Shown here: positions 1 to 64,000 of the stretch, one piece after another | Numbering within the stretch: the first letter of the stretch is position 1 | How the letters are laid out: every line of letters starts with the position of its first letter | Virus record (IMG/VR): IMGVR_UViG_2684623050_000001 | Coordinates: 53,698-117,697 of that record | Direction: 5' to 3' (one strand) | DNA length: 64,000 nucleotides | Source of the DNA: a virus | Lineage: Duplodnaviria > Caudoviricetes | Notes under the pieces: model-generated | The model's database searches: none | What the model saw: the letters and a program-made list of their open reading frames with translations, nothing else | Told to the model about the DNA's origin: nothing | Program-made: the position numbers and the translations under genes

Positions 1-1
1 C

Positions 2-475
2 TTCCGCAAGCAGAACTTCTGCGACCTGCTCGATCCGTTCCAGGAGGAGTTCAACCGGTTCATGCTGGGCGAGCTTCTCGGCAGCGGGGAGAGCCGCGTC
101 GTCTACGCCCAGCCCGACGGCAAGAATCTGGTCTTCAAGGTCGAGGCCGGCTGGAACAAGGGCGAGTTCCACAACGTCCGTGAGTGGAACCTCTGGAAGG
201 AGCTTGAGGACTATCCCGACGCCCGCGCCTGGCTGGCGCCCTGTCGCGCGATCTCCGAGGGCGGGAAGATCCTCGCCCAGGCCCGCGTGCGCCCGCTCAA
301 GGGGATCGAGGAGCTCAAGGGCATCAAGATCCCCGACTTCCTCGGTGACTGCCACTGGGGCAACCTCGGGCACTACAAGGGCCGGATCGTCTGCCACGAC
401 TACGCCTACAACCGGGTCAGCGAGAAGGCGGCCCGCAGCTTCCGGCTCATCAAGAACCGGCGCGAGGACGGGTAG
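2..475 (+). CDS. Protein-kinase-like fold protein (probably 5' partial)
   Basis: Gly-rich loop LLGSGESRVVY, VFK lysine, DCHWGN catalytic-loop-like motif, HDY; frame open from position 2. Confidence 0.6.
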   Translation, partial: FRKQNFCDLLDPFQEEFNRFMLGELLGSGESRVVYAQPDGKNLVFKVEAGWNKGEFHNVREWNLWKELEDYPDARAWLAPCRAISEGGKILAQARVRPLKGIEELKGIKIPDFLGDCHWGNLGHYKGRIVCHDYAYNRVSEKAARSFRLIKNRREDG

Positions 476-568
476 CGTTCCGGGTCCGTTCCCTACCCGT
501 TAACCGGGCCTTAACGTAAGCATGGGCGAATCCGCTTGTCAGCGACTTCGCGAAACGGAAATCCGCCC

Positions 569-1249
569 ATGCTCACCATAGCTTGCCTCTCCCAGAAGGG
601 TGGCGTCGGTAAAAGCACCCTCACCCGACTGATCGCCCGCAGCTACGCGGCTGCCGGCTGGCGCGTGAAGATCGCCGACCTCAACACCAAGCAGAAGACG
701 TCCGTGGACTGGGCCTCGCTCCGGATGGAAGCGAACCTGGAGCCGTCCGTCTCGGCCGAGCCCTTCGCCAACGTGCGCCAGGCGCTCCTGCAGTCGATGA
801 ACTACGACCTCATGGTGTTCGACGGCCGCCCCGATTCCGAGACCGCGGGCCGTGACGTCGCCAAGGAGGCAGACCTCATCATCGTGCCGACCTCGGTCGC
901 GCTCGACGACCTCGCCCCGCAGGTGAAGTTCGCCCACGAGCTGATCTCCAACGGCATCGAGCGCAAGCGCATCCTCTTCGTCATCAACCAGACGGGCGAG
1001 AGCCAGGTCGAGGTCAACGACGCGCGCGAGTATGTCCGGGTCGCCGGCTACGGCGTCTGCGAGACCCACATCTCGGCCAAGCCCAGCTACCGGACCGCGC
1101 AGAACACCGGCCGCGCCCTGAACGAGACCACCTTCCCCTCGCTCAATGAGCGCGCCGACGCCCTGATGCAGGAGGTCGTGGATAAGGTCGCCGAGCTCGA
1201 TCCCCGCGCCTCCCAGCGTGCCTCCCTGATCGCCAAGGTGCCCGCATGA
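569..1249 (+). CDS. parA: ParA partition ATPase (short, type Ib-like)
   Basis: Deviant Walker A SQKGGVGKST, IADL, FDGRP; ATG at 569. Confidence 0.92.
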   Translation: MLTIACLSQKGGVGKSTLTRLIARSYAAAGWRVKIADLNTKQKTSVDWASLRMEANLEPSVSAEPFANVRQALLQSMNYDLMVFDGRPDSETAGRDVAKEADLIIVPTSVALDDLAPQVKFAHELISNGIERKRILFVINQTGESQVEVNDAREYVRVAGYGVCETHISAKPSYRTAQNTGRALNETTFPSLNERADALMQEVVDKVAELDPRASQRASLIAKVPA

Positions 1250-1674
1250 GCCGTCTGAAGATCGCCCCGCCTCCCATGCCGGCCGAGCCGGCGCCCGAAG
1301 TCGTTCCAGAGCCCGTAGAGGCGCCCTCCCCTGCTCCGGCTCCCAAGGTCGACGCGCGTCCCTCGCGGCTGTCTGCGGCCCCGCCCAAGCTCGCGCAGGC
1401 CCCGATCAACCTGCACCTGCCCAGCGAAGGCTTCGTCGACCTCAATTTCAAGGTCGAGCCCGAGCTGCGCCAGCGCTTCAAGCTCGAAGCCGTCCGCCGC
1501 GGCATGTCGAACAAGGAGCTGCTCGAAGCCTGCTTCACCGTCTACCTGGAGACGTTCCCCTCGGACGAGCCCATGCCGACCATCAAGCGTCCGACAGCAG
1601 AGACGCTCGCCCGGCGTCGGGAGAAGCGGCTGGAGCGCGAGAAGCGTCTCGAACGCATCCGGTCGCGCCAATGA
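1246..1674 (+). CDS. Ribbon-helix-helix partition adaptor (ParG-like) with Pro-rich flexible N-terminus
   Basis: LNFKVEPELRQRFKLEAVRRGMSNKELL RHH pattern; ATGA overlap with parA. Confidence 0.7.
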   Translation: MSRLKIAPPPMPAEPAPEVVPEPVEAPSPAPAPKVDARPSRLSAAPPKLAQAPINLHLPSEGFVDLNFKVEPELRQRFKLEAVRRGMSNKELLEACFTVYLETFPSDEPMPTIKRPTAETLARRREKRLEREKRLERIRSRQ

Positions 1675-1883
1675 GCGCCGGCCCCGAGGAGATCGACCTG
1701 CTGGAGCTGGCCCGCGAGCTCATGCGGCAGTTCACGCCCGAGGAGAGAACCGAAGTGGTCCGCGAAGCGGACCGTCTCGGGATCTCCGAGGAATACGTCG
1801 TCCTCGAAGCCATCCTGCAGCTCGATCTGTCCGAGTTCGCGCACGGGGAATTGGGGAGTGGGGAGCCTGGGACCCAAGGATGA
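1671..1883 (+). CDS. Hypothetical protein
   Basis: ATGA overlap with upstream gene, typical codon usage. Confidence 0.6.
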   Translation: MSAGPEEIDLLELARELMRQFTPEERTEVVREADRLGISEEYVVLEAILQLDLSEFAHGELGSGEPGTQG

Positions 1884-2017
1884 TCGCCGGGGATCTGGTG
1901 CCTCTCCCAAGGACCGGCCGGAGATGCTGGTGGACACCCGAGGCATAGCCCAGAGCGCGTGAGTGTGGCTCTAGGACATCACTGTGTCTCAAAAACTACA
2001 GTGACAAACGTGCAACG

Positions 2018-2054
2018 TGATGCGCGCGTGCATCAGTGTGTCACGCGCGCATCA
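2018..2054 (-). terminator. Hairpin after the GG/CC-free operon
   Basis: 13-bp inverted repeat TGATGCGCGCGTG / CACGCGCGCATCA, 11-nt loop. Confidence 0.55.
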
Positions 2055-2059
2055 GTGTG

Positions 2060-2440
2060 TCATGCTTGCTCGTCAAGCACTAATTCGACGCAATGCATAA
2101 GAAAACGCTTGAAGTCTGCGAAGTTGTCGAAGCGAAAACATTGCTTCTGCAATGTAATGTTTTCGTCAAAGTTAAGATCAGAGCATGCATAATGCGCATC
2201 GTTAAGCGTGCGCACAACGACGTGATGAAAGCTGTCGTGCTTGCGTTCGATGCGCACAGCGTCGATGTAGTGAAACTGCATCACAAGCATTTCAACGCGC
2301 TCGCTGTAAGCGTCAAAATCGTCGCGCGCGCTCATGTCAGTGCGATAGTCTGCGAAGCTGTCGAACGCGCTCATCAGCGCTTGCTCTTGCGCGAGCTTGC
2401 GTGTCTCAGCGTTCATCTCAGCGATATCTTGAAGCGTCAT
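2060..2440 (-). CDS. Hypothetical protein, 126 aa, no Gly/Pro/Trp
   Basis: ATG at 2440 preceded by ACACAGAGAG leader, promoter and operator. Confidence 0.75.
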   Translation of the reverse strand: MTLQDIAEMNAETRKLAQEQALMSAFDSFADYRTDMSARDDFDAYSERVEMLVMQFHYIDAVRIERKHDSFHHVVVRTLNDAHYACSDLNFDENITLQKQCFRFDNFADFKRFLMHCVELVLDEQA

Positions 2441-2500
2441 GACGAAAACTCTCTGTGTTGCTGACAAATGCTTGTCGCATGCGTTCGCATTGCAAGTCAA

Positions 2501-2692
2501 TCACTGCTGACTGACTTTTTCGAGCTTTTTGCGCGCGCGATGCTTCGCGACACGCAAGCGCGCATCTTCGTCTCTGTGCGACGCGACAAGCGCTAGATAA
2601 GCTTCGCGTGCGCGTTGCTTCTCTGTGCGAAGCTCGCTCAGACGCGCTTCGATTGACGCGATTTCAGCGCGCAGAGCGTCAGACTTGCACAT
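2501..2692 (-). CDS. Small coiled-coil protein, no Gly/Pro/Trp
   Basis: Heptad pattern LRAEIASIEARLSELR. Confidence 0.6.
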   Translation of the reverse strand: MCKSDALRAEIASIEARLSELRTEKQRAREAYLALVASHRDEDARLRVAKHRARKKLEKVSQQ

Positions 2693-2752
2693 AGCGTTTG
2701 CTTCTCATGAGAGCGTCGCACAGCGCGTTCGCGCGCTCTGAGCTAGTGAGAG

Positions 2753-2781
2753 CGCTAGAGACGCGCGAAGCGTCTCTAGCG
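2753..2781 (-). terminator. GG/CC-free hairpin
   Basis: 12-bp stem CGCTAGAGACGC / GCGTCTCTAGCG, loop TTCGC on the minus strand. Confidence 0.55.
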
Positions 2782-2794
2782 TGCGTCTGAGCGC

Positions 2795-3409
2795 TTAGAG
2801 CGCGACGTTCAGCGCTTTCGCGAGACGCTTCGTCGTCGTCGCGCTCAGATTGAGCTTGTAAGCGACTTTGTTCATGTCGTCGCGCGTCTCTGTCAGCACG
2901 TCGAACATTTGCAGCGCATTGATGCTAGAGCTTGACTGAGTGTCAGCAGTGCTTGCAGCGATGCTGCGAGCGTAGCGCGAAATCAGTTGCTCTTTCGTCG
3001 CGTCGCACTTGAGCGCGTCGCACAGCGACGCTTGAGCGTCAGCGTGCGTCATGCTCTTGTCAGCTTTCGTCAGATTGAGAGCAGTCAAGAAAACGTGCTT
3101 GCTGTAGACGTTCAGCGCTTCAGCTTTGACAGCAGCGCGCGCGACGTTGAACACTTTCTCAGCGCTGTAGACGTTGAAACGCTTGTTGCGACGCTCTTGA
3201 CGATTGATGAAGTCAGCAGCGACGTTCGCAGTGTGCATGACTTCGCAAACGACGTCTGACGCGAAGTCAGCGCGAAGCGACTTGAACGTCTTGAAAATGT
3301 TTTCGTTAGCGTTGTTCTCGCGCTCATAAGCTTCGCGAGCGTCGAAAGCAGAAGTGAGAGCGAGCTTGTAAGCAGTGACAGCTTCGTTCTTCGCGACGTT
3401 GTTGCTCAT
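2795..3409 (-). CDS. 204-aa Gly/Pro/Trp-free paralog of ORF 4666-5574 (putative winged-helix DNA-binding protein)
   Basis: FINRQERRNKRFNVYSAEKV vs FVNRTQHDGSRYNVYAIDKV; ASTADTQSSSSINAL vs ASTAPTQASSTMQAL. Confidence 0.8.
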   Translation of the reverse strand: MSNNVAKNEAVTAYKLALTSAFDAREAYERENNANENIFKTFKSLRADFASDVVCEVMHTANVAADFINRQERRNKRFNVYSAEKVFNVARAAVKAEALNVYSKHVFLTALNLTKADKSMTHADAQASLCDALKCDATKEQLISRYARSIAASTADTQSSSSINALQMFDVLTETRDDMNKVAYKLNLSATTTKRLAKALNVAL

Positions 3410-3444
3410 GTCTGTGTCTCTCTGTGTTTGTGTGCTGACAAGAG

Positions 3445-3488
3445 ACAATTTAGTCAGTTCGCATTGAGAGTCAATCAGCACTGAGTGA
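3445..3488 (-). promoter_or_regulatory. Sigma70-like promoter whose -35 overlaps an operator
   Basis: Minus strand TTGACT-N16-TAAATT; operator TCAATCA-GCAC-TGAGTGA at 3471-3488; similar arrangement at 2470-2514. Confidence 0.6.
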
Positions 3489-3684
3489 CTTTTTGCAGAA
3501 AATAGGAATTTTCTTCTGAGACGCATTCTTGCTCTTGACAGTAGCAAGCGAGCAACACGAGCGTGTGCGCAATCTACATGCGCACAATTCAATGATGCAC
3601 GATGTATTGCGCACGATTTAAGAGCGCTTGATCGAGTGATGCGCGAGCGATCGAGCCCGCGCCGCGCCATGGGTCTCTACCGAA

Positions 3685-3720
3685 GCCCGCCCCAAGCCGT
3701 TCCTAATTTCCGGAACCGGA
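3685..3720. repeat. 36-bp dispersed repeat, copy 1 of 3 (others 4557-4592, 5955-5990)
   Basis: GCCCGCCCCwrGCCGTTCCTAAwTyCcrGAwCmGGA. Confidence 0.85.
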
Positions 3721-3969
3721 TGGGTCAACGGCGTCCGCCCATGGCAGCCCGATCCCTCCCATGGCACTCCATGGGGCACCAATGCGAAAATATCGTCTCA
3801 GGAGGCCCGTGGAAGCCCGCGGCAGGCTCCGGAGCTGTCCACGGTGCTCCGGACCCTCCCATGGGGCTCCTGCGCGCCCCTGTGCGATCCCATGGGCTGA
3901 TCGAGCGCAACGATATGGGGCGCCCCTCGCGAGACGCCCCTCTGTGTGTCGCGCGTGCTGCGCTACCCC

Positions 3970-4290
3970 TTACGCGAACGCTTCCTCGCGCAGCTCCAGT
4001 GCTTCGGCGCGCTCGCGGGCCTTGCGGTCGATCATGCGCTTGCGCTCGGTGCGGCGTCGCGCGATCTCACGCTCCGCATCCTCGACGTAGAAGCTGTCGA
4101 GCTCTCCCTCGACGAACTCACGGTAGGGCACGCCCAGGGCCCGAGCGACACGCATTTCCATTTTCTCCTCTTGGTCGATGATCTTGCTGAGATGCTGCTT
4201 CTGGACGTTCGGAGCAGCGGCGAGGGCGGCATTCGTGAACTCGATCGCGTCGGCGAGGGCGTTGACGACAGAAGAAACGAGATGGCGCAT
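3970..4290 (-). CDS. Hypothetical early protein
   Basis: ATG at 4290; shares a 27-bp upstream sequence with ORF 4666-5574. Confidence 0.7.
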   Translation of the reverse strand: MRHLVSSVVNALADAIEFTNAALAAAPNVQKQHLSKIIDQEEKMEMRVARALGVPYREFVEGELDSFYVEDAEREIARRRTERKRMIDRKARERAEALELREEAFA

Positions 4291-4307
4291 TGGTTGATCT
4301 CTTGTCT

Positions 4308-4334
4308 TGTGAAGCGCTGCGCTTCGTTGCTGAC
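4308..4334. repeat. 27-bp leader direct repeat, identical to 5591-5617
   Basis: TGTGAAGCGCTGCGCTTCGTTGCTGAC upstream of two consecutive genes; contains the GAAGCGC-T-GCGCTTC palindrome. Confidence 0.85.
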
Positions 4335-4665
4335 AAGAATGACTATGCACTACGAAATGTATGGATAGAACTGGTGCGTTGTGGTGCAGTATGGGGCGAC
4401 ATGGATATTAGGATACGTCTCCGGCACGGGACGCGGCCCCACCCCACGGCCTCCCATGGGACCCCGCGGCAGGCCGTGGATCACCGGACCGTGCCCATGG
4501 GAAGCCGAGGAAAGCCGGACCGTGGAGGACCGTGGCCTGCCATGGACCATACCAGGGCCCGCCCCTAGCCGTTCCTAATTCCCAGAACCGGAAGCGCGGG
4601 CTCCCATGGGGCGGACCGAGGCAAGAGAAAGGGGCGCACAGGGCGCCCCAGTCTCGTCTCGGGTC

Positions 4666-5574
4666 TTAGGCGGCCTTCTGGATCTTCTCCTTGAGCGCCG
4701 CGGTGATCGGGGCGTCGGTCAGGGTGAAGGTGGGGTTGCGGCTCGATCCCTCGCGCTTGACAACCCCGAGGGTCTCCAGGGCCTGCATGGTCGAGGACGC
4801 TTGGGTCGGCGCGGTGCTCGCGGAGACCGTGTGGCGCGTCAGGTGCTTCCGGACCGCGATCTCGACCCCATACTTGTCCGAGGCGCACGCCTTGGCGAGT
4901 TCGAGGCTGAAGGCGTGCCCCGCGGCTTGCAGCGCGAAGATCGACTTGAGGCAGGCGCGGTTGATGGCGTTCTTGACCTCACCCGCGTCGCTGCCGAGGG
5001 CGCGCAGGATGTCGACCACTTTGTCGATGGCGTAGACGTTGTAGCGCGACCCGTCGTGCTGCGTGCGGTTCACGAAGGCGGTGTCGACAGCGGCTGCGAT
5101 CAGCACGCGGGCCGGAGCCTTGGAGACGCCCATGCCCTCCCGCGCCTTCTTCAGGGTGCGCTGGATGTTGTGGCCGTCGCCTTTCTTCTGGAGCTCGAAC
5201 TGGGCGCGCTCGTCGATCGCGGCGTTGATGGTGCGCTGGGCCATCTCGATGTCCGTGTCGTCGAGCAGGTCCATCAGCTCCCGGAAGCTCGGGCCGGTCG
5301 GGGTAGCGGGCGCTTGGAGCTCGTCGCGCATCTCCTCGGCAGCGATCTCCTGAGCCACGAGATCGAGGACCGCATCGGACGCCTCGGCCTCTTGGACCGG
5401 CAGGTCTGCGAAGGTCTCTTCGAGGCTCAGTTGGATCGCGGCGAGGCGCTCGCTCTCGGCAGCGGCGTCGCGGGTGGCGATCATGGCGTCGTGCTGGAGT
5501 TCTCCGAAGTTGACGTTGATCTTCGGGGCGTCGTTCTTGAAGGACTTGCGGGTGCGAGCGGTCTTAGCGGTCAT
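4666..5574 (-). CDS. Hypothetical protein, acidic N-terminus, C-terminal putative winged helix
   Basis: 302-aa ORF with strong codon bias; paralogous to 2795-3409. Confidence 0.85.
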   Translation of the reverse strand: MTAKTARTRKSFKNDAPKINVNFGELQHDAMIATRDAAAESERLAAIQLSLEETFADLPVQEAEASDAVLDLVAQEIAAEEMRDELQAPATPTGPSFRELMDLLDDTDIEMAQRTINAAIDERAQFELQKKGDGHNIQRTLKKAREGMGVSKAPARVLIAAAVDTAFVNRTQHDGSRYNVYAIDKVVDILRALGSDAGEVKNAINRACLKSIFALQAAGHAFSLELAKACASDKYGVEIAVRKHLTRHTVSASTAPTQASSTMQALETLGVVKREGSSRNPTFTLTDAPITAALKEKIQKAA

Positions 5575-5824
5575 CTGTCTGTCTTTCGTCTGTGAAGCGC
5601 TGCGCTTCGTTGCTGACGAAGACTAGAAACGATATTTAGGCTAGGGATGCTACTGGCACGTTATGGAAGCTCTAAGCTTCTGGATACACGCTCGCGTGCT
5701 CTATATACGTGAGAGCCGATCTCCGGGCGCGCCATGGGAGGCCGAGGAGCCCCTTGGGTCGCCGGTGCCTGCCATGAAATCCCATGGGAGCCCGTGGGTC
5801 GCCGGACGCTTGGAAATCCAAGAG

Positions 5825-5904
5825 CTCCAAGTCCGCGTTCCTGTAAATAGGTATATACAGGTAGATAGTAGGTAATAGGTTTTTACAGGAACGCGGACTT
5901 GGAG
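5825..5904. repeat. Perfect 23-bp inverted repeat around a 34-bp AT-rich spacer
   Basis: CTCCAAGTCCGCGTTCCTGTAAA (5825-47) / TTTACAGGAACGCGGACTTGGAG (5882-5904). Confidence 0.9.
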
Positions 5905-6614
5905 ATTTCCATGGGATCTCCGGCGACCCGAGGCGTTCCGTGGATCGTTCCAGGGCCCGCCCCTGGCCGTTCCTAAATTCCGGATCAGGAAGACAGACCG
6001 CTGCCGGTGCCCCTCAAGCGGTCCGGACGAGACCTCGGGGCACCGGTCAGCAGCGTCAGCAACAAGCAGGCACAGAGAGAGCCCAGAGGCAGCTGCGCGT
6101 CCGGCGCGCTGCGCTTGCAGTGATAGAGATACAGCAGCGATCGTGGCGAGGCTACCGGATGCGTGTGGGCGTCCAAGGTGTTCGGGGATCGGTGGACGTA
6201 GAGGGAAACGGGCGCCGCGCGGCCGTGTCTATCTGATCCCTCTCCCAGCTATTCCCCACTCCCCGGCTCTCTATGGGCTCACACACGCTGGCGTCTCTCT
6301 AGGGGCTGTCTCTCCCCTCCCCTACGCGCTCCCCACAGACGCTCTCTCGCTCGTGTCTCTCTGATGCTGATGCGCTCTATTCGTTGGATGCGTCGCTCGC
6401 TTCGCTCAGAGCATCACACAGCGCGTTTCGTTCGTTCTGTGTCTCTCTGACGCTCTCACATGCTTCCCGACGCTCTATGAGCTTCTCATGCGATTTGCCC
6501 CTAAGACGCTCTCGATCGGGTCCATGTCTCTCTAGAGCTGATTGATGGTTTTGGGCTGCGAAATCGGGCTGCTCGGGCTCATGTCCCCTGATGAGACATT
6601 TTCCGCAAAATCGC

Positions 6615-6762
6615 GTTCGCATTGGATTTTGATGGGACATCCATAGGACATCCAGGTGACATCCATGGGACATCGGTGAGACATTCGCGGCCCTCGCCCG
6701 ATAGTTCGCATTGAGGTTCGAGGGGACATGCAGGTGACGTCCATGGGACATCCATGAGACAG
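6615..6762. repeat. 11-bp-period tandem repeats (iteron/centromere-like)
   Basis: GACAT at 6636, 6647, 6658, 6669, 6680 and GACRT/GACAG at 6725, 6736, 6747, 6758; each block starts 21 bp after the start of a GTTCGCATTG. Confidence 0.85.
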
Positions 6763-6864
6763 GCCTGGCCTCTCCGGACCGTGGCCTGTGTGAGCCTGGA
6801 CCAGGCTTCCATGGACCGGGTGCTCTACGAAGAAGGGGCGCCCGTGGTGCGCCCCTGTGTGGTC

Positions 6865-7218
6865 CTAGTCCTCGCTCTCCTTCCGGAGCTGCTCACGGTC
6901 GTCGAGATCATCCACGATGTCCCAGACCTTCCCCTCCCAGTCGTCGTTGTCGTCGGGGAACTCGTTCTCGCCGAGCCTGCGGAACTCTTCGACATGCGCG
7001 TTCACGGGATAGTGGAGCTTCCGGAAGGCTCTCTTGAGCTCCAGCAGCTCCTCCTCGGTGGGTGGCGTGTCTCGATCGAAGTCGATGTCCCTGGTGTCGC
7101 CTCCCGAGCCCGAGCCGCCCCGTTCGTAGCCGAAGCGCGCCGCGATCTCCTCGATGTCGCCGTCGCTGCCCTCGCTGCGCTCGTAGGTGACTTCGAGGCT
7201 GTAGTTGATGCTGGTCAT
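6865..7218 (-). CDS. Acidic hypothetical protein
   Basis: ORF with upstream promoter motif and downstream hairpin at 6834-6856. Confidence 0.75.
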   Translation of the reverse strand: MTSINYSLEVTYERSEGSDGDIEEIAARFGYERGGSGSGGDTRDIDFDRDTPPTEEELLELKRAFRKLHYPVNAHVEEFRRLGENEFPDDNDDWEGKVWDIVDDLDDREQLRKESED

Positions 7219-7288
7219 GACGCTCTCGCTCTGTCGATAGATGCACTATGCGCGAGAGACGTCGGCATGTCGGTTGGGAGCTCGCGGC

Positions 7289-7711
7289 TCAATACCAATA
7301 CCAGTCCGCGGTCTGTGCGGGTCCGGAGAGCGGCGCCGTGGTCACGCTCTTGGTGTAGATGCAGGTCCGCTCGTAGTAGGCGGGTGGCTGGCCCTTGTAG
7401 CGCACGCAGTCGTAGACGCCGGTCCGCTTCTGCACCGTGACCACGGTCCCCTTGGGGATGACGACGCAGCGGCGCCCGGCCGTGGCTGGGATGGTCGGTC
7501 CTTCCGCGAGCTCGGCGAAGGCACGCCGGCCGCGCGCCTGCTCCAATGGGTTCTTCTTGTCGAGCACCATCAGCATGATGCGGTCAAAATCCGCGACGCT
7601 CTGGCAGGCAGGAAGATCCCGCTTGACCGTGTAGGGGCCAGGAGCCTCGGTCTCGGCATGGGCAGCCGTGGTGAGGAGCAGGGACGCGAGGATGAGGGCA
7701 TGTGTCTTCAT
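7289..7711 (-). CDS. Secreted Cys-containing protein
   Basis: Signal peptide MKTHALILASLLLTTAAHA; 4 Cys. Confidence 0.7.
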   Translation of the reverse strand: MKTHALILASLLLTTAAHAETEAPGPYTVKRDLPACQSVADFDRIMLMVLDKKNPLEQARGRRAFAELAEGPTIPATAGRRCVVIPKGTVVTVQKRTGVYDCVRYKGQPPAYYERTCIYTKSVTTAPLSGPAQTADWYWY

Positions 7712-7744
7712 GCCTTCGCATGTAGCTCGCGATCGTAGGGCCTG

Positions 7745-8275
7745 TCAGGTGGCGTCGGCGCTTTCGGCGCCCTGCTCCTTCAGCATCACCTGAATGCGCT
7801 CCCAGGTGGCCGCGTAGGTCTGTGGCAGCCGGTTCTGGTATTGGTAGTGGGCGGCGCGCTTGTAGAGCGGGTGAGCGCGGATCATGGCGTTCCTAGCCAT
7901 GCTCTCGGTCGTTCGCTTCTCGTAGATGCGGGTCGCGCTTGGGTCGGTCTGCGGCTTCACGCGACGGATGGCCGGGTAGTGGACGCCCTTCTCCTGGCGT
8001 TCGATGTGGAGCGCGCGCCTGGCAGCCGAACGGGCCTCTTTGCGCTGCCATGGCGTCGGCAGATGGCAGACGCGGAGCTCGACCTCTAGGAGCGTTCGCT
8101 GGCGAGCCGAGAGACCGGTGTAGGTGAGCCTCTGCTCGATCTCCTTGCGTCGCGCCTCGATCTGCTCGGGCGTGTCGATGTAGGACGCATCGGCGTGGAT
8201 GCGAGCCGCTTCTTCAGGGGTGAGACTGCGTGTGAGCGTGCGGCCGTCGGCGCGCGATTGACGCTTGATGGTCAT
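7745..8275 (-). CDS. Hypothetical protein
   Basis: 176-aa ORF in the minus-strand gene array. Confidence 0.6.
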   Translation of the reverse strand: MTIKRQSRADGRTLTRSLTPEEAARIHADASYIDTPEQIEARRKEIEQRLTYTGLSARQRTLLEVELRVCHLPTPWQRKEARSAARRALHIERQEKGVHYPAIRRVKPQTDPSATRIYEKRTTESMARNAMIRAHPLYKRAAHYQYQNRLPQTYAATWERIQVMLKEQGAESADAT

Positions 8276-8333
8276 GGCTGGTTCGCGGTATAGGGTCCGA
8301 ATCCCTACATCGCGAACCAGCGCGCAGGCGAAA

Positions 8334-8678
8334 TCAGTGCTTGAGACCGCCCAGACCGCGGGCGTGGTCGATCACCTGGTCGACGACGTAGGGGACGTGG
8401 CGCGCGTTCAGGGTGAGCAGGCGCTGGGCCTTGCGCAGCTTCTCCAGCCGGTCCTGGGGCTGCTGGAAGAAGGTCGAGGGCTCGTTGTCCAGGATCTCCT
8501 GGGCCGCGGCCTCGGCTAGGTCCGCGACCAGTTGCAGCGGGTCCAGCTCGTTCTGCGGCCGCAGGCCCTGATTGATGCCGAGCTCCTTGAGGATCTCCTC
8601 GCCTTTCATCACGGTGTTCCTTCTCGTCGTCGTCTCGTGGACGTCGCTGTCGAGAGTGAGGTAGCGGCCCGATGCCAT
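8334..8678 (-). CDS. Hypothetical protein
   Basis: Start MASGRYL, TGATG coupling with upstream gene. Confidence 0.65.
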   Translation of the reverse strand: MASGRYLTLDSDVHETTTRRNTVMKGEEILKELGINQGLRPQNELDPLQLVADLAEAAAQEILDNEPSTFFQQPQDRLEKLRKAQRLLTLNARHVPYVVDQVIDHARGLGGLKH

Positions 8679-9091
8679 CAACCCCTCCCCTTCAGCGCCT
8701 TGGCCTTCCGGCGCGCATGACGGTTGCCGGTCTGGGTTAAGGGGCGATTGAAGTTCAGGTAGTCGTCCACGATCGTTTGGGTCATCATGGTCTTCCCCTG
8801 CCGGCGCCCGTGCTCCAACGTGAGCTTCTCGATCTGCATGCGGGTGTTGGCGTCGACCCGGTAGGCGTTCGAGGCGATGTCGTGGGCCACCTGGTCCAGG
8901 TGGGCGCGGATCTCGACGGCGATGGTCTGGTCCTCGCACTTGATGTCGACGCCAACGCCGGCGCCGCGCATCAGCAGGAAGCGCACATGCTCCTCGGCCT
9001 GGGCCTTCACCCGCTCGATCTCGTCGCCGACGACCGTGATGTCGGTGTGGCCGTCGAGGATGCGGACGGTGATGTCGGGGCGCTCAGTCAT
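8678..9091 (-). CDS. Hypothetical protein
   Basis: Coupled ORF; contains GRRQGKT and NRHARR. Confidence 0.7.
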   Translation of the reverse strand: MTERPDITVRILDGHTDITVVGDEIERVKAQAEEHVRFLLMRGAGVGVDIKCEDQTIAVEIRAHLDQVAHDIASNAYRVDANTRMQIEKLTLEHGRRQGKTMMTQTIVDDYLNFNRPLTQTGNRHARRKAKALKGRG

Positions 9092-9362
9092 TGGGCATGC
9101 GTCCTTGGCTGCGCAGCACCCATTCGATCTGGAGCTCGTTGCGCAGGCGGGTGAGGTAGGCGAACACGCGGGCGTAGGTCCGCGCCCCGCCGCGGGTCTT
9201 GACGTGGACGTGGACGTTGCGGATGCCCTTGGCGAAGAGATCCATCAGGGCCTTCTCCGCGGTGATGACCGCGGTCCGCTCGGCGCCGGAGACCTTCAGG
9301 GCGCCGTTGGGTGTGGTGAGGACGACGTAGACGTCCTCGGGGAGCGCGAGGTCGCGGCTCAT
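9084..9362 (-). CDS. Hypothetical protein
   Basis: Overlap-coupled ORF. Confidence 0.65.
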   Translation of the reverse strand: MSRDLALPEDVYVVLTTPNGALKVSGAERTAVITAEKALMDLFAKGIRNVHVHVKTRGGARTYARVFAYLTRLRNELQIEWVLRSQGRMPND

Positions 9363-9685
9363 CGGGATGCCTCGGCGATGAACTCGCAGATCGCCCGTGC
9401 GGGATTCGGCAGCTCGGGCTGCATCAGAGCCTCGCGGGCCTGCTCCATCGCCGCATCGAACTCGGCGATTACATCCTCGGGGATGATGTCGTCGAACGCC
9501 TCGGCAACATCGAGCAGCGTCTGGAGCGTGCGCAGGTCGATGGTCACGGTGCCCGGCATGAGGCGCACGTAGTCGCTGCCGTCGAGACGCTGGATCGTCT
9601 GAGCGATCTGACCGCCCGGAGCATCAGTCTGCTCGATGATGCGCTCGCCCGGCAGCATGCGGGTGATGGTGTCTTGGTTCTGCAT
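9359..9685 (-). CDS. Hypothetical protein
   Basis: Start MQNQDT downstream of the promoter motif at 9721-9740. Confidence 0.65.
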   Translation of the reverse strand: MQNQDTITRMLPGERIIEQTDAPGGQIAQTIQRLDGSDYVRLMPGTVTIDLRTLQTLLDVAEAFDDIIPEDVIAEFDAAMEQAREALMQPELPNPARAICEFIAEASR

Positions 9686-9756
9686 GTCTCTGCTCGCTGT
9701 GTGCTCTGCGATGATTTGACTATCGCAGAGCAAATTCGGCATGTCGGCTGGAACGA

Positions 9757-10347
9757 CTAGGCGGCGTTCGTGCGGTAGTCTTTGACGACTTCCACGACGA
9801 CGCTGGATTCTGGGGCGCTCGCGGCGATCGTGACGGTCGTCAGGCCCCAGGCGGTGCTGTCCATCGACATCCAGCTGTTCTGCTCGGCAGTCTTGTTGGG
9901 GCTGAACTCGCTGTGGACATGCACGGCGTTGTTCGGCTCGGCGAGGAATGCAGCGGCGATACGCTCGGCTTCCTCGGAGATCTGGGCGCGCAGGGTCGGC
10001 TCGGCGCAGGCGGCGTCTCGCATCTGCTCCTCGCAGTCGAAGACGATCTTCATGGACGCACGGAACTGCTCTACGGCTTCGGCAGCGGTCTCGAACACGA
10101 GGACTGCGGTGATGTCCGGGCCGCAATCGGTGTAGGCGAACAGGGTCTTGCCCTGGCTCGCGGCGATCAGCGCGTGCGAGTGCTTGTCGGTCTCGTATTC
10201 GTAGTGGGTGTCCGGCAGGTCGGCATCGTCTGGCGCTGTGTCGCAGGTCAGGACCGGGCCGTTGTTGCTCTCGATCAGCGTCACGACGACGTGATCGTAG
10301 TCGATGGTCGAGGCGTCGCTGTGGCTGGTGATGTGTTGGATGGTCAT
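9757..10347 (-). CDS. Hypothetical protein
   Basis: 196-aa ORF, GG-free leader. Confidence 0.7.
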   Translation of the reverse strand: MTIQHITSHSDASTIDYDHVVVTLIESNNGPVLTCDTAPDDADLPDTHYEYETDKHSHALIAASQGKTLFAYTDCGPDITAVLVFETAAEAVEQFRASMKIVFDCEEQMRDAACAEPTLRAQISEEAERIAAAFLAEPNNAVHVHSEFSPNKTAEQNSWMSMDSTAWGLTTVTIAASAPESSVVVEVVKDYRTNAA

Positions 10348-10418
10348 CGCGTGCTCTCGCTAAGTCGTTGCTGACATTGCGTTTATAGCAATGTCAGCGC
10401 TGTCTGTGCGCGGGGTCT

Positions 10419-10856
10419 CTAGGCGGCGAGACGGTTCTCGTCGTGCCACTCGCGCTGCGCGACGCCGAGGTAGAGAACGGCCTTCCGGCAGAGCGGCGAG
10501 GCCGCCTGGCAGCTCCGGACGTGGCGCGCGGCGTCGTCGTCGGAGAGGAAGATCGGCAGGTCGTCCCAGCGCTGAATGATCGGGCCACTCTCCATTGTCT
10601 CGAACACGCCCCAGCCGCGCGCCAGCGCCGTCTCCTGGTCCTCGTTGGTCCAGGTGGGCATCACGTCGTCGATGGGCGTGTCGCCGATCCGCAGCGTGCC
10701 GGGGACCACGCAGTCGGCAGGGTTGCCGCTCTCGATCAGCGGTAGGACCACGGCGACCGCTCGGCTGGCCGGCGCTGGGGAAGTCGCGCCGTTCCTAAAC
10801 GGGTCGCTGACCTGACCCTCGTAGTCGCGATCGTCCTCGAACGGAGAGATGCTCAT
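10419..10856 (-). CDS. Hypothetical protein
   Basis: 145-aa ORF directly after operator 10859. Confidence 0.7.
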   Translation of the reverse strand: MSISPFEDDRDYEGQVSDPFRNGATSPAPASRAVAVVLPLIESGNPADCVVPGTLRIGDTPIDDVMPTWTNEDQETALARGWGVFETMESGPIIQRWDDLPIFLSDDDAARHVRSCQAASPLCRKAVLYLGVAQREWHDENRLAA

Positions 10857-10952
10857 CTTAAGTCACCCGTGACTTACTTGTTTCGACAAAACTATATTTA
10901 CGATTACTTGTCGGTTAGTCGGGTGGGGCTGTGTGGCCCCACCCTGGCGATG

Positions 10953-12569
10953 CTAGTCCCAGCGGTCGATCCGGTGGATGGACGAGCCGACGTTCGTCGT
11001 CACCCGGATCAGCGGCGACGGATGATTGTCGCCCACCCGCACGCCGTTGGCGCTCTGGTCGTCCTGGTTCTCCAGCGAGCCGTCATTGGAGAACGCCTCG
11101 ATCGTCGAGCGGATCTCGTGCAGGTCCCCGTGCAGGCACGAGGGGAACAGGGCGAGGCCGGAGCTCTTGGAATCGACCGCGCCGCGCAGCAGGAAGATCG
11201 CGGTCTTGCTATACTGCGGGTAGGCGTCCTCGCCCGCATACATGGGCGGCAGCAGGCTGATCCCCGGAACCTCGACCCAGGCGCCGACCGGCAGATTCCA
11301 GAACTCGGTGGCCTTGCCCCGCGGGTAGACATACCAGGCGATCGGGTTGCGGGCCTCCTCGCGGTCCCAGAGCAGGATGGGCGGACTGTCGGGCTCGACG
11401 GCCGCGGTCAGCCCGATCATCTTCATCATGGTCGCCGTGAGGACCTCGATCTTGAGGGCGTCGGGCAGCACGGTCCGGGCGAACTTCGACCAAGTGATCG
11501 GCGCCGGCGCGCGGGCGACCACATCGAGCGAGGCCATGCGCTGCGTGCCCTTGGCCTTGAGATGCCCGAACACGCCGCCCGCGGCCGGCGCCACCCGCAC
11601 GGCCTTCGGCTGCCAGAGCAGCGTCAGATCCTCGATCCGGGCGTGACGCCGCTTGAGCGAGGGAGCCAGGCCGAGCCGCTCGATCTTCTTCTCCGCGACC
11701 GCGATGTTGCCGGTCGTCGGCGCCACCTGGGCGCGCTGGTAGCGCAGCGGGGCGACCTTGGCGCCGAACTCCCGCTTGAGCTGCTCCACGTCCTTGCCGA
11801 TCTTGAGGGCATCGAGCAGCGTGCCGAGCATCGTCGAGCGCGGCTTCGCCCAGCCGGCCGGGGCCATCGCGACCGCCTTCCAGACCACGTTGTTCGCTGC
11901 CGCGCCGCGCTTGCCCGCACGGGTCGAGTGGAGCTCGTGCAGGAACTGGGCGGCGTCCACGAACTTCTCGGACGAGGCGAGCACGTCGGCCTTCAGGAGA
12001 TTGAGCGCCTGGGCCACGACGTCGGCCTTGTAGTCGATCAGCCCGTGCGAGAGCGTGCCGTAGTCCTGGCGCTTCTCGGCCATCGCCTCGAACGCCGACT
12101 TCGCCCGGTCCATGAAGACCTGCTCGCGATGCGGCTGGATGGCGAAGTGGGTGAATCCGCCCGCTTCCGGCGTGCCCCACATGCGCTCCTTGGACAGGAA
12201 CACGCCCGTCACCCGCGCCTCGCGGACCAGGACCCGCATGTGATCAACCGCGGCGAGATAGGTCTCGGGGGCCTGCTGGCTGCCCCAGATCGCCGGGAAC
12301 TGCCGGCCGTCGTCGGCGATATAGACCAGCCCGCCGAAGTTGCGGATGAAGGTCTTGCAGCAGTTGCAGGTGTGATACTGCCGCTGCCCGGCCGGCACCT
12401 TGGACAGGTAGGTCTCGTAGAGCGCGTCCGTGTCGACGTCGGTCGTGAACAGGTGCCGCCCGTGCTCCGTGAAGCCGGCGAGGAAATGCTTCTGGAGCGC
12501 TCGGACCATCGGGTCGAAGTCTTCGCCCGTGATGTGCGTGTGATGCTCGTCGGTTCCCGTGATCGTCAT
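10953..12569 (-). CDS. Large phage protein of unknown function with HxCxCC motif
   Basis: 538 aa, YHTCNCCKTFIRNFGGLV; operator at 12573. Confidence 0.8.
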   Translation of the reverse strand: MTITGTDEHHTHITGEDFDPMVRALQKHFLAGFTEHGRHLFTTDVDTDALYETYLSKVPAGQRQYHTCNCCKTFIRNFGGLVYIADDGRQFPAIWGSQQAPETYLAAVDHMRVLVREARVTGVFLSKERMWGTPEAGGFTHFAIQPHREQVFMDRAKSAFEAMAEKRQDYGTLSHGLIDYKADVVAQALNLLKADVLASSEKFVDAAQFLHELHSTRAGKRGAAANNVVWKAVAMAPAGWAKPRSTMLGTLLDALKIGKDVEQLKREFGAKVAPLRYQRAQVAPTTGNIAVAEKKIERLGLAPSLKRRHARIEDLTLLWQPKAVRVAPAAGGVFGHLKAKGTQRMASLDVVARAPAPITWSKFARTVLPDALKIEVLTATMMKMIGLTAAVEPDSPPILLWDREEARNPIAWYVYPRGKATEFWNLPVGAWVEVPGISLLPPMYAGEDAYPQYSKTAIFLLRGAVDSKSSGLALFPSCLHGDLHEIRSTIEAFSNDGSLENQDDQSANGVRVGDNHPSPLIRVTTNVGSSIHRIDRWD

Positions 12570-12629
12570 GTGTAAGTCACCTGTGACTGACTGTTGTTGA
12601 CAAGATTATATTGACGAAATCGCGTCGGC

Positions 12630-12821
12630 TTATCTTCTGGAAGCTTTCGGGCGACGACGGCGAGATCTGTCGCGCTGGGTCCAATCCTTGTCCCGGACCC
12701 AGTGCTTGCGCGGCCGGGCGCCGACGAAGATCGGCAGGTAGAGCGGCTCGATCGGGTTGACCAGGCGGATCACGTTGCGGAAGCTGCGAGCCCAGCCCGC
12801 CCGGTTGCGGTCGAGGCTCAT
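12630..12821 (-). CDS. Small basic hypothetical protein
   Basis: Start MSLDRN, ATGA overlap. Confidence 0.45.
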   Translation of the reverse strand: MSLDRNRAGWARSFRNVIRLVNPIEPLYLPIFVGARPRKHWVRDKDWTQRDRSRRRRPKASRR

Positions 12822-13126
12822 CTGGGGAAGGGCGGCTTGTCGTTCGGGTCCGTGACCTCGACGCAGATCACCTTGCCCTCGTCGCGCTGGGACCAGCGGT
12901 TGATCTCCCGAGCGCACGTCCCGCAGTAGTAGGCGCGGGTCGACGTGTTGAACCAGTTCTCGCCCTTGATGACCCGCTGGCATCGGGTGACGTTGCAGTT
13001 GCCGTCGAAGATGCCCTTGAGGATCGCCTTCTCGCGAGCCTCGGCGCCCTCACGAATCATGCTGACGGCCGCGGGCGGCAGCGGGTTGCGCAGACGGCGC
13101 TGCAGGTTCTTGGCGTAAGCGCCCAT
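12818..13126 (-). CDS. Small Zn-finger-like protein
   Basis: CNVTRC...YCGTC. Confidence 0.65.
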   Translation of the reverse strand: MGAYAKNLQRRLRNPLPPAAVSMIREGAEAREKAILKGIFDGNCNVTRCQRVIKGENWFNTSTRAYYCGTCAREINRWSQRDEGKVICVEVTDPNDKPPFPR

Positions 13127-13371
13127 CAGTCCCTCTCGTGTGGCTGGAGTTCGTCGTAGAGGTCGCACCAGTCCTGCCCGTTGGGGCCACGGGTGCCGCG
13201 GGTGTTCTGCATGACCTCGCTCTGATGCAGCGCGAGATCAGCGACGCTGCGAAAGCGGCGCGCGTGACGCCGATCCCGATCGTGAATGACATGCGCTGCG
13301 GCGAAGGTGATGACGGCGCCGGCCAGGGCGCCGAGCACGCCGCCGAGGGTGAGCCAGTAGGTCTCCATCAC
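13126..13371 (-). CDS. Small membrane protein
   Basis: N-terminal hydrophobic helix. Confidence 0.6.
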   Translation of the reverse strand: MMETYWLTLGGVLGALAGAVITFAAAHVIHDRDRRHARRFRSVADLALHQSEVMQNTRGTRGPNGQDWCDLYDELQPHERD

Positions 13372-13574
13372 TCGTCCTCGAACAGATCGGCATCGGTCAC
13401 GAGGCAGTCGGTGCCGCTGCCGATCGCGAAGAGGCCGTCGGACGCCTCCTTCAGCAGGTGGCGCTTGCGCGCGTCGGGCTCGGTCGCGACCATCTTCGCG
13501 ATGGTGTCGCCCGCGAGGGTCGCCGCTTCCGCCGCAATGACGGCGAGCGAGGGCGTGTAGTAGGAGCGGCTCAT
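13368..13574 (-). CDS. Hypothetical protein
   Basis: Start MSRSYY, overlap-coupled. Confidence 0.55.
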   Translation of the reverse strand: MSRSYYTPSLAVIAAEAATLAGDTIAKMVATEPDARKRHLLKEASDGLFAIGSGTDCLVTDADLFEDE

Positions 13575-14020
13575 TGATGCGCGTCCTTCTCGTCGATGAA
13601 GCGGCAGATCTCTTTGCGAGCGGCCTCGCACATGGTCTCTTCGAGATCCGAGCGGTCGAACCAGTCTTCGATCTCCTCCTTGGAGGGCTGATTGTCCCAG
13701 CCGTCCGTCATGGTCGCGATCTCTTCCACGTCGTAGATCGCGACCGCAGCCCCGCGCCGGCGCATCTCCTCCAGGCATCGCGTGAGCTGGATGTCGGTGA
13801 GCTTGCTGGCATCGAAGGGCTCGGCGAGGATCTCCCAGCGGTCCACGCCGATCACAAGGATCAGCGAGCGGCCGGTGTCCCACTTCACGCCGATCTGCCG
13901 GACGGTCTCATTGACGAAGGAGACGATGCCCTCGGTGCCGGCCGGGATCGGGCACGGGTCGTTCGGCATCTCGATCAGGCGAATGCGGTCGCCGATCTTG
14001 GGGAGCGATTGCTCAGTCAT
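13571..14020 (-). CDS. DUF4314-like protein
   Basis: GDRIRLIEMPNDPCPIPAGTEGIV...VKWDTGRSL. Confidence 0.7.
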   Translation of the reverse strand: MTEQSLPKIGDRIRLIEMPNDPCPIPAGTEGIVSFVNETVRQIGVKWDTGRSLILVIGVDRWEILAEPFDASKLTDIQLTRCLEEMRRRGAAVAIYDVEEIATMTDGWDNQPSKEEIEDWFDRSDLEETMCEAARKEICRFIDEKDAHQ

Positions 14021-14172
14021 TCGTGACTTACCCTCTTGCGTGTCGATTTCTGATGCTCTGACAATACGTTAGAGCAGTCGGCAACGCTTGCGGTGTGTGC
14101 TGGTAAGTCAGCTCTGACTGATTCGAGGCGCATGCGCAAGTGGCAAGAAAGTCACTGGTGACTGACTGCCCC

Positions 14173-14552
14173 TTGAAATCGCCCATGGATGCGCGATTAT
14201 TTGGGAGTGGACCGGACGGTGAACCGCCCGGCCCTTCTAGCGAGTGGCTACCCGAGCTTGCAGCGGAGGATCAGGGACCAGCTGGTCCTCCGCACTCGTT
14301 TCCACTTCACCAGAATGCTGATGCGTGGCTTGAACCACATCATCGGCTACTCCTTTTCGTGACCGAGCGATGCCGTCGCCCGCAGGCACCCAGCGGCTCA
14401 CTGGGCACGGGGCGTCTGGTCGCCCTGGCGTTCTCGCTCGATCACAAGCTCACTCTCGCACGCGTGCGCGAGGCTCTCAACTGGAGCCATGCGGCGGCAC
14501 GCTGCCATGGGTGACGCCTGAAACGAGAAAAGGGGCCCGAAGGCCCCTTCCC
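14173..14552 (+). ncRNA. Candidate structured ncRNA with its own promoter and terminator
   Basis: TTGAAA-N16-GATTAT at 14173; serial hairpins; terminator AAGGGGCC-CGAA-GGCCCCTT; no convincing ORF. Confidence 0.4.
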
Positions 14553-14731
14553 TACTCCTCGAACACCATCACGCGCCCTTCAGACCCAGCCAGCCGGAGA
14601 GCCAGGCGCTCGGCCTTCTTCCGTGTTCGCTTGTGGGCGACGACAGCGGGCACCATGAACGCTCGCCCGTTCGAGTGCTCCACCGTCACCGTCCAGCCCC
14701 GCTGGGTCTTCAGGATGCCGTAGAAGGTCAT
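14552..14731 (-). CDS. 59-aa hypothetical protein (below the ORF-track cutoff)
   Basis: MTFYGILKTQRGWTVTVEHSNG...; ATGA overlap with upstream gene. Confidence 0.6.
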   Translation of the reverse strand: MTFYGILKTQRGWTVTVEHSNGRAFMVPAVVAHKRTRKKAERLALRLAGSEGRVMVFEE

Positions 14732-14961
14732 GACTCGATCCGCTCGATGGTCTTGGCGACGTTCTCGGGGTCGGCGGCGATGAGCGCGGCCTTAATCGCG
14801 CGCATCATGATGGCCTGGTCGTCGGGGCTGTATTCCTCCAGGGGACGAACGGGGCATTCGCCCCGCTCGCTCCCGTAGCGACGCATCCAGAGGCGCCGCA
14901 GGGTCAGCATCCAGGCTCTCGTGGCAAAGAGAACCTGATCCGACGTGGGCTCGACGGCCAT
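14728..14961 (-). CDS. Hypothetical protein
   Basis: Coupled ORF. Confidence 0.65.
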   Translation of the reverse strand: MAVEPTSDQVLFATRAWMLTLRRLWMRRYGSERGECPVRPLEEYSPDDQAIMMRAIKAALIAADPENVAKTIERIES

Positions 14962-15995
14962 CAGGCCGCGAGCTGATCCGCGCGGCCGACCACACCGTTC
15001 TCGGACGGCGGGTTGATGCGCACGTCGTAGCGGACGCCGGCCTCGACCAGCGTGCCGGTCTCCGCAGGGGTCAGATCGAAGAACACGTTCTTCTCCACGA
15101 TCCGGGTGTGGAGCTTCACGAGCAGCGCATCGACCGCGGCCAGCCTGTCGGCGTAGCGATCGGCGTCGGCGCTGTCGTCGTTCGCGACGGTCTTGAGAGC
15201 GGCGAGCTCCTGCTCGACCATCGCCTTCTCCTCGCGCAGCTCGCCGATGACCTCGGCCTGCTGCTTGACCGTCTCGTCGAGCTCCTCGATCGTCGCCGTC
15301 TGGCTCTCGATCGCCAGGTTGCGGGACTGAAGCACGTCCATCAGGTGCCCGTGCTTCATCTGGCGATCTTCGATCTCGCCTTCGAGCAGAGCGGCGTGCT
15401 CCTGGAGCCCCTCGACTTCGCCGGTGAGCTTCTCGATCACGCGGGCGATGATGCCCTTCTCGTTCTCCTCGCCGCCGTAGGTGCCGACGAAGCCCGACGC
15501 GATGATCGCCTCGAAGATGGTCTCGATGACCTCGGCCGGGTCGTAGCCGTTCTCCGGCAGCTGCGGGTAGATCTTGCGGAGCGCGAGGTCGATCTCGGCG
15601 AAGGTCTCCTCGTCGAGCGCGAGCTCCGTGTTCTTCTCGCGGATCACCTGGCCGAGGTGGTTGATGGTCTCGGCCCCCTTGGCGAGCGTGCCGGCCGCGG
15701 CGTTCATGAGGAGCGCGCTGGTCTGCTCCTGCTCCAGCTTCTTCAGGAGCTCGTTGCGGTAGTGGTCGATGACGTCGTTCAGCTCGCGGATCGTGACGTC
15801 GCGGTCGGCGATCATCTGGAACTGGTCGGACTTGAGCAGGCTGCCCAGGTGCGAGGCGACGTTGACGGTGCGCTCGTTGGTCTCGGTCTCGGCAGCGCGG
15901 GCGCGACGGAAGGCGCGGATCGAGAAGCCACTCAGAAGGCCGGACAGGCCGAGCGAGGCAGCGGCGACGAGATTGGTGGTGCTGAGGATGTCCAT
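14961..15995 (-). CDS. Membrane-anchored coiled-coil protein
   Basis: Start MDILSTT; N-terminal hydrophobic helix, long heptad region. Confidence 0.75.
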   Translation of the reverse strand: MDILSTTNLVAAASLGLSGLLSGFSIRAFRRARAAETETNERTVNVASHLGSLLKSDQFQMIADRDVTIRELNDVIDHYRNELLKKLEQEQTSALLMNAAAGTLAKGAETINHLGQVIREKNTELALDEETFAEIDLALRKIYPQLPENGYDPAEVIETIFEAIIASGFVGTYGGEENEKGIIARVIEKLTGEVEGLQEHAALLEGEIEDRQMKHGHLMDVLQSRNLAIESQTATIEELDETVKQQAEVIGELREEKAMVEQELAALKTVANDDSADADRYADRLAAVDALLVKLHTRIVEKNVFFDLTPAETGTLVEAGVRYDVRINPPSENGVVGRADQLAA

Positions 15996-16059
15996 GTCGA
16001 TCTTTCTCTGTGTGCGCTCACTCAGCGCTGACTGACTATAGCGCTCGCGTGTCGGCGTT

Positions 16060-16962
16060 TCAGAAGAGAAAACGCACGAGCGCGAGGCAGATGACGACGG
16101 CGATGAGCGGGACGGCCGCAACACCCACCTTCGGCGCACCGGGGACCGCGATCGGTGCGGCCCCGGATTGGAGATCGTCCTCCCAGCTCTCGCCGAGCTG
16201 AAGGTGCTGCGTGTCGGTCGCGGCAACCTGGATGAGGACGGGAAGCTTGGAGATCGCGACCCCGAAGCCCCAGAACTGGCCGGGGTTGAGGGTGCGCAGG
16301 CCGAGTGCCTCGTCGCTTTTCAGCGGGAAGCCCAGGTTGTTCGCCGCGGCGTTGCGGTCGAGCACCTGCCCCACCCGGCCGATCAGCCAGGTGTTGCACT
16401 CGGACACGGCGCTCTTGGAGATCTTGGCGAGGCGCTGGGTCGCGAGGATACCCGTGAAGCCCCGCTTGCGCCCCTGGCTCATCAGGGTGTGGATCGAGGC
16501 GCGCGAGGCCGCCCCGCCGTCCTGGGGCGCGTAGCGGTGCGCCTCGTCGAGCACGATGAACACGGGCTGCCACAGCGCGCGCGGCGCGGCCATCAGGGCG
16601 TCGATCAGGCCGGCGATGATGCGGCGCTGGATCTCCAGATGCTGCGCGTCCTCGAACTGCAGGACGACGGACATCTGCCCCTTGAGGATGTCGTGGGCGA
16701 GGTTGGCGACGTTCTTGGGCGTCACCTTCATCTTCGAGCGCGGCCCGCCCACGATCACGTAGGGGTGAGCCTGGCGCAGGGTGTGGAACTCACCCTCGGG
16801 GTCGATGACGATGTGGAGCGCGGCGCCCCAGGTCTGCTCCAGGACCTTCCGGACGGTGTAGGTCTTGCCGCTGCCGGTGTTGCCGACGATCGCCAGGTGG
16901 GTGCCGATCAGCTTGCCCGCGTCGATGGCTATGTCGTTGCCGTCGTGCGTTGTCCCGATCAT
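16060..16962 (-). CDS. HerA/FtsK-family P-loop ATPase (DUF87-like) with C-terminal hydrophobic anchor
   Basis: HLAIVGNTGSGKT, IDPEGEF, LDEAHRYAP, GRKRG, ATQR. Confidence 0.85.
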   Translation of the reverse strand: MIGTTHDGNDIAIDAGKLIGTHLAIVGNTGSGKTYTVRKVLEQTWGAALHIVIDPEGEFHTLRQAHPYVIVGGPRSKMKVTPKNVANLAHDILKGQMSVVLQFEDAQHLEIQRRIIAGLIDALMAAPRALWQPVFIVLDEAHRYAPQDGGAASRASIHTLMSQGRKRGFTGILATQRLAKISKSAVSECNTWLIGRVGQVLDRNAAANNLGFPLKSDEALGLRTLNPGQFWGFGVAISKLPVLIQVAATDTQHLQLGESWEDDLQSGAAPIAVPGAPKVGVAAVPLIAVVICLALVRFLF

Positions 16963-17045
16963 CGCTAAGTCGCTCTCGCGCTGTTTCGCTGTTGAGCTAC
17001 ACAATGCGCGAGAGCAGTCGGCTGCGCTACTGGCGCAGCGTGGCG

Positions 17046-17618
17046 TCAGCTTTCACCAAGCTCGGCCTTGAGACGGGCCAATTGCGCCCGCTTGTCGGCC
17101 TCGGCTGCCGCGCGAGCCGCTTCCTTGCGCTGCGCGATGGCCGCACCGAGCCGTTCGCGCGTCTCGACCAATGCCGTCTCCAGCGCCGGGATCACGGTCT
17201 CGAAGCCGTGACTTTCGGACGGCAGTTCGGGCACAGCCTCATACTCACGCCGCAGCTCGATCCGGTAAGTCCCGATCTCGATGTAGGTGAGACCATTCGC
17301 CGGCGAACGGGCGATCTTGCCCGCGAAGTCCGTATAGCAACGATGCCTGTCAAGGTTGTCATACTTGAACCGTTCGAGATAGTGCGGTTCCGGCAAGTGC
17401 AGACGATCCCAGGCGTCCTTACTGCCCTTGGCCCAACCCAACACATGCTCGACCGCGAGAGCGCGGAGCTTCTCGGCCAGCTCCGGCAGCGTGACCGCAA
17501 CCAGCTCGCCCGTGTCATGCTTCTTCGTGTAGGCGTAGTCCCCGTATTCGTCCGAGACGATCTTGTAGGGGAGAACATGGACGGGATGCAGCTCCTCGCC
17601 CTCGTGATCGGTCTGCAT
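17046..17618 (-). CDS. Hypothetical protein
   Basis: 190-aa ORF with AGGAGG RBS. Confidence 0.7.
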   Translation of the reverse strand: MQTDHEGEELHPVHVLPYKIVSDEYGDYAYTKKHDTGELVAVTLPELAEKLRALAVEHVLGWAKGSKDAWDRLHLPEPHYLERFKYDNLDRHRCYTDFAGKIARSPANGLTYIEIGTYRIELRREYEAVPELPSESHGFETVIPALETALVETRERLGAAIAQRKEAARAAAEADKRAQLARLKAELGES

Positions 17619-17638
17619 GGTTTGATCCTCCTTCCTGG

Positions 17639-17971
17639 TCAGTCGACCGTGTAGCCCTCGACGCTCACGCCCTCGGCATCCGTGGCGTCACCCGTCGGCA
17701 TCCAGCCCTTCTGCACCGCCCCTGCTGCGGCGCCTGCGGCTGCTCCGACGAGGGCGCCGGTGACGGGGCTCGAAGAGGTCGAGCGGCTCGTCGTGGTCGC
17801 TGGCCGTGCCGGAACCGCGGGCCGCGCGATCGACGGCGCCCGCACCGAAATCGTCGGCGCCCGCACCGAGACCGTCGCCGGGAACGCCTCCCGCGAGGTC
17901 AGCATCAGCGTGGCGCCCGCGCACTGGATCACCAGGGCCGCGGTCAGCAGAGTAGACCATCCGTTCCTCAT
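17639..17971 (-). CDS. Hypothetical exported/membrane protein
   Basis: Hydrophobic N-terminus, low-complexity repeats. Confidence 0.55.
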   Translation of the reverse strand: MRNGWSTLLTAALVIQCAGATLMLTSREAFPATVSVRAPTISVRAPSIARPAVPARPATTTSRSTSSSPVTGALVGAAAGAAAGAVQKGWMPTGDATDAEGVSVEGYTVD

Positions 17972-18040
17972 CTTACTCTCCCTCGAAGGGACGGCTCTCG
18001 CCGTCCTCGATGATGGTTCCGTCGTCGGTGACGATGCGGC

Positions 18041-18496
18041 TCATGCGGCGAAGTCCCGCCAGTTGCCGGCGTAGTCGGTCGGCAGCGGCGCCGGGCCGTC
18101 CACGAGATCGGTCGAGCACAGGCCCTCGTCGATCTTGTGCTGATGGCGCTCCCGGAAATGCTCGATGGGCTTGGAGAGCACGCGCGCGACCTCGGTGGCC
18201 TCGCACTCGTCGGCCGACAGCTCGGCCGCGCCGCAATAGGCGAGGATCGCGATGCCGATTCCACCGACCTCCTGGGCCGGGTCGCCGGGCGGCCGGGCGT
18301 AGACCTTGGCAGCCAGGCGCTCGATGCGCCCGAGCGGGTAGCCCTCGGCCTGGGCCAGCTCGATCGCCTCCTCCAGGACCCGCTCGACGCGGACCTTGCG
18401 GGTGACGGGGCCGAAGGCGGCCTTGCACCAGGAGAACGTGATGGCCTGGCGCCGATCGCGCCCGAGGCCGGTGAAGAAGTTGATGACCTTGCTCAT
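18041..18496 (-). CDS. MazG-like (all-alpha) nucleotide pyrophosphohydrolase
   Basis: RVLEEAIELAQA...QEVGG acidic helix motifs. Confidence 0.55.
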   Translation of the reverse strand: MSKVINFFTGLGRDRRQAITFSWCKAAFGPVTRKVRVERVLEEAIELAQAEGYPLGRIERLAAKVYARPPGDPAQEVGGIGIAILAYCGAAELSADECEATEVARVLSKPIEHFRERHQHKIDEGLCSTDLVDGPAPLPTDYAGNWRDFAA

Positions 18497-18584
18497 GTCC
18501 CTCTCGTGTGTGGTCAGTCAGTCGTGACTGATGCGCGTGCATATAGCGATCCGGACGCGGCGCTTGCGTCGGGATCGCGTGGGC

Positions 18585-18863
18585 TCAGTTCGTGCGGCCG
18601 AGATCGACCGGATTCTCGCCGACGACGCGGGGATCGCGGCTCATGGTGATGAGGGTCTCCATGATCGTCGGATTCTTGAGCGCGACGGCCAGCGCCATCA
18701 GGAGCGTGCCCTGCTTCTGCTGCGCCTCGGTCAGACCGTCAGCGCCGAGCTTCGCGGTCGAGAACACCTTAAAGGTGCCGTCCTCCTTGAGGATCACGCC
18801 CGCGTCACCCTCCTCGATCGGGGCGGAAACGAAATCGTCAGCGGTCAAGAGGGCCTTGGTCAC
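18585..18863 (-). CDS. Hypothetical protein
   Basis: GTG start with AGGAG RBS. Confidence 0.65.
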   Translation of the reverse strand: MTKALLTADDFVSAPIEEGDAGVILKEDGTFKVFSTAKLGADGLTEAQQKQGTLLMALAVALKNPTIMETLITMSRDPRVVGENPVDLGRTN

Positions 18864-19375
18864 AAAGTTGCTCCTTCTGTGGAAAAGTCGGTTTTCATGC
18901 ACATCAATCCACAGCCTCGGGCTCGCGGATAGGCTTGCATTCCTGTCTCGGGTGCGGAACAAACAGGGAACGGAACGGAGTCGATTCGCCGCAATTAACC
19001 CACCAGAAAGTCAGAAGCCCCGGAGCGGGGCGTCCGGGGCTTCCTGCGGTAGATCTTCTTGCTCGAAACCACCTTTGGGCGGAAAGGGCCCTTGGTCAGA
19101 GCTTGAGCATACGGGTTTCGTTTCTTGAGCTTGTCACTCATGTTCCTATCTCGTCATCTGCACTCAATCTGTGTAGCACGCTGAACGCGGCGCTACACAA
19201 AAATGACACGGCAAGAGCTTGGCCGTGAGGGTGCGACACTCTGTCAGGGCGCCGTCGCAGTGAATGCCCGATTACAGGGCTGCCGCTGTCCAAAATTCGG
19301 ACACGGTTCATGTGGAAACGAACACAGAACCGTGACCCGGAGCACACACCTGGGCACGTATGGGGATTGGTCTCG

Positions 19376-20041
19376 ATGGCTGAAGTGGGTCACATTGAGT
19401 TCGAGGCCGCTGTCGATCGGATGAAGCTCAGGTTGAACCTGGCTGCCGCCGACGTCGTGCGGGAGATGGGTGGACAGTTCAATCCGGACGCCATGGTGCG
19501 GCAGGCTTCCCAAAGCCTCGACGAGGCCGCGCGCGAGCTTCTCATGTTCGGCGGCGACCTCTGGCCCTACGGCGAGGAGTCCCCTCCCCCGCTCTCCTAT
19601 GCGGACAACATCATCCCTTTCGCCAAACGCTCCGCGCGATCCGCCCTAACTAGGACCCGCGCGGCTGCCGGCGCCGTGGCCCGCAGCGTCGTGGTGATCG
19701 CCGGCATCCTCGTGCTGGCCGCGGCGACGACGGACAAGGTGAATCTGCCCGGCATGCCGGCAGTGGCCGCCTACATCTACTCCAAGAACCCCGATCCGCA
19801 GCTCGTCCGCTACGTCGAGCACAAGGGCAAGTTCATGCGGGTCGAGGCGCGCCGCGTGCCCGGCGAGCCCTTCGACGTTCTCCACATCACCGACATTCGC
19901 CCGAGCGAGGAAGCGGTCGCCCTCGACCTCGTGGCCGACCCGTTCGAGACCGACACCACGGTCGCGGGCGGCGACGTTCCGGGTTTCGACGGCAAAGGGC
20001 GTCGGCTCGCGCCCGACGCCCTAACCGCGAACCAGAGCTAG
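19376..20041 (+). CDS. Hypothetical membrane protein (one of few plus-strand genes)
   Basis: Central TM segment VVVIAGILVLAAA; good codon bias; start uncertain. Confidence 0.65.
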   Translation: MAEVGHIEFEAAVDRMKLRLNLAAADVVREMGGQFNPDAMVRQASQSLDEAARELLMFGGDLWPYGEESPPPLSYADNIIPFAKRSARSALTRTRAAAGAVARSVVVIAGILVLAAATTDKVNLPGMPAVAAYIYSKNPDPQLVRYVEHKGKFMRVEARRVPGEPFDVLHITDIRPSEEAVALDLVADPFETDTTVAGGDVPGFDGKGRRLAPDALTANQS

Positions 20042-20385
20042 AACATGCCCCACATATCCGCCCAGTCCGGGTCCTTGGCCTGCTTGTAGGCCGCGGCTCC
20101 ACTGGGCGCAGGTGTCTCGGGCGCCGCAGGTTTCTGCGCTTCGCCCTTTCGCCCGTTCGCTGCTTCGACCAGACGCTCCACGTAGCCGGCGAGCGCCTTG
20201 CGGGCCCGACGATACTGAGGCGGGGTCATGCGGTCGTCGTAGAGCGGGAGCTTGGCGTTGATGTCGGCAAGGAAGCCGGCGTCCGGACCGTCGCCGAACC
20301 CCTCCCCTGCCAGGCGTTTGATCGCCCGCTTCACCGCCTCGTCGTTGCGCTCCAGGAGCGCGAGGATCGTCTCCGACGTGTGCAT
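20038..20385 (-). CDS. Hypothetical protein ending in WGMF
   Basis: Start MHTSET, coupled. Confidence 0.7.
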   Translation of the reverse strand: MHTSETILALLERNDEAVKRAIKRLAGEGFGDGPDAGFLADINAKLPLYDDRMTPPQYRRARKALAGYVERLVEAANGRKGEAQKPAAPETPAPSGAAAYKQAKDPDWADMWGMF

Positions 20386-20666
20386 CAGCGGCCCTCCCAC
20401 ATCGCCTTGAGTTTCGCCACGCCGGCCTTGGCTTCGTCGTGGTCGTATTTCGGGTGGCGCTTCCAGAACTCCAGCTTCTTCTCGCACATGGTCAGCTCGA
20501 CCCGTGCGCGCCGCTGCTCCTCACGGTCCTTGGTCGACTTCGCGATGAAGTCGAGCATGAGGTAGTTCTCGTAGTGGCGCAGATAGGCTTTGGTGCCGTT
20601 CATGCGCCACACGTCAATCTTGACGCCTTCGCCGCTCTTGTTGTCGGCGTAGAAGATCGCAGCCAT
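20385..20666 (-). CDS. Hypothetical protein
   Basis: 93-aa ORF after promoter motif. Confidence 0.7.
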   Translation of the reverse strand: MAAIFYADNKSGEGVKIDVWRMNGTKAYLRHYENYLMLDFIAKSTKDREEQRRARVELTMCEKKLEFWKRHPKYDHDEAKAGVAKLKAMWEGR

Positions 20667-20735
20667 TGCTGTTCTCTCGTCTTGTTTCGACTGAGAGAAG
20701 ATCGCACGCAGAACTCGGCGTGTCGGTTGGCGCGT

Positions 20736-20951
20736 CTAGGAGGATGTGAAGCCCGCGTGTCGGAAGGCCGGGTGTTCCATGCCGGTCGTAGCTGTGGCGT
20801 GGTGAACCTGCTCGACGCTCTCGATCTTCGGGCAGCCATGCATGGTCGAGGCGGCCCGCTGGACGTTCGTGCCGGCGACCTCGGCCGACGGCGCCTCGAC
20901 CACGACGACGTGCGTGTGGCCAAGGCGCGAAAGGGTGACGCGGTAGCGCAT
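20736..20951 (-). CDS. Hypothetical protein
   Basis: GGAGG RBS. Confidence 0.5.
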   Translation of the reverse strand: MRYRVTLSRLGHTHVVVVEAPSAEVAGTNVQRAASTMHGCPKIESVEQVHHATATTGMEHPAFRHAGFTSS

Positions 20952-20960
20952 GATTCCCTC

Positions 20961-21209
20961 CTACTCGTCGTAGAGCTCGACCGCGAACACCGCGTCCAGG
21001 TCGATGAAGGTGCGCTGCGGCTCGGTCGTGGCCCGGCCGCTGGTGTCGGACGGCTCCTCGATCACGAGCACCGGACCGGCCTGGGTCGCGATCAGCCGAT
21101 GGGCGCCGGCGTGCTTACCGGCCAGCGTCGTGACCTCGATGTGGTAGCCCTCGCCCTCCTGGCGCTTCTCGATCTCGGCGATGATCGCCTTGAATTTGAC
21201 CGCGTGCAT
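20961..21209 (-). CDS. Hypothetical protein
   Basis: 82-aa ORF, GAGG RBS. Confidence 0.65.
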   Translation of the reverse strand: MHAVKFKAIIAEIEKRQEGEGYHIEVTTLAGKHAGAHRLIATQAGPVLVIEEPSDTSGRATTEPQRTFIDLDAVFAVELYDE

Positions 21210-21813
21210 GTCGCCCTCTCGCTCGGTAGCGATTTCGCTACCCTCACAAAAGGACGGGCGCCCAAGCCGTTAAGCCTGGGCGCCCGCGAAAGGTATGAGA
21301 GACAGGTGGTGTCCCGATTTCGACTCAGCGCCCTCGGGACCACGGACGGAGCGTCTGGTGCTGCCCTTCCCTCCCCTTGACGTGGGCGATCTCCGGCTGG
21401 GTTAAGGTCGTCAGCATCGACCCGCTGTTCAGCGATTCTTGGCGCAATCTCTGCCGGCCCCTCACGGGGATTCACGTTGGCGATCGCGTTGCCTGGCCCT
21501 GTGCTCGGGCCCTGTGCCTCCGTTCGAGGCGGGCTGTCGATTTCGTGCGGCAGGCTCACCGAGGCTGCAATGTCCTCGTCTCTCGCCTTGTGGGGCCGCT
21601 ATCGTAACTGGGTGATGCCGTCAGGCGCTGGTCAGAACTTCATGACGATCTCCTTTGCGTCTCGTGTTGTCGCGCTACACGTCACTGCCGAAGCTCAGTG
21701 TGTCTCTTGCGCGCTCGCTGTCGCTGTTGACTTAGACAAGATGCACTGACGAACGAGGGTAAGCTACTCGCTCATCAATGGTATCTCGCGTTCGCTAAAC
21801 CGCCCTTCCGCTG

Positions 21814-22197
21814 TTAGGCGGCGACGGGCATCGGGACCGACGTCGGGGCGGCGTAGGGCACGCTCACCGAGACGAAGGTGTAGAGGGTGCGCGGATCGAC
21901 GGCCTTCGCCTTGTCCGCGGCCTTGGCCTGGCGCGCTTCGAGCGCGTCGACCACGGTGCGCAGATCGGCGGGGCGGCCGACGTTGGCGACGAAGGCGCCC
22001 GGCTGGCCGGCGAGGAACTGACCGAGGAAGCCGATCTGCACGCTCTGCACGGTGCCCTTGACCTCGCCGTCGGTGCAGCTGACGGTCACGTCCTCGTTCT
22101 GACGGACGTTCACGAAGGCTTCGGTGCCGAGGAGCAGGTCGTAGAGGCCCATGCCGTTGGTGACGGAAGCCTTGGGCGCGTTCACGGTGATGTTCAT
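21814..22197 (-). CDS. Hypothetical protein
   Basis: Strong codon bias. Confidence 0.7.
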   Translation of the reverse strand: MNITVNAPKASVTNGMGLYDLLLGTEAFVNVRQNEDVTVSCTDGEVKGTVQSVQIGFLGQFLAGQPGAFVANVGRPADLRTVVDALEARQAKAADKAKAVDPRTLYTFVSVSVPYAAPTSVPMPVAA

Positions 22198-22211
22198 GTG
22201 GTCTTTCGCTT

Positions 22212-22724
22212 TCAGAGGGAGGCGGTGCGCATGATCTTGCGACCATACGCAGTGCAGGACGGGCGAGCGCCGATCCCGCGGTTATACAGGGAGACACCAG
22301 CGCAGCCGGCCCCTCCCCGATTGATGGCCGCGCGCAGGTAGCGCATCGCGCCCCTGATGTTGTCGCGGCAGTTGAAGACGTTCCGCACGCCCATCGCCCG
22401 AGCGGTGCCACGGGTGAGCTGGCCGGCGCCCGAGGCCGACGAGTGCGGATTCTTGGCGCGGCAGTTGTAGCCGCTCTCGATCTTGATGACGGCGTGGGCG
22501 AGCCGGTTGGGGACGCCGGCCGCGGCCGCTTCCTGGCTGACGATCTGCTGGACCGAACCGCCCTCGGCCTGGCCGGTGAGACGGTTGAGGCGGGTGTTGA
22601 TCCCGTGAACCGGCGCTTCCACACGACCGAGCAGGCGGTCGAAGAAGCTGTCCTGGGCCTGGGCCCCGGTGGCTGCGGTCAAGGTCGTCAATGCGACCAG
22701 GGCCGCGCTCATCGTAAGGCGCAT
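22212..22724 (-). CDS. Exported lytic transglycosylase (SLT domain)
   Basis: Signal peptide; IKIESGYN, ASGAGQL, NIRGAMRYL, YNRG motifs. Confidence 0.85.
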   Translation of the reverse strand: MRLTMSAALVALTTLTAATGAQAQDSFFDRLLGRVEAPVHGINTRLNRLTGQAEGGSVQQIVSQEAAAAGVPNRLAHAVIKIESGYNCRAKNPHSSASGAGQLTRGTARAMGVRNVFNCRDNIRGAMRYLRAAINRGGAGCAGVSLYNRGIGARPSCTAYGRKIMRTASL

Positions 22725-22983
22725 GGCCTTCTCCTTGTTGCTCTCCAGTGCGCTCAGTAAGTCAGCGCTGACTGATTATAGCAGTGCGCGCTTGGCGTTT
22801 TCAAAGCGATCGACACAGACCGGACTCAGAGGCGGCGTGGAATGCGCGACGTTGCTCTGTGAGACGCGCGAACGCTTTCGAGCATCGCTGATGCGTCGCG
22901 AGCGAACCGACGCTGTGCGAGCTTCTGAGAGCGTCGCAGATCGCGTCCTAGCGAGAGAGCGAAGTCGCTGTTTCGCGAAACGC

Positions 22984-23008
22984 AAAAGCCCCGCACGAGG
23001 GCGGGGCT
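22984..23008 (-). terminator. Rho-independent terminator
   Basis: AGCCCCGC/GCGGGGCT stem followed by TTTT on the minus strand. Confidence 0.7.
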
Positions 23009-23032
23009 TAGGGTCGTCAGCAGGGGAGGGCG

Positions 23033-23647
23033 CTAGGTGATTCCGAGCGCCCGATTGGCGTAGCTCAGGATGCGAGCCTGCCGGTCGGCGTCGGGCGGGT
23101 TCTTGGCCTCGTAGCGGATGACTTCGAGGACCTGGCGCACATCGTCGAGCGGGATCGGGTCGGTGCTCGGACCCTCGACCTCGATCATCTCCTCAAACAG
23201 ACCTTCCGACAGCATGCGAACCACGCCGAGCAGCCGGCGCCAGTTGGGGTTCTGATCCATCCAGCGCTCCGGGGAGGGGCCCTTCTCCTCCAGCTCGATC
23301 GCCCGCGTCACGAGCCGCGCCAGCGAACCCAGGCCCGAGGAATCGTCCTTGTAGCCCTCATGCCGGAACTGCGGCCCGCCGACGTAGCGGAAGCGCTCGG
23401 CCTTGCCGTCCTCACCGACGAGATCGAGGAAGCCGGGCCACTGGTTCTCGGGGCTGAACGCCAGCGAGCGAATCCAAGCATCGTCGCCCTCACCCACGAA
23501 CGGCTGGTAGACCACGAGCGGCTCCAGGGTCTCGCTGTGTCGGCCGACGGTCAGCACGGTGTAGAGATCGCCCGTCCTGAAATGCTGCCAGATCGAACCG
23601 TTGCCGGGCGCGTGGTCTGGAATGGGCGGAAGCTGCTTGACCGACAA
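23033..23647 (-). CDS. DUF1653-domain protein
   Basis: WQHFRTGDLYTVLTVGRHSETLEPLVVYQ. Confidence 0.75.
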   Translation of the reverse strand: MSVKQLPPIPDHAPGNGSIWQHFRTGDLYTVLTVGRHSETLEPLVVYQPFVGEGDDAWIRSLAFSPENQWPGFLDLVGEDGKAERFRYVGGPQFRHEGYKDDSSGLGSLARLVTRAIELEEKGPSPERWMDQNPNWRRLLGVVRMLSEGLFEEMIEVEGPSTDPIPLDDVRQVLEVIRYEAKNPPDADRQARILSYANRALGIT

Positions 23648-23679
23648 GAGATTTCTCCTTTCGCTAAGTCGCTGGGTGG

Positions 23680-23880
23680 CTATTTCGTGAAGACCAGGGT
23701 CCGGAAGACCTCGATCTCGGCGATGGCCGCTTCCATCCGCATCTTTGCCTCGGAGGAGAGGTCATTCATCTCCTGCGGGTCTTCCTCGTCGGTGAGGCTG
23801 CGCAGGGAAAGGATGGCGTTGTTGCACTGCCGGATGGCAGCGAGCCGGCGCTTCTCGCGCTCCTTCTGAGCGTCTGTCAC
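23680..23880 (-). CDS. Hypothetical protein
   Basis: GTGA-coupled ORF. Confidence 0.6.
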   Translation of the reverse strand: MTDAQKEREKRRLAAIRQCNNAILSLRSLTDEEDPQEMNDLSSEAKMRMEAAIAEIEVFRTLVFTK

Positions 23881-24311
23881 TCCGGCCGCTCCCAGTGCTT
23901 GATCGCCGCGTCGCCGATCAGCAGCGCGACCGAGCCGACCAGAACGTCGGACATGGCGACGAGGCCGTTGGGCTGTCGCGTCACAAGGCCGGACCGGAGC
24001 ATCGCCGAGGCCCAGAGCTTCGTGGCGATCATGTTGACCGGCCGACCCTCGACCTTGCCGTCCTCGTTGCAGAAGCAGCGGCAGGCCTGCGGCTCGGTGA
24101 TGATCGGCTGCGGCATCAGCTTCCGGACGCTCGCCTCGTCGGCGTAGGTCAGAAGCGCGATGTCCAGCTCGATCGTGTCGAAGCTGGCGACCGGCTCGAT
24201 GTAGCCGTCGACCGCCTTCTGAAGCTGGCCGAGATAGGGCTCGCCGTCGAGCGTGTCCTCGACCGTCACGCGGTTGTCGGGGTGGATGATGATGACGTGG
24301 CCGCTGGGCAT
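23877..24311 (-). CDS. DUF3846-like protein
   Basis: LQKAVDGYIE...CNEDGK...PVNMIAT. Confidence 0.65.
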   Translation of the reverse strand: MPSGHVIIIHPDNRVTVEDTLDGEPYLGQLQKAVDGYIEPVASFDTIELDIALLTYADEASVRKLMPQPIITEPQACRCFCNEDGKVEGRPVNMIATKLWASAMLRSGLVTRQPNGLVAMSDVLVGSVALLIGDAAIKHWERPE

Positions 24312-24360
24312 CTTGCTTCGCTCCTTCGCTTTTAGGCTGTTTCGCTAAATCGCGGCGTCG

Positions 24361-24933
24361 CTACTCTGCGAGGATCGCGGCGATGCGCTTGAACTTGTCG
24401 AGCGACACCGAGCCGATGCGCTCGACGTGAACGGTCCGGTTCGGCTGGATGCGGCCGTTGATGCCGTGCCCGTGCAGCCGGAGCTCCTCGTCGTCGGAGC
24501 TGCGCTCTGTGCGGAAGCCGAGGGCTTGAAGCTCGGGCTCCTGCGCCACAATCCAGGACTTCTGCTCCAGGTGGGCGGCGTAGTGCTCGCGTCGGTTCGC
24601 GAGAGCCCCGACCGACGCATCGAGAATCCGCTTCTGGACCTCGCGCACGATACGCTCGACGGGTCGGGTGATGTCGAATTTGCCGTGGGCGCACCGATAC
24701 TCGTCGCCCATCGGCATGTAGGGGTAGTAGGGAATCTCGTCCGGGAAGACGCCGATCTGAACGCGGCTCCCGCAGTTCCCGCAGTTCGTCTGCTCGGCGA
24801 CCCGCACGCGATCCTTCCCGATCAGGAAGGACATGCTCCAATGATGACCGAAACCCTCGTCCTTCCGGAGATCGGTGCCGCCCAGGTCGATACAGAGCGC
24901 AGCGACGAACTCCATGAACTGCTTCTCTTCCAT
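24361..24933 (-). CDS. Hypothetical protein
   Basis: 190-aa ORF. Confidence 0.7.
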   Translation of the reverse strand: MEEKQFMEFVAALCIDLGGTDLRKDEGFGHHWSMSFLIGKDRVRVAEQTNCGNCGSRVQIGVFPDEIPYYPYMPMGDEYRCAHGKFDITRPVERIVREVQKRILDASVGALANRREHYAAHLEQKSWIVAQEPELQALGFRTERSSDDEELRLHGHGINGRIQPNRTVHVERIGSVSLDKFKRIAAILAE

Positions 24934-25007
24934 CGCTCTTTCGCTCCTTCGCTGTGTGGCTGTTTCGCGATGTAGCGAAGGCGGGGATTGCTCCCCGCCC
25001 TCGTGAC

Positions 25008-25901
25008 TTAGAGGCTCATGAGGATCTTGAGCGCCGCGGCGAGCACGCTCTTGTCGTGGAGCTTGATCTTGTTGCCCGAGCGCACCGCGATCTTGAGCGC
25101 GGGGAACAGCGCCATCATCTGCCCCGACTGCGAGCGCGCGGTGCCCTCGCCGAGCCCCGTCGCCTTGAGGGCGTTCGTGAGCTCCACGCCCGTCATCTCG
25201 CCGCCCGGAGCGGCAGCCAGGGCCCGGAAGGCGATCTGCGTGTAGGTCGAGGGCAGACGCTCGTTGGCGACGCTCACGAGGAGATTCTCGAACTTCTCGC
25301 GGACCTTCTTCTGCGCGGGGCAGGCGGCGATCACGGCGGCCTTGTGGGCGGCGAGATCGGCCGGCGCCTCGCCGTCGGTGAGGACGAAGATCTCGGCCGG
25401 CAGGTCGTTGAGGCCCTGGCGCACGCGGCCGGTGCCGGCGCTCGTCTTCTTGACCGCCTTCGCGGGCTTGGCAGCCGCGGCAGTCGCAGCGGCATCGGCG
25501 TCGAGGCTGGTGTCGTCGGCCGGCTGCTCGGCGTAGATCGCGTCGCGCTGCTCCTCGACCTCGATCTCCGCGCCGATCGCGTCGGCCAGGTCCTCGGTCA
25601 CTTCGGTCTCCGGCGTGTCGGTGCCGCTCGCGACGATCGCCTCGTCGTCGCCGCCCTCGATCTCGGTCGCTTCCATCGAGACGGTCTCGGTGTCGGCCGC
25701 AGCCTCACCGGCCTCGATCATCTCCTCGACGGGCTCCTCGACGACCGGCTCCTCTCGGACCTCGGTCTGCTCGGGCGCGGCGTCGGCGACGGCCTCGATC
25801 TCCTGGATGTCGCCCTCGTCGATGTCGAGGTCGGCGAGGAGCAGGTCGATGTCGGCGTTCTGATCGACGTTGAGCGCGGCAGTGTTCGTGTTGACGTCCA
25901 T
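25008..25901 (-). CDS. Very acidic N-terminus plus putative winged-helix C-terminus
   Basis: D/E-rich first half; GLGEGTARSQSGQMMAL motif. Confidence 0.8.
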   Translation of the reverse strand: MDVNTNTAALNVDQNADIDLLLADLDIDEGDIQEIEAVADAAPEQTEVREEPVVEEPVEEMIEAGEAAADTETVSMEATEIEGGDDEAIVASGTDTPETEVTEDLADAIGAEIEVEEQRDAIYAEQPADDTSLDADAAATAAAAKPAKAVKKTSAGTGRVRQGLNDLPAEIFVLTDGEAPADLAAHKAAVIAACPAQKKVREKFENLLVSVANERLPSTYTQIAFRALAAAPGGEMTGVELTNALKATGLGEGTARSQSGQMMALFPALKIAVRSGNKIKLHDKSVLAAALKILMSL

Positions 25902-26043
25902 TGTATGTCTTCCCTCTGTGTGAGCGCTGTGTGCTGCGCTGTGCTGTTGACTATTACGTTATAGCTTCAGCAACTCGGCGTGTCGGCTGGAACACAATGG
26001 AAGACCAGCGGCTTTCGTGCTTCGCTAAACCGCTGGATCGCGA

Positions 26044-26361
26044 CTAGGCGACGACGCGCAGGTAGGGCGCGTGCTTCGGCTTCACCTTCGACGGCGGACG
26101 GTAGCCGGCGCCGACCGGGGCAGGGCGGTTCTCGGGGCACCAGGGATGGGGCATCGCCGCGGTCGGGAAGACCATGCGCTGGCGCTCCATCTTGTCGTGG
26201 AGCTTGGTCTCGCCGGCCCGCAGCAGCTCGAAATCGCCGGCCTTGCCGTCGAGCTGGTAGAAGGTGATGCGGCTCGCATCGAACTCGGCTCGGCTGACGC
26301 CCGGCTCCTCGTTCGCGTTGAACTGCGCGAGGGTCAGATTGTCGTTCACACCCACGAACAT
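26044..26361 (-). CDS. Hypothetical protein
   Basis: ORF directly after operator 26364. Confidence 0.65.
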   Translation of the reverse strand: MFVGVNDNLTLAQFNANEEPGVSRAEFDASRITFYQLDGKAGDFELLRAGETKLHDKMERQRMVFPTAAMPHPWCPENRPAPVGAGYRPPSKVKPKHAPYLRVVA

Positions 26362-26362
26362 G

Positions 26363-26656
26363 CTAACTCACCACTGACTGATTGTTGGAGGGACGGGTCT
26401 GCGGGCGCAGGTTGCCCAGAAGACCCATGACGACGACGCCGAGCTGCGCCACGATCCACATCGGGATGCCGATCACGATGAAGCCGGCGATGAAGCAGAG
26501 CACCAGGAAGGCGAATCCGAACAGGCGCAGAAACTCGGCCGGGGCGTTCCAGACGCCGCGCTCGAAGCCGAGCCAGACCGAGTTCAGGTAGCTCGGGTTG
26601 GGAGCGCCTTCGAGGCCGCGCAGCGCGCGGGTCTTGAACTTACGCGGCTGCCGCAA
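26363..26656 (-). CDS. Small membrane protein
   Basis: Two hydrophobic segments. Confidence 0.55.
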   Translation of the reverse strand: MRQPRKFKTRALRGLEGAPNPSYLNSVWLGFERGVWNAPAEFLRLFGFAFLVLCFIAGFIVIGIPMWIVAQLGVVVMGLLGNLRPQTRPSNNQSVVS

Positions 26657-27209
26657 GGTCGATCTCCGTCGTGTCGAAGGGGAGGGTGAAGCTCTGCCAG
26701 CGAACGCCCTTGAAGAAGCAGGCCATCATGACCTCGACGTCGTAGTCGGCCGCGTGAGCGGCGCCGGTGCTGTAGGGGACGTCGAAGGCCGCGCAGAGCT
26801 TGCCGAGGTTCGGGACCGAACCCTCGGGCGTCGCGCAGCGGCCCTCAAGCATGGTGTCGAACCAGGGCGTCTTGATCTCGGTGAGGCCGATCCGCTTCAG
26901 CTCGTAGTTGGTGAAGGGCGCATCGAAGCCATCGCCGTTGTGGGCGACGATCAGATCGGCGTCGGAGAGGCGCTTGTGAACCTCGGGCGCGACGTCCTTC
27001 CAGACCGGGCAGCCGGCAAGATCCGAGATCGAGATCTTGTGGACCTTCTGCGCTGCCGCGTCGATCGCGCGCTGCGGATTGATCCGCTGCACGTAGCGGT
27101 CGATCAGCTTCTCGGTGCGCAGATCGTAGGTCAGCAGCGCGACCTCGATGATGCGGTGATCGCCGGGCGCGAGGCCCGTCGTCTCGGTGTCGTAGCCGAC
27201 GACCTTCAT
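26640..27209 (-). CDS. dnaQ: DEDDh 3'-5' exonuclease (DnaQ/epsilon-like)
   Basis: YDTETTG, VAHNGDGFD, HAADYD. Confidence 0.88.
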   Translation of the reverse strand: MKVVGYDTETTGLAPGDHRIIEVALLTYDLRTEKLIDRYVQRINPQRAIDAAAQKVHKISISDLAGCPVWKDVAPEVHKRLSDADLIVAHNGDGFDAPFTNYELKRIGLTEIKTPWFDTMLEGRCATPEGSVPNLGKLCAAFDVPYSTGAAHAADYDVEVMMACFFKGVRWQSFTLPFDTTEIDLAAAA

Positions 27210-27721
27210 CACGCGGCGCTCCGGATGCTGTAGTCGCGGTGGCCGCGCCAGGCGTGCATCAGCTGCGCCATCGTCTCCTCGAAATCGTGGTTCTCGTGCT
27301 GGATCGCGATGCCGCCCATCGCCGTCCAGGCGTCGCAGTTGCGGTCCCAGTCGTCGATCAGGATGTCGCCGGGCGCGTGCATGAACAGCGGCTTGTTCTT
27401 GCCGCCCATGACCGGCAGGACCGTCACGTTGGCGCCCAGGTGCTCCCGGACCCACTCGCGCTTCTGGAGCGCGACGCGCTGGTAGTCGGAGCGCGGGCAG
27501 GCCGTCAGGATGATCGGCTCCATGTCGGCGATCTGCCGGTAGAACTCCAGCGCGCCGGGGCAGACCGGCATGTCGCGGAAATAGGTCCCGTGACCCGTGA
27601 TCTTGGCCCACATATCGTTGTCGAGCATCGACTTGTGGTCGACGCCGAACAGCGCCGGGAAATGCGCGTCGAAATCGGCCATCACGCCGTCGAGATCGAG
27701 GTAGAGGCGGCGGGTCGTCAT
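27209..27721 (-). CDS. HAD 5'(3')-deoxyribonucleotidase
   Basis: LYLDLDGVMADF, QKREWV, ILIDD. Confidence 0.85.
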   Translation of the reverse strand: MTTRRLYLDLDGVMADFDAHFPALFGVDHKSMLDNDMWAKITGHGTYFRDMPVCPGALEFYRQIADMEPIILTACPRSDYQRVALQKREWVREHLGANVTVLPVMGGKNKPLFMHAPGDILIDDWDRNCDAWTAMGGIAIQHENHDFEETMAQLMHAWRGHRDYSIRSAA

Positions 27722-28077
27722 TGCGGTGCGTGCTCCTTCAGTTCCTGACGGGCGCGGTAGATGAGCTGGGCGATGTCCCAGTCCACGAGCCCGGACACGG
27801 TGTCGTAGATGCCGTCCACGATGCACCAGAGCTCCCGCCCGGTGATCTGGCCGTCCGAGAATCGCAGCTGGGCGTCGGCGAGTGTGCCTAAAGCCTTGCG
27901 CGTGATCTCGTCTTTCATTGTCGCCCATTCGCTTTTCAGCGGCTTCGCGGGTTCGCGCTTGGGCGATCTGAGTTTCGTGGCGAGCTCCCGGAGCAGCCCC
28001 GAGGCGGGGTTGTCGGGCCTCAGTCGGTCCAGGGCCTTCGCCCCGGCCTCACAAGCGATTGCGTGACGCTCGCTCAT
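27718..28077 (-). CDS. Hypothetical protein
   Basis: First gene after promoter 28117-28136. Confidence 0.65.
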   Translation of the reverse strand: MSERHAIACEAGAKALDRLRPDNPASGLLRELATKLRSPKREPAKPLKSEWATMKDEITRKALGTLADAQLRFSDGQITGRELWCIVDGIYDTVSGLVDWDIAQLIYRARQELKEHAPQ

Positions 28078-28162
28078 TCATCCTCTCAATGTGCAAACGC
28101 TCTCGCGTCACTCTGTTATAGCGACGCGAGAGCGGCAGTTCAGTCAGTGCTGACTGGTTTCT

Positions 28163-29686
28163 TTAGGCAGCCTTCAGGTGCTTCGAGAGGGCCTTGCGGC
28201 ACATCTTGAGCTCCTTCTCGATCTCCCGCAGCGACTTGCCGGCCTTGTGGAGCTCGGTCGCCTTGAGGAGCTTCTCGGCGTAGGTGAGCACCGTGCTGAC
28301 CTCGGCCGGGGCAGGGGCCTTCTGGGCGAACGCCGGCTTGGCGACCTTCTTCGGCTTCGACTTGCGCTTGGGCGCGTTGACGATCTCCTTCACCAGGCTG
28401 TTGGTGATGGCGAAGTCGCCGAACTTCTTGGTGCGCAGCACCAGGCGCCCGGTCTTGCCGTCGTCACGGGTGGCCGCGACCTCGTAGTCGCCGTCGTCCA
28501 GCTTCTTCGAGCCCCTGATCCGCACCCAGTTGCCGGGGATCGCACGATCCCAGGCCGTCTGCGCCTTGGGCTTCTCGGGCACCACCGGCGCCGGGGCAGG
28601 GGAGGGCGCAGCCTCGGTGCCCTTCAGCTCCTCGCCGAGCTTGGCCTTGACCGCCTTGGCGTCGATCTTGGGCCGCTCCTCGATCTTGCGAACCGGGTTG
28701 AGCGCGGCCGGCAGACCAGGAGCGGCGCCGGTCTGAGTGACGGTGAGCGCGGTCTCCTTGTCCTTCACGAAGGAGCCGCCCACGACGACCTCTTCGAGCA
28801 CACCGACGTGATTGCCGGCGACGACGTTGGCGACGATGCCCCGCGCCTCCTTGGCAGTCAGCGCTGACTTATACTCCGAGACAGCCTTGTGAGCGGAGCC
28901 GTCGAGCAGCGCGACCAGGTGGTAGGCCGAGCAGCGCATCTTGCCGCCGTTGTAGTTCTCCGGGATCGCGATGACGTCGGCGGGATCGACCTTCACCAAG
29001 AAGACGGAATCGCCATACTGGCCGTAGCTCGCCGAGCAGACGTGCAGGCCGGAGCCGCACTGCGCACGGTCGACGCGGATCTTGTCGAGCGGCATCGAGA
29101 CGCGCGAGCCGAGACGCTGCATAACCCGGCCGGTGTGATGGTCGGCGAAGGTGTCGGGGCCCTTCTTGTCGAGGAACTTGTAGAGGACGATGCAGCCGTC
29201 GTCGGCGATCGGCAGATCCATCTTCTTCACGAAGGCGAGGAGCTCGTCCGCGGTGTGCTTGTGGTCGAGACGAGCGAAGCGCTCCAGGAACCGGGTGAGG
29301 CTGGTGCCGCCGTTCATCGCGGTGTCCTCGATCGCCTTCTCCAGCGCCGAAGCGTCCTCGATCTTGACGCCGGCAGCGGTCGAGATCGCGAGCTTGGAGA
29401 CGCCGTTCTCGACCTTCTCCTCGACCGTGACCGCGCCGCCCGTGACCTCGGCGATGCGCTTGGCGAGGCTGAACTGGTCGAGGTCGATCTCGATGCAGGC
29501 GCTCAGATCACTGCCGGACGCAGCAGCTTCGGCCGTCGCCTTGGCGAGCGGCACGAGCACCGCGTCCAGAATCGCCGCAGTGCGCCAGCTCTCCTGGCCG
29601 AACACCTGGCTCTTGCCGTCGGACGTGAAGAGAGTCACGCCGTTCTTGGAGACGATCGCTCCGGAAACGCAGATCTTGTTGCTCAC
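28163..29686 (-). CDS. rIIB: rIIB-like protein
   Basis: PIADDGCIVLYK, DHHTG, CGSGLHVCS, VKVDPADVIAIP; follows rIIA. Confidence 0.8.
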   Translation of the reverse strand: MSNKICVSGAIVSKNGVTLFTSDGKSQVFGQESWRTAAILDAVLVPLAKATAEAAASGSDLSACIEIDLDQFSLAKRIAEVTGGAVTVEEKVENGVSKLAISTAAGVKIEDASALEKAIEDTAMNGGTSLTRFLERFARLDHKHTADELLAFVKKMDLPIADDGCIVLYKFLDKKGPDTFADHHTGRVMQRLGSRVSMPLDKIRVDRAQCGSGLHVCSASYGQYGDSVFLVKVDPADVIAIPENYNGGKMRCSAYHLVALLDGSAHKAVSEYKSALTAKEARGIVANVVAGNHVGVLEEVVVGGSFVKDKETALTVTQTGAAPGLPAALNPVRKIEERPKIDAKAVKAKLGEELKGTEAAPSPAPAPVVPEKPKAQTAWDRAIPGNWVRIRGSKKLDDGDYEVAATRDDGKTGRLVLRTKKFGDFAITNSLVKEIVNAPKRKSKPKKVAKPAFAQKAPAPAEVSTVLTYAEKLLKATELHKAGKSLREIEKELKMCRKALSKHLKAA

Positions 29687-32060
29687 TTGCTGTTCTCCTT
29701 GCGGGAAATGTAACGCTGACCCAACTGTTCAGCGAAATCGAGGAAGTCTTCGCGCTGCGTCTGGGTCATCATGAGGAACTTCGACTTGTCGAAGACTTCC
29801 AGCAATCCCAGGTGCTCGACGCGGGTCTGAAGAGGCTCCCGTCCTTGAAGCCGGTGGCCTCAAGCTCGCAGACGATGTTGCGGTATTCCTCAACGAGCTT
29901 GAGGATCTCGGTGGACTCGGACTTGTCGAGATGGTCCGAGGAAGCCCAGCGCTGATGCAGGACGGTCTTCGCCATCAGCCACCAGGTCCAGGCGTCGTCG
30001 CGATCCGCGTCGTCGGTGTAGGGCTCACGCACAGCGGCGTGAGCGAAGCGACGCGAATGGGCGATCATCATGCCGGCGAGCTCCGAACCCATCTTGCTCG
30101 GGTTCGAGGCGAGCAGCGCCAGCTTCACGTAGAGGGCCTCGTAGGGCTTGTTCAGCGCGAGCCGGGCGCGGAGCTTCTCCAGGACCAGCGTTTCCAGACG
30201 CGGGATGTTCTGGCCCTGCAAAAAGTCCATGTCGGACCGCTTCCAAATCATTGCTACCTCGCCGATGTGCTTCTTGATGAGATCCAATACCAAATGCGCG
30301 TTGGGCGGCTGTCGGGTCAGGTAAAACGCGGGCTTGTAGTCGACAGATGTTGCCTTCACGCCGAAGTAGGCGGCCGGCATGAAGATGCGGGGAGAGACGT
30401 GGCACTCGCGGGTCGCGTAGAGCGTGATATCGTCCTTCGAGTAGGTCTCGCGGTCGCGATACTGGTCCCACGAAAGCTTGATGAAGCGAGGCGGGCAGGG
30501 CGGTCCGAACTGCTCCTTCGGCTTCTCGGCCTCGGGAATCACCTTCACAGCCGGCTTGAGGTCGATGACCTCGATGCCGAGCTTCTTCCCCTGCTCCAGA
30601 ATGACCTTGCGCTGGCTCTCCTTGAGCTTGCCGATCAGGATGTAGCCGCGCTCGGCCTTCCTCGCCTCGATCTTGTTCTGGGCGAGGAAGATGCGGGGCT
30701 TCCGCCAGCGGCCGTGAAAGCTGTAGGTGCGGTCCCGGTCGGGCTTGTTGGCCGCAATGGGCTTCTCGCGCTGCGTCACCTTGATGTGCAGGAGCTTCAG
30801 CACGTCGGCCTTGGTCGCGAGCCGCGCCACCGAGCGCTTGGCGTATTCGGTGGCGTCCCGCTCGAACGAGAAGCCCCGGCCGTGCTTGTGGCTCGCGATC
30901 TGCCGCAGGCCCCTCCGGCGATGCTTCATCGTGCCGAGGAAGATCTTCGCCTGCTCGCGCTCGGAGAAGCCGCGATTCGACATCACGTAGAGGGCGTAGC
31001 CGCGCGCGATCGCCTCGATGCCGGTGAGGAGCTTCTCGTTCTCGTTCTGCGCCTCGATATAGACCTTCTCGGCCGGCAGCTTGTTGCGCTTGGCGTCCTT
31101 GTAGGCCTCCTTCAGGAAGCCCTTCAGGTAGTGGTTCACCCGACCCTGGCAGCGGCCGACGACGCCTGCCAGCACCTTCTTGAGCGTGCCGACCGTCTGA
31201 TCGTTGTAGGACAACGCCTCGCGCGAGGGTGTGACCGAGATCGAGGACGGCGGGGCGTAGATGATGAAGGAGCGGTTGTTGAAGGTCATATCGCGCAGCC
31301 GCGAGATGTAGGCTTGAAGCTCCTCGTGCGTGTCCAGCGGGTAGAGAACGTTGGCGTAGAGGACCTGGACCTTCGCGATGTTGCGGCGCGACAGGTAGCC
31401 GAGGCCGAAGCCGTTGCGCTTGAGCTCCGTGTAGTCGGGCGCGCTGAGACGCTCGCCGTTGAGGTCGACGACCATGCCGCCTTCCTGAACGACCTGCTTG
31501 AGCGCGCTCTCGATCTTGTCGCGCATGCCGACGGCCAGCGGCACCGAGACCGTCAGGCCGGTCCCATCGGTGCGCGACTTCATCATGACCTTGGCGCCGG
31601 GCGTGCCGTTCGTGGTCGGGTCGCCGACGTGCATCGCGTAGAGGGTCGAGATGCCCTGGTGACGCGAGATCACGGTGAAGTGGTCGGAGATCGCGAACGG
31701 GGCCTTGGAGCCGAGGCCGAAGCCGCCCGTCTGGTTGTCCTGGCCCTCCTTCGTCGAGGCGAAGAGGGTGCAGTAGATGTCGGCGATGCGGTCGTCGGCG
31801 ATGCCGGGGCCCTGGTCCTCGACGATCAGCTCGTCGTCCGAGAGCGTCACCTTGACCGGCTCGCTCTCCTTGCCGACCATCGCGTGCGCGTCGATGGCGT
31901 TGCAGACGATCTCTCGGACCGCGGCACGCTCCTTGTCGCGGTAGAGGCTGTCGGACATGATCTTGAAGGCCGCAGCAGACGCCTTCACCTGGAAGGCGTG
32001 CGTCTTGCCGCCTCCGATGATGACGTGGCTGTCCGGCTCAGTGACGTGGGTCACTTGCAT
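29683..32060 (-). CDS. rIIA: rIIA-like protein (GHKL ATPase N-terminus) with apparent frameshift near 29840
   Basis: SLYRDKERAAVREIVCNAIDAH, DQGPGI, GGFGLGSKAPF; in-frame stop at 29769, alternative frame ends at 29683 overlapping the rIIB start. Confidence 0.8.
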
Positions 32061-32098
32061 GGGCGCGTCTCTCGCTCTCTGTGTGTGCGCTGCGCGTC

Positions 32099-32162
32099 TC
32101 AGTCAGCGCTGACTGACTTGTTATAGCGACAAAATCGCGGCGTTTCAGTCAGCGCTGAGTGA
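32099..32162 (-). promoter_or_regulatory. Type example: GCCG-N10-GCTATA promoter bracketed by two TCAGTCA-N4-TGACTGA operators
   Basis: Operators at 32099 and 32145; TATAGC at 32122, CGGC at 32138; family of 29 operators and ~16 promoters listed under findings. Confidence 0.85.
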
Positions 32163-32165
32163 TTT

Positions 32166-32768
32166 TTAATGGAGCGACAAGGACGCCTTCTCCTCGCCCC
32201 ACTCCTTCATCGAGCGGACGATGACCTCGGTGCAGTCCTTGGCCCGGTCCTCCAGATCCGTCCGGAAGATGTGGGCCACGTTGGCGTGGTCGATCATCAT
32301 CGCCAGGCCCTCGCAGACCATCTGGTGATGCCACTGGTAGCCGAGGTTCGCCGGCGCCTTGCCCTCGGCCTCCTCGTAGAAGGGGAGGGGACGCAGGATC
32401 AGCACCGTGTCGAAGAACTGGTCGGTCAGGTGGACGGCCCGATCGACGTAGGCCTTGACCCGCTCACCCAGCTCCGCGTGATCGTGCATGCGGATGTCGG
32501 CGAGCAGGTAGCCGGCGAGACACAGCGGCGTCCGGTCGGTGATCGCCGGCCGTGGCAGCTTGCGCATCATCTCCTCGTAGTGATCGAGGTAGGCCTCCTG
32601 CGCGTCGATGCGGACGGAGAAGGGGAGGGTGGGGTCGACGAGGTTGAAGCCCTTCTCCTTCATGATCTCGGCCGTGTTGAACGTGTGGTAGTGAAGGCTC
32701 AGGCCTTCCGAGAGCAGCCGGCAGAGCGTGGACTTGCCGGTGCGGCTCGCTCCTGCGAATCCGAACAT
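32166..32768 (-). CDS. P-loop nucleotide kinase-like protein (AAA_28-like)
   Basis: GASRTGKST, ITDRTP. Confidence 0.7.
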   Translation of the reverse strand: MFGFAGASRTGKSTLCRLLSEGLSLHYHTFNTAEIMKEKGFNLVDPTLPFSVRIDAQEAYLDHYEEMMRKLPRPAITDRTPLCLAGYLLADIRMHDHAELGERVKAYVDRAVHLTDQFFDTVLILRPLPFYEEAEGKAPANLGYQWHHQMVCEGLAMMIDHANVAHIFRTDLEDRAKDCTEVIVRSMKEWGEEKASLSLH

Positions 32769-33022
32769 GGTAAACCTTTGTATGGCTTGTAGAATTTCCC
32801 AAACCGCTTGGTTTGGATGAAGCGATTGACGGGCGTGAAGTCCTGCTCCCCGCCCGTCTTCGACGAGACGCGGGCGACCTCGACCTCGATCACACGCTGA
32901 AGACCGCACACCGTCTGTTTGCGGCGCACGGTCTCCAGTCGGTCGATGCGGACGAGCCGAAGCTCGTCCGTGTGACGTGGGTAGAGGTCGCGCCAGATCT
33001 GACCGACGCGAACCGGGGTCAC
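32699..33022 (-). CDS. Hypothetical protein
   Basis: VRVGQIWRD SH3-like start; GTGA coupling. Confidence 0.55.
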   Translation of the reverse strand: MTPVRVGQIWRDLYPRHTDELRLVRIDRLETVRRKQTVCGLQRVIEVEVARVSSKTGGEQDFTPVNRFIQTKRFGKFYKPYKGLPCSDSQERAAPASPRSAGCSRKA

Positions 33023-33693
33023 GCGGCGTTACCCTTCACGATGGCCGCAGCGGCTTCCTCGGGCTCGGCTTCGAGCCACTTGGTCCCGAGGCCACCCGGC
33101 AACGCAACGAACTCAGCAGCGCGATTATCGCAGCGACGCGCGAGCATGCCGCCCGGTCGCATCTGCTCGCGGATCACGTCGCCGACGAGACCCCGCGACG
33201 CGCCGTCGGCAGCGCGAAGGATGCCGCCCGAGGCGAACCCGCCGACGCCGGTTGAACCGAACCCACCGGTGCCGCGCTCCGTCTCGTCGAGCTCCTCGAC
33301 CTCATCGAAGATCGCGCGGTAGACAGGCACGATCACGCCCTGCGCGATGCGGTCGCCGGGCTTGACCACGAACTGCTGGTGCGTGGTGTTGTGGATCACG
33401 ACACCGATGCCGCCGCGGTAGTCCGCGTCGATCACGCCCGGCCCGTTGTGGACGGTGATGCCGGACTTGGCCGACAGGCCGGAGCGCGGGCAGACCAGCA
33501 GCGCCAGGCTCGCCGGCAGGGCGATCGCGATGCCGGTCGGGAACAGCTTGTGCTCGCCGGGCGCCACGACGCTCGCATGCGGGATGTCGGCGTGCAGATC
33601 CATACCGGCCGCGAAGTCGGAGCCGTAGACGGGCAGGATCGCGGTCTCGGTGAGACGCTTCACCTGGAGACGGAAAGGGGCGACGGCGTTCAA
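33019..33693 (-). CDS. dut: Trimeric dUTPase with C-terminal extension
   Basis: AGMDL, PRSGL, GVIDADYRG, GDRIAQ, RGTGGFGSTG. Confidence 0.95.
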   Translation of the reverse strand: MNAVAPFRLQVKRLTETAILPVYGSDFAAGMDLHADIPHASVVAPGEHKLFPTGIAIALPASLALLVCPRSGLSAKSGITVHNGPGVIDADYRGGIGVVIHNTTHQQFVVKPGDRIAQGVIVPVYRAIFDEVEELDETERGTGGFGSTGVGGFASGGILRAADGASRGLVGDVIREQMRPGGMLARRCDNRAAEFVALPGGLGTKWLEAEPEEAAAAIVKGNAA

Positions 33694-33974
33694 GCGGCTT
33701 CTCCGACGATGATCTTGGCGCGCTGCTCGGCGGCCTTGAGGGCGAAATCACTGCCGGCGAGGACGGCTTCCTCGTCGGTGTCGAAGGGGCCGTGCAGGAC
33801 CACCTTCATCTTGGTGCCGATGTCAGCGAGTGTGACCTCGGGCATGAAGAAGAAGTAGAAGCCCGCGGGCTGCTCCTCTCCTTGCGGGACCTCGGTGATC
33901 TGGACGGGGACACGGGCGAACGTCGCGCCCGTGCCCTCATCGACCAGCTCAACGAACTCGGTTCTCGTGCTCAT
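33690..33974 (-). CDS. Hypothetical protein
   Basis: HGPFDT motif; follows operator 33985. Confidence 0.65.
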   Translation of the reverse strand: MSTRTEFVELVDEGTGATFARVPVQITEVPQGEEQPAGFYFFFMPEVTLADIGTKMKVVLHGPFDTDEEAVLAGSDFALKAAEQRAKIIVGEAA

Positions 33975-34004
33975 TGAACCCTCGTTAGTCAGTAGTGACT
34001 GAAA

Positions 34005-34532
34005 TTACTTCTCGGCGTTGGAGATCACCAGCGGCTCCACGCGCAGCCGGATCGGCTTGTCGCTGTAGAGATACTGGCCGGACCACTGCCGATACTCGTC
34101 GTTGACCGTCCGGTAGAAGATGTATTCTCCGGACGAGCCCCAGGTGCCCTCGTCGGAGGGCGTCTGGTCGAGCGTGTAGGCGTAGCTCGGGCCGGCGTCG
34201 TTGCGCTTGATCGCCGTCGGCTTGGTCAGGCGCTTCGAGCCGGACGTCACCTTACCCTTCACGACGTCGTAGGCGATCGGCTGACCCGCCTGGTTCATCA
34301 GCACGATGTAGCCGATGGCGCCGGGCTTCGAGGTCAGCTCGATGCGCCAGCGGATGTTGTCGATCTCGGCGTTCTCGGTGAACGAGATGGCGTTGGCCGC
34401 TTCCTGGGCCTTGCGGGACTGCTCGTTCTTGACGGTGTTGGTCTGGGACGTCGCCGGCATATTGCAGGCGCCGAGGGCGAGAGCGAGGCTGGCGAGCGCC
34501 AGGCCGGGGAAGAAGGAACGACGGAACGGCAT
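34005..34532 (-). CDS. Lipoprotein
   Basis: Lipobox LALGAC. Confidence 0.75.
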   Translation of the reverse strand: MPFRRSFFPGLALASLALALGACNMPATSQTNTVKNEQSRKAQEAANAISFTENAEIDNIRWRIELTSKPGAIGYIVLMNQAGQPIAYDVVKGKVTSGSKRLTKPTAIKRNDAGPSYAYTLDQTPSDEGTWGSSGEYIFYRTVNDEYRQWSGQYLYSDKPIRLRVEPLVISNAEK

Positions 34533-34539
34533 GGACGGA

Positions 34540-34947
34540 TCAGACCTCGCAAGCAGCGGCGTTGAGGGATTCGGGCGCGTCGGCGCGGAAGATGGCCTTG
34601 TTCATCTTCGAGGCGTCGGCGTTGTAGCGGGCGGCGATGTCCCGGCAGGACTGCTGCTGGCCGAAGAACTCGGTCCGCAGGTAGACCCGCTCCTTCGGGT
34701 CGGTCTCGGCGTCGAGCGCCTTCTTGTGCGCCCGGAGCTGGGCGACGCGGGCGTCGAAGACCTTGTTCAGGTCGCGGAACCGCTCGTAGGACGAGATGAT
34801 GTTGTTGGTCTCCAGCGTCTTGCTGATGACCCGGCCGGGCGCCGTCGCGACGCTACCGATCGTGCCGACGGTCGAGGCGACGATGCCCAGACCGCCGAGA
34901 GCGACGATCCCGACGATGCAGTAGCCGAAAAGCTTGGTGGGGCTCAC
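34540..34947 (-). CDS. Membrane-anchored protein
   Basis: GTG start with AAGGAG RBS; N-terminal TM helix. Confidence 0.7.
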   Translation of the reverse strand: MSPTKLFGYCIVGIVALGGLGIVASTVGTIGSVATAPGRVISKTLETNNIISSYERFRDLNKVFDARVAQLRAHKKALDAETDPKERVYLRTEFFGQQQSCRDIAARYNADASKMNKAIFRADAPESLNAAACEV

Positions 34948-34972
34948 AGATTTCTCCTTCGCTAGATAGCGG

Positions 34973-35851
34973 TTAAGCGGCTTCGCGGACGTCGACGTTG
35001 CCGTCGTAGTCCTGATCGAAGACGGCCTCGTTCGCGAGAAGCTTGCGGTGCTGAATCCAGCCGCGCAGGTTCCCGTGAAGGTGCGGGTTCTTCCAGGGCC
35101 GCTTCGTGAGGCCGGTGGAAATGTCGGGCGTCGCCTGGTGCTCGGCCGGCGAGGCGTGAACGGGCTTCGAGACGACGAGACGCTCGTAGCGGGCGAGCTC
35201 GGCCTTGAAGTCGCCGTTGCCGTCGAACGGCTCGATCGTGAGCCGCGCGCAGCGGGCGGTGGAGAGGACCAGGAGCTCCTGCACCGTGAGCGTGCCGCGC
35301 TCGTTCTCGGAGCAGTAGGGCAGGTGCCACTGACCGTTCTGGAGCAGGCGCGGGCTCGACAGCGCCATCGCGGCGTCAATCTGGCCCGCAAGCACCTGGA
35401 TCTCGGGCTGGGCGCCGGCATCGAGACGCAGGGCGAAGAAATTCTCCCAGTCGGTCGAGGTCACGAGGACGTCGATCGAGCCGAACCATTCGAGCGGCCG
35501 GTTGGCCCACTGCTTATGCAGGCCGACGCCGGTCAGGATGCGCACGCCGAGCTTGGTCATGTGGGCCATGCCGAGCCAAGTCGCCTGGGCGACGAACTTG
35601 CGCCAGCCGGTCATCTTCTCGACCGAAGCCATGCCCGGACGGTTCATCTCGTAGCCGAGCGGCTGGACGATCGACTCCTGCAAGAGCCGCTTGACGGGCA
35701 CCGCGCGCGAGGAGCGGCCGTTCCGCGAGAAGACGCGGTGGGTCATGAACTCGGCGTGGATGAAGCGCGGGTAGCGCAGGTGAAGCGTGGTCAGACGAAC
35801 GCCGTCGGGCGACAGGCTGTCCTCGATCACGCGAGCAAAGATCGTGTTCAC
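34973..35851 (-). CDS. thyX: Flavin-dependent thymidylate synthase
   Basis: THRVFSRNGRSSR, HKQWANR, LRLDAGAQPEI, HASPAEH. Confidence 0.88.
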   Translation of the reverse strand: MNTIFARVIEDSLSPDGVRLTTLHLRYPRFIHAEFMTHRVFSRNGRSSRAVPVKRLLQESIVQPLGYEMNRPGMASVEKMTGWRKFVAQATWLGMAHMTKLGVRILTGVGLHKQWANRPLEWFGSIDVLVTSTDWENFFALRLDAGAQPEIQVLAGQIDAAMALSSPRLLQNGQWHLPYCSENERGTLTVQELLVLSTARCARLTIEPFDGNGDFKAELARYERLVVSKPVHASPAEHQATPDISTGLTKRPWKNPHLHGNLRGWIQHRKLLANEAVFDQDYDGNVDVREAA

Positions 35852-36023
35852 GTTGATGTCCTCTATGTGCGGGAAGGGGAGGAGCGTTGGGCCGAGGGCG
35901 CACCTGCAAACCCTCGCTCCTCCCCGGTGCCTGTTCCCAGGCAGCGCTGCGTGTCTCAGTCAGCGCTGACTGATTTGTTATAGCGAGCGAGACGCGGCGT
36001 TTCGCTCGAAAAAGTGCGGAAGC

Positions 36024-38612
36024 TTACGCTGCCGCCTTCTCGTCCTCGTCGCCCTCGCGGAAGTCGATCGGGCAGGCGCCGGCCCCGCAATCGACGTGCT
36101 CGAAGCCGATCTCCTCCTTGACCGCGTTGTCGTTCGCGATCTCAGCGGCGATCTTCTCGAACTCCAGCTTCGTGACCGGCTGCTCGGGCTGATACTCGTA
36201 GGCCGTGGTGTCGGACTGCGGCATCACCGAGCAGCAACGGATCGAGAACTGGCCCTCGATCAGCGTGGTCAGGAACTGGTCGAAGCTGACGGTCTTCGGG
36301 TCATACTTCAACGTGTAGCTGATCTGGTTCCCGGACTCCTCCAGCGGGGTCTCGCCGTCATCGTCCACGCCCGTGAGCCAATACTTCTCCAGCAGGCGCA
36401 GGAACTGATACTGCTCCTCCGGGGTCGCCTCGGCCGCGGTCACGACCCATTCCCCACCGTCCAGTTCGCAGATCGTGGGCTTGGTCGGGAAGCCGACGAT
36501 CGTGGTGCCGGAGTAGGACTTGAGCTCGCGAACCGGGTAGCCCTTCTCGCGATAGACCTGGATCAGCGGGTCATCGTGACGGAACTGCACCCAGCGCAGG
36601 AACTCGCGCATCGACGGCAGGTGCGCGCCCTCGGTCAGGCCGAACAGCTTCGACGTGGTGCCGGCCGGCTTGAACGTCGTGTTCGTGTGCGGCACGACCA
36701 CGCCGAGCTCCTCGGCATACTCCTCGGCCTCCTCGACGATCGCCCGCTTGAAGCGCGAGACGGTCTGCCAGAGCTCCTGCGACTTCTCCTCGTCGATCAG
36801 GTCGTGCCAGGTGAAGCCGAAGCGAGCGTAGGCCCACTCGTGGAAGCCCGTCATGCCGACGCCGATGCGGTTCGTGCGCTTGACCTCGCGGCCGTAGAGG
36901 CAGTCCATCAGGTTCGTGCGCATCAGCATGCGAACGGCCGTCCGGAAGGCGTCCTCGGCGTCGTCGTCCCAGGCCCAGAGCCGCTGATCGGCCGAGAGAT
37001 CCTGGTCGTTGCGCCAGAGCGTCCCGGCGTGGAACGGAACGACGTCCGCGATCACGCAGTAGGCGCCGAGCATCAGCAGGCAGATCTCGCCGCAGGGGTT
37101 CGTAATCATCGGCCAACCCATGCGGGCGCAGGCCATGACCAGATCCTTCATGAGCGGCAGGGTCTCGGGGTCGAGCTGGAACTTGGCGCTCTCGGCGACG
37201 AGACCGTCGAGGTAGCTGTCGAGCCCGTCCATCTTCCGGGTCAGCTTGTCCTGGTTGATGAAGCCCGGCTCGCCCGTGCCGTCGTGATAGGCGGCATGCG
37301 CAGCCGCACGCAGCACGCGGTAGGCGTGAGCCTCGTCCTCGGTGATGCGGGCGAAGAAGCCGAACGCCCGGCCCTTACGCAGAGCCTGGAGACGCGCTTC
37401 GAGGATCGGGCCGTCGGCGTAGCCGGCGCACATCGCATGGACCTTGCGGACCGCGGTCCGGAACTCCTCGTCGATCGTGACCGAGTTGTTCGAGCTCCAG
37501 AGGAAGCCGCCCCGCTTGATCGAGATGAAGTCGAGGACGGAGCGATCCTTCCAGAACTTCGTCGCCATGCGAGCAGCGCGACGGGCACCGCCCACGAGCA
37601 CGCACTCGGCCGCGTAGTGGTCGGCGTAGAGAGCGGCCAGCCACGGGGCCATGCCGGCGTCACGGACGGCCGCGATCGACTTCACCGCACCCATCAGCGG
37701 GCCCGGACCCGACGCGGGGCGCCCCTGCATACCCATGATCGGGGCGCCGTTCGGACGGACATCCGAGAAGTCGAGGATCAGGACCTCCTCGCGGCGACGC
37801 TCGAAGGCGAAGCGCTCGATGATCTCGATGGCCTTGGCCCAGCCCTCGCGGCTGTCGGGCACCTTGAACGTCGTGATCTTGCGGCCCTGGTAGAGATGAC
37901 GCGCGTCACGCTCGGTCAGGAAGCCGGTGATCTTGCCCGAGGCTACGTCGTCGTGACCCCAGCCGATGACCGGGACGACGATCGGCATCTGGTTGAGATC
38001 GGCGCGGATCATCGCGTCGGAGTAGTCGCGGCCGACGCCCGAGCCGTTCAGCAGCAGGTAGAACAGCAGGAAGGTGGTCGCCGAGGTCGAGCAGTTGGTG
38101 AAGACCTCCATGTTGCGCGTGCGCTGGGTCTCGTCGCCGTGCTGCAGGTGCCGGCCGGACATGAGCAGCGAGGCCTGGCGCAGGTGATGATGCGAGCGGT
38201 CGAACTCGCGCGCCCAGGCGGGCGGGTTGCTCGTCCATTCCTCGTTGGTGCTGGTCGCCTCGGGGTCGAAGTCGGGCGACAGCATCGCGTTGCCGATCGC
38301 GACGCGGCGCGCCACGTCGGCCCATTCCTCCATCTCGATCTTCTCGTGCGGGATGAACCAGCCCTGCACGCGCTCGCCGTCGCCCGAGTCCACGAAATAC
38401 TCGGTCGGCGTGCCGTAGCCCTGCGCCTTGGCGAAGCGGGCGATCTGGCTGTCGAGGGAGGTCTTGTCGTCGCGCGGGATGTCGAAGGTGACGACGGTCT
38501 CGGCCGAGACGGGCTTCTTGATCTTGCGGTTCACGGTCCGGTCGGCGACCGCCTGCCCCATGCCGGGGAAGTAGGAGCGCGCTTCGGGAATGAGGGTGTT
38601 GGTGGACGTCAT
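36024..38612 (-). CDS. nrdJ: Ribonucleotide reductase, probably class II (B12-dependent)
   Basis: TNPCGEI, KPAGTTS, GPGPL, C-terminal CGAGACP; no nrdB nearby. Confidence 0.8.
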   Translation of the reverse strand: MTSTNTLIPEARSYFPGMGQAVADRTVNRKIKKPVSAETVVTFDIPRDDKTSLDSQIARFAKAQGYGTPTEYFVDSGDGERVQGWFIPHEKIEMEEWADVARRVAIGNAMLSPDFDPEATSTNEEWTSNPPAWAREFDRSHHHLRQASLLMSGRHLQHGDETQRTRNMEVFTNCSTSATTFLLFYLLLNGSGVGRDYSDAMIRADLNQMPIVVPVIGWGHDDVASGKITGFLTERDARHLYQGRKITTFKVPDSREGWAKAIEIIERFAFERRREEVLILDFSDVRPNGAPIMGMQGRPASGPGPLMGAVKSIAAVRDAGMAPWLAALYADHYAAECVLVGGARRAARMATKFWKDRSVLDFISIKRGGFLWSSNNSVTIDEEFRTAVRKVHAMCAGYADGPILEARLQALRKGRAFGFFARITEDEAHAYRVLRAAAHAAYHDGTGEPGFINQDKLTRKMDGLDSYLDGLVAESAKFQLDPETLPLMKDLVMACARMGWPMITNPCGEICLLMLGAYCVIADVVPFHAGTLWRNDQDLSADQRLWAWDDDAEDAFRTAVRMLMRTNLMDCLYGREVKRTNRIGVGMTGFHEWAYARFGFTWHDLIDEEKSQELWQTVSRFKRAIVEEAEEYAEELGVVVPHTNTTFKPAGTTSKLFGLTEGAHLPSMREFLRWVQFRHDDPLIQVYREKGYPVRELKSYSGTTIVGFPTKPTICELDGGEWVVTAAEATPEEQYQFLRLLEKYWLTGVDDDGETPLEESGNQISYTLKYDPKTVSFDQFLTTLIEGQFSIRCCSVMPQSDTTAYEYQPEQPVTKLEFEKIAAEIANDNAVKEEIGFEHVDCGAGACPIDFREGDEDEKAAA

Positions 38613-38699
38613 CGTGTTGCTTCTTGCTCTCGGTTCAGAGGGGCACGCATCGTAAATAAGTCAGTGATGACTGACCATTCTTGACACGCGAAAAACGGC

Positions 38700-39266
38700 C
38701 TACGCTGCCATGCGGAATGAGCCGCGCATCATGGCGAGCGAACGCCGAAACTCGTCGGTGAGGACACCGGCTTCCGCCACGGCGATGGCGTCGGCCAGGT
38801 GCTCGTTGTCGGCGATCAGCGGACCGGTCGCCTTGCCGCGGGCCCGCAGCCAGTCGGCGTGAGGATACTTGGCGACCATCGCCTCGATCATCTCACCCTT
38901 GCTCGCGTAGGGCTTCACGACGGCCTTGGTCTCCAACGGCATGATCTGTGTCACCGGAATCGGCGACGAGGCCAGGATGCCGACGACGATGCCGAAGGCG
39001 CGGCTCGACTTCGCGTCCTGGGCGCCCGAGGGGACCTCGGTGAAGATCGCGCTGACACCGGCCGCTTCCTGAAGGAAGGCCGTGGACAGCTTCTGCGACC
39101 GCACGAGGTCGTCGGCCGTAACGCGGACGGTCTTGTTCGGGTTCTTCTTGGTCACGATCAGCCGCAGCCCGGTGAGTTCGAGCTCCAGGGTGTCGAGATC
39201 GAGCAGCATCCGAGCCATTCCCCAGTGGGTGAAGCTCGGATCGTTCGCAAGGATGGGGATCTTCAT
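38700..39266 (-). CDS. ruvC: RuvC-like Holliday junction resolvase
   Basis: ILANDPSFTHWG, FTEVP, ASKGEMI, EHLADA. Confidence 0.75.
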   Translation of the reverse strand: MKIPILANDPSFTHWGMARMLLDLDTLELELTGLRLIVTKKNPNKTVRVTADDLVRSQKLSTAFLQEAAGVSAIFTEVPSGAQDAKSSRAFGIVVGILASSPIPVTQIMPLETKAVVKPYASKGEMIEAMVAKYPHADWLRARGKATGPLIADNEHLADAIAVAEAGVLTDEFRRSLAMMRGSFRMAA

Positions 39267-39559
39267 GCGTATGCGCCCCAGTTTTCGGGGACGTCCTCTG
39301 GTTCGGGAGCCGGCAGCGGCGCCGGGTCCATGGGAAAATTGGGATACCGACGAATGGCCGGCGTCAAATCGGTCATGAACTCCCTGGAGTAGACTTCCAG
39401 GGTCATCGAGGCCGGACGGGTCACGACGCGATGAGGGGTCGCGTCGCCGCACTCCTCGAACCGCATCGTCTCAGCCGCACGCATCTCGCAGTTGCCGAGC
39501 TGGCCCTTGAAGACCGTGCCGTCGTCGAAGGTGATGGTGACGTTGGAGCCGGGGCGCAT
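39263..39559 (-). CDS. Hypothetical protein ending in WGAYA
   Basis: Coupled ORF. Confidence 0.6.
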   Translation of the reverse strand: MRPGSNVTITFDDGTVFKGQLGNCEMRAAETMRFEECGDATPHRVVTRPASMTLEVYSREFMTDLTPAIRRYPNFPMDPAPLPAPEPEDVPENWGAYA

Positions 39560-40134
39560 CAGAACATGCCCCAGCTGGCGTTGTCCTCGCCGAGATCCTC
39601 ACGGGTCACGACGATGGCTTCGAGCTCCTTGCGCTCGGCCTCCTGCGCCAGCCGGATCTGCTCGCGCTTGAACTCGACCCGCTGTCGGGCCTCCTCCTGA
39701 AGCCGCGGCTTGATCCGCTGCGCTAGGTCGGCGACCAGCATGTCGTATTCGTTCCGCCCGATGTAGTCGTTGCGGTCGCGCGCCTTCCACGGCTGGCTCG
39801 GGTTGAGCCTCTGATGCTGGTAGGCGGGGCCGGCATCGTCTCCCGTCCGCAGCCGGATGTAGATGACGTCCACCCAGAGATCCTGGATGTCGATGAAGTT
39901 GCCGTTCCCGACGATCATCACGCCGCTGGTGTCGGTGCTCGCCTTGGCGATCTCGTGCTCGGGCGTGTAGTGGACGTCGGACACTGCCATCAGCGGACCT
40001 CTGCGGCCCTCGATCGCGCCCGTCGTGACCTCGAAGGGCATCCCGTTGATACGAAACACCCGGCCGTTCTCGTAGACGCCCTGAAGGAGCGCCTCTTGCC
40101 CGATGAGGCCCTGGAACTCCTCGGCGAAGGGCAT
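39559..40134 (-). CDS. Hypothetical protein ending in WGMF
   Basis: Start MPFAEEF, TAATG coupling. Confidence 0.7.
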   Translation of the reverse strand: MPFAEEFQGLIGQEALLQGVYENGRVFRINGMPFEVTTGAIEGRRGPLMAVSDVHYTPEHEIAKASTDTSGVMIVGNGNFIDIQDLWVDVIYIRLRTGDDAGPAYQHQRLNPSQPWKARDRNDYIGRNEYDMLVADLAQRIKPRLQEEARQRVEFKREQIRLAQEAERKELEAIVVTREDLGEDNASWGMF

Positions 40135-40631
40135 TAGAACATGCCCCAGGCGTCGTTGTCCGCGTAGCGCTCCGACTGCTCGACCAGAGCCTCGGCCTCG
40201 CGCTCCGTCTCCTCGCGCTTGAGGCGGTCGAGGGTCTGAACGGCCAGGTAGTCGACGTAGGAGGAGAGCTGCCAGCCGGCCGTGTCGGCGTCCTCGAACC
40301 CACCGGCCTTGGCGCAGACCTGGCTCAGGCTGACGGCGAGCTTGGGCAGGAACCGATCCACGTTCTTCAACGGGATGTCGATCACCGGCCACTCGTCCGA
40401 GTCCATCAGCTCGAATTCGAGGATGTAGGGGTCACGCTTGCCGCGGCGCGCGCTCTTGAACAGCAGGTCGGTCCCGCCGTTGAAGGGCACGGTCTTGCCG
40501 CTCTTGGTCGAGCCCTCGCCGAAGTGAGCGTAGAGCTTGGTCGGGCCCGGCAGCATGTGAGCTTCGCCGGTCGCCGCCTTCTGCAGGATGGCGAGAACCT
40601 CGTCCGCCGCCTGCTCCTCGATCTCTGTCAT
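40134..40631 (-). CDS. Hypothetical protein ending in WGMF
   Basis: First gene after operator 40641. Confidence 0.75.
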   Translation of the reverse strand: MTEIEEQAADEVLAILQKAATGEAHMLPGPTKLYAHFGEGSTKSGKTVPFNGGTDLLFKSARRGKRDPYILEFELMDSDEWPVIDIPLKNVDRFLPKLAVSLSQVCAKAGGFEDADTAGWQLSSYVDYLAVQTLDRLKREETEREAEALVEQSERYADNDAWGMF

Positions 40632-40670
40632 CTCCGTTCCTCAGTCAGTGCTGACTTACTAGATATAGCG

Positions 40671-40874
40671 TCAATGAAGCGGCTTTTCACATCGCTTCAG
40701 TTGGGCTTTCACGTTGGCGAGGTTCCGGTGATCGGAAGGGGTCGCCGACGTGATGATGAAGCAGCCCGTCAGGACGTAGGTCCAGCGCAGGTGGTTCTTC
40801 TTCGTCTTCTCGATGGTCCAGCCCTCGCGCTTCTTCTGGCGCGCGAGAGCGTTCATGTCGCCCTTGAGGCTCAT
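40671..40874 (-). CDS. HicA-like small protein
   Basis: GWTIEKTKKNHLRW...SATPSDHR. Confidence 0.6.
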   Translation of the reverse strand: MSLKGDMNALARQKKREGWTIEKTKKNHLRWTYVLTGCFIITSATPSDHRNLANVKAQLKRCEKPLH

Positions 40875-41176
40875 GGCGTCACCTGCAAGCCGTAGCCCGC
40901 AAGGGCGGCGTCGATCTCCTTGATCTGGCGCTCGAAGTAGGTGCGCATCAGCGTGCGCAGAACATCGAGTTCCGGCTCCCCGTCGAGGACGATCATGTCG
41001 GCCTCGTCGCCCGGACGCTTGCGCGTGGCATAGTCGCGCATCGGGTATTCCAGCTGCACCCGCACGAACTCGGGTCGATCCCGACGGTTGAGAATGCCGA
41101 GCTGCGTCGCGTAGTCCTTGCGACGCCGCGTCATGGACGCGATGGCTTCGAGATCCCGGCTGCTGACGGACTTCAT
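40871..41176 (-). CDS. Hypothetical protein
   Basis: ATGA coupling. Confidence 0.65.
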   Translation of the reverse strand: MKSVSSRDLEAIASMTRRRKDYATQLGILNRRDRPEFVRVQLEYPMRDYATRKRPGDEADMIVLDGEPELDVLRTLMRTYFERQIKEIDAALAGYGLQVTP

Positions 41177-41460
41177 GCGGCGTCCTCGATCTCGACGCCC
41201 ATCTCCGCGAGCTCGTGCTCCGTGCGGTCAATGACCAGCTCGAAGTGACGCTCCATCGTGCGCAGCAACGCGAAGCCAAGGTCGGTGTTGAAGCGAGCCT
41301 CCTCGACGAACGCCTTGCGAGCCGCCGGCGAGAAGATCACCTTGGCATGAGCAAACTCTTTGGTCTGACCGCGCAGCTCTGCGGGGAGCCGTTCCTTGGC
41401 GTGCTTACGCTCGCTCGTTTTAACAGCGATCTTCTGGATCTGGTCAGTGGTGAGCTTCAC
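41173..41460 (-). CDS. Hypothetical protein
   Basis: GTGA coupling to sbcC. Confidence 0.6.
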   Translation of the reverse strand: MKLTTDQIQKIAVKTSERKHAKERLPAELRGQTKEFAHAKVIFSPAARKAFVEEARFNTDLGFALLRTMERHFELVIDRTEHELAEMGVEIEDAA

Positions 41461-43397
41461 GCTGCGATCTCCTCGATAACGCTGTCGCCGCGTGCCTTCT
41501 TGCGGACGACGATGGTGTTGCGGACCCAATCCTTGAGATCGGAGTGGCTGATGATGAAGACGGTCCCGCGCTCGCGAGCCTTCTCCTCCAGGATCATCGT
41601 CAGACGCTCGATGCCGGCCGGACACAGGGCGTTGTCGATCTCGTCGCCGATGAAGAGGTCGATCGGCTTCGTGGCGCGCGAGGCGACGAGATCCTGAAGG
41701 GCCATCGCCGCAGCGATTCGGACCTTGCGCTTCTCGCCGCCCGAGATGGCCGCGAACTCGTCGCCGCCCTGGTCGTGGGTGACGTCGATGGCGAACCGCT
41801 CCTTCAGGTTGCCCTTGGCGTCCTTGGTCAGGGTCGACCAGGTGGCGTGGCAGTTGCCGTCGGAGAGGGCGCCGAGATACTTGGCCGTCTGCGAGTTCAG
41901 GAACGGCGTGATCTCGTCCAGGAGCTCGGCGCGGGCGCCGGCCGGGGCGAACACCTTGGCAACCGCCTCGGCGACTTCGAGCGCCACGGTCGCCTTGCCG
42001 ACGTGCTCGATCGCGTCCTTGACCTCCTGCTCCAGCTGCAAGACCTTGGCCTCGGAGCGCTCCTTGGCCGCGAGATGCGGATTGACCTCGGCCTTGAGCC
42101 GGTCGATTCCCTCCTTGATCGTGCGCGCCTCGTGCGACTTGGCCCGGATGTCCGCCTGGAGCCGGTCGTCGTCGCGCAGGGATGCTCTCAGAGCGTCGCA
42201 CAGCGCGTTGGTCGCGCTGACGTCAGTCATTGATGCGCGATACGCTTCCAAGCGCTCAGTGACGCTCTGATGCGATTTCAGCGCTGTTTCATGCGCTGCT
42301 TTCGCGTCGCGCAGAGCGCGCAGCGCGTCGTTCAGAAGCCCCTGCTGCTTGGTCTGGGCCGGGGCGATGTCCTCGGCCGAGAACGGGCGGTCGCACGAGC
42401 GGCACGGGCAGCCGACCTGATGCGCCAGGCTGTCGAGGATCTCCTTCTCGCGCTTGGCGTCGCGGGCGAGCTGCCGGGCGTTGGTGTCGGTGCGGGCAGC
42501 CGCGATCGACGCCGCCTGCTCCTCCTCGATCAGCTCCCGCTCGCGCTTGCGCTCGATCTCGACCGCGGCGATCTGGGCCTCGGCCTCGTGGAGCTGCTTC
42601 TCGACGGCCGGACGGTCGATGGTCGCGCGTCCCTTGAGCGCCTTGACCTCGCCCACGAGGACACGGACCCGCGCGGTCTGGCCCTCGATGTGGTCCTTGC
42701 GCTTCTGCTCCCAGCGCTCGATGTCCGAGGTCAGGTCGAAGGCGATCCGGTCCTTCTCGTTCTCCAGGGCCTGCTGACGCAGCGCGAGCGTGTGTCCGGC
42801 CGCGGCGAGGTCCGCCTTGGCCTTCTGCACGTCGCCGAGCGCGATCCGGTAGCCCTTCTCCAGCACCGTCGCGCCGGCCGCTTCCTCGACCACGACCTTG
42901 AGATTCTTGTCGGTCATGCCCGGCAGGTCGGGCATCTGGTCCTGGCCGGCGTAGATCGCGCCGACGAAGACCTCCCAGGTGCAGCCGAGAATCTGGTTCA
43001 CGATCTCCTGGGTGAGCTTGTCGGTGCCCTTGGTCAGATCCGTGACCGTGCCGGCCTTGTCCGTGTGGACGACGGTGACGCGGTTCTTGCCGGCCTTGTG
43101 CTTGCGATGCCGGGCGATCAGGTAGCTGTCATCGCCATCGAGCACGGTCGCGGCGACGCGGCACTGCTTGCCGACCTGGTTGTTGATGACGGCATCGCCT
43201 TCGACGCCCCGCGCCGTGGTGCCGTAGAAGCACCAAGCGAGCGCATCCGGCAGGGTCGACTTGCCCGAGCCGTTGGAATCGGCGGACGTGTCGACCTCGT
43301 TGACGCCTTGGATCAGCACGAGGCCGCGGTCGGCGAGCGCGAGGCTCGCCTTCCGGATCGTGCCGAAGTTCTCGATCTCGATCTTGGGAAACTTCAC
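41457..43397 (-). CDS. sbcC: SbcC/Rad50/gp46-like ABC ATPase
   Basis: NGSGKST, CRSC zinc hook, SGGEK signature, IGDEI, IISH. Confidence 0.92.
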   Translation of the reverse strand: MKFPKIEIENFGTIRKASLALADRGLVLIQGVNEVDTSADSNGSGKSTLPDALAWCFYGTTARGVEGDAVINNQVGKQCRVAATVLDGDDSYLIARHRKHKAGKNRVTVVHTDKAGTVTDLTKGTDKLTQEIVNQILGCTWEVFVGAIYAGQDQMPDLPGMTDKNLKVVVEEAAGATVLEKGYRIALGDVQKAKADLAAAGHTLALRQQALENEKDRIAFDLTSDIERWEQKRKDHIEGQTARVRVLVGEVKALKGRATIDRPAVEKQLHEAEAQIAAVEIERKRERELIEEEQAASIAAARTDTNARQLARDAKREKEILDSLAHQVGCPCRSCDRPFSAEDIAPAQTKQQGLLNDALRALRDAKAAHETALKSHQSVTERLEAYRASMTDVSATNALCDALRASLRDDDRLQADIRAKSHEARTIKEGIDRLKAEVNPHLAAKERSEAKVLQLEQEVKDAIEHVGKATVALEVAEAVAKVFAPAGARAELLDEITPFLNSQTAKYLGALSDGNCHATWSTLTKDAKGNLKERFAIDVTHDQGGDEFAAISGGEKRKVRIAAAMALQDLVASRATKPIDLFIGDEIDNALCPAGIERLTMILEEKARERGTVFIISHSDLKDWVRNTIVVRKKARGDSVIEEIAA

Positions 43398-43585
43398 GGC
43401 TTGTCCTCGATCAGCTTAGGCGTGCCGGCGATGGTTCGCCCGATCACTTCCTCACTCAGCTCCGTCGAACCGACGGTCTCGCCTTCCTGGGCGAGTTCCG
43501 CGGCATCCTCGGGTGTGTCGGCGTCGACCTCGTAGAGACAGCGAACGCCGCGGGTCTCGAAGACCTCGATCTGGTAGCGAGCCAT
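43394..43585 (-). CDS. Hypothetical protein
   Basis: VDADTPEDAAE phage-type motif. Confidence 0.6.
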   Translation of the reverse strand: MARYQIEVFETRGVRCLYEVDADTPEDAAELAQEGETVGSTELSEEVIGRTIAGTPKLIEDKP

Positions 43586-43977
43586 CAGGCAGCGGCTCCC
43601 TTCGCGACCATCTTGTTCACGAGATCGGCGTAGTCGCCGCCGATGACGCCGGCCGGGGCAGGGGAGGGCGCCGCATCGTCCTTGATCGGCTTCTTCGAGC
43701 CGGGGAACGGATCGCGACGCTGCGCGGACCCCTTGCGCTCGCTGCCGGACGTGACGCGGGTGCGCGCCTTGGAATCGTAGCCGGCGTAGTCGTAGTCCCG
43801 CTCGATCACGGCGTCGGGCGCGAGCTTCTTGTAGGCGAGGCAGGTCGACATCGGCAGGCCGCCGTGGCTCTGCTCGATGAAGTTCTCCACCTGGCGCGTC
43901 GTCTGCTTCTTGCCCTTCCCCTCGACGATGGAGACGAACTGCTTGGTCTTGAACGTGACGCGATAGTAATCGGGCAC
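43585..43977 (-). CDS. Hypothetical protein
   Basis: Follows operator 43990. Confidence 0.65.
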   Translation of the reverse strand: MPDYYRVTFKTKQFVSIVEGKGKKQTTRQVENFIEQSHGGLPMSTCLAYKKLAPDAVIERDYDYAGYDSKARTRVTSGSERKGSAQRRDPFPGSKKPIKDDAAPSPAPAGVIGGDYADLVNKMVAKGAAA

Positions 43978-44045
43978 TCTGCTCTCCTGAAAGTCAGTGA
44001 TGACTTAATAGAATTTACGCGACAGAACGCGGGTAGTCTGCGCGA

Positions 44046-45122
44046 TTACTCGGTGGCTGCGCGGGCGTCTGTGATGATCTGCGCGGCACGGGCGGCGATG
44101 GCTGCCTCGTGGGGCGAGCCCATGCGCTTGATGAACCCGTTGACCGAGGTTTCGAGCGTGACACCCTTGGCCGCCGTCGTGCCGGTGCGGGCGCTCGCGA
44201 CCTTGCGCTCCACCTGGAAGGTGATGCCGGCCGCGCCCATCCCTTCGAGCCCGCGCCGGAAGGCGTTGGTCTCAGCGTCGTCGAAGGCGAAGCCCCGGAC
44301 CCGGACGTGGTTGTCCGCGACGATCAGCGGGATCTCCTCGCTCGGCGTGTCAGGCGTGACCTCGACGAAGGACGGGGCGCGCGAGGCGCGGTAGTTCACC
44401 CGCTTGTCATCGACGAGCAGGAACCCGGCCTTGGTGCCGATGTCCGAGAAGGTCTGGTGCGTCGTGGCGCCGATCGACCACACCTTGCCCGCCTCGAACG
44501 CGCAGTGGTGATGGTAGTGGCCGGCGAACACGCGCCGGAAGCCGAGCCCTGCCAAATAGGAAGGGGTGAGCCCGTGACCCGGCACGCCCGAGAGCACACC
44601 GTCGATGCCGGCATGGATCACGAGATCGGTCTCGGAGCAGTCGAAGCCCTTGCCGGGGACCTTGATCGTGCTCGCCAGCGCTTCGAGCGCCGCCTTGAGG
44701 TCGTCGAGCTTCGGAATCCACGGCACCATCGCCAGGCCGAGCGAAGCCAAGTGCATCGGCTCGGTGATGACGGTGAAGCCCTTGAGGCTCGACAGCGACT
44801 GAATGGCGTTGCCGAGCACCGTCGTCTCGTTGGACTTCAGGTCGTGGTTGCCGGGGATCGCCACGATGTTGAAGCCGTCCCAGGTGAGACCCTTGATCGT
44901 CTCCGAGACCGGGTTGAAGACCTCGGGGTCGATCGAGCCGCGCGAGTGGAACAGGTCGCCGGCGAAGACGATGGTGTCGCCGCCCGCCGCGCGCAGCTCC
45001 TGGGCGCCGCGCTTGAGCTCCGTCAGCATGTGGTCGAGGCGGGAGTTCAGCCCGCTCGGCAGCTTGGTGGAGTAGGCGCTCCAGTTGTGCGCGTGCTGGT
45101 CCGAGAAGAGAGCGTAGACCAT
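44046..45122 (-). CDS. sbcD: SbcD/Mre11/gp47-like metallophosphoesterase nuclease
   Basis: SDQH, GDLFH, GNHD, GHYH. Confidence 0.9.
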   Translation of the reverse strand: MVYALFSDQHAHNWSAYSTKLPSGLNSRLDHMLTELKRGAQELRAAGGDTIVFAGDLFHSRGSIDPEVFNPVSETIKGLTWDGFNIVAIPGNHDLKSNETTVLGNAIQSLSSLKGFTVITEPMHLASLGLAMVPWIPKLDDLKAALEALASTIKVPGKGFDCSETDLVIHAGIDGVLSGVPGHGLTPSYLAGLGFRRVFAGHYHHHCAFEAGKVWSIGATTHQTFSDIGTKAGFLLVDDKRVNYRASRAPSFVEVTPDTPSEEIPLIVADNHVRVRGFAFDDAETNAFRRGLEGMGAAGITFQVERKVASARTGTTAAKGVTLETSVNGFIKRMGSPHEAAIAARAAQIITDARAATE

Positions 45123-46249
45123 CAGCCGCGGCCTCCGGCGATCAGGCGCAGGCCCTGCTGCTGCTCCTGGGCGACCGACGAGAGCAGGTCGCGGTAGCCG
45201 TTGAGTGCCTTCGTGTTCTCGCCCACGAGCGAAATCATCTGCTGGAAGATGGTCGTGAACTGGTCGATGCGACCCAGCGCGGTGCCGAGCGCTTCCTCCA
45301 TGCGCTCCACGCGGTCGAACAGCTCGGTCGCGGTGCGCTTGGGCACCGCAACGGTCTCCTCGACGGGCTCCTCGATCACAGCCGGCGTCTCGGTGATGAC
45401 CGGGGCAGGGGAGGGCGCGAGATCGGGGACCGGCAGGGTCTGGCGCCAGAGCGCGATGACGCCGCGAATCTCCATGCGCATGCGGTCGAGCTCGGCGTCG
45501 GTCAGGTGGATCGAGTGACCGAAGGCAGCGGTAGCCTCGTTCAGCCGGTCGGCCTCGGCCGAGACGAACATGACGGCGCGACCGCCCCGGCCCGGCTGCC
45601 AGGCCGAGAGCGTGTCGGAGAAGCCGGCGTTGCGCAGGCAGCGGCCGGCGTTCATGTGGTGCTGGAGCTCGGGCCGGACGATCTCGTAGACGCCCTTCGC
45701 CTTCACGTAGAAGCGGCCGTCGAGCTCCACCGCAATCTGCTCGGCCGACGTGCCGCCGATCCGGAAGGTGATCGCCTTGAGCGGCTGATCGGTGCCTTCG
45801 AGGCGCATGCCGTCGAACGGGATGTAGACCGGCAGCGCGATCGGCGAGGGCGTCGGGGTCGGCGTCATGGTCTTCTCCTCGCGTTCCCGCACGAGCCTGC
45901 GGTTCTTGGCGATCGACTTGTTGCGGGTGAGATCCTTGCGGGCCTGCTCGATGAAGGCCTTGTCACGCACGACGCCGAGCATCGCGTCGGCCTTGTCCTC
46001 GTGCAGGTAGTAGCCCCAGGGGTGGACGGCGTTCTTCTTGACCAGGGCCCAGTGCCGGCCGGGGACGCGGTTGCGCGTCTCTGCGGCGATGGCTTGGCCC
46101 AGTTCCTCGTCGCCGATCACAGCGTCGGCAAGGGCGCGCCCCAGGTCGCACATGCGGACCGAGGGGACATAGGTGCCGTTCTTGTCGAGCAGGCCAACGC
46201 GGTTGTTACCCTTGACGCTCGGTAGCGGCTGGAAGCTCTCCATCTTCAC
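45122..46249 (-). CDS. Hypothetical protein (possible DNA-binding/antirepressor-like)
   Basis: 375-aa ORF after operator 46270. Confidence 0.65.
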   Translation of the reverse strand: MKMESFQPLPSVKGNNRVGLLDKNGTYVPSVRMCDLGRALADAVIGDEELGQAIAAETRNRVPGRHWALVKKNAVHPWGYYLHEDKADAMLGVVRDKAFIEQARKDLTRNKSIAKNRRLVREREEKTMTPTPTPSPIALPVYIPFDGMRLEGTDQPLKAITFRIGGTSAEQIAVELDGRFYVKAKGVYEIVRPELQHHMNAGRCLRNAGFSDTLSAWQPGRGGRAVMFVSAEADRLNEATAAFGHSIHLTDAELDRMRMEIRGVIALWRQTLPVPDLAPSPAPVITETPAVIEEPVEETVAVPKRTATELFDRVERMEEALGTALGRIDQFTTIFQQMISLVGENTKALNGYRDLLSSVAQEQQQGLRLIAGGRG

Positions 46250-46323
46250 TCTCGTCGTGCTCCGTGTGCTCAGTCATCGCTGACTGACTCGTTATAGCAG
46301 CGCACGATCGGCGTTTCAGTCGG

Positions 46324-46740
46324 CTAGAGCTTCAGGACGCCTGGCTTGTGAAGGAAGTGGTCGAGGGGCAGGAAGCGCTGGAGCGAGCCGCCCCGGCCGC
46401 GGCCCGTGTAGTTCAGGACCTTCGCCTTGTCCCGGTCGAAGAAATTCTCGATCCGGGTCAGGTAGTAGCCCTTGTCGTCGTCCTTGAGCTTCACGCCCAC
46501 GAACTTGATGCAGCGGGCGCGCATCTGGATCAGCGTGCCGTCGTCGATCGCCCAGCAGGCGGTTCCCGATCGCACCGCGTCCGAGATGCAGGCCTCGCCC
46601 GACCGGTAGATCTCCTTGCGGCTCCGGTAGGCGAGGTAGACGCGCTCCCCGTTCGGATATTGGTAAATGCCGCCGTAGAGACGGTTGCCCTTCTTGACCT
46701 TCTCAAGCAGCGTAACGAAGGTCTTTTTCGAGGATGCCAT
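46324..46740 (-). CDS. Basic hypothetical protein
   Basis: Start MASSKK. Confidence 0.65.
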   Translation of the reverse strand: MASSKKTFVTLLEKVKKGNRLYGGIYQYPNGERVYLAYRSRKEIYRSGEACISDAVRSGTACWAIDDGTLIQMRARCIKFVGVKLKDDDKGYYLTRIENFFDRDKAKVLNYTGRGRGGSLQRFLPLDHFLHKPGVLKL

Positions 46741-47164
46741 TGGGGTCCCACTTCCAAATACCCTGGGCACCACGCACCGGCACGGGCTCGATAAGCGGAC
46801 GATGATCGCGCAGACGCCAAGCGAAGCGACCGACTTCCCACCAGCCGTAGAGCTGCTCCTCCTCCGTGACGTCCTCGAAGTCCTCCTCGGTGATCTGGTC
46901 ACACGAATGGAGGAGCGCGGTGCCCAGGAGATAGCCGTTCGGCATATCGTCCAGGTGCCGCGGGAGGTTGGTCTCGAAGTAGTAGCGGGCGAAGGTCGGG
47001 TTCGCGAACGCCGCCCGCTGCTCTGCCTTGATGGTCTTGGTCGAGGCGATCCCGATGCGCTTGCCGATTAGGCGCTCCGGCGCGGGCCAGCCGCGGGTCT
47101 CGTTGAGCTTGAACCCGTGCGCGGCGAGCAGCGCATACGGGTTCCAGATTGAAATGACGTCCAT
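46703..47164 (-). CDS. ASCH-domain protein
   Basis: ISIWNPYA...GFKLNETRGW...PVRGAQGIW. Confidence 0.8.
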   Translation of the reverse strand: MDVISIWNPYALLAAHGFKLNETRGWPAPERLIGKRIGIASTKTIKAEQRAAFANPTFARYYFETNLPRHLDDMPNGYLLGTALLHSCDQITEEDFEDVTEEEQLYGWWEVGRFAWRLRDHRPLIEPVPVRGAQGIWKWDPNGILEKDLRYAA

Positions 47165-47237
47165 AGCTATCCCTCTGTATCACAGAGAGATAGCGGGTTT
47201 CGCGAAGCCGCTCTAGGGCGGCTTCGCTGTTTTGGCG

Positions 47238-48350
47238 CTACGCAGCGTCCGAAAGAAGCAGGGCGTTGTCGGCCTCGGTCTCGCCGGTCAGCTCGGCCGC
47301 GTCGACTTCCTCGGGCTCGTAGTTCTTCGGCAGCAGGTCGTGGAGCTTGGACAGCTCGCCGGCCTTCTCGATGTGCCGAGCCAGCTGCTCCTTGTGCCAG
47401 CTCTTGCCCTCGAACTCGACGTAGCCCGGCCGAGCCGTCTTGAGGAGCTTCTCGCCTTCGAGGAACTCGATCAGGCTCCGCTCGATGTCGAACTTGCCGG
47501 TGCCGTCGGGCTGGAACATGAAGCGCCAGGACGCCTTCTGGAACGGCCGGACGACCTTGTTCTTGGCCGTGGTCGCCGAGATCTCCATGCCGAGGATCTC
47601 GGCGTTCTCGCCCTTGCCCTTCGTGATCTTGGCCGCGGCGCCGAGCATCAGCTTCACGGTGTCGTAGTAGAGCGGCGCCTCGCCACCCGGCGTCTTGCGC
47701 GGGTCGCCGTAGACCACGCCGATCTTCATGCGGATCTGGTTCAGGAAGATGCCGCAGACGCCGAGCTCCTCCAGGTAGAGCGCGAAGGCCGGGAAGTGGG
47801 CCGAGGTCGCGCGGGCGAGCGCGGTGTTGTCGTTCATGTTGCGGTCGCCCATCGCCTTGTCCTTGCCCGTCTTCATGTCGAGCAGCGCGGACTGGGGCAC
47901 CATCGAGGCGAGCGAATCGAACACCCAGCAGATCGGGGCCGACGGCGAGATCAGCTTCTTGTCGCGGATCAGCGTCGCGGTCTCGACGCAGGCGGTCAGG
48001 CTGTCCTCGAAGGTGCGCGGCTTCTTGTAGACGAAGGTGCCGGGCTTGGTGGACAGGCCGATCCGCTCGCCCAGCGGCATCGAGTAGGCGCGCTCGTGGT
48101 CGGACAGGCCGGCGAACCCGCCCGCCTTCTGGGCGGCGATCATCGCGCGCGTGGCGATGGCCGTCTTGCCGGCAGCCGACGGGCCGGCGATCTCGACCAT
48201 GCGGGCGACGGGGAAGCCGCCGTCCCAGCGGCCGGACAGGGCGTAGTTGAGCGGCGCGTAGCCGGTGTCGAGGAAGCCGGTGACGGTGGATTCGGGGTCG
48301 CTCTGACCGAGCGCGCCGAGAGCCTTCGCGATTTCAGCAGCAGATGCCAT
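47238..48350 (-). CDS. recA: RecA/UvsX recombinase
   Basis: EIAGPSAAGKT, VFDSLASM, NQIRMKIGVVYGDP, TPGG. Confidence 0.93.
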   Translation of the reverse strand: MASAAEIAKALGALGQSDPESTVTGFLDTGYAPLNYALSGRWDGGFPVARMVEIAGPSAAGKTAIATRAMIAAQKAGGFAGLSDHERAYSMPLGERIGLSTKPGTFVYKKPRTFEDSLTACVETATLIRDKKLISPSAPICWVFDSLASMVPQSALLDMKTGKDKAMGDRNMNDNTALARATSAHFPAFALYLEELGVCGIFLNQIRMKIGVVYGDPRKTPGGEAPLYYDTVKLMLGAAAKITKGKGENAEILGMEISATTAKNKVVRPFQKASWRFMFQPDGTGKFDIERSLIEFLEGEKLLKTARPGYVEFEGKSWHKEQLARHIEKAGELSKLHDLLPKNYEPEEVDAAELTGETEADNALLLSDAA

Positions 48351-48362
48351 GTGTCTTGATCC

Positions 48363-48878
48363 TTATTCGTCAACAAAACCGACGCCATCGTCCAGATCAG
48401 CCGAAGCTGCGGGCGAGACGTCATCGTCCTCGTCGTCGATGAAATCGACGCCGTTGATGGTGGGAGCGGGCGCAGGACTGCTCTGCTGCCGCTCGAATTC
48501 GTCGCGCGCGTCCTTGCACATGCGCCCGCCGATCTCCGCGACGGTCAGACCGGAGCGGGTGGGCGCGCGGGAGCCGGGCTGCGGCACCTGGGTGAAGGCC
48601 GTGGCGCGGGCGCCGGCCGGGTAGGTCGGCACGCGATCGGGCAGGGGCGCCGGCGTGAGCAGGCCGGTGGGCAGCTCCATGTCGAGCTTGAAGCCCGTGG
48701 CCGGCGCCTGGGCGGCCGCGACGGCGTTCAGCCGGGCCGCCTGCAAGCGCAGGGCGACGTAGGTGAAGGCCTTCTCGACCTGCTCAACGCTCGCGCCGGC
48801 CTTGGTGAGCGACTTGTTGAGGGTGTCGCCCACCTTCGCCGCGCGGGTCACAGCACCTTCGATCGTCTCGGTGCTCAT
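48363..48878 (-). CDS. Hypothetical protein
   Basis: Coupled ORF with acidic tail. Confidence 0.65.
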   Translation of the reverse strand: MSTETIEGAVTRAAKVGDTLNKSLTKAGASVEQVEKAFTYVALRLQAARLNAVAAAQAPATGFKLDMELPTGLLTPAPLPDRVPTYPAGARATAFTQVPQPGSRAPTRSGLTVAEIGGRMCKDARDEFERQQSSPAPAPTINGVDFIDDEDDDVSPAASADLDDGVGFVDE

Positions 48879-49906
48879 GCTGCCTCCTTGTTGCAGTCAG
48901 TGCTGACTGACGTTTCGGGGTAAAAGGGCTCGACCCAGCGGTCGATGTCCTTCGTGATGGAGTTGAAGACCCGCTCCTTGCAGAACTCCTCGAAGGCTTC
49001 GAGATCGAACTGCCCCTTGTTGAGGCGCGGGCGCTCGGGCTGGGGAATGTCCGGATGGTTGAGGTCCATCAGACGCAGGTTGCGGTAGAACCGATCCCGC
49101 TTCTCCGGCTCCGAGCAGAAGTCGGCGAGCTTCTTGGGGACCTTGACCTTCTGGATCTCGACCGCCTCGAAGAAGCCCTTCACGTCGCCGAACTGGATGA
49201 CCAGCTCGATCGCGCCCTTCTCGCCGACGCCGCCGACGCCGGGGATGTTGTCGCCGGCATCACCCTGGAGCGCCTTGCATTCGAGGAAGGCGCGCGGGGA
49301 GGGGACGCCTCGCCACTCGACGTCCTCGATCAGGTCCGGCAGGCCGGCGCCCTGCTTGACCTTCTGGGTCTTCATGTAGCCGATCTTCTCGGAGAAGGTC
49401 GCCGACGTGATGCGCTTGTCCTGGATCGGGTCCCACCAGTTCACGCCCGGCTGGACGAGCTGGAGCCAGTCCTTGTCGCCGGAGCAGAGCACGACGCGCT
49501 GGCCCAGGGCCCGATAGCGACGCACCAGGATGCCGGCCCAGTCGTCGGCTTCGAGGTTGGCCGCGGTGAGCTGGGGCACGCCGAGCAGCGAGAGCGCCTT
49601 GCCGAGCACGGGCTTCTGCTTGCGCCAGCTCTCGCGCACAGCCATCTGCGCGATCTCGTAGGGCTTGACCGAACCGGACTTGTCCCGGTTCTCCTTGTAT
49701 TCCTCGAAGGCGTCCTTGCGCCACGTCGCACCGTCCCACAGGACGATGGGCTTGAGCATGGGGTAGCGTGCCAGCGCCACGCGGATCATCCGCAGGCCAC
49801 CGAACACGCCCTGAACCTCGACGTCGCCCACGGTGAGCTTCGTGGTCGAGGTCGCCGCGAACCCGATGTTGTTCGCGTCGATGAGCAGATAGCCGATCTT
49901 TTCCAT
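48875..49906 (-). CDS. 5'-3' exonuclease/flap endonuclease (T4 RNase H-like)
   Basis: LLIDAN, YKENR, EADD, SGDKD, GDAGDNIPGVGGVGEK. Confidence 0.9.
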   Translation of the reverse strand: MEKIGYLLIDANNIGFAATSTTKLTVGDVEVQGVFGGLRMIRVALARYPMLKPIVLWDGATWRKDAFEEYKENRDKSGSVKPYEIAQMAVRESWRKQKPVLGKALSLLGVPQLTAANLEADDWAGILVRRYRALGQRVVLCSGDKDWLQLVQPGVNWWDPIQDKRITSATFSEKIGYMKTQKVKQGAGLPDLIEDVEWRGVPSPRAFLECKALQGDAGDNIPGVGGVGEKGAIELVIQFGDVKGFFEAVEIQKVKVPKKLADFCSEPEKRDRFYRNLRLMDLNHPDIPQPERPRLNKGQFDLEAFEEFCKERVFNSITKDIDRWVEPFYPETSVSTDCNKEAA

Positions 49907-49999
49907 TTCTGAGCCTCCTGACGGGCAAAGGGCGTCAGCCGCTGCCGACTGACGCCCCATGTGAAGACGGGCGCTGACGCCCGTCCCGTGTGCCCTGGA

Positions 50000-50944
50000 T
50001 CAGGCGTCGAGGTCGTTGAGCAGGTCGGCGAGCTCGGAATCCTCGTCGACAGCGGCCGGGGCGGGCTTGGCAGCCGCCTTGGTCGGGGTCTTCTTGGGCT
50101 CCTCCTCGATCACCGCGTCCTCGACGTCGGGCTCCTCCTCGACCACGGTGCGGGTCGGGGCGGCACGACGCGGGGCCGGACGCTCCTCCTCGACCTCGGC
50201 ATCGGCCACCTTCGCCGAGCTGCCGGTCAGGAGACCAGCGGCGCGGGCCGGGGCCGCGAGGGCGAGCGAGATGCCGGTGATGCCGGAGATGGCATTCAGC
50301 GCCTTGTTCTCCTCGCCGCGGAAGAACTCCTTCTCGATGAAGGCATCGAGATCGAGCTCCTTGGCCTTGGTCATCTGGTCCTTGGTCACGCGCTCGGAGC
50401 CGCGGAGCTTCGGCATCACCTTGTATTCGGTGTCCTTGCCCTTGCCGGAGCGGGTGATGATGAAGTCCAGACCCTCCTCCGCGTCGAACGGGTCGACCTC
50501 GGAGCCGTATTCCTCGGCCATCGTCATCAGCGACCCGAAGGTCGTCGGGGTCAGTTCGAGGATCTGCGGGTCGGGCGAGCCGTCGGCGCCATCACGGATG
50601 ATCGCCTTCACCAGGACCGACTTGCGGGTCTTCATCTCGGCGACCAGCTTGAGGGTCTGGTCGTCGCCGACGTGCTTGGCCGCCTTCTCGATCGCGGCGT
50701 CGATGGGGCACGGCTTGTCGTAGACGACATCCGAGCAGCCGACGACCGCGAGCACCTTGCCGGCCTCGTCCTTGATCCAGTGAACGCCGAGGTCGCGCCA
50801 GAACTTGCCCTCGGTCTGGATGATGCGGACGGTGGTCCGGCCTTCCTTGATCTTGATCGTCTTACCCGAACCGCGGGAGTAGCGGTTCTTGGCGCCCTTG
50901 ATGAGCGCCATCATTTCGGGGGACATACCAGCCATTTTCGTCAC
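50000..50944 (-). CDS. gp32-like single-stranded DNA-binding protein
   Basis: G-TVRII, H...C...CP motif, G.DFII..SG.G..TEY, acidic tail DLLNDLDA; replication context. Confidence 0.65.
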   Translation of the reverse strand: MTKMAGMSPEMMALIKGAKNRYSRGSGKTIKIKEGRTTVRIIQTEGKFWRDLGVHWIKDEAGKVLAVVGCSDVVYDKPCPIDAAIEKAAKHVGDDQTLKLVAEMKTRKSVLVKAIIRDGADGSPDPQILELTPTTFGSLMTMAEEYGSEVDPFDAEEGLDFIITRSGKGKDTEYKVMPKLRGSERVTKDQMTKAKELDLDAFIEKEFFRGEENKALNAISGITGISLALAAPARAAGLLTGSSAKVADAEVEEERPAPRRAAPTRTVVEEEPDVEDAVIEEEPKKTPTKAAAKPAPAAVDEDSELADLLNDLDA

Positions 50945-51198
50945 ACTTTCTGCTTGCTAGGTGGGCCGAAGCCCTTGGTGCTGCTTGGATTGCTTGCTTT
51001 CGCTAAGTCGCTGTTTAGCGTTCGCTCTTGCTATATAGCGACTTCGCGTCGGCGTTTTCGTGTCTTGCGACAGGAAACATCAGCGCTTGCTGATCCGGTG
51101 ATACCCGCGCCATCCGCCGAAGCGGGGACGGTTGCGGGTGAGGTAGCCCCAGGTGCCGAACCAGCAGCACCCGAGGATGAGAGCGATGACGTCGGAGC

Positions 51199-51750
51199 TC
51201 ATGCGGCCTCCGCGTCGGTGGAGCCGGCCCGGCGAGCCTCGAAGCGGGACCGCTGGCGCTCGGCCGCGGACTGCATCTCGGCCTCGGCCGCCTGGCGCCG
51301 GGAGATCGAGACCTCGCCCTTCATCTCCTCGCGGGAGATCAGGCCCATCTGCACCAGCATGTCGCGCCGGTGCCGGAAGGCTTCGAGCGCGGCCTTCGCC
51401 ACGTTCTCGACCTGCTTGGCCTCGTTGAGCGCCCGCTTGGTGACGATGACCTGCCGCTCGCGCGCGACGCGACCGGCGATCGAGGCCTCGGTGAACTTCT
51501 CCCCGAGGTTGGTGAGGCGGTCGCGAATCTCGCGGCCGGCGCGGGCCTCCTGGTTCTCCAGGAGGAGCTTGAGGTCGTCGACCTGCTTCGAGGCGAGGGA
51601 CGCCTGGATGCCGTAGTGGACGAACAGTGAGGACTGCTCGACCATGCCGGACGTCAGGTCCGAGGGCGAGAAGCGGATGTCCCGCTTCAGCTCCTCGGCG
51701 TTGACGAACATCTTGACCTTGGGGACGGTGACGGTCGGTTCGTCCGACAT
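51199..51750 (-). CDS. UvsY-like helical recombination mediator
   Basis: KFTEASI..V, ALEAFRHRRDML; adjacent to SSB. Confidence 0.55.
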   Translation of the reverse strand: MSDEPTVTVPKVKMFVNAEELKRDIRFSPSDLTSGMVEQSSLFVHYGIQASLASKQVDDLKLLLENQEARAGREIRDRLTNLGEKFTEASIAGRVARERQVIVTKRALNEAKQVENVAKAALEAFRHRRDMLVQMGLISREEMKGEVSISRRQAAEAEMQSAAERQRSRFEARRAGSTDAEAA

Positions 51751-52013
51751 CACACGCGCTCCGGCCAGTGCCAGGTGCCCTCTTCGCCCGGCGCGCCCTC
51801 GCGGATCGCGTCGATGGTCGGATAGGGCGTCGCACCGGGCGGGAAGATCGTCAGGGCGCAGACGGTGCCGACGCCCTGCTTCTTCTCCGCGTCGTTGGGT
51901 TCGTAGACCGCGGTAATCATCGCGGCCCAGCGGACGCCGGCCTTCGTGCGACCGCACTCCCGCGTCGTGTAGTGGACCATGCGCCCGACGCTCGGGCGCT
52001 GCTTCTGAGCCAT
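51750..52013 (-). CDS. Hypothetical phage protein
   Basis: PSVGRMVHY...AAMIT...WHWPER. Confidence 0.7.
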   Translation of the reverse strand: MAQKQRPSVGRMVHYTTRECGRTKAGVRWAAMITAVYEPNDAEKKQGVGTVCALTIFPPGATPYPTIDAIREGAPGEEGTWHWPERV

Positions 52014-52077
52014 GTCTGCCTGTGCTCCTACTCAGTCAGTGCTGACTGATTTGTTATAGCGAAAAGAGAGCGGCGCT

Positions 52078-55000
52078 TCACTCGGTAAGCGACGCGGCGA
52101 CAGCGAAGACCTCATCGAGCTTGGCCTGCTTGGCGGGCTCGAAGAAGATCTCACCCGGAGCGAACCCGATCACGAGGTTGGCGTCGAGAGCCTTGGAATA
52201 GACGACCTCACCCGCGAACTCGGACGCCTTGCCCTTGAAGTCGGGGATGAAGTGCCGGACGGTCGAGGAGCCGAGCAGCACGATGCAGGGCGGCTTCAGG
52301 ATCTCGATCTCCTTCATCAGGTAGGGCGAGTAGGCGGTGATCTCCTTCGGGGAGACCTGCTTGCCCTCCTTGGGCCGCTTGATGAGGGCGGTCCAATAGG
52401 CGTCCTGCCGCTGAAGATCGGCTGCATCGAGCGCGGCCTTGATCCACTCGTTCATCGTGCCGCCCGTCTTCGAGCCGAGGAACGACATGAAGCCGCTCTC
52501 GTCCTCGCCCTTGGCCGGGCAGTCGGTGATGACCATGAACCGGGCCTTGCGGCCGATCGTGGGCTTAACGGGCATGCCGTCGTCATGGTGCCCGTCGCAG
52601 TAATCCGCGACCAGCGTGATGATCTTAGCCTTCTCGAAGGAGCCGATGTCCATCTCGCGCGCGATCGGGACGTGCGCCGTGATGAGGCCGGGGAGCAGCT
52701 CGCGCTGATCCTTGACCCGGCTGTCGTGCTTGGCCGGCAGCTGACCAGGCTCGATGCGCGCGAAGGCGCCCACCTTGTTCAGCGTCTCGACGTGCCGGAC
52801 GTTGCAGCGACGCCGCTCCACCCGGTCGGTCAGGTCCTGCATCGACTTGAACGGCCCGGCCGCGCGCGCCTTCAGAATCGCGTCCGTCGTGTTGGCCGAG
52901 ATCCCCTTGATCCGGTTGAAGGGCATGCAGAGCCGGGCATCGGTCACGATCTCGAACTGGCCCGTCGAGTGGTTGATGTCGGGCAGGTCGACCTCGATCC
53001 CCATCCGCTCGGCGTCCTTCATCAGGCCGGGCAGCTTGTCCTGACCCATCTGCGACAGCGCAGCCGCGAAGAACTCCACCGCGTAGTAGGTCTTCAGATA
53101 CATGGCCTGATAGGAGATCAGGGTGTATTCGACCGAGTGCGACTTGTTGAAGCCGTAGCCGGCGAAGCCCTCGATCTTGTCGAACAGCGCGCCCGCCCAG
53201 TTGGCATCCTGCTTGACCGTATCCACGCAGCCCTGGACGAACTTGCCGCGCTCCTTCGCCATCTCCTCGGGCAGCTTCTTGCCCATGATCTTGCGCAGCT
53301 TGTCGGCCTGGGGACCCGTGTAGCCGGCGATCACCTGGGAGATCTGCATGACCTGCTCCTGGTAGACCATCACGCCGAAGGTCGGCTTGAGGATCGGCTC
53401 CATGAGCGGGTGGTCGTATTCGACCTCCTCGATCCCCTGCTTGCGCTTCCAGTAGCTGTCCATCATGCCCGATTCCATCGGACCCGGACGGTAGAGCGCG
53501 GTCGCGGCCGTGATGTCGTCGAAGCAGATCGTGCCGTCCTTGCCGAGCTCCTTCAGCAGGCGCCGCATGCCGCCGCCCTCGAACTGGAAGATGCCTGTCG
53601 AGATCGCCTTGGCGAAATTCTCCAGCACCTTCGGATCGTCGAGCGGGATGCGCAGCAGGTCGACCGTCTTGCCGCGGCGCTTGCGGATGTAGTCGCGCGT
53701 GGCCTCGATCAGGTCGAGCGTGTTCAGGCCCAGGATGTCCATCTTGACCAGGCCCTGGTCCTCGACGATGCGCTTGTCCCAGCAGACGACCGGCAGCTCC
53801 GGAACCTCTTCCTCGCCCTCCTTGGGCTTGGCCGGGGCCTTGCGACGCTCGATCACCGCCCGCTCGACCAGATCGCAGCCGGCCACGACGACGCCGGCCG
53901 CGTGCTGACCCAGCGCCGACATGCAGCCTTCGAGCTCGCCGGCCGTCTTGGCGAGGAACGGGTTCTTGCTCGCCCAGTCGGCGATCTCCGGGACCTCCTT
54001 GATCGCCTCGACGAGCTTGACGGGCTGGCCGTGCTTCTTGGGCACGAACTTCGAGCAGCGGTAGTCGTCCTCGGGCAGGCGGAAGGACTTCGACACGCCG
54101 CGGATGGCCGACGAGGCGCCGAGCTTGAGGAAGTTCGACACGCCCGCGACGCGCTTGGCGCCATACTTGTTGATGAGGTAGGTGAAGACCTCGTGGCGCC
54201 GCGCCGACATGAAGTCGAGGTCGGCGTCGGGAAGGTCGAGACGCTCGGGGTTGATGAAGCGCTCGAACAGGAGACCGAAGCGGATCGGATCGCAGTCGGT
54301 GATCCCCATCAGGTAGGCGATCAGCGAGCCACCCACGGAGCCGCGGCCGGGCCCGACGGCGATGCCGGCGCCCTTGGCGAACTGCACCACGTCCTGCACG
54401 AGCAGGAAGTAGCCGCAGAACTTGAGGTTCTTGAGCACGGACAGCTCATACTTGAGCCGCGGCGTGTAGACCTCCTTGAGCTCGTCCAGGCTCGGCCGGT
54501 GCCCGAAGACCTGCGCGCCGAACCGCTTCGACCAGCCCTTCTTGCACTCGGTCACGACAGCCGCGAACTCGTCGGGCGCCATCACCGGCAGCGAGGGCGC
54601 GAACTTCTGCCACTCGTATGTGACCTTGGAGACCAGCGTCTCGGTGTTCTTGAGGCCCTGGAGGAAGGCCCCGCCCGCGCCCTTCACGCCGCGGAACTCC
54701 ACGAGCCGGCGCTGGCTCTCCTTGCAGAGCTCCACGAGACCCTTGAGCGAGCGCGGGTGCATGTCGCGCGCCGCGTTGATGTAGGCCCAGGGCTCGTCCA
54801 TCTTCACGTTGCGGCGGATTGCGTTCATGACGTCGGTCGCGTCGGCCCCGCCCTCGGGATAGAGGCTCGGGATCGTCGTGAGCAGCGGCAGGCCCAGCGT
54901 GTTCGCCAGCTCGATCGCGCGCGTGTTCACCGTGTCCCAGTAGGGCGTGTGAATGGGCGTGAGCGTGAGGAACACGTTCTCGCGCGTCACAGCGTCAGCG

Positions 55001-55482
55001 ATGCGCTGCAAGATGCTCTGCGCGTCAGCATGCGTTCCGACGCTGTATGCGTCGCTAGACGCGATTGCGACGTCATCCGCAGTGAGCGTGTCGAGCACTG
55101 AATAGAGATCAGCGAACGACAGCTTGGCGTTGTTGTAGAAATGGTCCTCGTCGTTGGCGAGCGACAGAAGCTTGTAGAGCCCCATCAGGCCCGCGCCCGA
55201 GAGCACGTAGTAGGTGACGAAGAACTCGGCCGGAGCCTTCTTGTCGTCCTTCGTCTTGCGCCAGGTGATGTCGTCGACCAGGCGCAGGCGGGCGCCGATG
55301 ATCGGCTTGATCCCGGCCGCCTTCGCCTTCGTCGTCAGCTCGGGCAAACCCGTGACGGACATGGTGTCGGTCAGCGCGATGGCCTTGGAGCCGAGCTCCG
55401 CGGCCTGCTTCACGAGCTTGCCGATGTCGTTGATGGATTCGCCGATCGAGAAGTTGGACCGGGCGGCCAGGATCGCGTGCAT
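52078..55482 (-). CDS. dnaE: DNA polymerase III alpha subunit fused to a C-terminal uracil-DNA-glycosylase-like domain
   Basis: PHP domain, GPGRGS, FERFINPER, PDADLDF, KMDILG, YGFNKSH; C-terminal KEIEILKPPCIVLLG. Confidence 0.93.
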   Translation of the reverse strand: MHAILAARSNFSIGESINDIGKLVKQAAELGSKAIALTDTMSVTGLPELTTKAKAAGIKPIIGARLRLVDDITWRKTKDDKKAPAEFFVTYYVLSGAGLMGLYKLLSLANDEDHFYNNAKLSFADLYSVLDTLTADDVAIASSDAYSVGTHADAQSILQRIADAVTRENVFLTLTPIHTPYWDTVNTRAIELANTLGLPLLTTIPSLYPEGGADATDVMNAIRRNVKMDEPWAYINAARDMHPRSLKGLVELCKESQRRLVEFRGVKGAGGAFLQGLKNTETLVSKVTYEWQKFAPSLPVMAPDEFAAVVTECKKGWSKRFGAQVFGHRPSLDELKEVYTPRLKYELSVLKNLKFCGYFLLVQDVVQFAKGAGIAVGPGRGSVGGSLIAYLMGITDCDPIRFGLLFERFINPERLDLPDADLDFMSARRHEVFTYLINKYGAKRVAGVSNFLKLGASSAIRGVSKSFRLPEDDYRCSKFVPKKHGQPVKLVEAIKEVPEIADWASKNPFLAKTAGELEGCMSALGQHAAGVVVAGCDLVERAVIERRKAPAKPKEGEEEVPELPVVCWDKRIVEDQGLVKMDILGLNTLDLIEATRDYIRKRRGKTVDLLRIPLDDPKVLENFAKAISTGIFQFEGGGMRRLLKELGKDGTICFDDITAATALYRPGPMESGMMDSYWKRKQGIEEVEYDHPLMEPILKPTFGVMVYQEQVMQISQVIAGYTGPQADKLRKIMGKKLPEEMAKERGKFVQGCVDTVKQDANWAGALFDKIEGFAGYGFNKSHSVEYTLISYQAMYLKTYYAVEFFAAALSQMGQDKLPGLMKDAERMGIEVDLPDINHSTGQFEIVTDARLCMPFNRIKGISANTTDAILKARAAGPFKSMQDLTDRVERRRCNVRHVETLNKVGAFARIEPGQLPAKHDSRVKDQRELLPGLITAHVPIAREMDIGSFEKAKIITLVADYCDGHHDDGMPVKPTIGRKARFMVITDCPAKGEDESGFMSFLGSKTGGTMNEWIKAALDAADLQRQDAYWTALIKRPKEGKQVSPKEITAYSPYLMKEIEILKPPCIVLLGSSTVRHFIPDFKGKASEFAGEVVYSKALDANLVIGFAPGEIFFEPAKQAKLDEVFAVAASLTE

Positions 55483-55964
55483 TAGCTTCGGGGTCTCCGA
55501 TTTTGAGCCTGCTGCACGGGCGTCGCCCAGCGGCAGTTGTCAGGCTCGTAGTTTCCGTTGGTATCCTCGCGGTCGAGGGTCTTGTTGGGCGGTCGCTCGC
55601 CCATGTCCGCGAGGAAGTTCTCGAAGCTGTCCCAGCGGGCGCAAATCGTGATGCCGCGTCCGCCGTAGTAGCTGTAATTCTCGGCGTCCGGATTCAGGCA
55701 GCGATTACGCATCATCTGCCAGGACGTATAGGTTCGATCGTGCGTCTTACCGTGAGTGCGGCGCTTCTCGCTGCGGAGCTCAATGGAGATGCAGCCACAA
55801 GACTGCACCTTTCCCCTGCGAAGACGATTGCCCGTCGTCGTGAGCTCCGACCCGCAGTCGCACCGGCACTTCCAGGCGGCTGCGGGTCCGATGTTACCGT
55901 CGCGCTCGATCACGGTGAGCTTGCCGAAGCGCTCACCACTCATGTCGGGAGCGACGTAAGCCAC
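55482..55964 (-). CDS. HNH-type homing endonuclease-like protein
   Basis: CRCDCG, SCGC, YGGRGITIC, LDREDTNGNYEPDNCRWAT. Confidence 0.85.
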   Translation of the reverse strand: MAYVAPDMSGERFGKLTVIERDGNIGPAAAWKCRCDCGSELTTTGNRLRRGKVQSCGCISIELRSEKRRTHGKTHDRTYTSWQMMRNRCLNPDAENYSYYGGRGITICARWDSFENFLADMGERPPNKTLDREDTNGNYEPDNCRWATPVQQAQNRRPRS

Positions 55965-56272
55965 TAATCCTCCAGGCTCATCCAGTTGACGACGGTCACG
56001 TTCTTGAACTCGCCGCTCTGCTCGATCAGGGCGACGGCGTTCATGATCTCGACCGCGGTGCGCAGCGTCGTGAGGCCGGACAGGATCTTCCAGCCCATGC
56101 GCAGGTCGCCGGCCTCGTCGACGTGGCTGAAGACGAGGTAGACCTTGGCGAGGGGCGGCTTGCGCTCCTCGGGCTTCTTCGCGTCCTTGGCCGCGGCGCG
56201 GGCAGCCGCGCGACGCTGGGCCCGGTTCGGGATCGGTCCCTCGGCCGGGGCTTCTTCGGTGCCAGTGGTCAT
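55964..56272 (-). CDS. Hypothetical protein with Arg-rich NRAQRR motif
   Basis: Coupled ORF. Confidence 0.65.
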   Translation of the reverse strand: MTTGTEEAPAEGPIPNRAQRRAAARAAAKDAKKPEERKPPLAKVYLVFSHVDEAGDLRMGWKILSGLTTLRTAVEIMNAVALIEQSGEFKNVTVVNWMSLED

Positions 56273-56817
56273 CAGTTCCTCATGAGTGTCAGGCGGCCAT
56301 TGCTGTTGGATGCTGCACCCAGGGCCTCAAGCGCCTGGAATGCCTGGGTCGCGTGGGCGGCCGCCGTGCCCTCGGACCAATTCAGCTTCTGCTGGAATGC
56401 CTTGATGAGGAGAGCGCGCTCGACGCCCTGGTCGAGCTTCATCATCAGGTGGCAGGCCACAGCGAGAAATCCGATCTTCGTGCCGGCGAAGGGGTTGCGC
56501 CCCTCGGCCAGCGCTTCCGTCACCTTGATCCCCATGCGCTCGATGCGCGCCAGGAGCTCGGCGACCTTCTTGGGCATCTCGGACGTCAGAGCGCCCGGAG
56601 CCGCGGTCGCGGCAGCGACGGGAGCGGGAGCAGGGGAGGGCGTGCGGGTCCGCTTGACCGGCGCCACGATCCCCAGCTCCGCGCGTCGGCGTGCCAGCTG
56701 CTCCGCACCGATCGCCTGACACCGGCCGGCGAACGGGCAGGTGCTGCACTCGGGCGAGCCCTCCTTGAACGAGAGCGCGAAGCCGTAGCAGCCAGGTGCG
56801 AGAGCAATGTCAGTCAT
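56272..56817 (-). CDS. Zn-finger plus putative winged-helix protein
   Basis: PGCYG...CSTCPFAGRC; WSEGTAAAHATQAFQALEALG. Confidence 0.7.
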   Translation of the reverse strand: MTDIALAPGCYGFALSFKEGSPECSTCPFAGRCQAIGAEQLARRRAELGIVAPVKRTRTPSPAPAPVAAATAAPGALTSEMPKKVAELLARIERMGIKVTEALAEGRNPFAGTKIGFLAVACHLMMKLDQGVERALLIKAFQQKLNWSEGTAAAHATQAFQALEALGAASNSNGRLTLMRN

Positions 56818-57443
56818 TACTGATTGATTTCCGTTTGCAGCACAACGGAGACCTCCTTGATCTCCGCGTAGATCCGATTGCGGCCCGCCTGCCCGATCCC
56901 CATGAAATCGAGGATCAGGTTGCCGGTGATCGCCTTGGGCGCCGATGAGGCGATGCCCCGCTCGCGCGCCGTCTTGGCCCGGCATTGGATCGCCTGCAGC
57001 TCCTCGAACAGGAAGGCAGGCGGGTTGTTCAGCAGCTTGACGAAGGTCGCCGCCTCGATCGAGAGCTCCGATAGGGCGCGCTCGAAGGAGTGCTTCTCCT
57101 CCAGGAGCTCGTCCGGCCGGGCGCTGTCGTCCGAGACCAGCCACTCGTGCGCCTCGGAACCCTCCTCGCTGTCGCCGCCCGCATCGAGCGACATGGCGTA
57201 GGCCGAGTGCCCGATCTGGTCGTCGATCCAGCGGTTGACGTGGTTCATCAGACCGCGGGCGAGGTAGGCGCGCCAGGGCACGCCCAGGCTCGCGTCGAAT
57301 TTCTGGCTGGCGATCGTCCAGGCGAGCGACATCTCGCCTACGACGTCCTCCAGGCCGACGCTGCGGGCGCCGGCCGCGTGAGCGCGCCGCAGGTAGCGGG
57401 GCGCCCACTTCTTCAGGGTGGGGTAGTCGTCCTCGAAGCGCAT
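56817..57443 (-). CDS. Phage sigma-factor-like protein (sigma70 region 2)
   Basis: EDVVGEMSLAWTIASQKFDASLGVPWRAYL resembles region 2; MSLD, PDELLE. Confidence 0.7.
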   Translation of the reverse strand: MRFEDDYPTLKKWAPRYLRRAHAAGARSVGLEDVVGEMSLAWTIASQKFDASLGVPWRAYLARGLMNHVNRWIDDQIGHSAYAMSLDAGGDSEEGSEAHEWLVSDDSARPDELLEEKHSFERALSELSIEAATFVKLLNNPPAFLFEELQAIQCRAKTARERGIASSAPKAITGNLILDFMGIGQAGRNRIYAEIKEVSVVLQTEINQ

Positions 57444-58642
57444 CAGCCGAAGATCCGCTGCGCGAACTCCTGCGCAGCCTTCTTGTCGATGCGGGTCATG
57501 CGGTTGATGAAGGCCAGCTGCATGCCGGCGCCGTAGTCGGAGCCCTTCATGATGCCGATCTTGCCGGCCGAGATCAGCTCGCGGGGCGAGATCGTGGTCG
57601 AGACCTTGCCGGCCTTGAACGCTTCGCGCCACTCGCCGGCGAACTTCACGATCTTGGCCGCGTCCTCCTTCTTGAGGCCCGCCTGGGACGCGACGATCGC
57701 CGTCTCGACCTTGGCTTCCATATACTCGACCTCGATCGTGATGCCGAAGCGCGAGTAGTTTGCGGCGTTCTGGATCTGCGTGCCCTGGTAGAGGCCCGTC
57801 TCGTCGCCCGAGCCGTTCGTGTTGCCGGTGCCGCAGATGCGGAAGTCCTTGTGGGGACGGATCACGCGATACTCGGGCGGCGCGTCCTTGACGACGAGCG
57901 GCTTACCTTCGAGCACCGGCTGGTAGACCGAGAGCACGGACGGCATGGCGAAGTCATACTCGTCGGCGCAGTAGACGTAGCCGTTGAGCATCGCGTCCAT
58001 CAGCGGGCCGGGCTGCCAGATGGTCGCGCCGTTCTGCACGACGAACTGGCCGACGATGTGGCTCTCCTCGGTGTTCGCGGTGTGCTGGATGCGCAGGAAC
58101 GGGCGGTTCGTGCGGGCGCAGACCTGCTCGAACAGCGACGTCTTGCCGGTGCCGTGAAAGCCCCAGGCGTAGACGTTGATCCGCATCTCGAAGCCCATGA
58201 GCACGTTCTTCACGAGCTCCAGGTCGAAGATGTAGTTCTTGTCCACGTCGGGCACGAGGAGCAGGCCGTCGCCGGTCGGCTGGCCCACGCTGACCTGGAT
58301 CGGCTGGCCGCGCTTGTTCAGGACGGCCGGCGCGCTCGGGTCGATGCCGAAGACCTCGTGCATCGGCTTGCGCTCGTAGACCATCTCGGCGCTCTTGGCG
58401 GACGTGATCGGCACGACCTTCTGCGCCTCCTCGGCGCGCTTCTGCATGGCGATCATCTCGGCGTAGGGCGAGAGCGTCTTGGCGCCGGGGAACTCGGCTT
58501 TGTAGCGGTCGAGCGACCAGTCGGGGTGGTTGTTCGCCAGGTGCGTCTTGATGACGTGGACCATCGCGCCGTCGACCAGGCACTCGATCTTGTCGGCCTT
58601 GGTCGGGACAGCGGCTTGCTGAACTGCGGTGGCAGCGGACAT
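57443..58642 (-). CDS. cobS: CobS/MoxR-like AAA+ ATPase
   Basis: GFHGTGKTS, CADEYD, TGNTNGSGD, SPREL. Confidence 0.88.
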   Translation of the reverse strand: MSAATAVQQAAVPTKADKIECLVDGAMVHVIKTHLANNHPDWSLDRYKAEFPGAKTLSPYAEMIAMQKRAEEAQKVVPITSAKSAEMVYERKPMHEVFGIDPSAPAVLNKRGQPIQVSVGQPTGDGLLLVPDVDKNYIFDLELVKNVLMGFEMRINVYAWGFHGTGKTSLFEQVCARTNRPFLRIQHTANTEESHIVGQFVVQNGATIWQPGPLMDAMLNGYVYCADEYDFAMPSVLSVYQPVLEGKPLVVKDAPPEYRVIRPHKDFRICGTGNTNGSGDETGLYQGTQIQNAANYSRFGITIEVEYMEAKVETAIVASQAGLKKEDAAKIVKFAGEWREAFKAGKVSTTISPRELISAGKIGIMKGSDYGAGMQLAFINRMTRIDKKAAQEFAQRIFG

Positions 58643-58799
58643 GCGTGTGTGGCTCCGTCTGTGTGCTGTGTGGGCGTGTGTGCGTCGTTGCGCTGTGCGC
58701 TGTTTGTAGAGTCAGTTATCACTGACTAAGCGCGGGAAAGCAAGTCACCACTGACTGACCTTCTCGCGCATGCGATCGTTTCGGATCGGGTGTGTCACC

Positions 58800-59006
58800 C
58801 TAGTAGTCGTGCCCGTCGTGACAGAGCGGCGGGAACCAAACGAGGCCTGCGCGCGAAAACGCGAGCCCCATCAGCTCCATTTCCAAATGATACGCGACAA
58901 TCTCGAAGTCGCGCCAAACACGATGAAATTCGTCTGGCTCGTCGGGGCCGGGGCCTCCCGGAATTGGATCGACGATCGGCACCTTCCGGTAGTCAAACGC
59001 CTTCAT
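58800..59006 (-). CDS. Hypothetical protein
   Basis: TGATG coupling. Confidence 0.45.
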   Translation of the reverse strand: MKAFDYRKVPIVDPIPGGPGPDEPDEFHRVWRDFEIVAYHLEMELMGLAFSRAGLVWFPPLCHDGHDY

Positions 59007-59254
59007 CACAGCGCTCCCAAAGTAAGACCAACGGCGATGCCGATCCCAAGCCAGGTGGCGCCGGTGAACACCTGGGTCGGCGAGCGCCAGTAAGCAGCCT
59101 CGGTGATGACGTTGGGCGTGTAGCGGTCGAGGATGCGCGCCATCCCGGCCCGCATCATCTTCTCGCCCTGGCGCGTCCGGTAGGGGTAGCGCCACTGGTC
59201 GTCGAGGAGCTCGGTGAGCACCTGAGCGACCTCGGGGTCCTTCGCGTGGATCAT
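59006..59254 (-). CDS. Small membrane protein
   Basis: C-terminal TM helix. Confidence 0.6.
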   Translation of the reverse strand: MIHAKDPEVAQVLTELLDDQWRYPYRTRQGEKMMRAGMARILDRYTPNVITEAAYWRSPTQVFTGATWLGIGIAVGLTLGAL

Positions 59255-59451
59255 GAACGGATCTCCTCGATCTTGTAGCTGCCCTTGTCCGCGAGGGCGT
59301 AGGCGAAATCCTCGGCCCACGTCCGCGCACTGATCGGCCCGACGACGAAGCCGTTCGTCGTGACCTCGCGAGGCGTGTCACCGAACTCGCGCTCGATGGT
59401 GATGTCCTCGCGGGTCTCGGGATCGGCGTAGGTGATGCGGAAGCGCTTCAT
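59251..59451 (-). CDS. Hypothetical protein
   Basis: ATGA coupling on both sides. Confidence 0.6.
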   Translation of the reverse strand: MKRFRITYADPETREDITIEREFGDTPREVTTNGFVVGPISARTWAEDFAYALADKGSYKIEEIRS

Positions 59452-60836
59452 GCCGACAGAATCCTCTTGAGTTCGTTCATCACGAGGCCGGGCAGCTGCT
59501 CGACCTTGTTGAGGATGAAATGCTTCGGGTAGAAATGCTTCGGCGCGTCCGAGAGGATGCCGATGCCGATGATCTCGACGCCCATCTTGGTCCCCGTCTC
59601 GATGACGCGGTGAAGGTGGGCGATCTGCTGATACATATCGCCGTCGGCCGCGGGCTGACCGTCGGAGAACACCATCAGCACCTTGCGCTTCTCGGGCCGC
59701 TTGAGCAGACGGGCGAGCGCATATTCGAGGCTCTCCGAATCCGCGTTGGCGTTCATGAAGTGCTGATAGGGCGCGCCCGCGAACCGCGTCTTGATCTCCG
59801 GGCCCATCCGCTCGTCGAAGCCCTTGTAGATGGGCATGTAGATCGGAGAGATGCGGCTATACTTGACGCCGACCCGCTTCGCTTCCTCCTGCGCCTCCTT
59901 CATCACCTTGTTGTCGTATTTCGTGGTGAAGCCCAGGACCTCGTGCTTGATCTGGACGCGCTCCAGAGTCGAGGACAGGGCGTAGGCGCCCGTCATCGCG
60001 ACCTTCATCTTCTGCCCGTGCATCGAGCCCGAGTTGTCGCAGAGCAGGCTGACAGCCGTGTCCTTCGACTTGTTCTCGTGCTTGCGACGGAACACGCGAT
60101 CGTCGCCGGCCACGACGCGGTGCAGAGCCGACGAGTGCAGCTTGCCCGTCCGGAAGCCGGGGATGCGCATGACCTGGCTGCGCGAGGCCATCATGCGGTC
60201 GATGTCCTTCTGCATGACGCCGACCATGCCGCGGGTCTCGTCTTCGAGCTGGGTCAGGTAGCTGTCCTGCCAGCGCTTGTTCTTCCGCGCGTCCTCGCCC
60301 GTGTCGATCTTGAGCGGCTCGATCACGTCGAAGTCGCGGGAGTAGATGATGTAGTCCGCATCCTTGGCGCAGGCCTTGGCGTCCTCGGAGATCTTCTGGG
60401 CAAGCGCCTCGTCGAACTCCGGCAGGCTCATCTCGACTTCGCCGGTCTCGCCGGCATTGTCCGAGCCCTGGTCGGCCGGCTCGTCGCCCTCGCCGTCCTC
60501 GTCCTCGATCGGCTCGTCGTCCTCGCCCGGCTCGTCGGAGCGGTTGGGCTTCTCCGGCTCGTCGTCGCTCTCCTCGTCGTTCTTGCTGCCGGCGCTCGGG
60601 GCGTCGTCATCGCCCTCCTCGTCGCCGTCGTCGGAATCCTCGTCGTCCTCATCCTCGGGCGGCTTGGAGGAGCCGGAGCTGTCCTCGTCGTCCTCCTCGG
60701 AATCCTCGCCCTCGGTCTCCTCGTCGTCGAACCAGTCGTCGAGCTCGCCGCCGTCACCCTCGCCCTTCGAGTTCTCGGCGAAGGTCTTGTAGCTGTTCCA
60801 GAGATGCTGGTCCTGGACTTCGATCGCGATCGACAT
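59448..60836 (-). CDS. cobT: CobT-like C-terminal half: acidic linker plus VWA domain
   Basis: MIDAS DNSGS, EVLGFTT, FSDGQP. Confidence 0.85.
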   Translation of the reverse strand: MSIAIEVQDQHLWNSYKTFAENSKGEGDGGELDDWFDDEETEGEDSEEDDEDSSGSSKPPEDEDDEDSDDGDEEGDDDAPSAGSKNDEESDDEPEKPNRSDEPGEDDEPIEDEDGEGDEPADQGSDNAGETGEVEMSLPEFDEALAQKISEDAKACAKDADYIIYSRDFDVIEPLKIDTGEDARKNKRWQDSYLTQLEDETRGMVGVMQKDIDRMMASRSQVMRIPGFRTGKLHSSALHRVVAGDDRVFRRKHENKSKDTAVSLLCDNSGSMHGQKMKVAMTGAYALSSTLERVQIKHEVLGFTTKYDNKVMKEAQEEAKRVGVKYSRISPIYMPIYKGFDERMGPEIKTRFAGAPYQHFMNANADSESLEYALARLLKRPEKRKVLMVFSDGQPAADGDMYQQIAHLHRVIETGTKMGVEIIGIGILSDAPKHFYPKHFILNKVEQLPGLVMNELKRILSA

Positions 60837-61876
60837 TAGGCGGCCTCCCCGAATCCAGTCTTGAGCTTCTGCATGGCGCGGTCGTAGATCTGCTCGACCT
60901 CATCGGCCGAGAGCTTCGCCTTGCGCGCGATGTCGTCCCAGGTCTTCTTGCGGTCGATGCGCGCGGTGAGCACGCGCCGCTCCAGCTTCGACAGCGGGTC
61001 CTTGTCGGAATCGCCCTTCTTGTCGAAGCGGCCATCCTCGTCGTCGTCACCGCTCGAACCCTTCTCGTCCGGGTCGTCGAGCTTCTCGGGCGGCGTGTCG
61101 TCCTCGGCCGGGCCCTCGCCCTCATCCTCGGGCGTGTTGCCCTTGCCGCCGTTGGGCTCGCCGGCCTCGTCGTCCGGCTCCTCCTCGGGCTCCGGTTCGG
61201 GCTCGGGCGGCTTAGGCGCGGGCGGCGCCTTCAAGAGCTCGGCGAGCTCGTGGGCGAGATCGTAGCAGTCCTTGCTCGACGCGAGCCCGGCGACCTTCGC
61301 CTCGATCGGCCGGATGCGGTCGATCTTGCCCTTGAGGGCAGGGTGGCTCCAGATGCCCTTGGCGTCGAGATAGTCCTTGAACACCGTCTGCCCGGACCAG
61401 GCGCGCGCGATCGGCACCATCATGATGCCGAACATGGTCGCCGCGTCGCCCTTGGCCTCGGCCATCTTGAACGCGGGCTCGGTGATCTCGGCGACGAAGA
61501 ATTCGTGGAGCTTCTTGAGGTTCCAGCCGGAGCCCTTGAAGGTCTCTATCTGCTTCCGCTCGATGAAGGTGTCCTCGAAGATGTTCCAGTAGGAACGCAT
61601 CTTCTCGCCCTCGTCCTGGGCCTTCTTGTTCCACTTGAAGTCGGTGTGGAGAATGTGCCCGACCTCGTGGTCGATGAAGCCTTGGATCGCGAGGATCAGG
61701 CCTTCGGTCGCGTTGTCGGGGATGTAGGGGATGTTCACGCGCTCGGGCTTGAGCGTCTTGGGGTTCGTCGCGACGTAGGCGCGCGAGCCGCGCTGCGTGA
61801 CTTGCAGCCTCTTGCCCGCGAGGAGCTGAGTGACAGTCACTACAGCTTCTCGCAGGATCGCGATTTCTTGGTTCAT
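60836..61876 (-). CDS. CobT-like N-terminal half (HExxH) fused to a sigma70-region-4-like HTH
   Basis: GFIDHEVGH, NIFEDTFIE; C-terminal LSKLERRVL...TWDDIARKAKLSADEVEQIYDRAMQKLK. Confidence 0.75.
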   Translation of the reverse strand: MNQEIAILREAVVTVTQLLAGKRLQVTQRGSRAYVATNPKTLKPERVNIPYIPDNATEGLILAIQGFIDHEVGHILHTDFKWNKKAQDEGEKMRSYWNIFEDTFIERKQIETFKGSGWNLKKLHEFFVAEITEPAFKMAEAKGDAATMFGIMMVPIARAWSGQTVFKDYLDAKGIWSHPALKGKIDRIRPIEAKVAGLASSKDCYDLAHELAELLKAPPAPKPPEPEPEPEEEPDDEAGEPNGGKGNTPEDEGEGPAEDDTPPEKLDDPDEKGSSGDDDEDGRFDKKGDSDKDPLSKLERRVLTARIDRKKTWDDIARKAKLSADEVEQIYDRAMQKLKTGFGEAA

Positions 61877-61931
61877 CTTGTGCGTGCCTTCAGTCAGTGA
61901 TGACTGACAATAGATAACAAAATAAAAGCGG

Positions 61932-62177
61932 TTACTGAACTGGAATGATGACGGAATCGCTGCTGGACGTGATGAGAATGATGACACGCCCGAGCGTCGG
62001 GTGGACGCCGGAATACTGCTCGATGCTTCCCATGATATTGAAGCGCTTGTCGGCCAGAACCATCGTCGCCTCCAGCGCCTCTTCCTGAGTGACGTGATGG
62101 ATCTTCGGGTCGAAGGCCGGCATCGGGGCGCTGATCGCGGCAGGCGTGGGGACGAGACGAAGGGAGTTGTTCGACAC
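61932..62177 (-). CDS. Hypothetical protein
   Basis: GTG start, flanked by operators. Confidence 0.55.
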   Translation of the reverse strand: MSNNSLRLVPTPAAISAPMPAFDPKIHHVTQEEALEATMVLADKRFNIMGSIEQYSGVHPTLGRVIILITSSSDSVIIPVQ

Positions 62178-62312
62178 GTTCGGTTCCTCGGGTGTGCGGG
62201 GTGTATTAGTCAGCAGTGACTGACCATTTCAAGGCAGAAAAAGGGCCGCATTCGGATGTGCGACCCTATGGCAACACCAGCTGGCGCGCGACCGCGCCGG
62301 CTGCCTTCGACT

Positions 62313-62759
62313 TCAGGAGTTCGCCGCCTTCTTGGGCTCGGCCATAAGCTCCTGGAGAAAGGCGGTCAGCCTCTTGCGCTGCTCGACGGACAACTTGACA
62401 TCGGCGCTGCCGACGATCTCGCGCCAGGGATCGAGCACCGAGAGCTTCTCGTTCTCCGTGGTCATCCGATCGGTGAGCTTCTGGACCGTCTGGGTATCGA
62501 AGCCACCCGGCTGATCCAGCTGCAGGCGCAGCAGGAAGACCGGATCGACTTCTAGGGCCGCGGCGATGGCCGGCACCTTATCGAAGGGGACCTTCGTGTC
62601 TCCATACTTGAACATGGAGAAAATGTTCGGTCGTTCGTAGCCCGCCTGCGCAGCGATCTCACGCTGGGACTTGCGGTTGGCAAGTTCTTCGATCCGCTTG
62701 CGGAGGAACTCTGCCATCCGGGTGTTCTCGAACGGCTTTGTTGGGGCGTTGAGCGACAC
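62313..62759 (-). CDS. XRE-family HTH repressor (candidate master repressor)
   Basis: SQREIAAQAGYERPNIFSMFKYG..KVPFDKVPAIAAAL; operators at 62206 and 62936. Confidence 0.75.
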   Translation of the reverse strand: MSLNAPTKPFENTRMAEFLRKRIEELANRKSQREIAAQAGYERPNIFSMFKYGDTKVPFDKVPAIAAALEVDPVFLLRLQLDQPGGFDTQTVQKLTDRMTTENEKLSVLDPWREIVGSADVKLSVEQRKRLTAFLQELMAEPKKAANS

Positions 62760-63068
62760 GTTATCTACTCCTAGACTGCTATGTAGATTGTTGATGTCAT
62801 GCGTTGGCTCATCTCTCTACATTCTTGTTAGTTTCGTCTTCGTTGAGACAGTGAGCATATAGCAGTTAGTTCTCGGGTCTTCGTATGCGTGCGACGCGCT
62901 TCCAGATGATGCCAGAGAATGCTCGCGCCGAATGATAAGTCAATGGTGACTTGTTATAAAAAAAATTCCCTTCATCCGGAAACGAGTGCGTGGGCGCCAC
63001 AGCACGATTCGGATTTGAGCCATAAACACAACGACTTGCTAACCCGACTGTGTTCGCATTGAACCCCA

Positions 63069-63389
63069 TTGCAACGCTTGCGCATACCGCGCAGGAGCCG
63101 TTGTGACGCAGTAGGAGAGGTTGTATTGCTCGCCGGGAGCCAAATTAGGATGGCGAGAGCGGCCCTGAGATGGTCTTTGGCAAAACTTGCGATTGAGTCC
63201 GGCATATCTGAAAAGACCATTCGTAGATGCGAGGCTCACGATGGTCGTCCACCCGCGACGGATGAAACGCTCGCCACGCTACGCGCCTGCTTCGAGCGGA
63301 ACGGTGTGATCTTCTTGTGCCCACCCGAGACGTTGGGCCCGGGCGCCTTCATTAACTGGGATCTAACGACCAAGGGTCGGCGCACCTGA
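63069..63389 (+). CDS. XRE HTH regulator, divergent from the repressor (start uncertain)
   Basis: QIRMARAALRWSLAKLAIESGISEKTIRRCE. Confidence 0.75.
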   Translation: MQRLRIPRRSRCDAVGEVVLLAGSQIRMARAALRWSLAKLAIESGISEKTIRRCEAHDGRPPATDETLATLRACFERNGVIFLCPPETLGPGAFINWDLTTKGRRT

Positions 63390-63729
63390 CAACGCTAGTT
63401 CAGGATTTGGATCCTATCAGCGTCGAGATCTGGTATTATGGAACCAAAATGCGGGCCGCTTGCGGCCCATTTTGCGTTGTGGCACCGTTACTTAGTGGGA
63501 AACGGGCTCAGGTTCCATAATCAAACTTATGCGAACAAGATCGCGGATATGACAAAGGCCCGCGCCGGGGTCTCCGAGGCGAGCCTTCCAAGGGTCGAGA
63601 GCACAGATAGGCCTGTGAATCCGGGCTGTCCACACGGAACCGCTCTCGCGTCACTCGTAGCCTGGCGCCCCTTAACGAACTCCTATTGCCCCGCTCATCC
63701 GAATCGGCCCACATGGGCTGTCACGTAGG

Positions 63730-63990
63730 ATGAATCGGATGGGCGATTCTCGGATGAAATCGGCAGAGGAACGTCTCCAGGAGCTCACGGCCGGTGATCG
63801 TCGTCGGCAAGCGCGTCGCCGCGAGGCGCTGCGCGAGAAAGGCATGAAGACGCAAAGCGTCTGGCTCATGCCCGAGGTCCGGGCTCTGCTCGACCAGGAG
63901 ATCGAGGCGGGGCGGTTCAAGAACCGCTCCGAGGCGATCAACCACGCCCTGACGACGCTCTACGGCGGCAAGGAGAGATCAATGTCGTAG
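63730..63990 (+). CDS. Ribbon-helix-helix protein
   Basis: SVWLMPEVRALLD...GRFKNRSEAI. Confidence 0.7.
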   Translation: MNRMGDSRMKSAEERLQELTAGDRRRQARRREALREKGMKTQSVWLMPEVRALLDQEIEAGRFKNRSEAINHALTTLYGGKERSMS

Positions 63991-64000
63991 CGGCAAAGCA

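What the first reader, a model, noticed from the sequence alone, without database searches (positions are those of the whole stretch)
1976..3504. A 1.5 kb operon with no GG or CC dinucleotide, encoding proteins without Gly, Pro or Trp
Seen: no GG/CC in 1,529 bp, and only one GG up to 3655. Roughly 200+ would be expected at ~55% GC (my estimate), and the flanks have one every few bases. AA/TT runs remain. The three ORFs (126, 63, 204 aa) lack G (GGN), P (CCN) and W (TGG). The leaders use AGAGAG-type sequence instead of GGAGG, and the hairpins are also GG/CC-free. Two sigma70-like promoters with operator-overlapped -35 boxes suggest immediate-early genes. Inference: selection on the DNA overrides protein sequence. 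Either virion DNA carries a bulky GG/CC modification that host RNA polymerase cannot read until these products are made, or this is first-injected DNA evading a GG/CC-targeting defence (compare the restriction-site-depleted T5 first-step-transfer DNA). I know of no described system like this.
Basis: partly seen in the sequence, partly recalled or inferred. Interest (0 to 1): 0.95.

Follow-up and report, generated by a model that had tools for sequence, protein, structure and literature searches.

The report
GG/CC-free start-up operon of a phage-plasmid
A 118-kb plasmid-like phage and its many relatives keep one small regulator operon written entirely without the DNA steps GG and CC, so its proteins lack glycine, proline and tryptophan; in related phages this stretch appears to be the very end of the packaged DNA, which points to an unknown factor that reads that two-letter step when the DNA first enters a cell.

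Summary
Window 1975-3504 has no GG or CC (215 expected), with one GG up to 3655. Nothing longer than 115 bp occurs elsewhere in the 5.6-Mb genome.

It is not an artefact. The core gene (2795-3409, 204 aa, winged-helix fold) belongs to a large, old family that is nearly free of Gly, Pro and Trp. Its DNA is GG/CC-free in most independent loci examined, including cultured Rhizobium phages. One Methylobacterium clade is relaxing.

The gene is a recoded short paralogue of the normally written neighbour 4666-5574. Phased CC-N2-GG repeat arrays flank that neighbour and abut the island.

New here: in Rhizobium phages B1VFA and V1VFA-S, the published terminal-repeat sizes (3,605 and 3,939 bp) match to within 1 bp the distance from an array start to the island's edge. 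The island is therefore probably the outermost part of the virion DNA, as in T5 first-step-transfer DNA.

I found no DNA-modification gene, and the host has no CRISPR array by a crude scan.

This scan has met the same trait before on other DNA (27 notes, at least 21 genomes). Four paper searches found no description in print.

The parts
1975..3504 (.). GG/CC-free island (1,530 bp): promoter, three genes, leaders and terminator-like hairpins
   Evidence: 0 GG/CC against 215 expected
3505..3655 (.). upstream regulatory stretch with a single GG (3505-3506). It holds TGCGCA-type inverted repeats and is replaced by other sequence in one relative.
   Evidence: in run X3, 163 bp here are replaced by 266 other letters
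2795..3409 (-). p204: core gene of the island, 204 aa, pI 9.1, no Gly/Pro/Trp. It has an N-terminal helical part and a C-terminal winged helix, so it is a probable DNA-binding regulator.
   Evidence: model pLDDT 91.3; winged-helix matches at Z 7-8.1; family of 43 close and 393 representative proteins
2501..2692 (-). p63: small basic coiled-coil-like protein (pI 10.1); lineage-variable second gene
   Evidence: absent in a close relative (X3); analogous 64-138 aa genes lie in other islands
2060..2440 (-). p126: acidic accessory protein (pI 4.8) of no known family
   Evidence: 31% identical to the C-terminal part of a 231-aa island gene in L003
3447..3474 (-). sigma70-like promoter TTGACT-16-TAAATT of p204
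3469..3490 (-). operator-like 22-bp imperfect palindrome over the -35. It is related to the palindrome CAGTCAGCGCTGACTG at about 16 other promoters of the replicon.
2495..2516 (-). second copy of the operator-like element with TTGACT, in front of p126
   Evidence: no -10 passes the scan
1975..2059 (-). 3' tail with two GG/CC-free hairpins; the island ends right after them
   Evidence: read by eye; the terminator scan does not list them
3667..3890 (.). first array of CC-N2-GG palindromes (9 CCRYGG, several 10 bp apart), starting 12 bp from the GG/CC-poor stretch
4444..4698 (.). second CCRYGG array (10 copies; spacings 10, 10, 10, 21, 25, 10, 10...)
4666..5574 (-). p302: normally written long paralogue of p204 (13 Gly, 9 Pro), with the same recognition-helix motif
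   Evidence: BLASTP 27% identity, E 5e-13; alignments A1 and A3; tree
5732..5938 (.). third CCRYGG array (5 copies)
6663..6842 (.). fourth CCRYGG array (5 copies)
536..1674 (+). type Ib partition genes (ParA, then a ribbon-helix-helix protein) that bound the module on the other side in most loci

Best explanation
The island is a self-contained start-up cassette. It sits at, or next to, the physical end of the packaged phage DNA, so it is the first DNA available to the host's sigma70 RNA polymerase after injection. Its double-stranded DNA, from the promoter to the terminator, is kept free of the step GG/CC. Some factor acts at that step, site by site, at a time when only this cassette has to work. 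The rest of the genome, with one GG/CC every 6 bp, is either not yet inside the cell or not yet needed. The one function always encoded is p204, a short recoded copy of the DNA-binding protein p302. It most likely binds the phased CC-N2-GG arrays that lie beside it and sets off the next step (further DNA entry, early regulation or replication). After that, the normally written p302 can take over.

Shown: the purge itself, its age and conservation, selection on single sites, the paralogy, the winged-helix fold and the conserved arrays.

Inferred: the terminal position (from DTR sizes of two relatives), expression first, and binding of p204 to the arrays.

Unknown: the factor that reads GG/CC.
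For: 1. The constraint is on DNA. There are 0 GG/CC in 1,530 bp, including codon junctions, leaders, hairpins and the promoter. The GG/CC-free zone starts 68-453 nt before the ATG in 11 of 11 loci measured. Both GG and CC are lost on the sense strand (pooled observed/expected 0.01 and 0.04), and no other word is avoided to that degree.

2. Single sites are selected against. 37 listed substitutions in a relative create none, against 9.4 expected from random substitutions at the same places and 0 of 2,000 simulations with none. Zero-site islands of 750-1,373 bp occur in L004, L009, L010, L016, L041 and B1VFA.

3. The trait is old and tied to one gene. All 43 close homologues have at most 6 G+P+W, and 25 of the 43 have none. 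Of the 150 best of 393 representatives, 51 have at most 1.5% G+P+W (median 205 aa) and 81 have more than 5% (median 295 aa). These fall into two clades, one of 47 free/13 intermediate/1 normal and one of 81 normal/5 free/2 intermediate.

4. Terminal position. PMC12509600 (section read) reports fixed termini with DTRs of 3,605 bp (B1VFA) and 3,939 bp (V1VFA-S). The stretch from the first CCGCGG of an array to the GG/CC bounding the island on its promoter side measures 3,604-3,605 and 3,939-3,940 bp. 332 of the 335-bp difference is an extra gene inside the V1VFA-S island.

5. Module architecture. The order p302 - arrays - island - par is conserved.

6. Promoter. The cassette has a host-type promoter.
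Against: The termini were not mapped with reads, for the relatives or for this replicon. The DTR fit rests on landmarks I chose after seeing one of the two numbers.

In this replicon the island is inverted relative to arrays and p302 compared with B1VFA. The end geometry cannot therefore be simply transferred, and here the dense arrays lie on the promoter side.

No reader of a bare dinucleotide is known. The island keeps many other GC-rich palindromes (GC and CG steps are 1.8-fold enriched), so general restriction avoidance fails.

The host shows no CRISPR array in a crude scan.

The relaxed M. oryzae clade keeps arrays, p302, structural genes and the ParB/ABC genes, so nothing I found explains why it relaxed.

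Leaky islands (29 GG/CC in about 2.3 kb of L003) show that a few sites can be tolerated.

No expression data exist. The RNA contig does not show transcription.
Confidence: 0.4

Rival explanations
1. The phage marks its own DNA. A phage enzyme puts a covalent mark (or nicks) at GG/CC on DNA before packaging. The mark hinders the host RNA polymerase, so only a mark-free cassette, and promoters with mark-free cores, can start on injected DNA. p204 then opens the rest, for instance by starting replication at the arrays.
For: Per-site, two-strand selection covers promoter to terminator. About 16 other promoters of the replicon are GG/CC-free from the spacer to the Shine-Dalgarno sequence; GG/CC-free gaps of 55 bp or more number 17 per 100 kb on the replicon against 2.15 on the chromosome. 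The trait travels with one phage group across Methylobacterium, Rhizobium and Faunimonas hosts. The replicon encodes a DNA ligase and B1VFA two, which would suit nicked DNA. This rival is compatible with a terminal position.
Against: I saw no DNA methyltransferase, TGT/DpdA, Mom-type or glycosyltransferase family. The evidence is 10 proteins, 10 (only ParB_N twice and ABC_tran) and 56, where only the best 25 of 48 families were shown. The ParB/ABC genes are kept in the relaxed M. oryzae plasmid. Other early-type genes (p302, 3970-4350) have normal GG/CC. The promoter cores are copies of one conserved promoter-operator module, so their lack of GG/CC may be inherited rather than selected.
Confidence: 0.2
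2. The reader is the cassette's own protein family. p302 and p204 bind the palindrome CC-N2-GG in phased arrays and, at high level, its half-site GG/CC anywhere. This occludes promoters and slows transcription. The gene that must stay on while this happens is written without half-sites.
For: The banned dinucleotide is the invariant part of the array unit: CCATGG/CCRYGG here, and CCTAGG also enriched in B1VFA. 16 of the window's 21 CCATGG lie in 3656-6850. Arrays abut the island in all longer loci. The two paralogues share the recognition-helix motif (T-Q-S/A-S-S, A-L invariant). This would explain why the same gene is always the protected one and why no enzyme is found. In SSU5, the positional analogue lacks AGG and GGG over about 0.6 kb and lies beside GGGAAAC repeats.
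Against: A winged-helix half-site of 2 bp is too weak to explain selection on every single site. The host chromosome would be coated too. The relaxed clade keeps arrays and p302. Binding of either protein to the arrays is untested. The RHH partition protein or another protein may own the arrays. SSU5_120 shows no detectable homology to p204.
Confidence: 0.12
3. The cassette evades a host defence that reads GG/CC on DNA, without any special entry order. Examples are a CRISPR system with a CC or NGG PAM, or a frequent-cutting or nicking nuclease.
For: GG/CC is the PAM of several CRISPR types (recalled, not tested here). The accessory genes are small, acidic, fast-evolving and without family, as anti-defence genes often are.
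Against: The rest of the genome has one GG/CC every 6 bp and would be hit anyway. A crude scan found no CRISPR array in the host. The trait follows the phage group across different hosts. The invariable gene is a DNA-binding protein, not the acidic accessories.
Confidence: 0.06
4. The constraint is on RNA or translation. The mRNA escapes a nuclease or binder of GG and CC, or the proteins must be made when the tRNAs for Gly, Pro and Trp (anticodons with CC or GG) are unavailable.
For: Every in-frame GG/CC codon is read by an anticodon containing CC or GG (genetic code). The leaders lack a GGAGG-type ribosome site. Rhizobium relatives carry a tRNA with anticodon CCA near the island.
Against: Codon junctions are purged as fully as codons: about 45-50 junction sites are expected per gene and 0 are seen in strict genes. 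The untranscribed promoter and upstream DNA are purged too. Loss of both GG and CC on one strand points to a symmetric reading of the double strand.
Confidence: 0.05

Closest known systems
First-step-transfer (pre-early) DNA of phage T5 in its long direct terminal repeat (T5 details recalled, not read here)
   Same: A large siphovirus with fixed ends and a kilobase-scale DTR in relatives (PMC12509600). A small self-contained early cassette with host-type promoters appears to lie at the DNA end. A repeat-rich stretch sits next to the cassette, like the T5 injection-stop region.
   Different: The avoided word is a bare dinucleotide on both strands, it is removed completely, and three amino acids are lost as a result. 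The cassette is 0.75-2.3 kb, not about 10 kb. I saw no homology to T5 pre-early proteins (no PHROG hit for the three proteins). Two-step entry is untested. The element is also a plasmid.
Leading end of T7-like genomes (Ocr made before the rest of the DNA enters; recalled)
   Same: In the B1VFA geometry a host-type promoter lies about 100 bp from the inferred DNA end and reads inward. An acidic accessory protein is present.
   Different: No T7-type RNA polymerase was seen among the families listed. In this replicon the cassette is inverted relative to B1VFA. p126 has no detectable likeness to Ocr or any family.
Motif avoidance in phages and plasmids (restriction sites, CRISPR PAMs)
   Same: A short DNA word is selectively lost from both strands.
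   Different: Known cases are genome-wide or statistical and involve words of 4-8 bp. They do not strip amino acids from proteins. Here other GC-rich palindromes are enriched, and the loss is confined to one expression unit.
SSU5-type phage-plasmids
   Same: 33 of 123 ORFs of the replicon have tblastn matches in SSU5. The order helicase - ParB - ParB - ABC ATPase - terminase is the same. A 217-aa gene plus a 68-aa basic gene sit at the corresponding place, with GG/CC at about 40% of the genome mean.
   Different: SSU5 has no strict GG/CC-free island; its longest gap is 154 bp. SSU5_120 is not detectably homologous to p204.
MarR/ArsR/PadR-type winged-helix regulators
   Same: Residues about 90-203 of the p204 model align with these folds at Z 7-8.1, rmsd 2-3 A, over 72-84 residues.
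   Different: There is no Pfam, PHROG or PDB sequence match. The N-terminal helical half is unmatched. By the tool's own note, Z values of this size are common for unrelated helical proteins.

Membership tests
T5-type first-step-transfer region | lies in the terminal repeat at the physical end of virion DNA | tested here: inconclusive
   In relatives B1VFA and V1VFA-S the published DTR sizes fit a repeat ending at the island edge within 1 bp. There are no reads and no data for this replicon, where the island is inverted.
T5-type first-step-transfer region | enters the cell first and pauses until its products are made | not testable with these tools
   needs infection experiments
T5-type first-step-transfer region | encodes homologues of T5 pre-early proteins (A1, A2, dmp) | tested here: inconclusive
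   p204 and p126 had no PHROG family; p63 had one at E 0.013. T5 proteins were not compared directly.
Restriction-site or PAM avoidance | the avoided word is the target of a system present in the host | tested here: inconclusive
   A crude repeat scan found no CRISPR array in the 5.6-Mb host genome. cas genes and restriction systems were not searched.
Phage DNA hypermodification systems (Mom, DpdA/7-deazaguanine, methyltransferases, glycosyltransferases) | a writer enzyme of a known family on the replicon | tested here: not met
   None appeared among 10 + 10 proteins or among the best 25 of 48 families matched by 56 further proteins. Not all ORFs were scanned, and 23 families were not shown.
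Phage-plasmid of the SSU5 kind | siphovirus structural and packaging genes together with plasmid replication and partition genes on one 100-120 kb replicon | tested here: met
   Found: RepC-type initiator (RP-C), ParA, DnaE, RecA and ligase. Terminase, portal, capsid, tape measure and tail genes were found by synteny with the annotated M. oryzae plasmid and B1VFA. The window wraps round the 117,697-bp contig.
Winged-helix transcription regulators (MarR/ArsR/PadR clan) | sequence membership in a curated family | tested here: not met
   No Pfam hit for p204 or for 37 long paralogues at E <= 0.01, apart from three single chance-level hits.
Winged-helix transcription regulators (MarR/ArsR/PadR clan) | winged-helix fold | tested here: met
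   The model (pLDDT 91.3) has helix-turn-helix plus a beta-hairpin wing at 152-186. The best structural rows are all winged-helix proteins, Z 7-8.1.

The most novel reading that the evidence does not exclude
A whole group of large phages and phage-plasmids uses the two-letter step GG/CC as a switchable signal on double-stranded DNA. A phage-borne reader acts at every GG/CC. That would be a sequence-encoded 'safe mode' for the first minutes of infection, maintained for so long that one protein family has evolved without three amino acids.
Probability: 0.3. Interest if true: 0.95.

Novelty: new variant of a known kind. Interest (0 to 1): 0.88.

Why it matters
If the reading holds, some factor in phage infection discriminates DNA by a bare dinucleotide. 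That factor is strong enough to remove glycine, proline and tryptophan from a protein family over deep time. Nothing in the four paper searches describes this.

The paralogue pair is a natural recoding experiment: the same fold written with and without GG/CC. It shows how far proteins can adapt to a 17-amino-acid alphabet.

The trait occurs in cultured, plaque-forming Rhizobium phages (B1VFA, V1VFA-S and the RHph phages). The question is therefore directly testable at the bench.

Tried and rejected
Strand asymmetry. In leaky and relaxed genes, sense-strand CC outnumbers GG (7 against 33; 18 against 53). This looked like a strand-specific reader. Site classes were compared with 21 control genes. 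In-codon GCC/ACC/TCC are back to normal (33 against 34.7). Junction GG (15 against 26), junction CC (17 against 23) and CGG/AGG (0 against 3.7) all lag. The asymmetry follows from the mutational path after relaxation. I do not claim a strand effect.

GHKL ATPase lead. A 763-aa GHKL ATPase and a 507-aa partner (window 28163-32060) are present in 8 of 8 strict, complete or large elements. They are absent from the relaxed M. oryzae plasmid and from SSU5 (four further records were fragments of 13-40% and uninformative). The partner resembles T4 rIIB (Atlas features 0.90, 202 of 256; structure TM 0.48). rIIA is recalled to carry a GHKL domain. The pair is therefore probably rIIA/rIIB-like and not a reader of GG/CC. 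One loss event is no correlation.

Genes special to the relaxed plasmid. These are two generic class-I methyltransferase-domain genes, TcmP plus DUF5131, and HEPN/Toprim. The first methyltransferase gave no match in 4 records searched. With one relaxed genome, no conclusion is possible.

Sequencing runs. No run holds half of the sampled words. Contigs of X1-X3 and X6 show relatives but cannot show transcription, ends or modification. The RNA-library contig (X6) is no evidence of expression.

p126. One near-identical protein only and no usable Atlas hit.

SSU5. No strict island. No homology of SSU5_120 to p204 (hhalign probability 0.4%).

Record starts of the RHph phages. These records are circular, so their start points say nothing about ends.

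Contig ends near islands in L010 and L011 were looked at and are inconsistent.

General restriction avoidance, UV or oxidation at GG, G-quadruplex avoidance, Rho or pause signals and Chi were considered and set aside. They do not require loss of every GG and CC on both strands while GC and CG steps rise.

Papers. PMC12509600: passages and the Announcement section were read; its figure, which shows the high-coverage regions, is not held. All other papers were seen as search listings only. Supplementary files were not opened.
Full report
OBSERVATION. The window (64.8% GC) has 10,307 GG/CC dinucleotides, about one every 6 bp, but none between 1974 and 3505 (1,531 bp). Only the GG at 3505 interrupts the run before 3656. 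The third longest gap is 91 bp, and no other dinucleotide class shows anything similar. The island's own base composition predicts 215 GG+CC. Instead, GC and CG steps are raised to 195 and 176 against 107 expected. The window lies on, and wraps round, a 117,697-bp contig (C2) of a 5.6-Mb, four-contig assembly. The longest gap anywhere else is 115 bp in the 5.4-Mb chromosome. Three minus-strand ORFs fill the island: p204 (2795-3409), p63 (2501-2692) and p126 (2060-2440). None has Gly, Pro or Trp, and none uses GCC, ACC, TCC, CGG or AGG. Leaders, inter-gene hairpins and the 3' tail are free of GG/CC as well.

NOT AN ARTEFACT, AND OLD. A word-indexed search gave 43 homologues of p204 at 42-100% identity. 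All have at most 6 G+P+W, and 25 of the 43 have none.

- DNA of 16 distinct related loci was fetched from a plasmid record, species genomes, viral contigs and metagenomes.
- In 12 of them the matched gene has 0-6 GG/CC where 11-111 would be expected at the locus density. One (L011) has 16.
- Three (the M. oryzae plasmid L001, plus L005 and L013, which are one clade) have 56-71 against 100-112 expected.
- A further complete 117.6-kb viral contig (L041) has a 1,373-bp gap.
- Four cultured Rhizobium phages (B1VFA, RHph_X66, RHph_N1_15, RHph_Y2_11) have gaps of 851, 432+336, 1,150 and 888 bp. Each covers a 188-199-aa gene with no G/P/W that matches the p204 profile at E 1e-11 to 1e-16. V1VFA-S has a 1,279-bp gap.

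A profile search of 1.84 billion representatives found 393 family members. Of the best 150, 51 have at most 1.5% G+P+W (median 205 aa), 18 are intermediate and 81 are normal (median 295 aa). A FastTree tree of 149 rows splits them into two clades. One holds 47 free, 13 intermediate and 1 normal row. The other holds 81 normal, 5 free and 2 intermediate rows, each with local support 95. This tree is FastTree only, and the odd composition may itself pull rows together. The picture is one old duplication, one copy recoded, and several later partial relaxations.

SELECTION ON SINGLE SITES OF THE DNA. Contigs of public runs hold close relatives. The 37 substitutions listed for one of them inside the island create no GG/CC. 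Random substitutions at the same places create 9.4 on average, and never none in 2,000 trials (378 further differences were not listed). A second relative lacks p63, and the 33 letters in its place are also GG/CC-free. Pooled over 11 islands, sense-strand GG and CC stand at 0.01 and 0.04 of expectation, and no other word is comparably avoided. The free zone begins 68-71 nt before the ATG in four loci, 97-124 nt in four and 225-453 nt in three. It ends 37-820 nt after the stop. It therefore covers the promoter as well as the transcript. This, together with the purge of codon junctions and of both GG and CC, argues for a reading of double-stranded DNA rather than of RNA, codons or tRNAs.

THE RELAXED CLADE. 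In the M. oryzae plasmid and two relatives the protein still has only 2-3 G+P, but the DNA is filling up again.

- GCC/ACC/TCC: 27-33 against 31.5-34.7 expected.
- Junction CC: 16-17 against 21-23.
- Junction GG: 10-15 against 22-26.
- CGG/AGG: 0 against 3.3-3.7.
- Pooled control genes sit at 0.86-1.0 of expectation.

This is amelioration after loss of the constraint. The apparent excess of CC over GG follows from which changes are driven by GC3 pressure, so I draw no strand conclusion. The relaxed plasmid keeps p302, the arrays, the structural genes and the ParB/ABC-ATPase genes. It lacks p63, p126 and an rIIA/rIIB-like pair, and it carries a few genes of its own. With one independent event, none of this can be called a cause.

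WHAT THE CASSETTE ENCODES. p204 folds with high confidence (pLDDT 91.3) into an N-terminal helical part and a C-terminal winged helix. Foldseek gives nothing below E 0.03. The structural aligner lists only winged-helix proteins for residues about 90-203, at Z 7-8.1, which is a middling score. There is no Pfam, PHROG or PDB sequence match for p204 or for 37 long paralogues.

p204 is 27% identical (E 5e-13) to the C-terminal two-thirds of p302 (4666-5574), which has normal composition. The most conserved block in both is the presumed recognition helix, with T, Q, S-S and A-L invariant in each alignment. Conserved Gly and Pro of p302 are replaced in p204.

Second and third genes vary by lineage.

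- Small basic coiled-coil-like proteins of 63-138 aa are found here and in L003, L018, RHph_N1_15 and RHph_Y2_11.
- Small acidic proteins are found here and in L003, L008, L017 and L018.
- L004, L009, L010, L016 and B1VFA have no second gene.

p204 is thus the one function that always needs the protected coding.

NEIGHBOURHOOD. In the longer loci p302 (9 of 16 fetched loci) and ParA (8 of 16) flank p204. The order is p302 - island - ParA/RHH partition genes, and B1VFA has the same set with the island inverted. Arrays of the palindrome CC-N2-GG flank p302 and end just before the island, often at 10-11-bp spacing.

- In the window, 16 of 21 CCATGG and 30 of 131 CCRYGG lie in 3656-6850.
- Clusters of 9, 10, 5 and 5 CCRYGG sit at 3667-3890, 4444-4698, 5732-5938 and 6663-6842.
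- In B1VFA, CCTAGG is also enriched.

The invariant part of the repeat unit is therefore exactly the banned dinucleotide.

The island's promoter is sigma70-like and is overlapped by a 22-bp imperfect palindrome. A related perfect palindrome (CAGTCAGCGCTGACTG) follows the -10 box of about 16 other promoters of the replicon. These share the form TGAAACGCCG - N10 - GCTATAAC and are GG/CC-free from the spacer to the Shine-Dalgarno sequence. Because they are copies of one module, I do not count them as independent evidence for the constraint.

THE REPLICON. C2 is a siphovirus-type phage-plasmid. It has a RepC-type initiator (RP-C), ParA, DnaE, DnaB-like helicase, RecA, dUTPase, ligase, a gp32-like protein, 5'-3' exonuclease, a B12-dependent reductase and PhoH. 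It also has terminase, portal, capsid, tape measure and tail genes, identified by synteny with the annotated M. oryzae plasmid and with B1VFA. 33 of 123 ORFs match SSU5.

No DNA methyltransferase, TGT/DpdA or similar family was seen in the scans made. The genes before the terminase give ParB_N twice and ABC_tran. No acetyltransferase family appeared at E <= 0.001 among the ten proteins given.

WHERE THE CASSETTE LIES ON VIRION DNA. The genome announcement of B1VFA and V1VFA-S (PMC12509600, Announcement section and table read) reports fixed termini and direct terminal repeats of 3,605 and 3,939 bp, without coordinates.

- In B1VFA, subtracting 3,605 bp from the GG/CC that bounds the island on its promoter side (43,259/60) lands on the first CCGCGG (39,656) of an array.
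- The homologous landmarks in V1VFA-S (21,002 and 24,940/41) are 3,939-3,940 bp apart.
- The 335-bp difference between the two stretches equals the 334-bp difference between the two repeats, and 332 bp of it is an extra gene inside the V1VFA-S island.

I chose the first landmark pair knowing one number, and the second phage is the test. If this fit is right, the island is the outermost 0.85-1.28 kb of the terminal repeat. Its promoter is then about 100 bp from the DNA end and reads inward, and the arrays follow it. This resembles the pre-early DNA in the T5 terminal repeat and the leading end of T7 (both recalled).

It would also explain why only this unit needs protection: it may be the only phage DNA in the cell, or the only DNA that must work, at that moment. 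It is not proven. Both read tools were already spent. In the present replicon the island is inverted relative to arrays and p302, so here the outer edge would be the terminator side (1975), or else the ends lie differently.

I could not identify it.

- A host reader is unlikely to be a CRISPR system of this strain, since a crude scan found no array.
- General restriction avoidance is contradicted by the enrichment of GC and CG steps.
- A phage-borne reader fits the fact that the trait follows one phage group across hosts, but no writer enzyme was found.
- p302 and p204 themselves are candidates because of the half-site identity. A 2-bp half-site explains selection on every single site poorly.

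I rank the explanations as follows:

- Terminal start-up cassette with an unknown dsDNA reader: 0.4.
- Self-marking of virion DNA: 0.2.
- Own-protein occupancy: 0.12.
- Host defence without ordered entry: 0.06.
- RNA or translation level: 0.05.

EARLIER NOTES OF THIS SCAN. A word look-up returned 27 notes in at least 21 genomes that describe GG/CC-free islands with Gly/Pro/Trp-free proteins in large phages and phage-plasmids. One concerns another 117-kb Methylobacterium element, and one places the cassette at the end of a Rhizobium phage-plasmid. I used them as leads only. The paralogy, the arrays, the retention of the ParB/ABC genes in a relaxed relative, and the terminal position were each re-examined here.

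NOVELTY. Four full-text searches found no description of a dinucleotide-free gene island or of Gly/Pro/Trp-free phage proteins. The nearest known kind is local target avoidance in first-entering phage DNA. This case differs in four ways: the word (2 bp, both strands), its completeness, its cost in amino acids, and its tie to a recoded paralogue. I file it as a new variant of a known kind. There is a 0.3 chance that the underlying reader is something categorically new.

Noticed in passing
window 28163-32060 (minus strand): A gene pair of 763 aa (N-terminal GHKL/HATPase_c_3 ATPase) and 507 aa. The 507-aa protein resembles T4 rIIB by language-model features and predicted structure, so this is probably an rIIA/rIIB-like pair behind one of the strongest operator-controlled promoters. 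It is present in all strict relatives tested. In the M. oryzae plasmid a HEPN/Toprim gene takes its place.
   Followed up: partly
about 16 sites on the replicon, e.g. window 32062-32139, 35940-35996, 15992-16054, 46262-46310: A shared promoter-operator module: TGAAACGCCG, 10 nt, GCTATAAC, then the palindrome CAGTCAGCGCTGACTG, often with a second copy upstream. The first GG after the promoter is usually the Shine-Dalgarno sequence. The replicon and its relatives also encode a sigma factor.
   Followed up: partly
window 5825-5904; C2 18356-18405 (L023) and C2 46195-46241 (L025, just upstream of the small-terminase-like gene): Three copies of an inverted repeat (TCCGC..CCTGTAA ... TTACAGG..GCGGA) around a 35-nt AT-rich core. 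These are the most AT-rich spots of the replicon. Function unknown (late promoter, terminator or processing site).
   Followed up: no
window 4292-4363, 5569-5639, 6386-6466, 9676-9738, 10342-10412: Early-type leaders outside the island (TTGTCAGCAAC ... AGAGAG-type ribosome site ... ATG) that also lack GG/CC for 60-80 nt, in front of normally written genes including p302.
   Followed up: partly
L020-L022 (M. oryzae plasmid NZ_CP090351.1), gene at record 44971-45579: A natural relaxation. The p204 orthologue keeps a nearly G/P/W-free protein, but its DNA has regained 71 GG/CC. This makes it a useful contrast strain for experiments.
   Followed up: yes
L026-L028 (Salmonella phage SSU5), record 95.2-96.9 kb: At the syntenic place, a 217-aa gene (SSU5_120) and a 68-aa basic gene (annotated CorA, surely wrongly) lie in a stretch with GG/CC at about 40% of the genome mean. 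The stretch has 0.6-kb gaps for AGG/CCT and GGG/CCC and sits beside GGGAAAC-type repeats. No detectable homology to p204.
   Followed up: partly
L029 44310-44547, L030 8717-8965, L042 9186-9422 (Rhizobium phages): A small tRNA cluster within 1-1.5 kb of the island. It includes a tRNA or pseudo-tRNA with anticodon CCA (Trp), one of the three amino acids the island proteins avoid.
   Followed up: no
window 3970-4350 (minus strand): A 126-aa protein between two arrays, with only weak PHROG hits to transcription regulators (E 0.016-0.08). It is a possible further regulator of the module.
   Followed up: no
run X3, window 2519-2710: A close relative lacks the 63-aa gene: 190 bp are replaced by 33 GG/CC-free letters. 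Its upstream regulatory 163 bp (3492-3656) are also replaced by 266 other letters. The cassette's accessory parts therefore turn over quickly.
   Followed up: partly

What the first reader, a model, noticed from the sequence alone, without database searches (positions are those of the whole stretch)
2795..5574. Natural recoding experiment: a Gly/Pro-free paralog next to its normal copy
Seen: 2795-3409 aligns with the C-terminal part of 4666-5574, with G/P swapped out (HDGSRYNVY->RRNKRFNVY; STAPTQ->STADTQ; LETLGV->LQMFDV). This shows the GG/CC-free DNA is real evolved coding sequence. Inference: the same function is needed both before and after the GG/CC constraint is lifted, making this protein the best candidate for the factor that lifts it.
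Basis: partly seen in the sequence, partly recalled or inferred. Interest (0 to 1): 0.85.

Follow-up and report, generated by a model that had tools for sequence, protein, structure and literature searches.

The report
Glycine/proline-free phage gene beside normal paralog
A phage that lives as a plasmid keeps two old copies of one DNA-binding protein, and one copy, together with its promoter, is written without a single GG or CC (so without glycine, proline or tryptophan); related phages share this, which points to an unknown process that reads GG/CC.

Summary
2795-3409(-) (P0001, 204 aa) is homologous to residues 106-302 of 4666-5574(-) (P0002): BLASTP E 5e-13, profile-profile E 5e-34, and the same helical plus winged-helix fold in both models.

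P0001 lies in a 1.68-kb stretch (1975-3656) with 1 GG/CC where 233 are expected. It is the only such stretch in the 5.6-Mb genome.

The window is a 117.7-kb circular siphovirus-like phage-plasmid of the RHEph10/pLM21S1/V1VFA-S type.

The recoding is ancient and actively kept:
- 25 of 43 short-family proteins have no Gly, Pro or Trp.
- The GG/CC-free island sits on this gene in most relatives, cultured Rhizobium phages included.
- Synonymous sites are near saturation, yet GG/CC is not regained.
- One Methylobacterium clade has relaxed secondarily.

The avoidance is specific to the GG:CC step. Other palindromes are not avoided.

Both copies share a nearly identical recognition helix, so they probably bind the same DNA.

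The function and the cause of the constraint remain unknown. No Pfam, PHROG, NCBIfam, PADLOC or PDB relative was found. That this protein "lifts" the constraint is untested. What is supported is that it is the one gene the constraint is built around. I found no description of this in print.

The parts
1975..3656 (.). GG/CC-free island, 52.6% GC, with one CC at 3505
   Evidence: 1 GG/CC against 233 expected. It is the only run longer than 130 nt in the genome. CGCG, GCGC, ACGT and other palindromes occur at expectation.
2795..3409 (-). P0001, the short paralog: 204 aa, no Gly/Pro/Trp, pI 9.1. N-terminal helical part plus C-terminal winged helix.
3447..3474 (-). Sigma-70-like promoter TTGACT-16-TAAATT in front of P0001. 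A GG/CC-free leader with a CAGAGAG purine tract follows, in place of a GGAG-type ribosome binding site.
   Evidence: This was the only 9-of-12 consensus match in 1700-7000; 0.9 are expected by chance, so it is a pattern match only.
4666..5574 (-). P0002, the long paralog: 302 aa, ordinary composition (13 G, 9 P). Residues 106-302 (nt 4669-5259) form the domain shared with P0001. Residues 1-105 are an acidic extension (pI 4.4).
2060..2440 (-). Accessory island gene, 126 aa, acidic, no G/P/W. It has its own copy of the TTGACTnnCAATGCGAAC...TTGTCAGCA...CAGAGAG upstream element.
   Evidence: Relatives are one near-identical protein and one homolog inside the L008 island.
2501..2692 (-). Accessory island ORF, 63 aa, basic, no G/P/W. 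Coding status is unproven.
   Evidence: no relative in any fetched locus.
3970..4290 (-). 106-aa ORF between the paralogs. Its likely start is the ATG at 4290, behind the shared TTGTCAGCAAC leader.
   Evidence: not conserved in relatives.
3658..3895 (.). Upstream control region of the island: a 65-nt repeat copy (3658-3722) and a CCATGG array
4454..4609 (.). CCATGG array and 65-nt repeat copy (4530-4594), upstream of the 106-aa ORF
5591..5992 (.). Upstream region of P0002: a 27-nt leader element identical to 4308-4334, a CCATGG array (5732-5914), a 30-nt inverted repeat (5825-5904) and a 65-nt repeat copy (5928-5992)
536..1674 (+). parA (536-1249) and a ribbon-helix-helix partner gene (1246-1674), convergent on the island. 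This neighbourhood is conserved in all relatives.

Best explanation
P0001 and P0002 are ancient paralogs of an uncharacterised, phage-specific DNA-binding protein. Each has a helical N-terminal part and a basic winged-helix C-terminal part. They are encoded in the regulatory and maintenance region of a RHEph10/pLM21S1-type siphoviral phage-plasmid, next to parA and among arrays of CCATGG.

Both keep almost the same recognition helix (T-x-T-Q-[AS]-S-S-[ST]-[IM]-[NQ]-A-L). They therefore most likely read the same DNA, possibly the CCATGG arrays that flank their own genes.

The short copy is its own small transcription unit behind a sigma-70-type promoter. That unit, from promoter to 3' flank, is kept free of the GG:CC step by continuing selection on the nucleotide sequence. 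As a by-product, the protein uses 17 amino acids.

The inferred logic is a motif-free failsafe copy. Some process in this phage family's life cycle acts on GG/CC, and a single site is enough to spoil a gene. The phage needs this DNA-binding function while that process is active, so one copy is made immune. The ordinary copy, which has an extra acidic N-terminal region, serves when the process is not limiting.

Shown: paralogy, shared fold, the nucleotide-level constraint, and its age and maintenance.
Inferred: DNA binding, a shared target, and the failsafe logic.
Not known: the nature of the GG/CC-reading process, and whether P0001 controls it.
For: Paralogy and fold:
- establish homology.
- AF2 gives pLDDT 93 for P0001 and 88 for P0002, with the same order of helices and strands in the shared domain.
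- Residues 87-203 match winged-helix DNA binders (MarR, BpsR, histone H1, Fur, ArsR) at Z 7-8.2.
- The shared domains are basic, pI 9.1 and 9.5.
- The most conserved block of both families lies on the predicted recognition helix.

Nucleotide-level selection:
- P0001 has 0 junction GG/CC against 35 expected, and uses GCT 22 times and GCC 0 times.
- With the protein sequence held fixed and local codon usage applied, 52-87 GG/CC are expected in the CDS. 6 of 13 loci have none.
- pS is 0.49-0.69 between lineages that both have none.

Age:
- 25 of 43 short-family proteins have 0 G/P/W, and the maximum is 6.
- The long (43) and short (41) groups are split by one branch with SH-aLRT 100 (quick tree).
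- Of 13 viral contigs, 10 have an island on this gene, 1 has a partial one, 1 has none, and 1 has an island 2.5 kb from the match.
- The cultured phages RHEph10, V1VFA-S and RHph_N1_15 also have the island or the gene.

Specificity:
- Palindromes that lack GG/CC are not avoided.

The gene is the core of the island:
- In most relatives the island is this CDS plus about 40-70 nt upstream and 40-300 nt downstream.
Against: - No experiment or read data show when, or whether, either copy is expressed (one search is weak).
- No family, defence or anti-defence model matches. Function therefore rests on a generic fold match at a middling Z.
- No GG/CC-specific nuclease, modification enzyme or RNase was found among 67 ORFs scanned.
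- Sixteen further GG/CC-free stretches of 60-90 nt sit at -10-plus-leader cassettes of early and middle operons. A one-hit destructive process does not easily explain these. They suggest the property may also serve promoter or leader function.
- The leak of GG/CC is strand-asymmetric. Sense-strand GG is 1 against 81 expected, and sense-strand CC is 18 against 173 expected, in four leaky lineages. A purely duplex-DNA reader does not predict this.
- Many internal phage genes use GGAG-type ribosome binding sites.
Confidence: 0.45

Rival explanations
1. RNA-level constraint. The mRNA, and perhaps an antisense transcript, must lack GG so as to escape an RNA-cleaving or RNA-binding factor, in the way ACA-less mRNAs escape MazF. 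CC avoidance would be secondary. Untranslated leaders are exposed, which is why they are purged in many operons. The whole P0001 message is purged because it must persist.
For: - Strand asymmetry of the leak: L007+L008+L012+L013 have sense GG 1 (81 expected) against sense CC 18 (173 expected).
- In the relaxed L001/L010, CC has returned to O/E 0.9-0.96 but GG only to 0.53-0.57.
- The L008 island has 4 GG and 20 CC on the sense strand.
- The islands start near the promoter and cover the transcript.
- Leaders of 16 other operons are GG/CC-free.
Against: - In the window the non-transcribed 180 nt upstream of the -35 hexamer are also free.
- CC is still avoided about 10-fold or more.
- Internal genes of phage operons carry GGAG-type sites, which a GG-cutting RNase would hit.
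- No RNase candidate was found.
- Part of the asymmetry could reflect slower regain of GG in a protein without Gly.
Confidence: 0.2
2. DNA-level protection during host takeover with stepwise DNA entry, on the T5 model. A phage nuclease destroys GG/CC-bearing DNA early in infection, and the island survives because it has no sites.
For: - Relatives have fixed ends with 3.6-3.9 kb direct terminal repeats and genomes of about 120 kb (PMC12509600, whole text read).
- RHEph10 is annotated with a deoxyribonucleoside 5'-monophosphate phosphatase, SbcCD-like genes and a flap endonuclease.
- The avoidance covers both strands and is total.
Against: - If the B1VFA record starts at its terminal repeat, the island lies about 42 kb from the end. 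The record start is not stated in the paper.
- No homolog of the phosphatase was found on this element.
- The element persists as a plasmid, which fits poorly with obligatory destruction of host DNA.
- Leader cassettes of 70 nt would protect nothing.
- The leak is strand-asymmetric.
Confidence: 0.12
3. Escape from CRISPR-Cas systems with a CC/GG PAM (type I-F, or NGG Cas9), to protect an early counter-defence gene.
For: - GG/CC is the PAM of these systems (recalled).
- Genome-wide PAM depletion in phages is reported (PMC12174588, PMC4246573; listing and start of abstract seen only).
Against: - The host genome is 100% complete and has no Cas1.
- Protecting 1-2 kb of a 118-kb genome does not prevent its destruction.
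- The trait is kept across phages of several host genera.
- P0001 is basic and has a winged helix.
- No PADLOC hit. PADLOC models defence systems, so this is not a test for anti-CRISPR families.
Confidence: 0.04
4. A mutational by-product. A context-specific deaminase or similar activity acting on this heavily transcribed stretch erodes CC/GG, without selection for their absence.
For: - The island has a lower GC content (52.6% against 65%).
- GCC is replaced mainly by GCT.
Against: - Conserved Pro columns are replaced mostly by Ala, Asp, Asn and Glu rather than the C-to-T products Ser, Leu and Phe.
- CG and GC are the enriched dinucleotides, not the deamination products.
- Island borders coincide with one gene in many lineages.
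- Purifying selection acts on the protein.
- The relaxed clade regains GG/CC.
Confidence: 0.05
5. General avoidance of restriction sites.
For: Many restriction sites of high-GC bacteria contain GG or CC (recalled).
Against: - CGCG occurs 43 times (40 expected), GCGC 49 times (45 expected), and ACGT 13 times (9 expected).
- All 6-mer palindromes without GG/CC occur 52 times against 56 expected.
Confidence: 0.03

Closest known systems
Motif-less genes that escape a sequence-specific nuclease: ACA-less mRNAs and MazF; site-poor early regions of T7 and T5 (recalled, not tested here)
   Same: A gene is kept free of a short sequence so that it still works when that sequence is being attacked.
   Different: Here the motif is a dinucleotide step on both strands and its removal is total over 0.7-2 kb. 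This costs the protein three amino acids. The state is conserved over a whole phage family. The attacking activity is unknown.
Winged-helix transcription regulators (MarR/ArsR/Fur-like) and linker-histone globular domains
   Same: The C-terminal 115 residues superpose at Z 7-8.2 and rmsd 1.9-3.2 A over 72-84 residues. The domain is basic.
   Different: No sequence-family membership: the best Pfam match is HTH_IclR at E 0.15, below its cut-off. An extra 85-residue helical N-terminal part has no clear match.
RHEph10 / pLM21S1 / B1VFA / V1VFA-S group of rhizobial siphophages with plasmid genes
   Same: Same genome size and same synteny around the pair: long paralog, short paralog, parA, helicase, parB. 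repC, rIIA/B, a DnaE-type polymerase and a sigma factor are also present.
   Different: The texts of the papers on these phages that I read do not mention the GG/CC-free gene or the paralog pair (PMC12509600 whole text; PMC5537653 and PMC7969092 passages only).
Genome-wide PAM depletion in phages
   Same: Depletion of GG/CC-type motifs under pressure from a reader of that motif.
   Different: Published cases are mild and genome-wide (listing and abstracts only). This case is absolute and confined to one gene plus promoter-leader cassettes, and the host has no Cas1.

Membership tests
P0001/P0002 paralog family (unnamed) | Significant sequence and profile similarity over the whole shared domain | tested here: met
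   BLASTP E 5e-13. hhalign probability 99.9, E 5e-34, 194 columns. 485 cluster representatives at E<=1e-3 with the joint profile.
P0001/P0002 paralog family (unnamed) | Same predicted fold | tested here: met
   Same order of helices and strands in both AF2 models. No coordinate superposition could be run.
Winged-helix DNA-binding fold | Three-helix core with a recognition helix followed by a beta-hairpin wing | tested here: met
   H101-115, H122-129, H152-168, E172-176, E182-186. VIA-align Z 7-8.2 to many wHTH chains over residues 87-203. Z values this size are common, so this shows the fold only, not the function.
Pfam HTH families (IclR, MarR and others) | Score above the curated cut-off | tested here: not met
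   HTH_IclR scores 12.3 bits against a cut-off of 22, E 0.15. Nothing in PHROGs, NCBIfam or PADLOC.
ORC/Cdc6 or plasmid Rep-type initiator (lid plus winged helix) | Structural match over both the helical and the winged-helix parts | tested here: inconclusive
   Foldseek rows for ORC subunits and archaeal Orc1 have E 0.05-0.4 and TM 0.24-0.32. Orc2 WH has Z 7.0. A separate RepC is present on the element.
DNA-mimic anti-restriction proteins (Ocr/ArdA type) | Strongly acidic surface | tested here: not met
   P0001 has pI 9.1. That acidity defines this family is recalled.
T5-type first-step-transfer (pre-early) gene | Location in the terminal repeat that enters first | not testable with these tools
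   Termini of this element are unknown. Relatives have 3.6-3.9 kb repeats, but their coordinates are not given (PMC12509600).

The most novel reading that the evidence does not exclude
This phage family carries or meets a so far undescribed activity that reads the bare GG:CC step, and one site is enough to knock out a gene. The activity could be a nuclease, a base modification or an RNA-directed activity. The phages keep a 17-amino-acid version of their key winged-helix regulator as a bootstrap gene that is immune to it. That protein in turn governs the activity, or shields the rest of the genome from it.
Probability: 0.25. Interest if true: 0.9.

Novelty: new variant of a known kind. Interest (0 to 1): 0.8.

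Why it matters
- It is a clean natural case of selection on DNA or RNA sequence overriding the amino-acid alphabet. A folded, conserved protein has been kept for a long time without Gly, Pro or Trp, next to an ordinary paralog that serves as a control.
- It flags an unknown GG/CC-dependent process in a widespread group of alphaproteobacterial phage-plasmids.
- The question is directly testable, because cultured relatives exist (RHEph10, B1VFA, V1VFA-S).
- The pair is also useful for protein design, as a natural 17-letter solution to a known fold.

Tried and rejected
No family or structural relative:
- Pfam, PHROGs, NCBIfam and PADLOC gave nothing for P0001, P0002 or the three small neighbouring ORFs.
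- PDB sequence profiles gave only helical-bias hits to BRIL fusions for the long family, and nothing for the short family.
- Foldseek against PDB gave no row at E<=1e-3.
- BFVD gave two uncharacterised phage proteins.
- The ESM Atlas gave only hypothetical clusters.
- Rfam gave one chance hit far below threshold.

Searches of public records:
- blastn against phages found nothing.
- tblastn of P0001 against phages found nothing, although a local tblastn without the low-complexity filter finds the V1VFA-S gene.

Read data:
- No run held half or more of the stretch's sampled words (best shares 0.44 and 0.32).
- Laying contigs of four runs gave only a related 2250-nt contig in one RNA library. That does not prove transcription, and parts without cover say nothing.

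Hypotheses rejected or weakened:
- General restriction avoidance was rejected.
- The CRISPR PAM idea was weakened.
- The deaminase idea was weakened.
- General Shine-Dalgarno avoidance was rejected. 22 of 46 late starts and 43 of 83 early starts have GGAG-like sites upstream, although the start codons were crudely called.

Search for the factor that imposes the constraint:
- A search for a phage DNA-modification enzyme found 21 Pfam families among 67 ORFs, and none is a DNA modifier. Only the 25 commonest families are listed by that mode, and 62 of the 129 crude ORFs were not scanned in that mode.
- The comparative screen gave rIIA and a 116-aa ORF as present here and in RHEph10 but absent from the relaxed M. 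oryzae plasmid. One lineage is no correlation.
- The two methyltransferase-domain genes specific to the M. oryzae plasmid are generic class-I SAM enzymes, not recognisable DNA methylases.

Unresolved:
- The position of the terminal repeat could not be fixed.
- The careful tree search did not finish. The quick tree is reported.
- The binomial figure for the GG/CC asymmetry (about 0.007) is my own arithmetic on the numbers, and it ignores relatedness.
- The literature claim rests on searches. None of the listed titles or abstracts describes a GG/CC-free gene. Supplements were not opened.
Full report
**What the window is.** Places 1-62939 of the window are contig C2:54759-117697 of a 5.6-Mb, four-contig genome. 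The remaining 1061 bases are the start of the same contig, so C2 is a 117,697-bp circle.

C2 encodes a large terminase, a portal, a 1618-aa tape measure and a 2222-aa J-like tail protein. It also encodes a DnaE-type polymerase, ribonucleotide reductase, rIIA/rIIB, SbcC, CobS/CobT-like proteins, a helicase and ParA. Further genes are RepC, RecA, ligase, a gp32-like protein, dUTPase, ThyX and ParB_N.

It is a siphovirus-like phage-plasmid. Its relatives are:
- a 116.8-kb Methylobacterium oryzae plasmid;
- pLM21S1 of Sinorhizobium (PMC5537653, passages);
- the cultured Rhizobium phages RHEph10, RHph_N1_15, RHph_X66, B1VFA and V1VFA-S.

For B1VFA and V1VFA-S, fixed ends with 3.6-3.9 kb terminal repeats and parA/parB/repC are reported (PMC12509600, whole text).

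**The observation.** 2795-3409(-) encodes P0001 (204 aa) and 4666-5574(-) encodes P0002 (302 aa).
- Each protein has its own family: 43 proteins for the short one and 237 for the long one.
- Profile-profile comparison of the two alignments gives probability 99.9 and E 5e-34 over 194 columns, with short 8-204 matching long 106-302.
- AF2 models are confident (pLDDT 93 and 88). They show the same succession of helices and strands in the shared domain.
- The first 105 residues of P0002 are an acidic, less confident extension.

**The composition.** From 1975 to 3656 there is one GG/CC, at 3505, where 233 are expected. No other run longer than 130 nt exists in the genome.
- GC content stays at 52.6% through an excess of CG and GC.
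- Palindromes without GG/CC are at expectation: CGCG 43 against 40, GCGC 49 against 45, and all 6-mers 52 against 56.
- So the avoidance is specific to the GG:CC step and is not restriction-site avoidance in general.
- In P0001 no codon holds GG/CC and no codon junction makes one (35 expected). GCC, ACC, TCC, CGG and AGG are unused.

**Age and maintenance.**
- 25 of the 43 short-family proteins have no Gly, Pro or Trp, and the worst has 6.
- All 120 listed long-family proteins have many. In the aligned domain, 41 long members carry 12-19.
- A quick maximum-likelihood tree splits 43 long from 41 short rows by one branch with SH-aLRT 100. The careful search did not finish.
- Of 13 viral contigs found with the short family, 10 have a GG/CC-poor island on the matched gene. 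L019 has fragments and L010 has none. In L020 the island lies 2.5 kb from a match that looks like the long copy.
- RHEph10 and V1VFA-S have islands of 1.06 and 1.3 kb at the same map position.
- V1VFAS_039 (200 aa) and EVB78_014 of RHph_N1_15 (190 aa) have no G, P or W.
- With the protein held fixed and codons drawn from local usage, 52-87 GG/CC are expected per CDS. 6 of 13 loci have none.
- Synonymous differences between such lineages are near saturation (pS 0.49-0.69), with dN/dS 0.23-0.35.
- The clade around the M. oryzae plasmid (L001, L010; P0132-P0139) is nested within the short family and has relaxed. CC is back to O/E 0.9-0.96 and GG to 0.53-0.57, while the protein still has only 2 Gly and 1 Pro.

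**What belongs to the island.** In most relatives it is this CDS, 40-70 nt upstream and 40-300 nt downstream. That span is about the promoter, the transcript and the 3' flank.

In the window the island also holds a 126-aa acidic gene and a 63-aa ORF, both without G/P/W. The 126-aa gene recurs only in the L008 island and in one near-identical protein.

P0001 is preceded by TTGACT-16-TAAATT and a leader with CAGAGAG instead of a GGAG-type site.

The orientation of the short copy relative to the long copy differs between lineages, tandem or convergent. The two always lie within about 3 kb of each other and next to parA.

**What the protein looks like.**
- Residues 87-203 superpose on many winged-helix DNA binders at Z 7-8.2. 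Scores of that size are common, so only the fold is claimed.
- The N-terminal helical part has no clear match.
- The shared domains are basic.
- The strongest conservation in both families falls on the predicted recognition helix: STADTQSSSSINALQ in the short copy and STAPTQASSTMQALE in the long copy. The same DNA target is therefore the simplest reading.
- CCATGG arrays lie in the intergenic regions in front of P0001, the 106-aa ORF and P0002. 20 of the 29 CCATGGG copies on C2 lie between 3667 and 6741. They recur at the same places in most relatives, though not in V1VFA-S. They are candidate binding sites, untested.

**What imposes the constraint.** This is not solved.
- No DNA modifier, nuclease or RNase with such specificity was recognised.
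- The host has no Cas1.
- Two further observations bear on it.
  - First, GG/CC-free runs longer than 60 nt are 13 times denser on the phage than on the chromosome (15.3 against 1.16 per 100 kb). 19 of the 20 runs longer than 55 nt lie in the early and replication half. They are -10-plus-leader cassettes (GCTATAnT ... CACAGAGAG ... ATG). Relatives have them too, including the relaxed plasmid.
  - Second, where GG/CC leaks back into the short-copy gene, it is CC on the sense strand far more often than GG (L008).
- Both points lean towards a process tied to transcription or to the RNA rather than to bare duplex DNA.
- However, the non-transcribed upstream 180 nt in the window are also free, and internal genes use GGAG sites.
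- I therefore keep a generic failsafe-copy explanation as the best one, and list the RNA-level and DNA-level versions as rivals.

**Comparison and verdict.** The principle that a gene avoids the motif of an attacker is known. Its form here is not something I found in print: a dinucleotide step removed totally, one conserved gene, three amino acids lost, and an ordinary paralog alongside (searches; listings and abstracts, plus the texts named above).

Noticed in passing
Window 4292-4363, 5569-5639, 9676-9738, 10342-10412, 15992-16054, 16955-17020, 21688-21757, 22839-22907, 25913-25977, 32062-32139, 50987-51051, 58673-58734, 62806-62875 and others: GG/CC-free stretches of 60-90 nt sit at -10-like GCTATAnT boxes plus leaders (CAGCG..., CACAGAGAG, then ATG) of early and middle operons. 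Runs longer than 60 nt occur at 15.3 per 100 kb on the phage against 1.16 per 100 kb on the chromosome. Relatives have them too.
   Followed up: partly
L007, L008, L012, L013, L001, L010 (short-paralog CDS): Where the purge leaks, sense-strand CC returns much more readily than sense-strand GG. In four leaky lineages GG is 1 against 81 expected and CC is 18 against 173 expected.
   Followed up: partly
Window 6604-6780: Two blocks of 11-bp-periodic repeats (GGGACATCCAT-like), each next to a CAATGCGAAC box. The same box lies in the promoters of P0001 and the 126-aa gene. Five copies occur on C2, all on the minus strand.
   Followed up: no
Window 5825-5904: A 30-nt inverted repeat (90% complementary) around a 20-nt AT-rich loop, upstream of P0002.
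   Followed up: no
Window 6386-6466: An isolated 80-nt GG/CC-free piece, 90% identical over 20 nt to 2710-2729 inside the island. It may be a remnant of island sequence.
   Followed up: no
Window 29769-32060 and 28163-29686: rIIA is present here and in RHEph10, but no match for rIIA or rIIB was found on the M. oryzae plasmid, whose short paralog has relaxed. RHEph10 also has an annotated rIIB, although tblastn with this element's rIIB did not find it. This is a single lineage, so no inference is drawn.
   Followed up: partly
Window 56856-57443 (-): A homolog of the phage sigma factor annotated in the M. oryzae plasmid and in RHEph10. My crude ORF caller missed it, and Pfam gave no hit at E 1e-3.
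   Followed up: partly
L023 15251-15487 (V1VFA-S): tRNA-Met, tRNA-Asn and a pseudo-tRNA(CCA) lie directly beside the GG/CC-free island of V1VFA-S.
   Followed up: no
Run X5 (oyster metatranscriptome), laid on window 1900-5700: A 2250-nt contig of a relative spans about 1892-3658, which is almost exactly the island. Contigs for the rest of the locus are present at similar depth. DNA carry-over or repeat-caused contig breaks cannot be excluded.
   Followed up: no

Follow-up and report, generated by a model that had tools for sequence, protein, structure and literature searches.

GG/CC-poor patches within and between genes of a circular phage-plasmid, and their conservation at orthologous places

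Several short stretches of a 117.7-kb circular phage-plasmid are nearly devoid of GG and CC dinucleotides, and two of them are located inside protein-coding genes. The question raised by this locus is whether such patches reflect the encoded proteins or are features of the DNA itself and, if the latter, what keeps them clear. The contig carries a mean of 24.8 GG/CC (sd 6.1) per 150 bp. We refer to the entire stretch of 64,000 nucleotides that was analysed as the window. A sequence-only reading of the window had described four patches with two GG/CC sites each, located every 13-19 kb, and had taken them for cis sites laid over coding DNA. The count is correct for three of these patches, and the remaining one, 6336-6497, has three hits (GG at 6386 and CCC at 6466-6467). 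The regular spacing does not hold, and the gaps vary between about 1 and 19 kb once the patches that had been missed and a larger island are counted (Table 1).

Table 1. Coordinates of the features discussed, all within the window
Feature	Position	Strand	Description
GG/CC-free island	1974..3656	-	One GG/CC in 1681 bp; same compositional rule as in the patches
Island genes (three)	3409-2795, 2692-2501, 2440-2060		Proteins without Gly, Pro or Trp
20-mer AGAGCGTCGCACAGCGCGTT	2710..2729	+	Exact copy also at 42190-42209
Near copies of AGAGCGTCGCACAGCGCGTT	6408-6427; 22928-22947	+	2 mismatches; 3 mismatches
Patch	6336..6497		Intergenic, adjoins iteron/CCATGG arrays; 3 GG/CC hits
Patch	21625..21802		Intergenic, extra; minimum 5 GG/CC per 150 bp, GC 0.54
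Patch	22841..22988		Intergenic; terminator on one side, promoter of the lytic transglycosylase operon on the other; 2 GG/CC
Terminator	about 23010-22985	-	Flanks the 22841..22988 patch
sbcC	41457..43397	-	Rad50-like ATPase; Pfam AAA_23, SMC_N; carries patch
Patch in sbcC	42182..42338	-	Codons about 353-403; 2 GG/CC
dnaE	52078..55482	-	DNA polymerase III alpha, C-terminal UDG-like domain; carries patch
Patch in dnaE	54971..55125	-	Codons about 119-170, PHP domain; 2 GG/CC
Patch	62745..62927	-	Extra; GC 0.49, minimum 4 GG/CC per 150 bp; at the promoter and leader of the first leftward operon
148-aa gene	62313-62759		Opens the first leftward operon

An expectation for the two in-gene patches was obtained by resampling synonymous codons in 2000 simulated genes with the protein held constant. 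Both patches lie far outside this random expectation: the amino acids predict 22.3 +/- 3.6 GG/CC in the sbcC patch (2 observed, z -5.7) and 19.5 +/- 2.9 in that of dnaE (2 observed, z -6.0), and a span as poor in these steps as either patch is found in 0/2000 resampled genes. The abrupt switch in codon usage that had been noticed inside both genes is real, and it is largely a matter of GG/CC avoidance. Non-preferred codons are located where the preferred one would make GG/CC in 16/24, 21/33, 22/31 and 29/32 cases, and preferred codons that are harmless in this respect are retained (24, 17, 16 and 13 cases) at about the background rate. A rare-codon pause site was rejected as a candidate, since the non-preferred codons depend on their neighbours and are mostly forced by the ban.

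In place of the lost steps there are chiefly CG and GC, with observed/expected ratios of 1.3-1.8, rather than TC, CT or TT. The GC content of the patches is 0.49-0.63 (0.58-0.63 for those within genes) versus 0.65. In high-GC genomes the patches tend to be about 145-225 bp long, and the maximal-scoring segment at 6336-6497 is 164 bp. The sbcC patch is found directly past the zinc-hook CPxC motif. The dnaE patch, in a protein with Pfam matches to PHP, DNA_pol3_alpha, finger, HHH_6 and UDG, is collinear with its orthologs and therefore is not an insertion. In the host chromosome 43 runs fall to <=5 GG/CC per 150 bp; for 40 of them, those that were listed, the GC content is 0.24-0.45. These listed runs are AT-richer than the patches, and the ban is specific to the phage-plasmid.

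Relatives were represented by 69 non-redundant sbcC orthologs, 53 non-redundant dnaE orthologs and eight whole related genomes. A patch reaching P<=0.01 is present in 37/69 sbcC orthologs, and 35 of these 37 carry it at codons equivalent to those in the window. Among the dnaE orthologs 15/53 reach the same threshold, always (15/15) at codons 100-130. The gene-wide GG/CC minimum of sbcC falls at window codons 335-395 in 53/69 orthologs (chance about 0.10). The synonymous constraint in homologs on which the sequence-only reading had staked its proposal is therefore present, in the form of GG/CC avoidance at orthologous codons (sbcC 35/69, dnaE 15/53), and this comparative conservation is a new result. 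In whole genomes the sbcC patch is found in 7/8 and the dnaE patch in 4/8. The sbcC patch occurs across hosts whose GC content ranges from 0.49 to 0.69, and relatives that share the patch codons have SbcC residue identities of only 37-56%.

A plasmid of M. oryzae carries both in-gene patches at the codons used in the window, with 2 GG/CC each, and shares 61-63% of bases and 24-26/50 residues with the window's patches. Its in-gene patches have a GC content of 0.56-0.68, and the sbcC patch (0.68) is above the genome mean. The patch sequence itself is free to drift, with the absence of GG/CC alone being conserved. In the closest relative with the island (G401), all four patches of the sequence-only reading recur at orthologous places, including 100931-101095 for the 6336-6497 patch and 116167-116321, upstream of the lytic transglycosylase operon gene, for the 22841-22988 patch. 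The M. oryzae plasmid has a weaker counterpart of the latter (27880-28028, 5 sites/149 bp) upstream of the same gene. Two lineages have the sbcC patch elsewhere in the gene, at codons 175 and 159, and further lineages have patches in a primase or structural gene. Because the position varies between codons and between genes, the need is for the patch and not for a particular protein segment.

The island is found in 7/8 related whole genomes. Its transcripts are free of GG/CC throughout, and the leaders of early operons lack GG/CC up to the ribosome-binding site. Promoter spacers are informative here, in that 0 GG/CC are found in 104 non-transcribed steps from eight promoters that were picked regardless of their spacers. 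Since these non-transcribed spacers obey the ban, it acts on DNA. The promoters nevertheless keep GCC within ACGCCG, and therefore the ban is not absolute at places where proteins bind. Together with the codon-level avoidance at orthologous codons, the purged spacers bear out the proposal of cis features laid over coding DNA. Both in-gene patches persist in the M. oryzae relative, which has lost the island. Rhizobium phage B1VFA, which has 3.6-kb terminal repeats (PMC12509600), keeps the island and has only shallow dips in the two genes (minima 12 and 8 versus gene means of 20.0 and 19.6).

The reading that we tentatively favour, although we give it somewhat less than an even chance, is that the patches are kept clear of a putative family-wide GG/CC reader, which would let a large protein complex assemble on them. 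The patches are DNA-level cis features of about 150-220 bp that are defined by absence, and selection keeps purging the GG:CC step despite the rare codons and the loss of glycine and proline that this imposes on essential proteins. The same rule shapes the island of earliest genes as well as promoter, operator and leader regions. The ban, its action at the level of DNA rather than protein or RNA, its specificity for the phage-plasmid and its conservation at orthologous places are results, whereas the existence and nature of a reader, and the kind of complex that would assemble on the patches, are inferences. The candidate reader would act on nearly every GG/CC step, such that the patches must stay clear of it. 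It could be a covalent mark on virion DNA, with the packaging-linked ParB-ParB-ABC ATPase operon as a candidate source, or alternatively a protein that binds or cuts at GG/CC steps. On such bare stretches a large protein-DNA complex could then form, and the candidates include the start of replication or recombination, a topoisomerase, segregation and packaging.

The idea of unmodified landing pads, already raised from the sequence, is the most economical one, with the modification being hypothetical. In a more specific version, which we consider rather doubtful, a superfamily-wide and undescribed base modification would be placed on almost every GG/CC step at packaging by the ParB-ParB-ABC ATPase genes. 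The phage-plasmids would survive only by leaving the DNA unmarked at the places that host or phage machines have to grip, namely the first genes, the promoters and ~150-bp patches within genes such as sbcC and dnaE. The patches would be obligatory assembly sites, for example for the start of replication or recombination or for gyrase. These genes adjoin the terminase genes in the window's genome. The available part of PMC13229309 documents phage DNA-modifying enzymes with ParB-like partners that help in post-replicative, sequence-selective hypermodification, and that of PMC7824862 predicts an ABC ATPase-GNAT system for base acylation. The two ParB-like genes and the ABC ATPase-like genes found here resemble these systems and are a plausible source of the mark that the patches would avoid. 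The systems, as the available parts of both sources present them, differ from the present case in that the window's genome has no confident GNAT (the assignment is not significant, Pfam E = 0.16), a search found no dioxygenase, the modification is hypothetical, and those parts describe no unmodified stretches.

Should the reader prove to be a new DNA modification, the patches would mark the places at which a modified genome has to remain readable, which, if true, bears on the transcription, replication, packaging and engineering of hypermodified phages. Should it instead bind or cut with two-base specificity, such a factor would be new in itself. The patches would be the clean evolutionary footprint of this undescribed, putative DNA reader, and they offer exact targets for testing. 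In two proteins, a DNA polymerase and a Rad50-like one, a ban on a single dinucleotide takes precedence over preferred codons and even over the choice of amino acids, and our literature searches found no published account of GG/CC-free patches. However, a reader that recognises only two base pairs would be an unusual factor, and this counts against the favoured reading. In addition, because the M. oryzae plasmid has patches without the island and B1VFA has the island with shallow dips, one reader would have to weigh regions differently.

A short box that is somewhat enriched in the patches, GACGCTCT, would fit a sequence-specific binder instead. The patches could be arrays of binding sites for such a protein, for example the winged-helix-like protein of the island or the paralog beside the iterons, and the absence of GG/CC would then follow from the site sequences. 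We consider this explanation rather unlikely. The shared words that had been reported are all located in the window: the exact AGAGCGTCGCACAGCGCGTT common to the island and the sbcC patch, with its near copies in both intergenic patches on one strand and an imperfect inverted copy inside the sbcC patch; CCGACGCT(C/G)T at 6467, 22907 and 55037; and GCGATTTCAGCGC at 2658 and 42272. There is also some enrichment of GACGCTCT/AGAGCGTC, which occur in 6/13 non-orthologous patch classes (null mean 0.51), including 3/7 classes from other genomes. Three GACGCTCT boxes lie at 6336-6497 along with the 20-mer copy that has two mismatches. Plasmid centromere arrays (parC/parS of small RHH or ParR systems) consist of tandem 7-11-bp boxes in helical phase; here, two patches contain three copies of GACGCTCT each, 20-111 bp apart, and there is no overall periodicity. 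Most dnaE patches conserve the synonymous GCT and AGC of GAC GCT CTG AGC, and the palindrome CGCTCNGAGCG is present in 7/15 dnaE patches versus 0/38 patch-less orthologs.

However, the box enrichment has P = 0.088 when corrected over all 8-mers, and 7/13 classes have no box. The 20-mer is specific to the window's genome and missing from the patches of relatives, and CGCTCNGAGCG is absent from the window's genome, from the M. oryzae plasmid and from most sbcC patches (present in only 2/37). The sbcC and dnaE patch sets share no k-mers other than those expected from their composition, and the common signature suggested by the sequence-only reading is not supported. A few boxes also cannot account for GG/CC avoidance along all 150-220 bases.

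A constraint on RNA, wherein mRNA stretches or embedded small RNAs without GG/CC escape a ribonuclease or fold specially, is improbable. The GG/CC-free early leaders and island transcripts agree with it, as does the sbcC patch, whose sequence folds better in either orientation than its shuffled versions (z -2.95 and -2.36). The dnaE patch and the two intergenic patches, in contrast, show no such advantage (z -0.5 to -1.2), there is no promoter-like or terminator-like site within or near the in-gene patches, and Rfam gave no matches. Moreover, the purge affects GG as well as CC, for which a constraint on RNA would need two separate rules, and the non-transcribed spacers (0/104 steps) are purged as well.

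Quite improbable is a mutational footprint, in which stretches that are often single-stranded, such as origins or R-loops, have been eroded by a CC-specific deaminase or by damage. GC content is indeed lowered in the island and most patches, and the effect is symmetric across strands. However, the replacement steps are mainly CG and GC, the M. oryzae sbcC patch exceeds its own genome mean in GC, and the borders are sharp and the essential genes remain functional, both of which argue for selection.

It is very improbable that the patches reflect local evasion, at targeting hot spots, of a CC/GG-dependent host defence such as type I-F CRISPR-Cas, with its CC PAM, or restriction at GG/CC-containing sites. 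The depleted word is that of the PAM, and the available part of PMC12174588 describes a locally emphasised CC PAM depletion, centred on protospacers, in Pseudomonas phages targeted by type I-F systems. That depletion, as far as this part of the source describes it, is mild, genome-wide and statistical, whereas the purge here is near-total and confined to sharp patches. The type I-F marker Csy3 is found in 0/61 searched genomes of the host genus, host included, and Cas1 in 12/61, not including the host. A 150-bp desert with site-rich gene flanks would protect nothing, and the patch is conserved across hosts of very different GC content.

That protein composition gives rise to the patches as a side effect, or that they form a rare-codon cluster slowing translation, is scarcely credible: the sbcC patch does encode a Gly/Pro-poor coiled coil with clustered rare A/T-ending codons, and B1VFA has its shallow dips at matching places, but amino acids predict 19-22 steps rather than 2, preferred codons are used wherever no GG/CC arises, two of the four elements are non-coding and some lineages carry the patch elsewhere.

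Known systems resemble the patches in part. The lambda ori inside gene O and the repABC oriV inside repC are about 150 bp long and of deviant composition, and they contain iterons and/or an AT-rich unwinding stretch within the gene of the initiator itself. The patches are likewise compositionally deviant cis elements of ~150 bp in a normal gene of a high-GC replicon. They differ in that they are found in sbcC and dnaE, have no conserved repeats, contain boxes that are inconsistent between genomes, and lack an AT-rich stretch (GC 0.58-0.63, or 0.56-0.68 in M. oryzae).

The Mu strong gyrase site serves a single purpose, is about 130-150 bp long, lies in the interior of the phage genome and has a length fitting wrapped DNA. 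Of the DNA-wrapping comparison drawn in the sequence-only reading, the length of about 150-220 bp holds up (148-223 bp for patches in high-GC genomes, a weak criterion). The GCG/CGC recurrence every ~10 bp does not, since power at period 10.0, relative to control coding windows, is only 1.45x in 35 sbcC patches and 1.28x in 15 dnaE patches. There is also no peak at period 10.7 (0.95x and 0.63x, respectively). The patches further differ in being several per genome and, to our knowledge, GG/CC avoidance is not among the signatures of gyrase sites.

The first-step-transfer (pre-early) DNA of phages T5 and BF23 has no sites for a host restriction enzyme. It is similar in being a defined part of phage DNA that is free of a short sequence common elsewhere in the genome, and in both cases the cleared part would apparently have to work before or without protection. 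Earliest self-contained genes of the T5 type are found in the island and not in the four patches, of which one is in sbcC, one in dnaE and two in non-coding DNA. The present case also differs from T5 and BF23 in that it is a dinucleotide step that is banned, and the cleared DNA consists of an island and several ~150-bp patches, two of which are inside mid-genome genes for replication and repair.

The contig that carries the window (C2) holds 24.8 +/- 6.1 GG/CC steps per 150 bp. Four stretches of about 150 bp (patches) had been described, from the sequence alone, as nearly devoid of these steps, and the counts bear this out (Table). When the whole of C2 was scanned with a cut-off of 5 GG/CC per 150 bp, there were seven poor regions, every one in the window half. 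Besides the patches, the table lists two further poor regions and a 1.7-kb island whose three encoded proteins contain no Gly, Pro or Trp. On the host chromosome, windows with at most 5 GG/CC per 150 bp form 43 runs, and the 40 of these that were listed are AT-rich (GC 0.24-0.45), whereas the GC of the patches is 0.49-0.63. Thus, GG/CC deserts of normal GC content are peculiar to the phage-plasmid.

Table. Features of the window, with positions in the window unless marked C2
Feature	Position	Strand	Remark
Intergenic patch	6336-6497		3 GG/CC steps
Intergenic patch	22841-22988		2 GG/CC steps
Patch in sbcC	42182-42338		2 GG/CC steps
Patch in dnaE	54971-55125		2 GG/CC steps
Further GG/CC-poor region	21625-21802		
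Further GG/CC-poor region	62745-62927		
Island	1974-3656	minus	three genes; single GG/CC in 1.7 kb
Early promoter family members (others exist)	22745-22805, 25913-25979, 32062-32141, 35940-35998, 40639-40683, 46262-46312, 50987-51053, 52027-52074	minus	
GG-free, CA/GA-rich start regions	3411-3424, 2445-2460, 32070-32090, 15995-16010	minus	
Iterons/CCATGG-rich arrays	6604-6772; 3658-4600; 5700-6000		
302-aa gene between the arrays	4666-5574		30%-identical paralog of the island's 204-aa protein
194-aa gene	665-1249	plus	
Ribbon-helix-helix protein gene	1246-1674	plus	
Stretch without gene call	21210-21800	minus	about 550 bp
RIIB-like gene	28163-29686	minus	
RIIA-like gene	29769-32054	minus	GHKL ATPase domain
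dnaE	52078-55482	minus	
Sigma-70 region-2 match	56817-57443		separate, weak
CobT-like gene	60836-61840	minus	C-terminal sigma-70 region-4 domain
Tad2-like domain gene	C2:47921-48385	minus	
Stretches compared in a public-run relative	41836-42686 (sbcC patch) versus 47271-49066 and 54466-55481		

For the two patches within genes, the protein was kept and synonymous codons were redrawn from genome usage in 2000 simulated genes. The sbcC patch has 2 GG/CC where 22.3 +/- 3.6 are expected, and the dnaE patch has 2 where 19.5 +/- 2.9 are expected. None of the 2000 simulated genes had any window as poor, and therefore both lie outside the random expectation given the amino acids. The abrupt switch in codon use seen on first reading has a simple form, wherein non-preferred codons are mostly placed where the preferred codon would make GG/CC with its neighbours. 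This is the case for 16/24, 21/33, 22/31 and 29/32 non-preferred codons in the in-gene patches of the window and of a related Methylobacterium oryzae plasmid, and preferred codons that are harmless occur at about their frequency elsewhere. The missing steps are replaced mainly by CG and GC (observed/expected 1.3-1.8). Depletion covers all sixteen NCCN contexts, and the surviving CC steps favour TCCN (12/33 versus 19% in the background). These codon, replacement and context data indicate that the target of avoidance is the GG/CC step itself, not rare codons, low GC content or a longer word.

C2 is a 117,697-bp circular contig within a 5.6-Mb bacterial assembly, and the window covers slightly more than half of it. 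Window position 1 corresponds to C2:54759 and the final 1061 window bases wrap to the C2 start. C2 carries terminase, capsid and tail genes, ParB-like genes, and a replication and recombination module with dnaE, recA-like, sbcCD, gp32-like, primase, helicase and ligase genes. Nearly all genes from about 2000 to 62759 are on the minus strand, and neither tRNAs nor Rfam families were found in the window. The nearest named relatives are the 116.8-kb M. oryzae plasmid (dnaE DNA identity 77.7%) and the Rhizobium phages B1VFA, V1VFA-S and RHEph10 (about 70% identity). These phages are phage-plasmid-like siphophages, and B1VFA has direct terminal repeats of 3.6 kb (PMC12509600). No closer relatives were found by a near search of a phage collection, in 400 genomes of the host family, or by single-protein queries of IMG/VR, save for one query that gave two. 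A scan of genome contigs returned distant DnaE only, and in a metagenome scan, with patterns that were too conserved, the matches were cellular DnaE (31-45% identity). Four public sequencing runs contain relatives, about 90-99% identical, in the form of contigs; among the runs listed none was of RNA, and the contigs came with no molecule ends. The available text of the paper on phage 'nickie' makes no mention of nicks.

Judged from sequence comparison, the conservation of the patches across these relatives is the main new result. In the M. oryzae plasmid, sbcC and dnaE each have a patch at the same codons as the window (minimum 2 per 150 bp), although within the patches base identity between the two genomes is only 61-63%, and 24-26 of 50 residues match. 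The sequence-only reading had named synonymous constraint in homologs as a check, and GG/CC avoidance indeed recurs there at orthologous codons. For sbcC, the window's own coding sequence and 75 from IMG/VR (76 in all) gave 69 representatives below 95% protein identity, which have GC 0.42-0.69 and are 36-56% identical to the window. Over the whole gene, GG/CC is lowest at window codons 335-395 in 53 of the 69 (chance about 0.10). With 300 codon resamplings each, 37/69 reach P<=0.01; of these, 35 have the patch at codons 335-395, and in the other two it is at codons 175 and 159. For dnaE, 65 sequences gave 53 representatives with 200 resamplings each, and all 15 that reach P<=0.01 have the patch at window codons 100-130. 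These 15 carriers are the part of the family closest to the window, and since relatives are linked by phylogeny, the ortholog counts do not represent independent events. Protein patterns outside the patches served to collect the IMG/VR sets, except for six more contigs found by the coding pattern at the upstream patch edge. All six have the dip (3-4 GG/CC versus 14-32 in the flanks), including one lineage with GC 0.57.

Whole-record maps of eight genomes place the sbcC patch in seven, the dnaE patch in four and an island in seven. In the closest island-bearing relative (G401), patches adjoin the iteron-side gene and also lie upstream of the transglycosylase gene; they are counterparts of the two intergenic patches of the window. 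A weaker patch (5 sites in 149 bp) lies upstream of the transglycosylase gene in the M. oryzae plasmid, and in other lineages patches are located at the primase gene end or within a structural gene. Patches in high-GC genomes are 148-223 bp long, a measure that is unreliable in low-GC genomes. Two combinations do not fit a simple scheme. The M. oryzae element has kept its patches, but its ortholog of an island gene (60.6% identical) is of ordinary composition, and B1VFA keeps the island with only shallow dips in sbcC and dnaE.

Sequence words common to several patches had been noticed previously. They are present in the window, including a 20-mer that is exact at 2710 and 42190, but they are not general among relatives, where nothing comparable is common to patches and islands. 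There are also no 6- or 7-mers that the patch sets of sbcC and dnaE have in common beyond those predicted by GG/CC-free composition. The best 8-mer, GACGCTCT/AGAGCGTC, occurs in 6/13 non-orthologous patch classes against a null mean of 0.51; of the 7 classes from other genomes, 3 have it. The maximum over all 8-mers reaches the value of 6/13 in 8.8% of simulations. A palindrome, CGCTCNGAGCG, is found in 7/15 dnaE patches versus 0/38 orthologs without a patch. Neither this genome nor the M. oryzae plasmid has it, and only 2/37 sbcC patches do. Some patches may contain a short box, but these k-mer, 20-mer and palindrome comparisons rule out a common motif as a general feature. The suggested recurrence every 10 bp or so is not borne out, as spectra of 35 sbcC and 15 dnaE patches have no helical period (power at 10.0 bp is 1.45x and 1.28x control, respectively) and a weakened 3-bp coding peak. 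The general conserved property of the patches is the absence of GG/CC.

The same avoidance is evident in an early promoter family composed of TTGAAAACGCCG, about 11 bases, GCTATAAC and then a palindromic AGTCAGTCAGCGCTGACTGA. The strict pattern occurs at six distinct places (eight overlapping matches) versus 0.09 expected, with no match within the in-gene patches. In eight promoters chosen blind to their spacers, the 104 spacer steps include no GG/CC (about 16 expected), and the stretches from promoter to ribosome site are without GG/CC over 45-77 bp. The family has about 20 members, and the 18-bp perfect palindrome TCAGTCAGCGCTGACTGA that follows GCTATAAC probably serves a dimeric repressor as its operator. 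The island genes and several operon-first genes lack a Shine-Dalgarno GGAG and instead have a GG-free, CA/GA-rich stretch, ACACAGAGAGAC, directly before the start codon.

In the most likely reading, a factor in this phage-plasmid family would act on GG:CC steps of DNA. The stretches that need to be spared would then be the island, the promoter, operator and leader regions, and patches of about 150-220 bp. Each patch may then be an unmarked window with room for a large assembly that might serve the start of replication or recombination, gyrase, segregation or packaging, none of which is favoured by the data. Taken as a whole, this idea is tentative: it ranks above its rivals but is judged slightly less likely than not. 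Two ParB-like and two ABC ATPase-like genes adjoin the terminase genes, and the assignment of a GNAT in this operon is not significant (E = 0.16). ParB-like activators are documented for phage DNA-modifying enzymes (PMC13229309), and nucleobase acylation by ABC ATPase-GNAT is a prediction (PMC7824862). One protein encoded in the gene row beside the terminase genes has a Thoeris anti-defence 2 (Tad2-like) domain.

Alternatively, the patches could reflect avoidance of the CC PAM of type I-F CRISPR. Depletion of CC PAMs in phages (PMC12174588) is a parallel with one trait in common, but the defining ones fail. This explanation is weakened by the absence of the type I-F marker Csy3 from all 61 host-genus genomes searched and of Cas1 from this host (it is present in 12/61). 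Selection at the RNA level is unlikely. A fold better than that of shuffled sequences is seen for the sbcC patch alone (z -2.95 and -2.36); for the dnaE and intergenic patches z is -0.5 to -1.2. GG and CC are both purged, and there are no promoter- or terminator-like sites in or beside the in-gene patches. Furthermore, the GG/CC-free promoter spacers indicate that avoidance extends to non-transcribed DNA. Protein composition is excluded by the resampling with protein kept, rare-codon clustering by the retention of preferred codons where harmless, and insertion of a mobile element by the collinearity of both in-gene patches with their B1VFA orthologs.

Among the nearest known systems, the first-step-transfer DNA of phage T5 is free of restriction sites, lambda ori and repC oriV are cis sites embedded in genes, and the Mu strong gyrase site had been named as a parallel. 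Each has one trait in common with the patches, but the defining ones fail. Literature searches gave no description of dinucleotide-free patches in these or other phages.

Several other features of the window were observed. Iterons of 11 bp (GGGACATCCAT) and CCATGG-rich arrays flank the 302-aa gene. The 204-aa island protein lacks Gly, Pro and Trp, and its M. oryzae ortholog has Gly and Pro. In the stretch without a gene call, a two-codon ORF (ATG AAG TTC TGA) comes after a good ribosome site, and the end is formed by a strong hairpin near 21250-21290 that resembles an intrinsic terminator. This stretch has no Rfam match and may be a non-coding RNA or leader. DnaE has a C-terminal domain of the uracil-DNA-glycosylase superfamily (residues 979-1081, Pfam E 3.5e-9). 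One gene pair matches the PHROG families of RIIB and RIIA lysis inhibitors, and the CobT-like gene adjoins CobT-VWA and MoxR/CbbQ-like ATPase genes. The 194-aa gene and the small ribbon-helix-helix gene after it lie in the block where relatives have ParA, and may be a type Ib partition pair. In one public run, several stretches of a relative nearly match the window (0-3 differences per 300-550 bases). Among the contigs listed for that run, sequence stops at 54951 and resumes at 55171, flanking the dnaE patch. Around the sbcC patch, 67 of 851 bases differ, which suggests mosaic exchange there.
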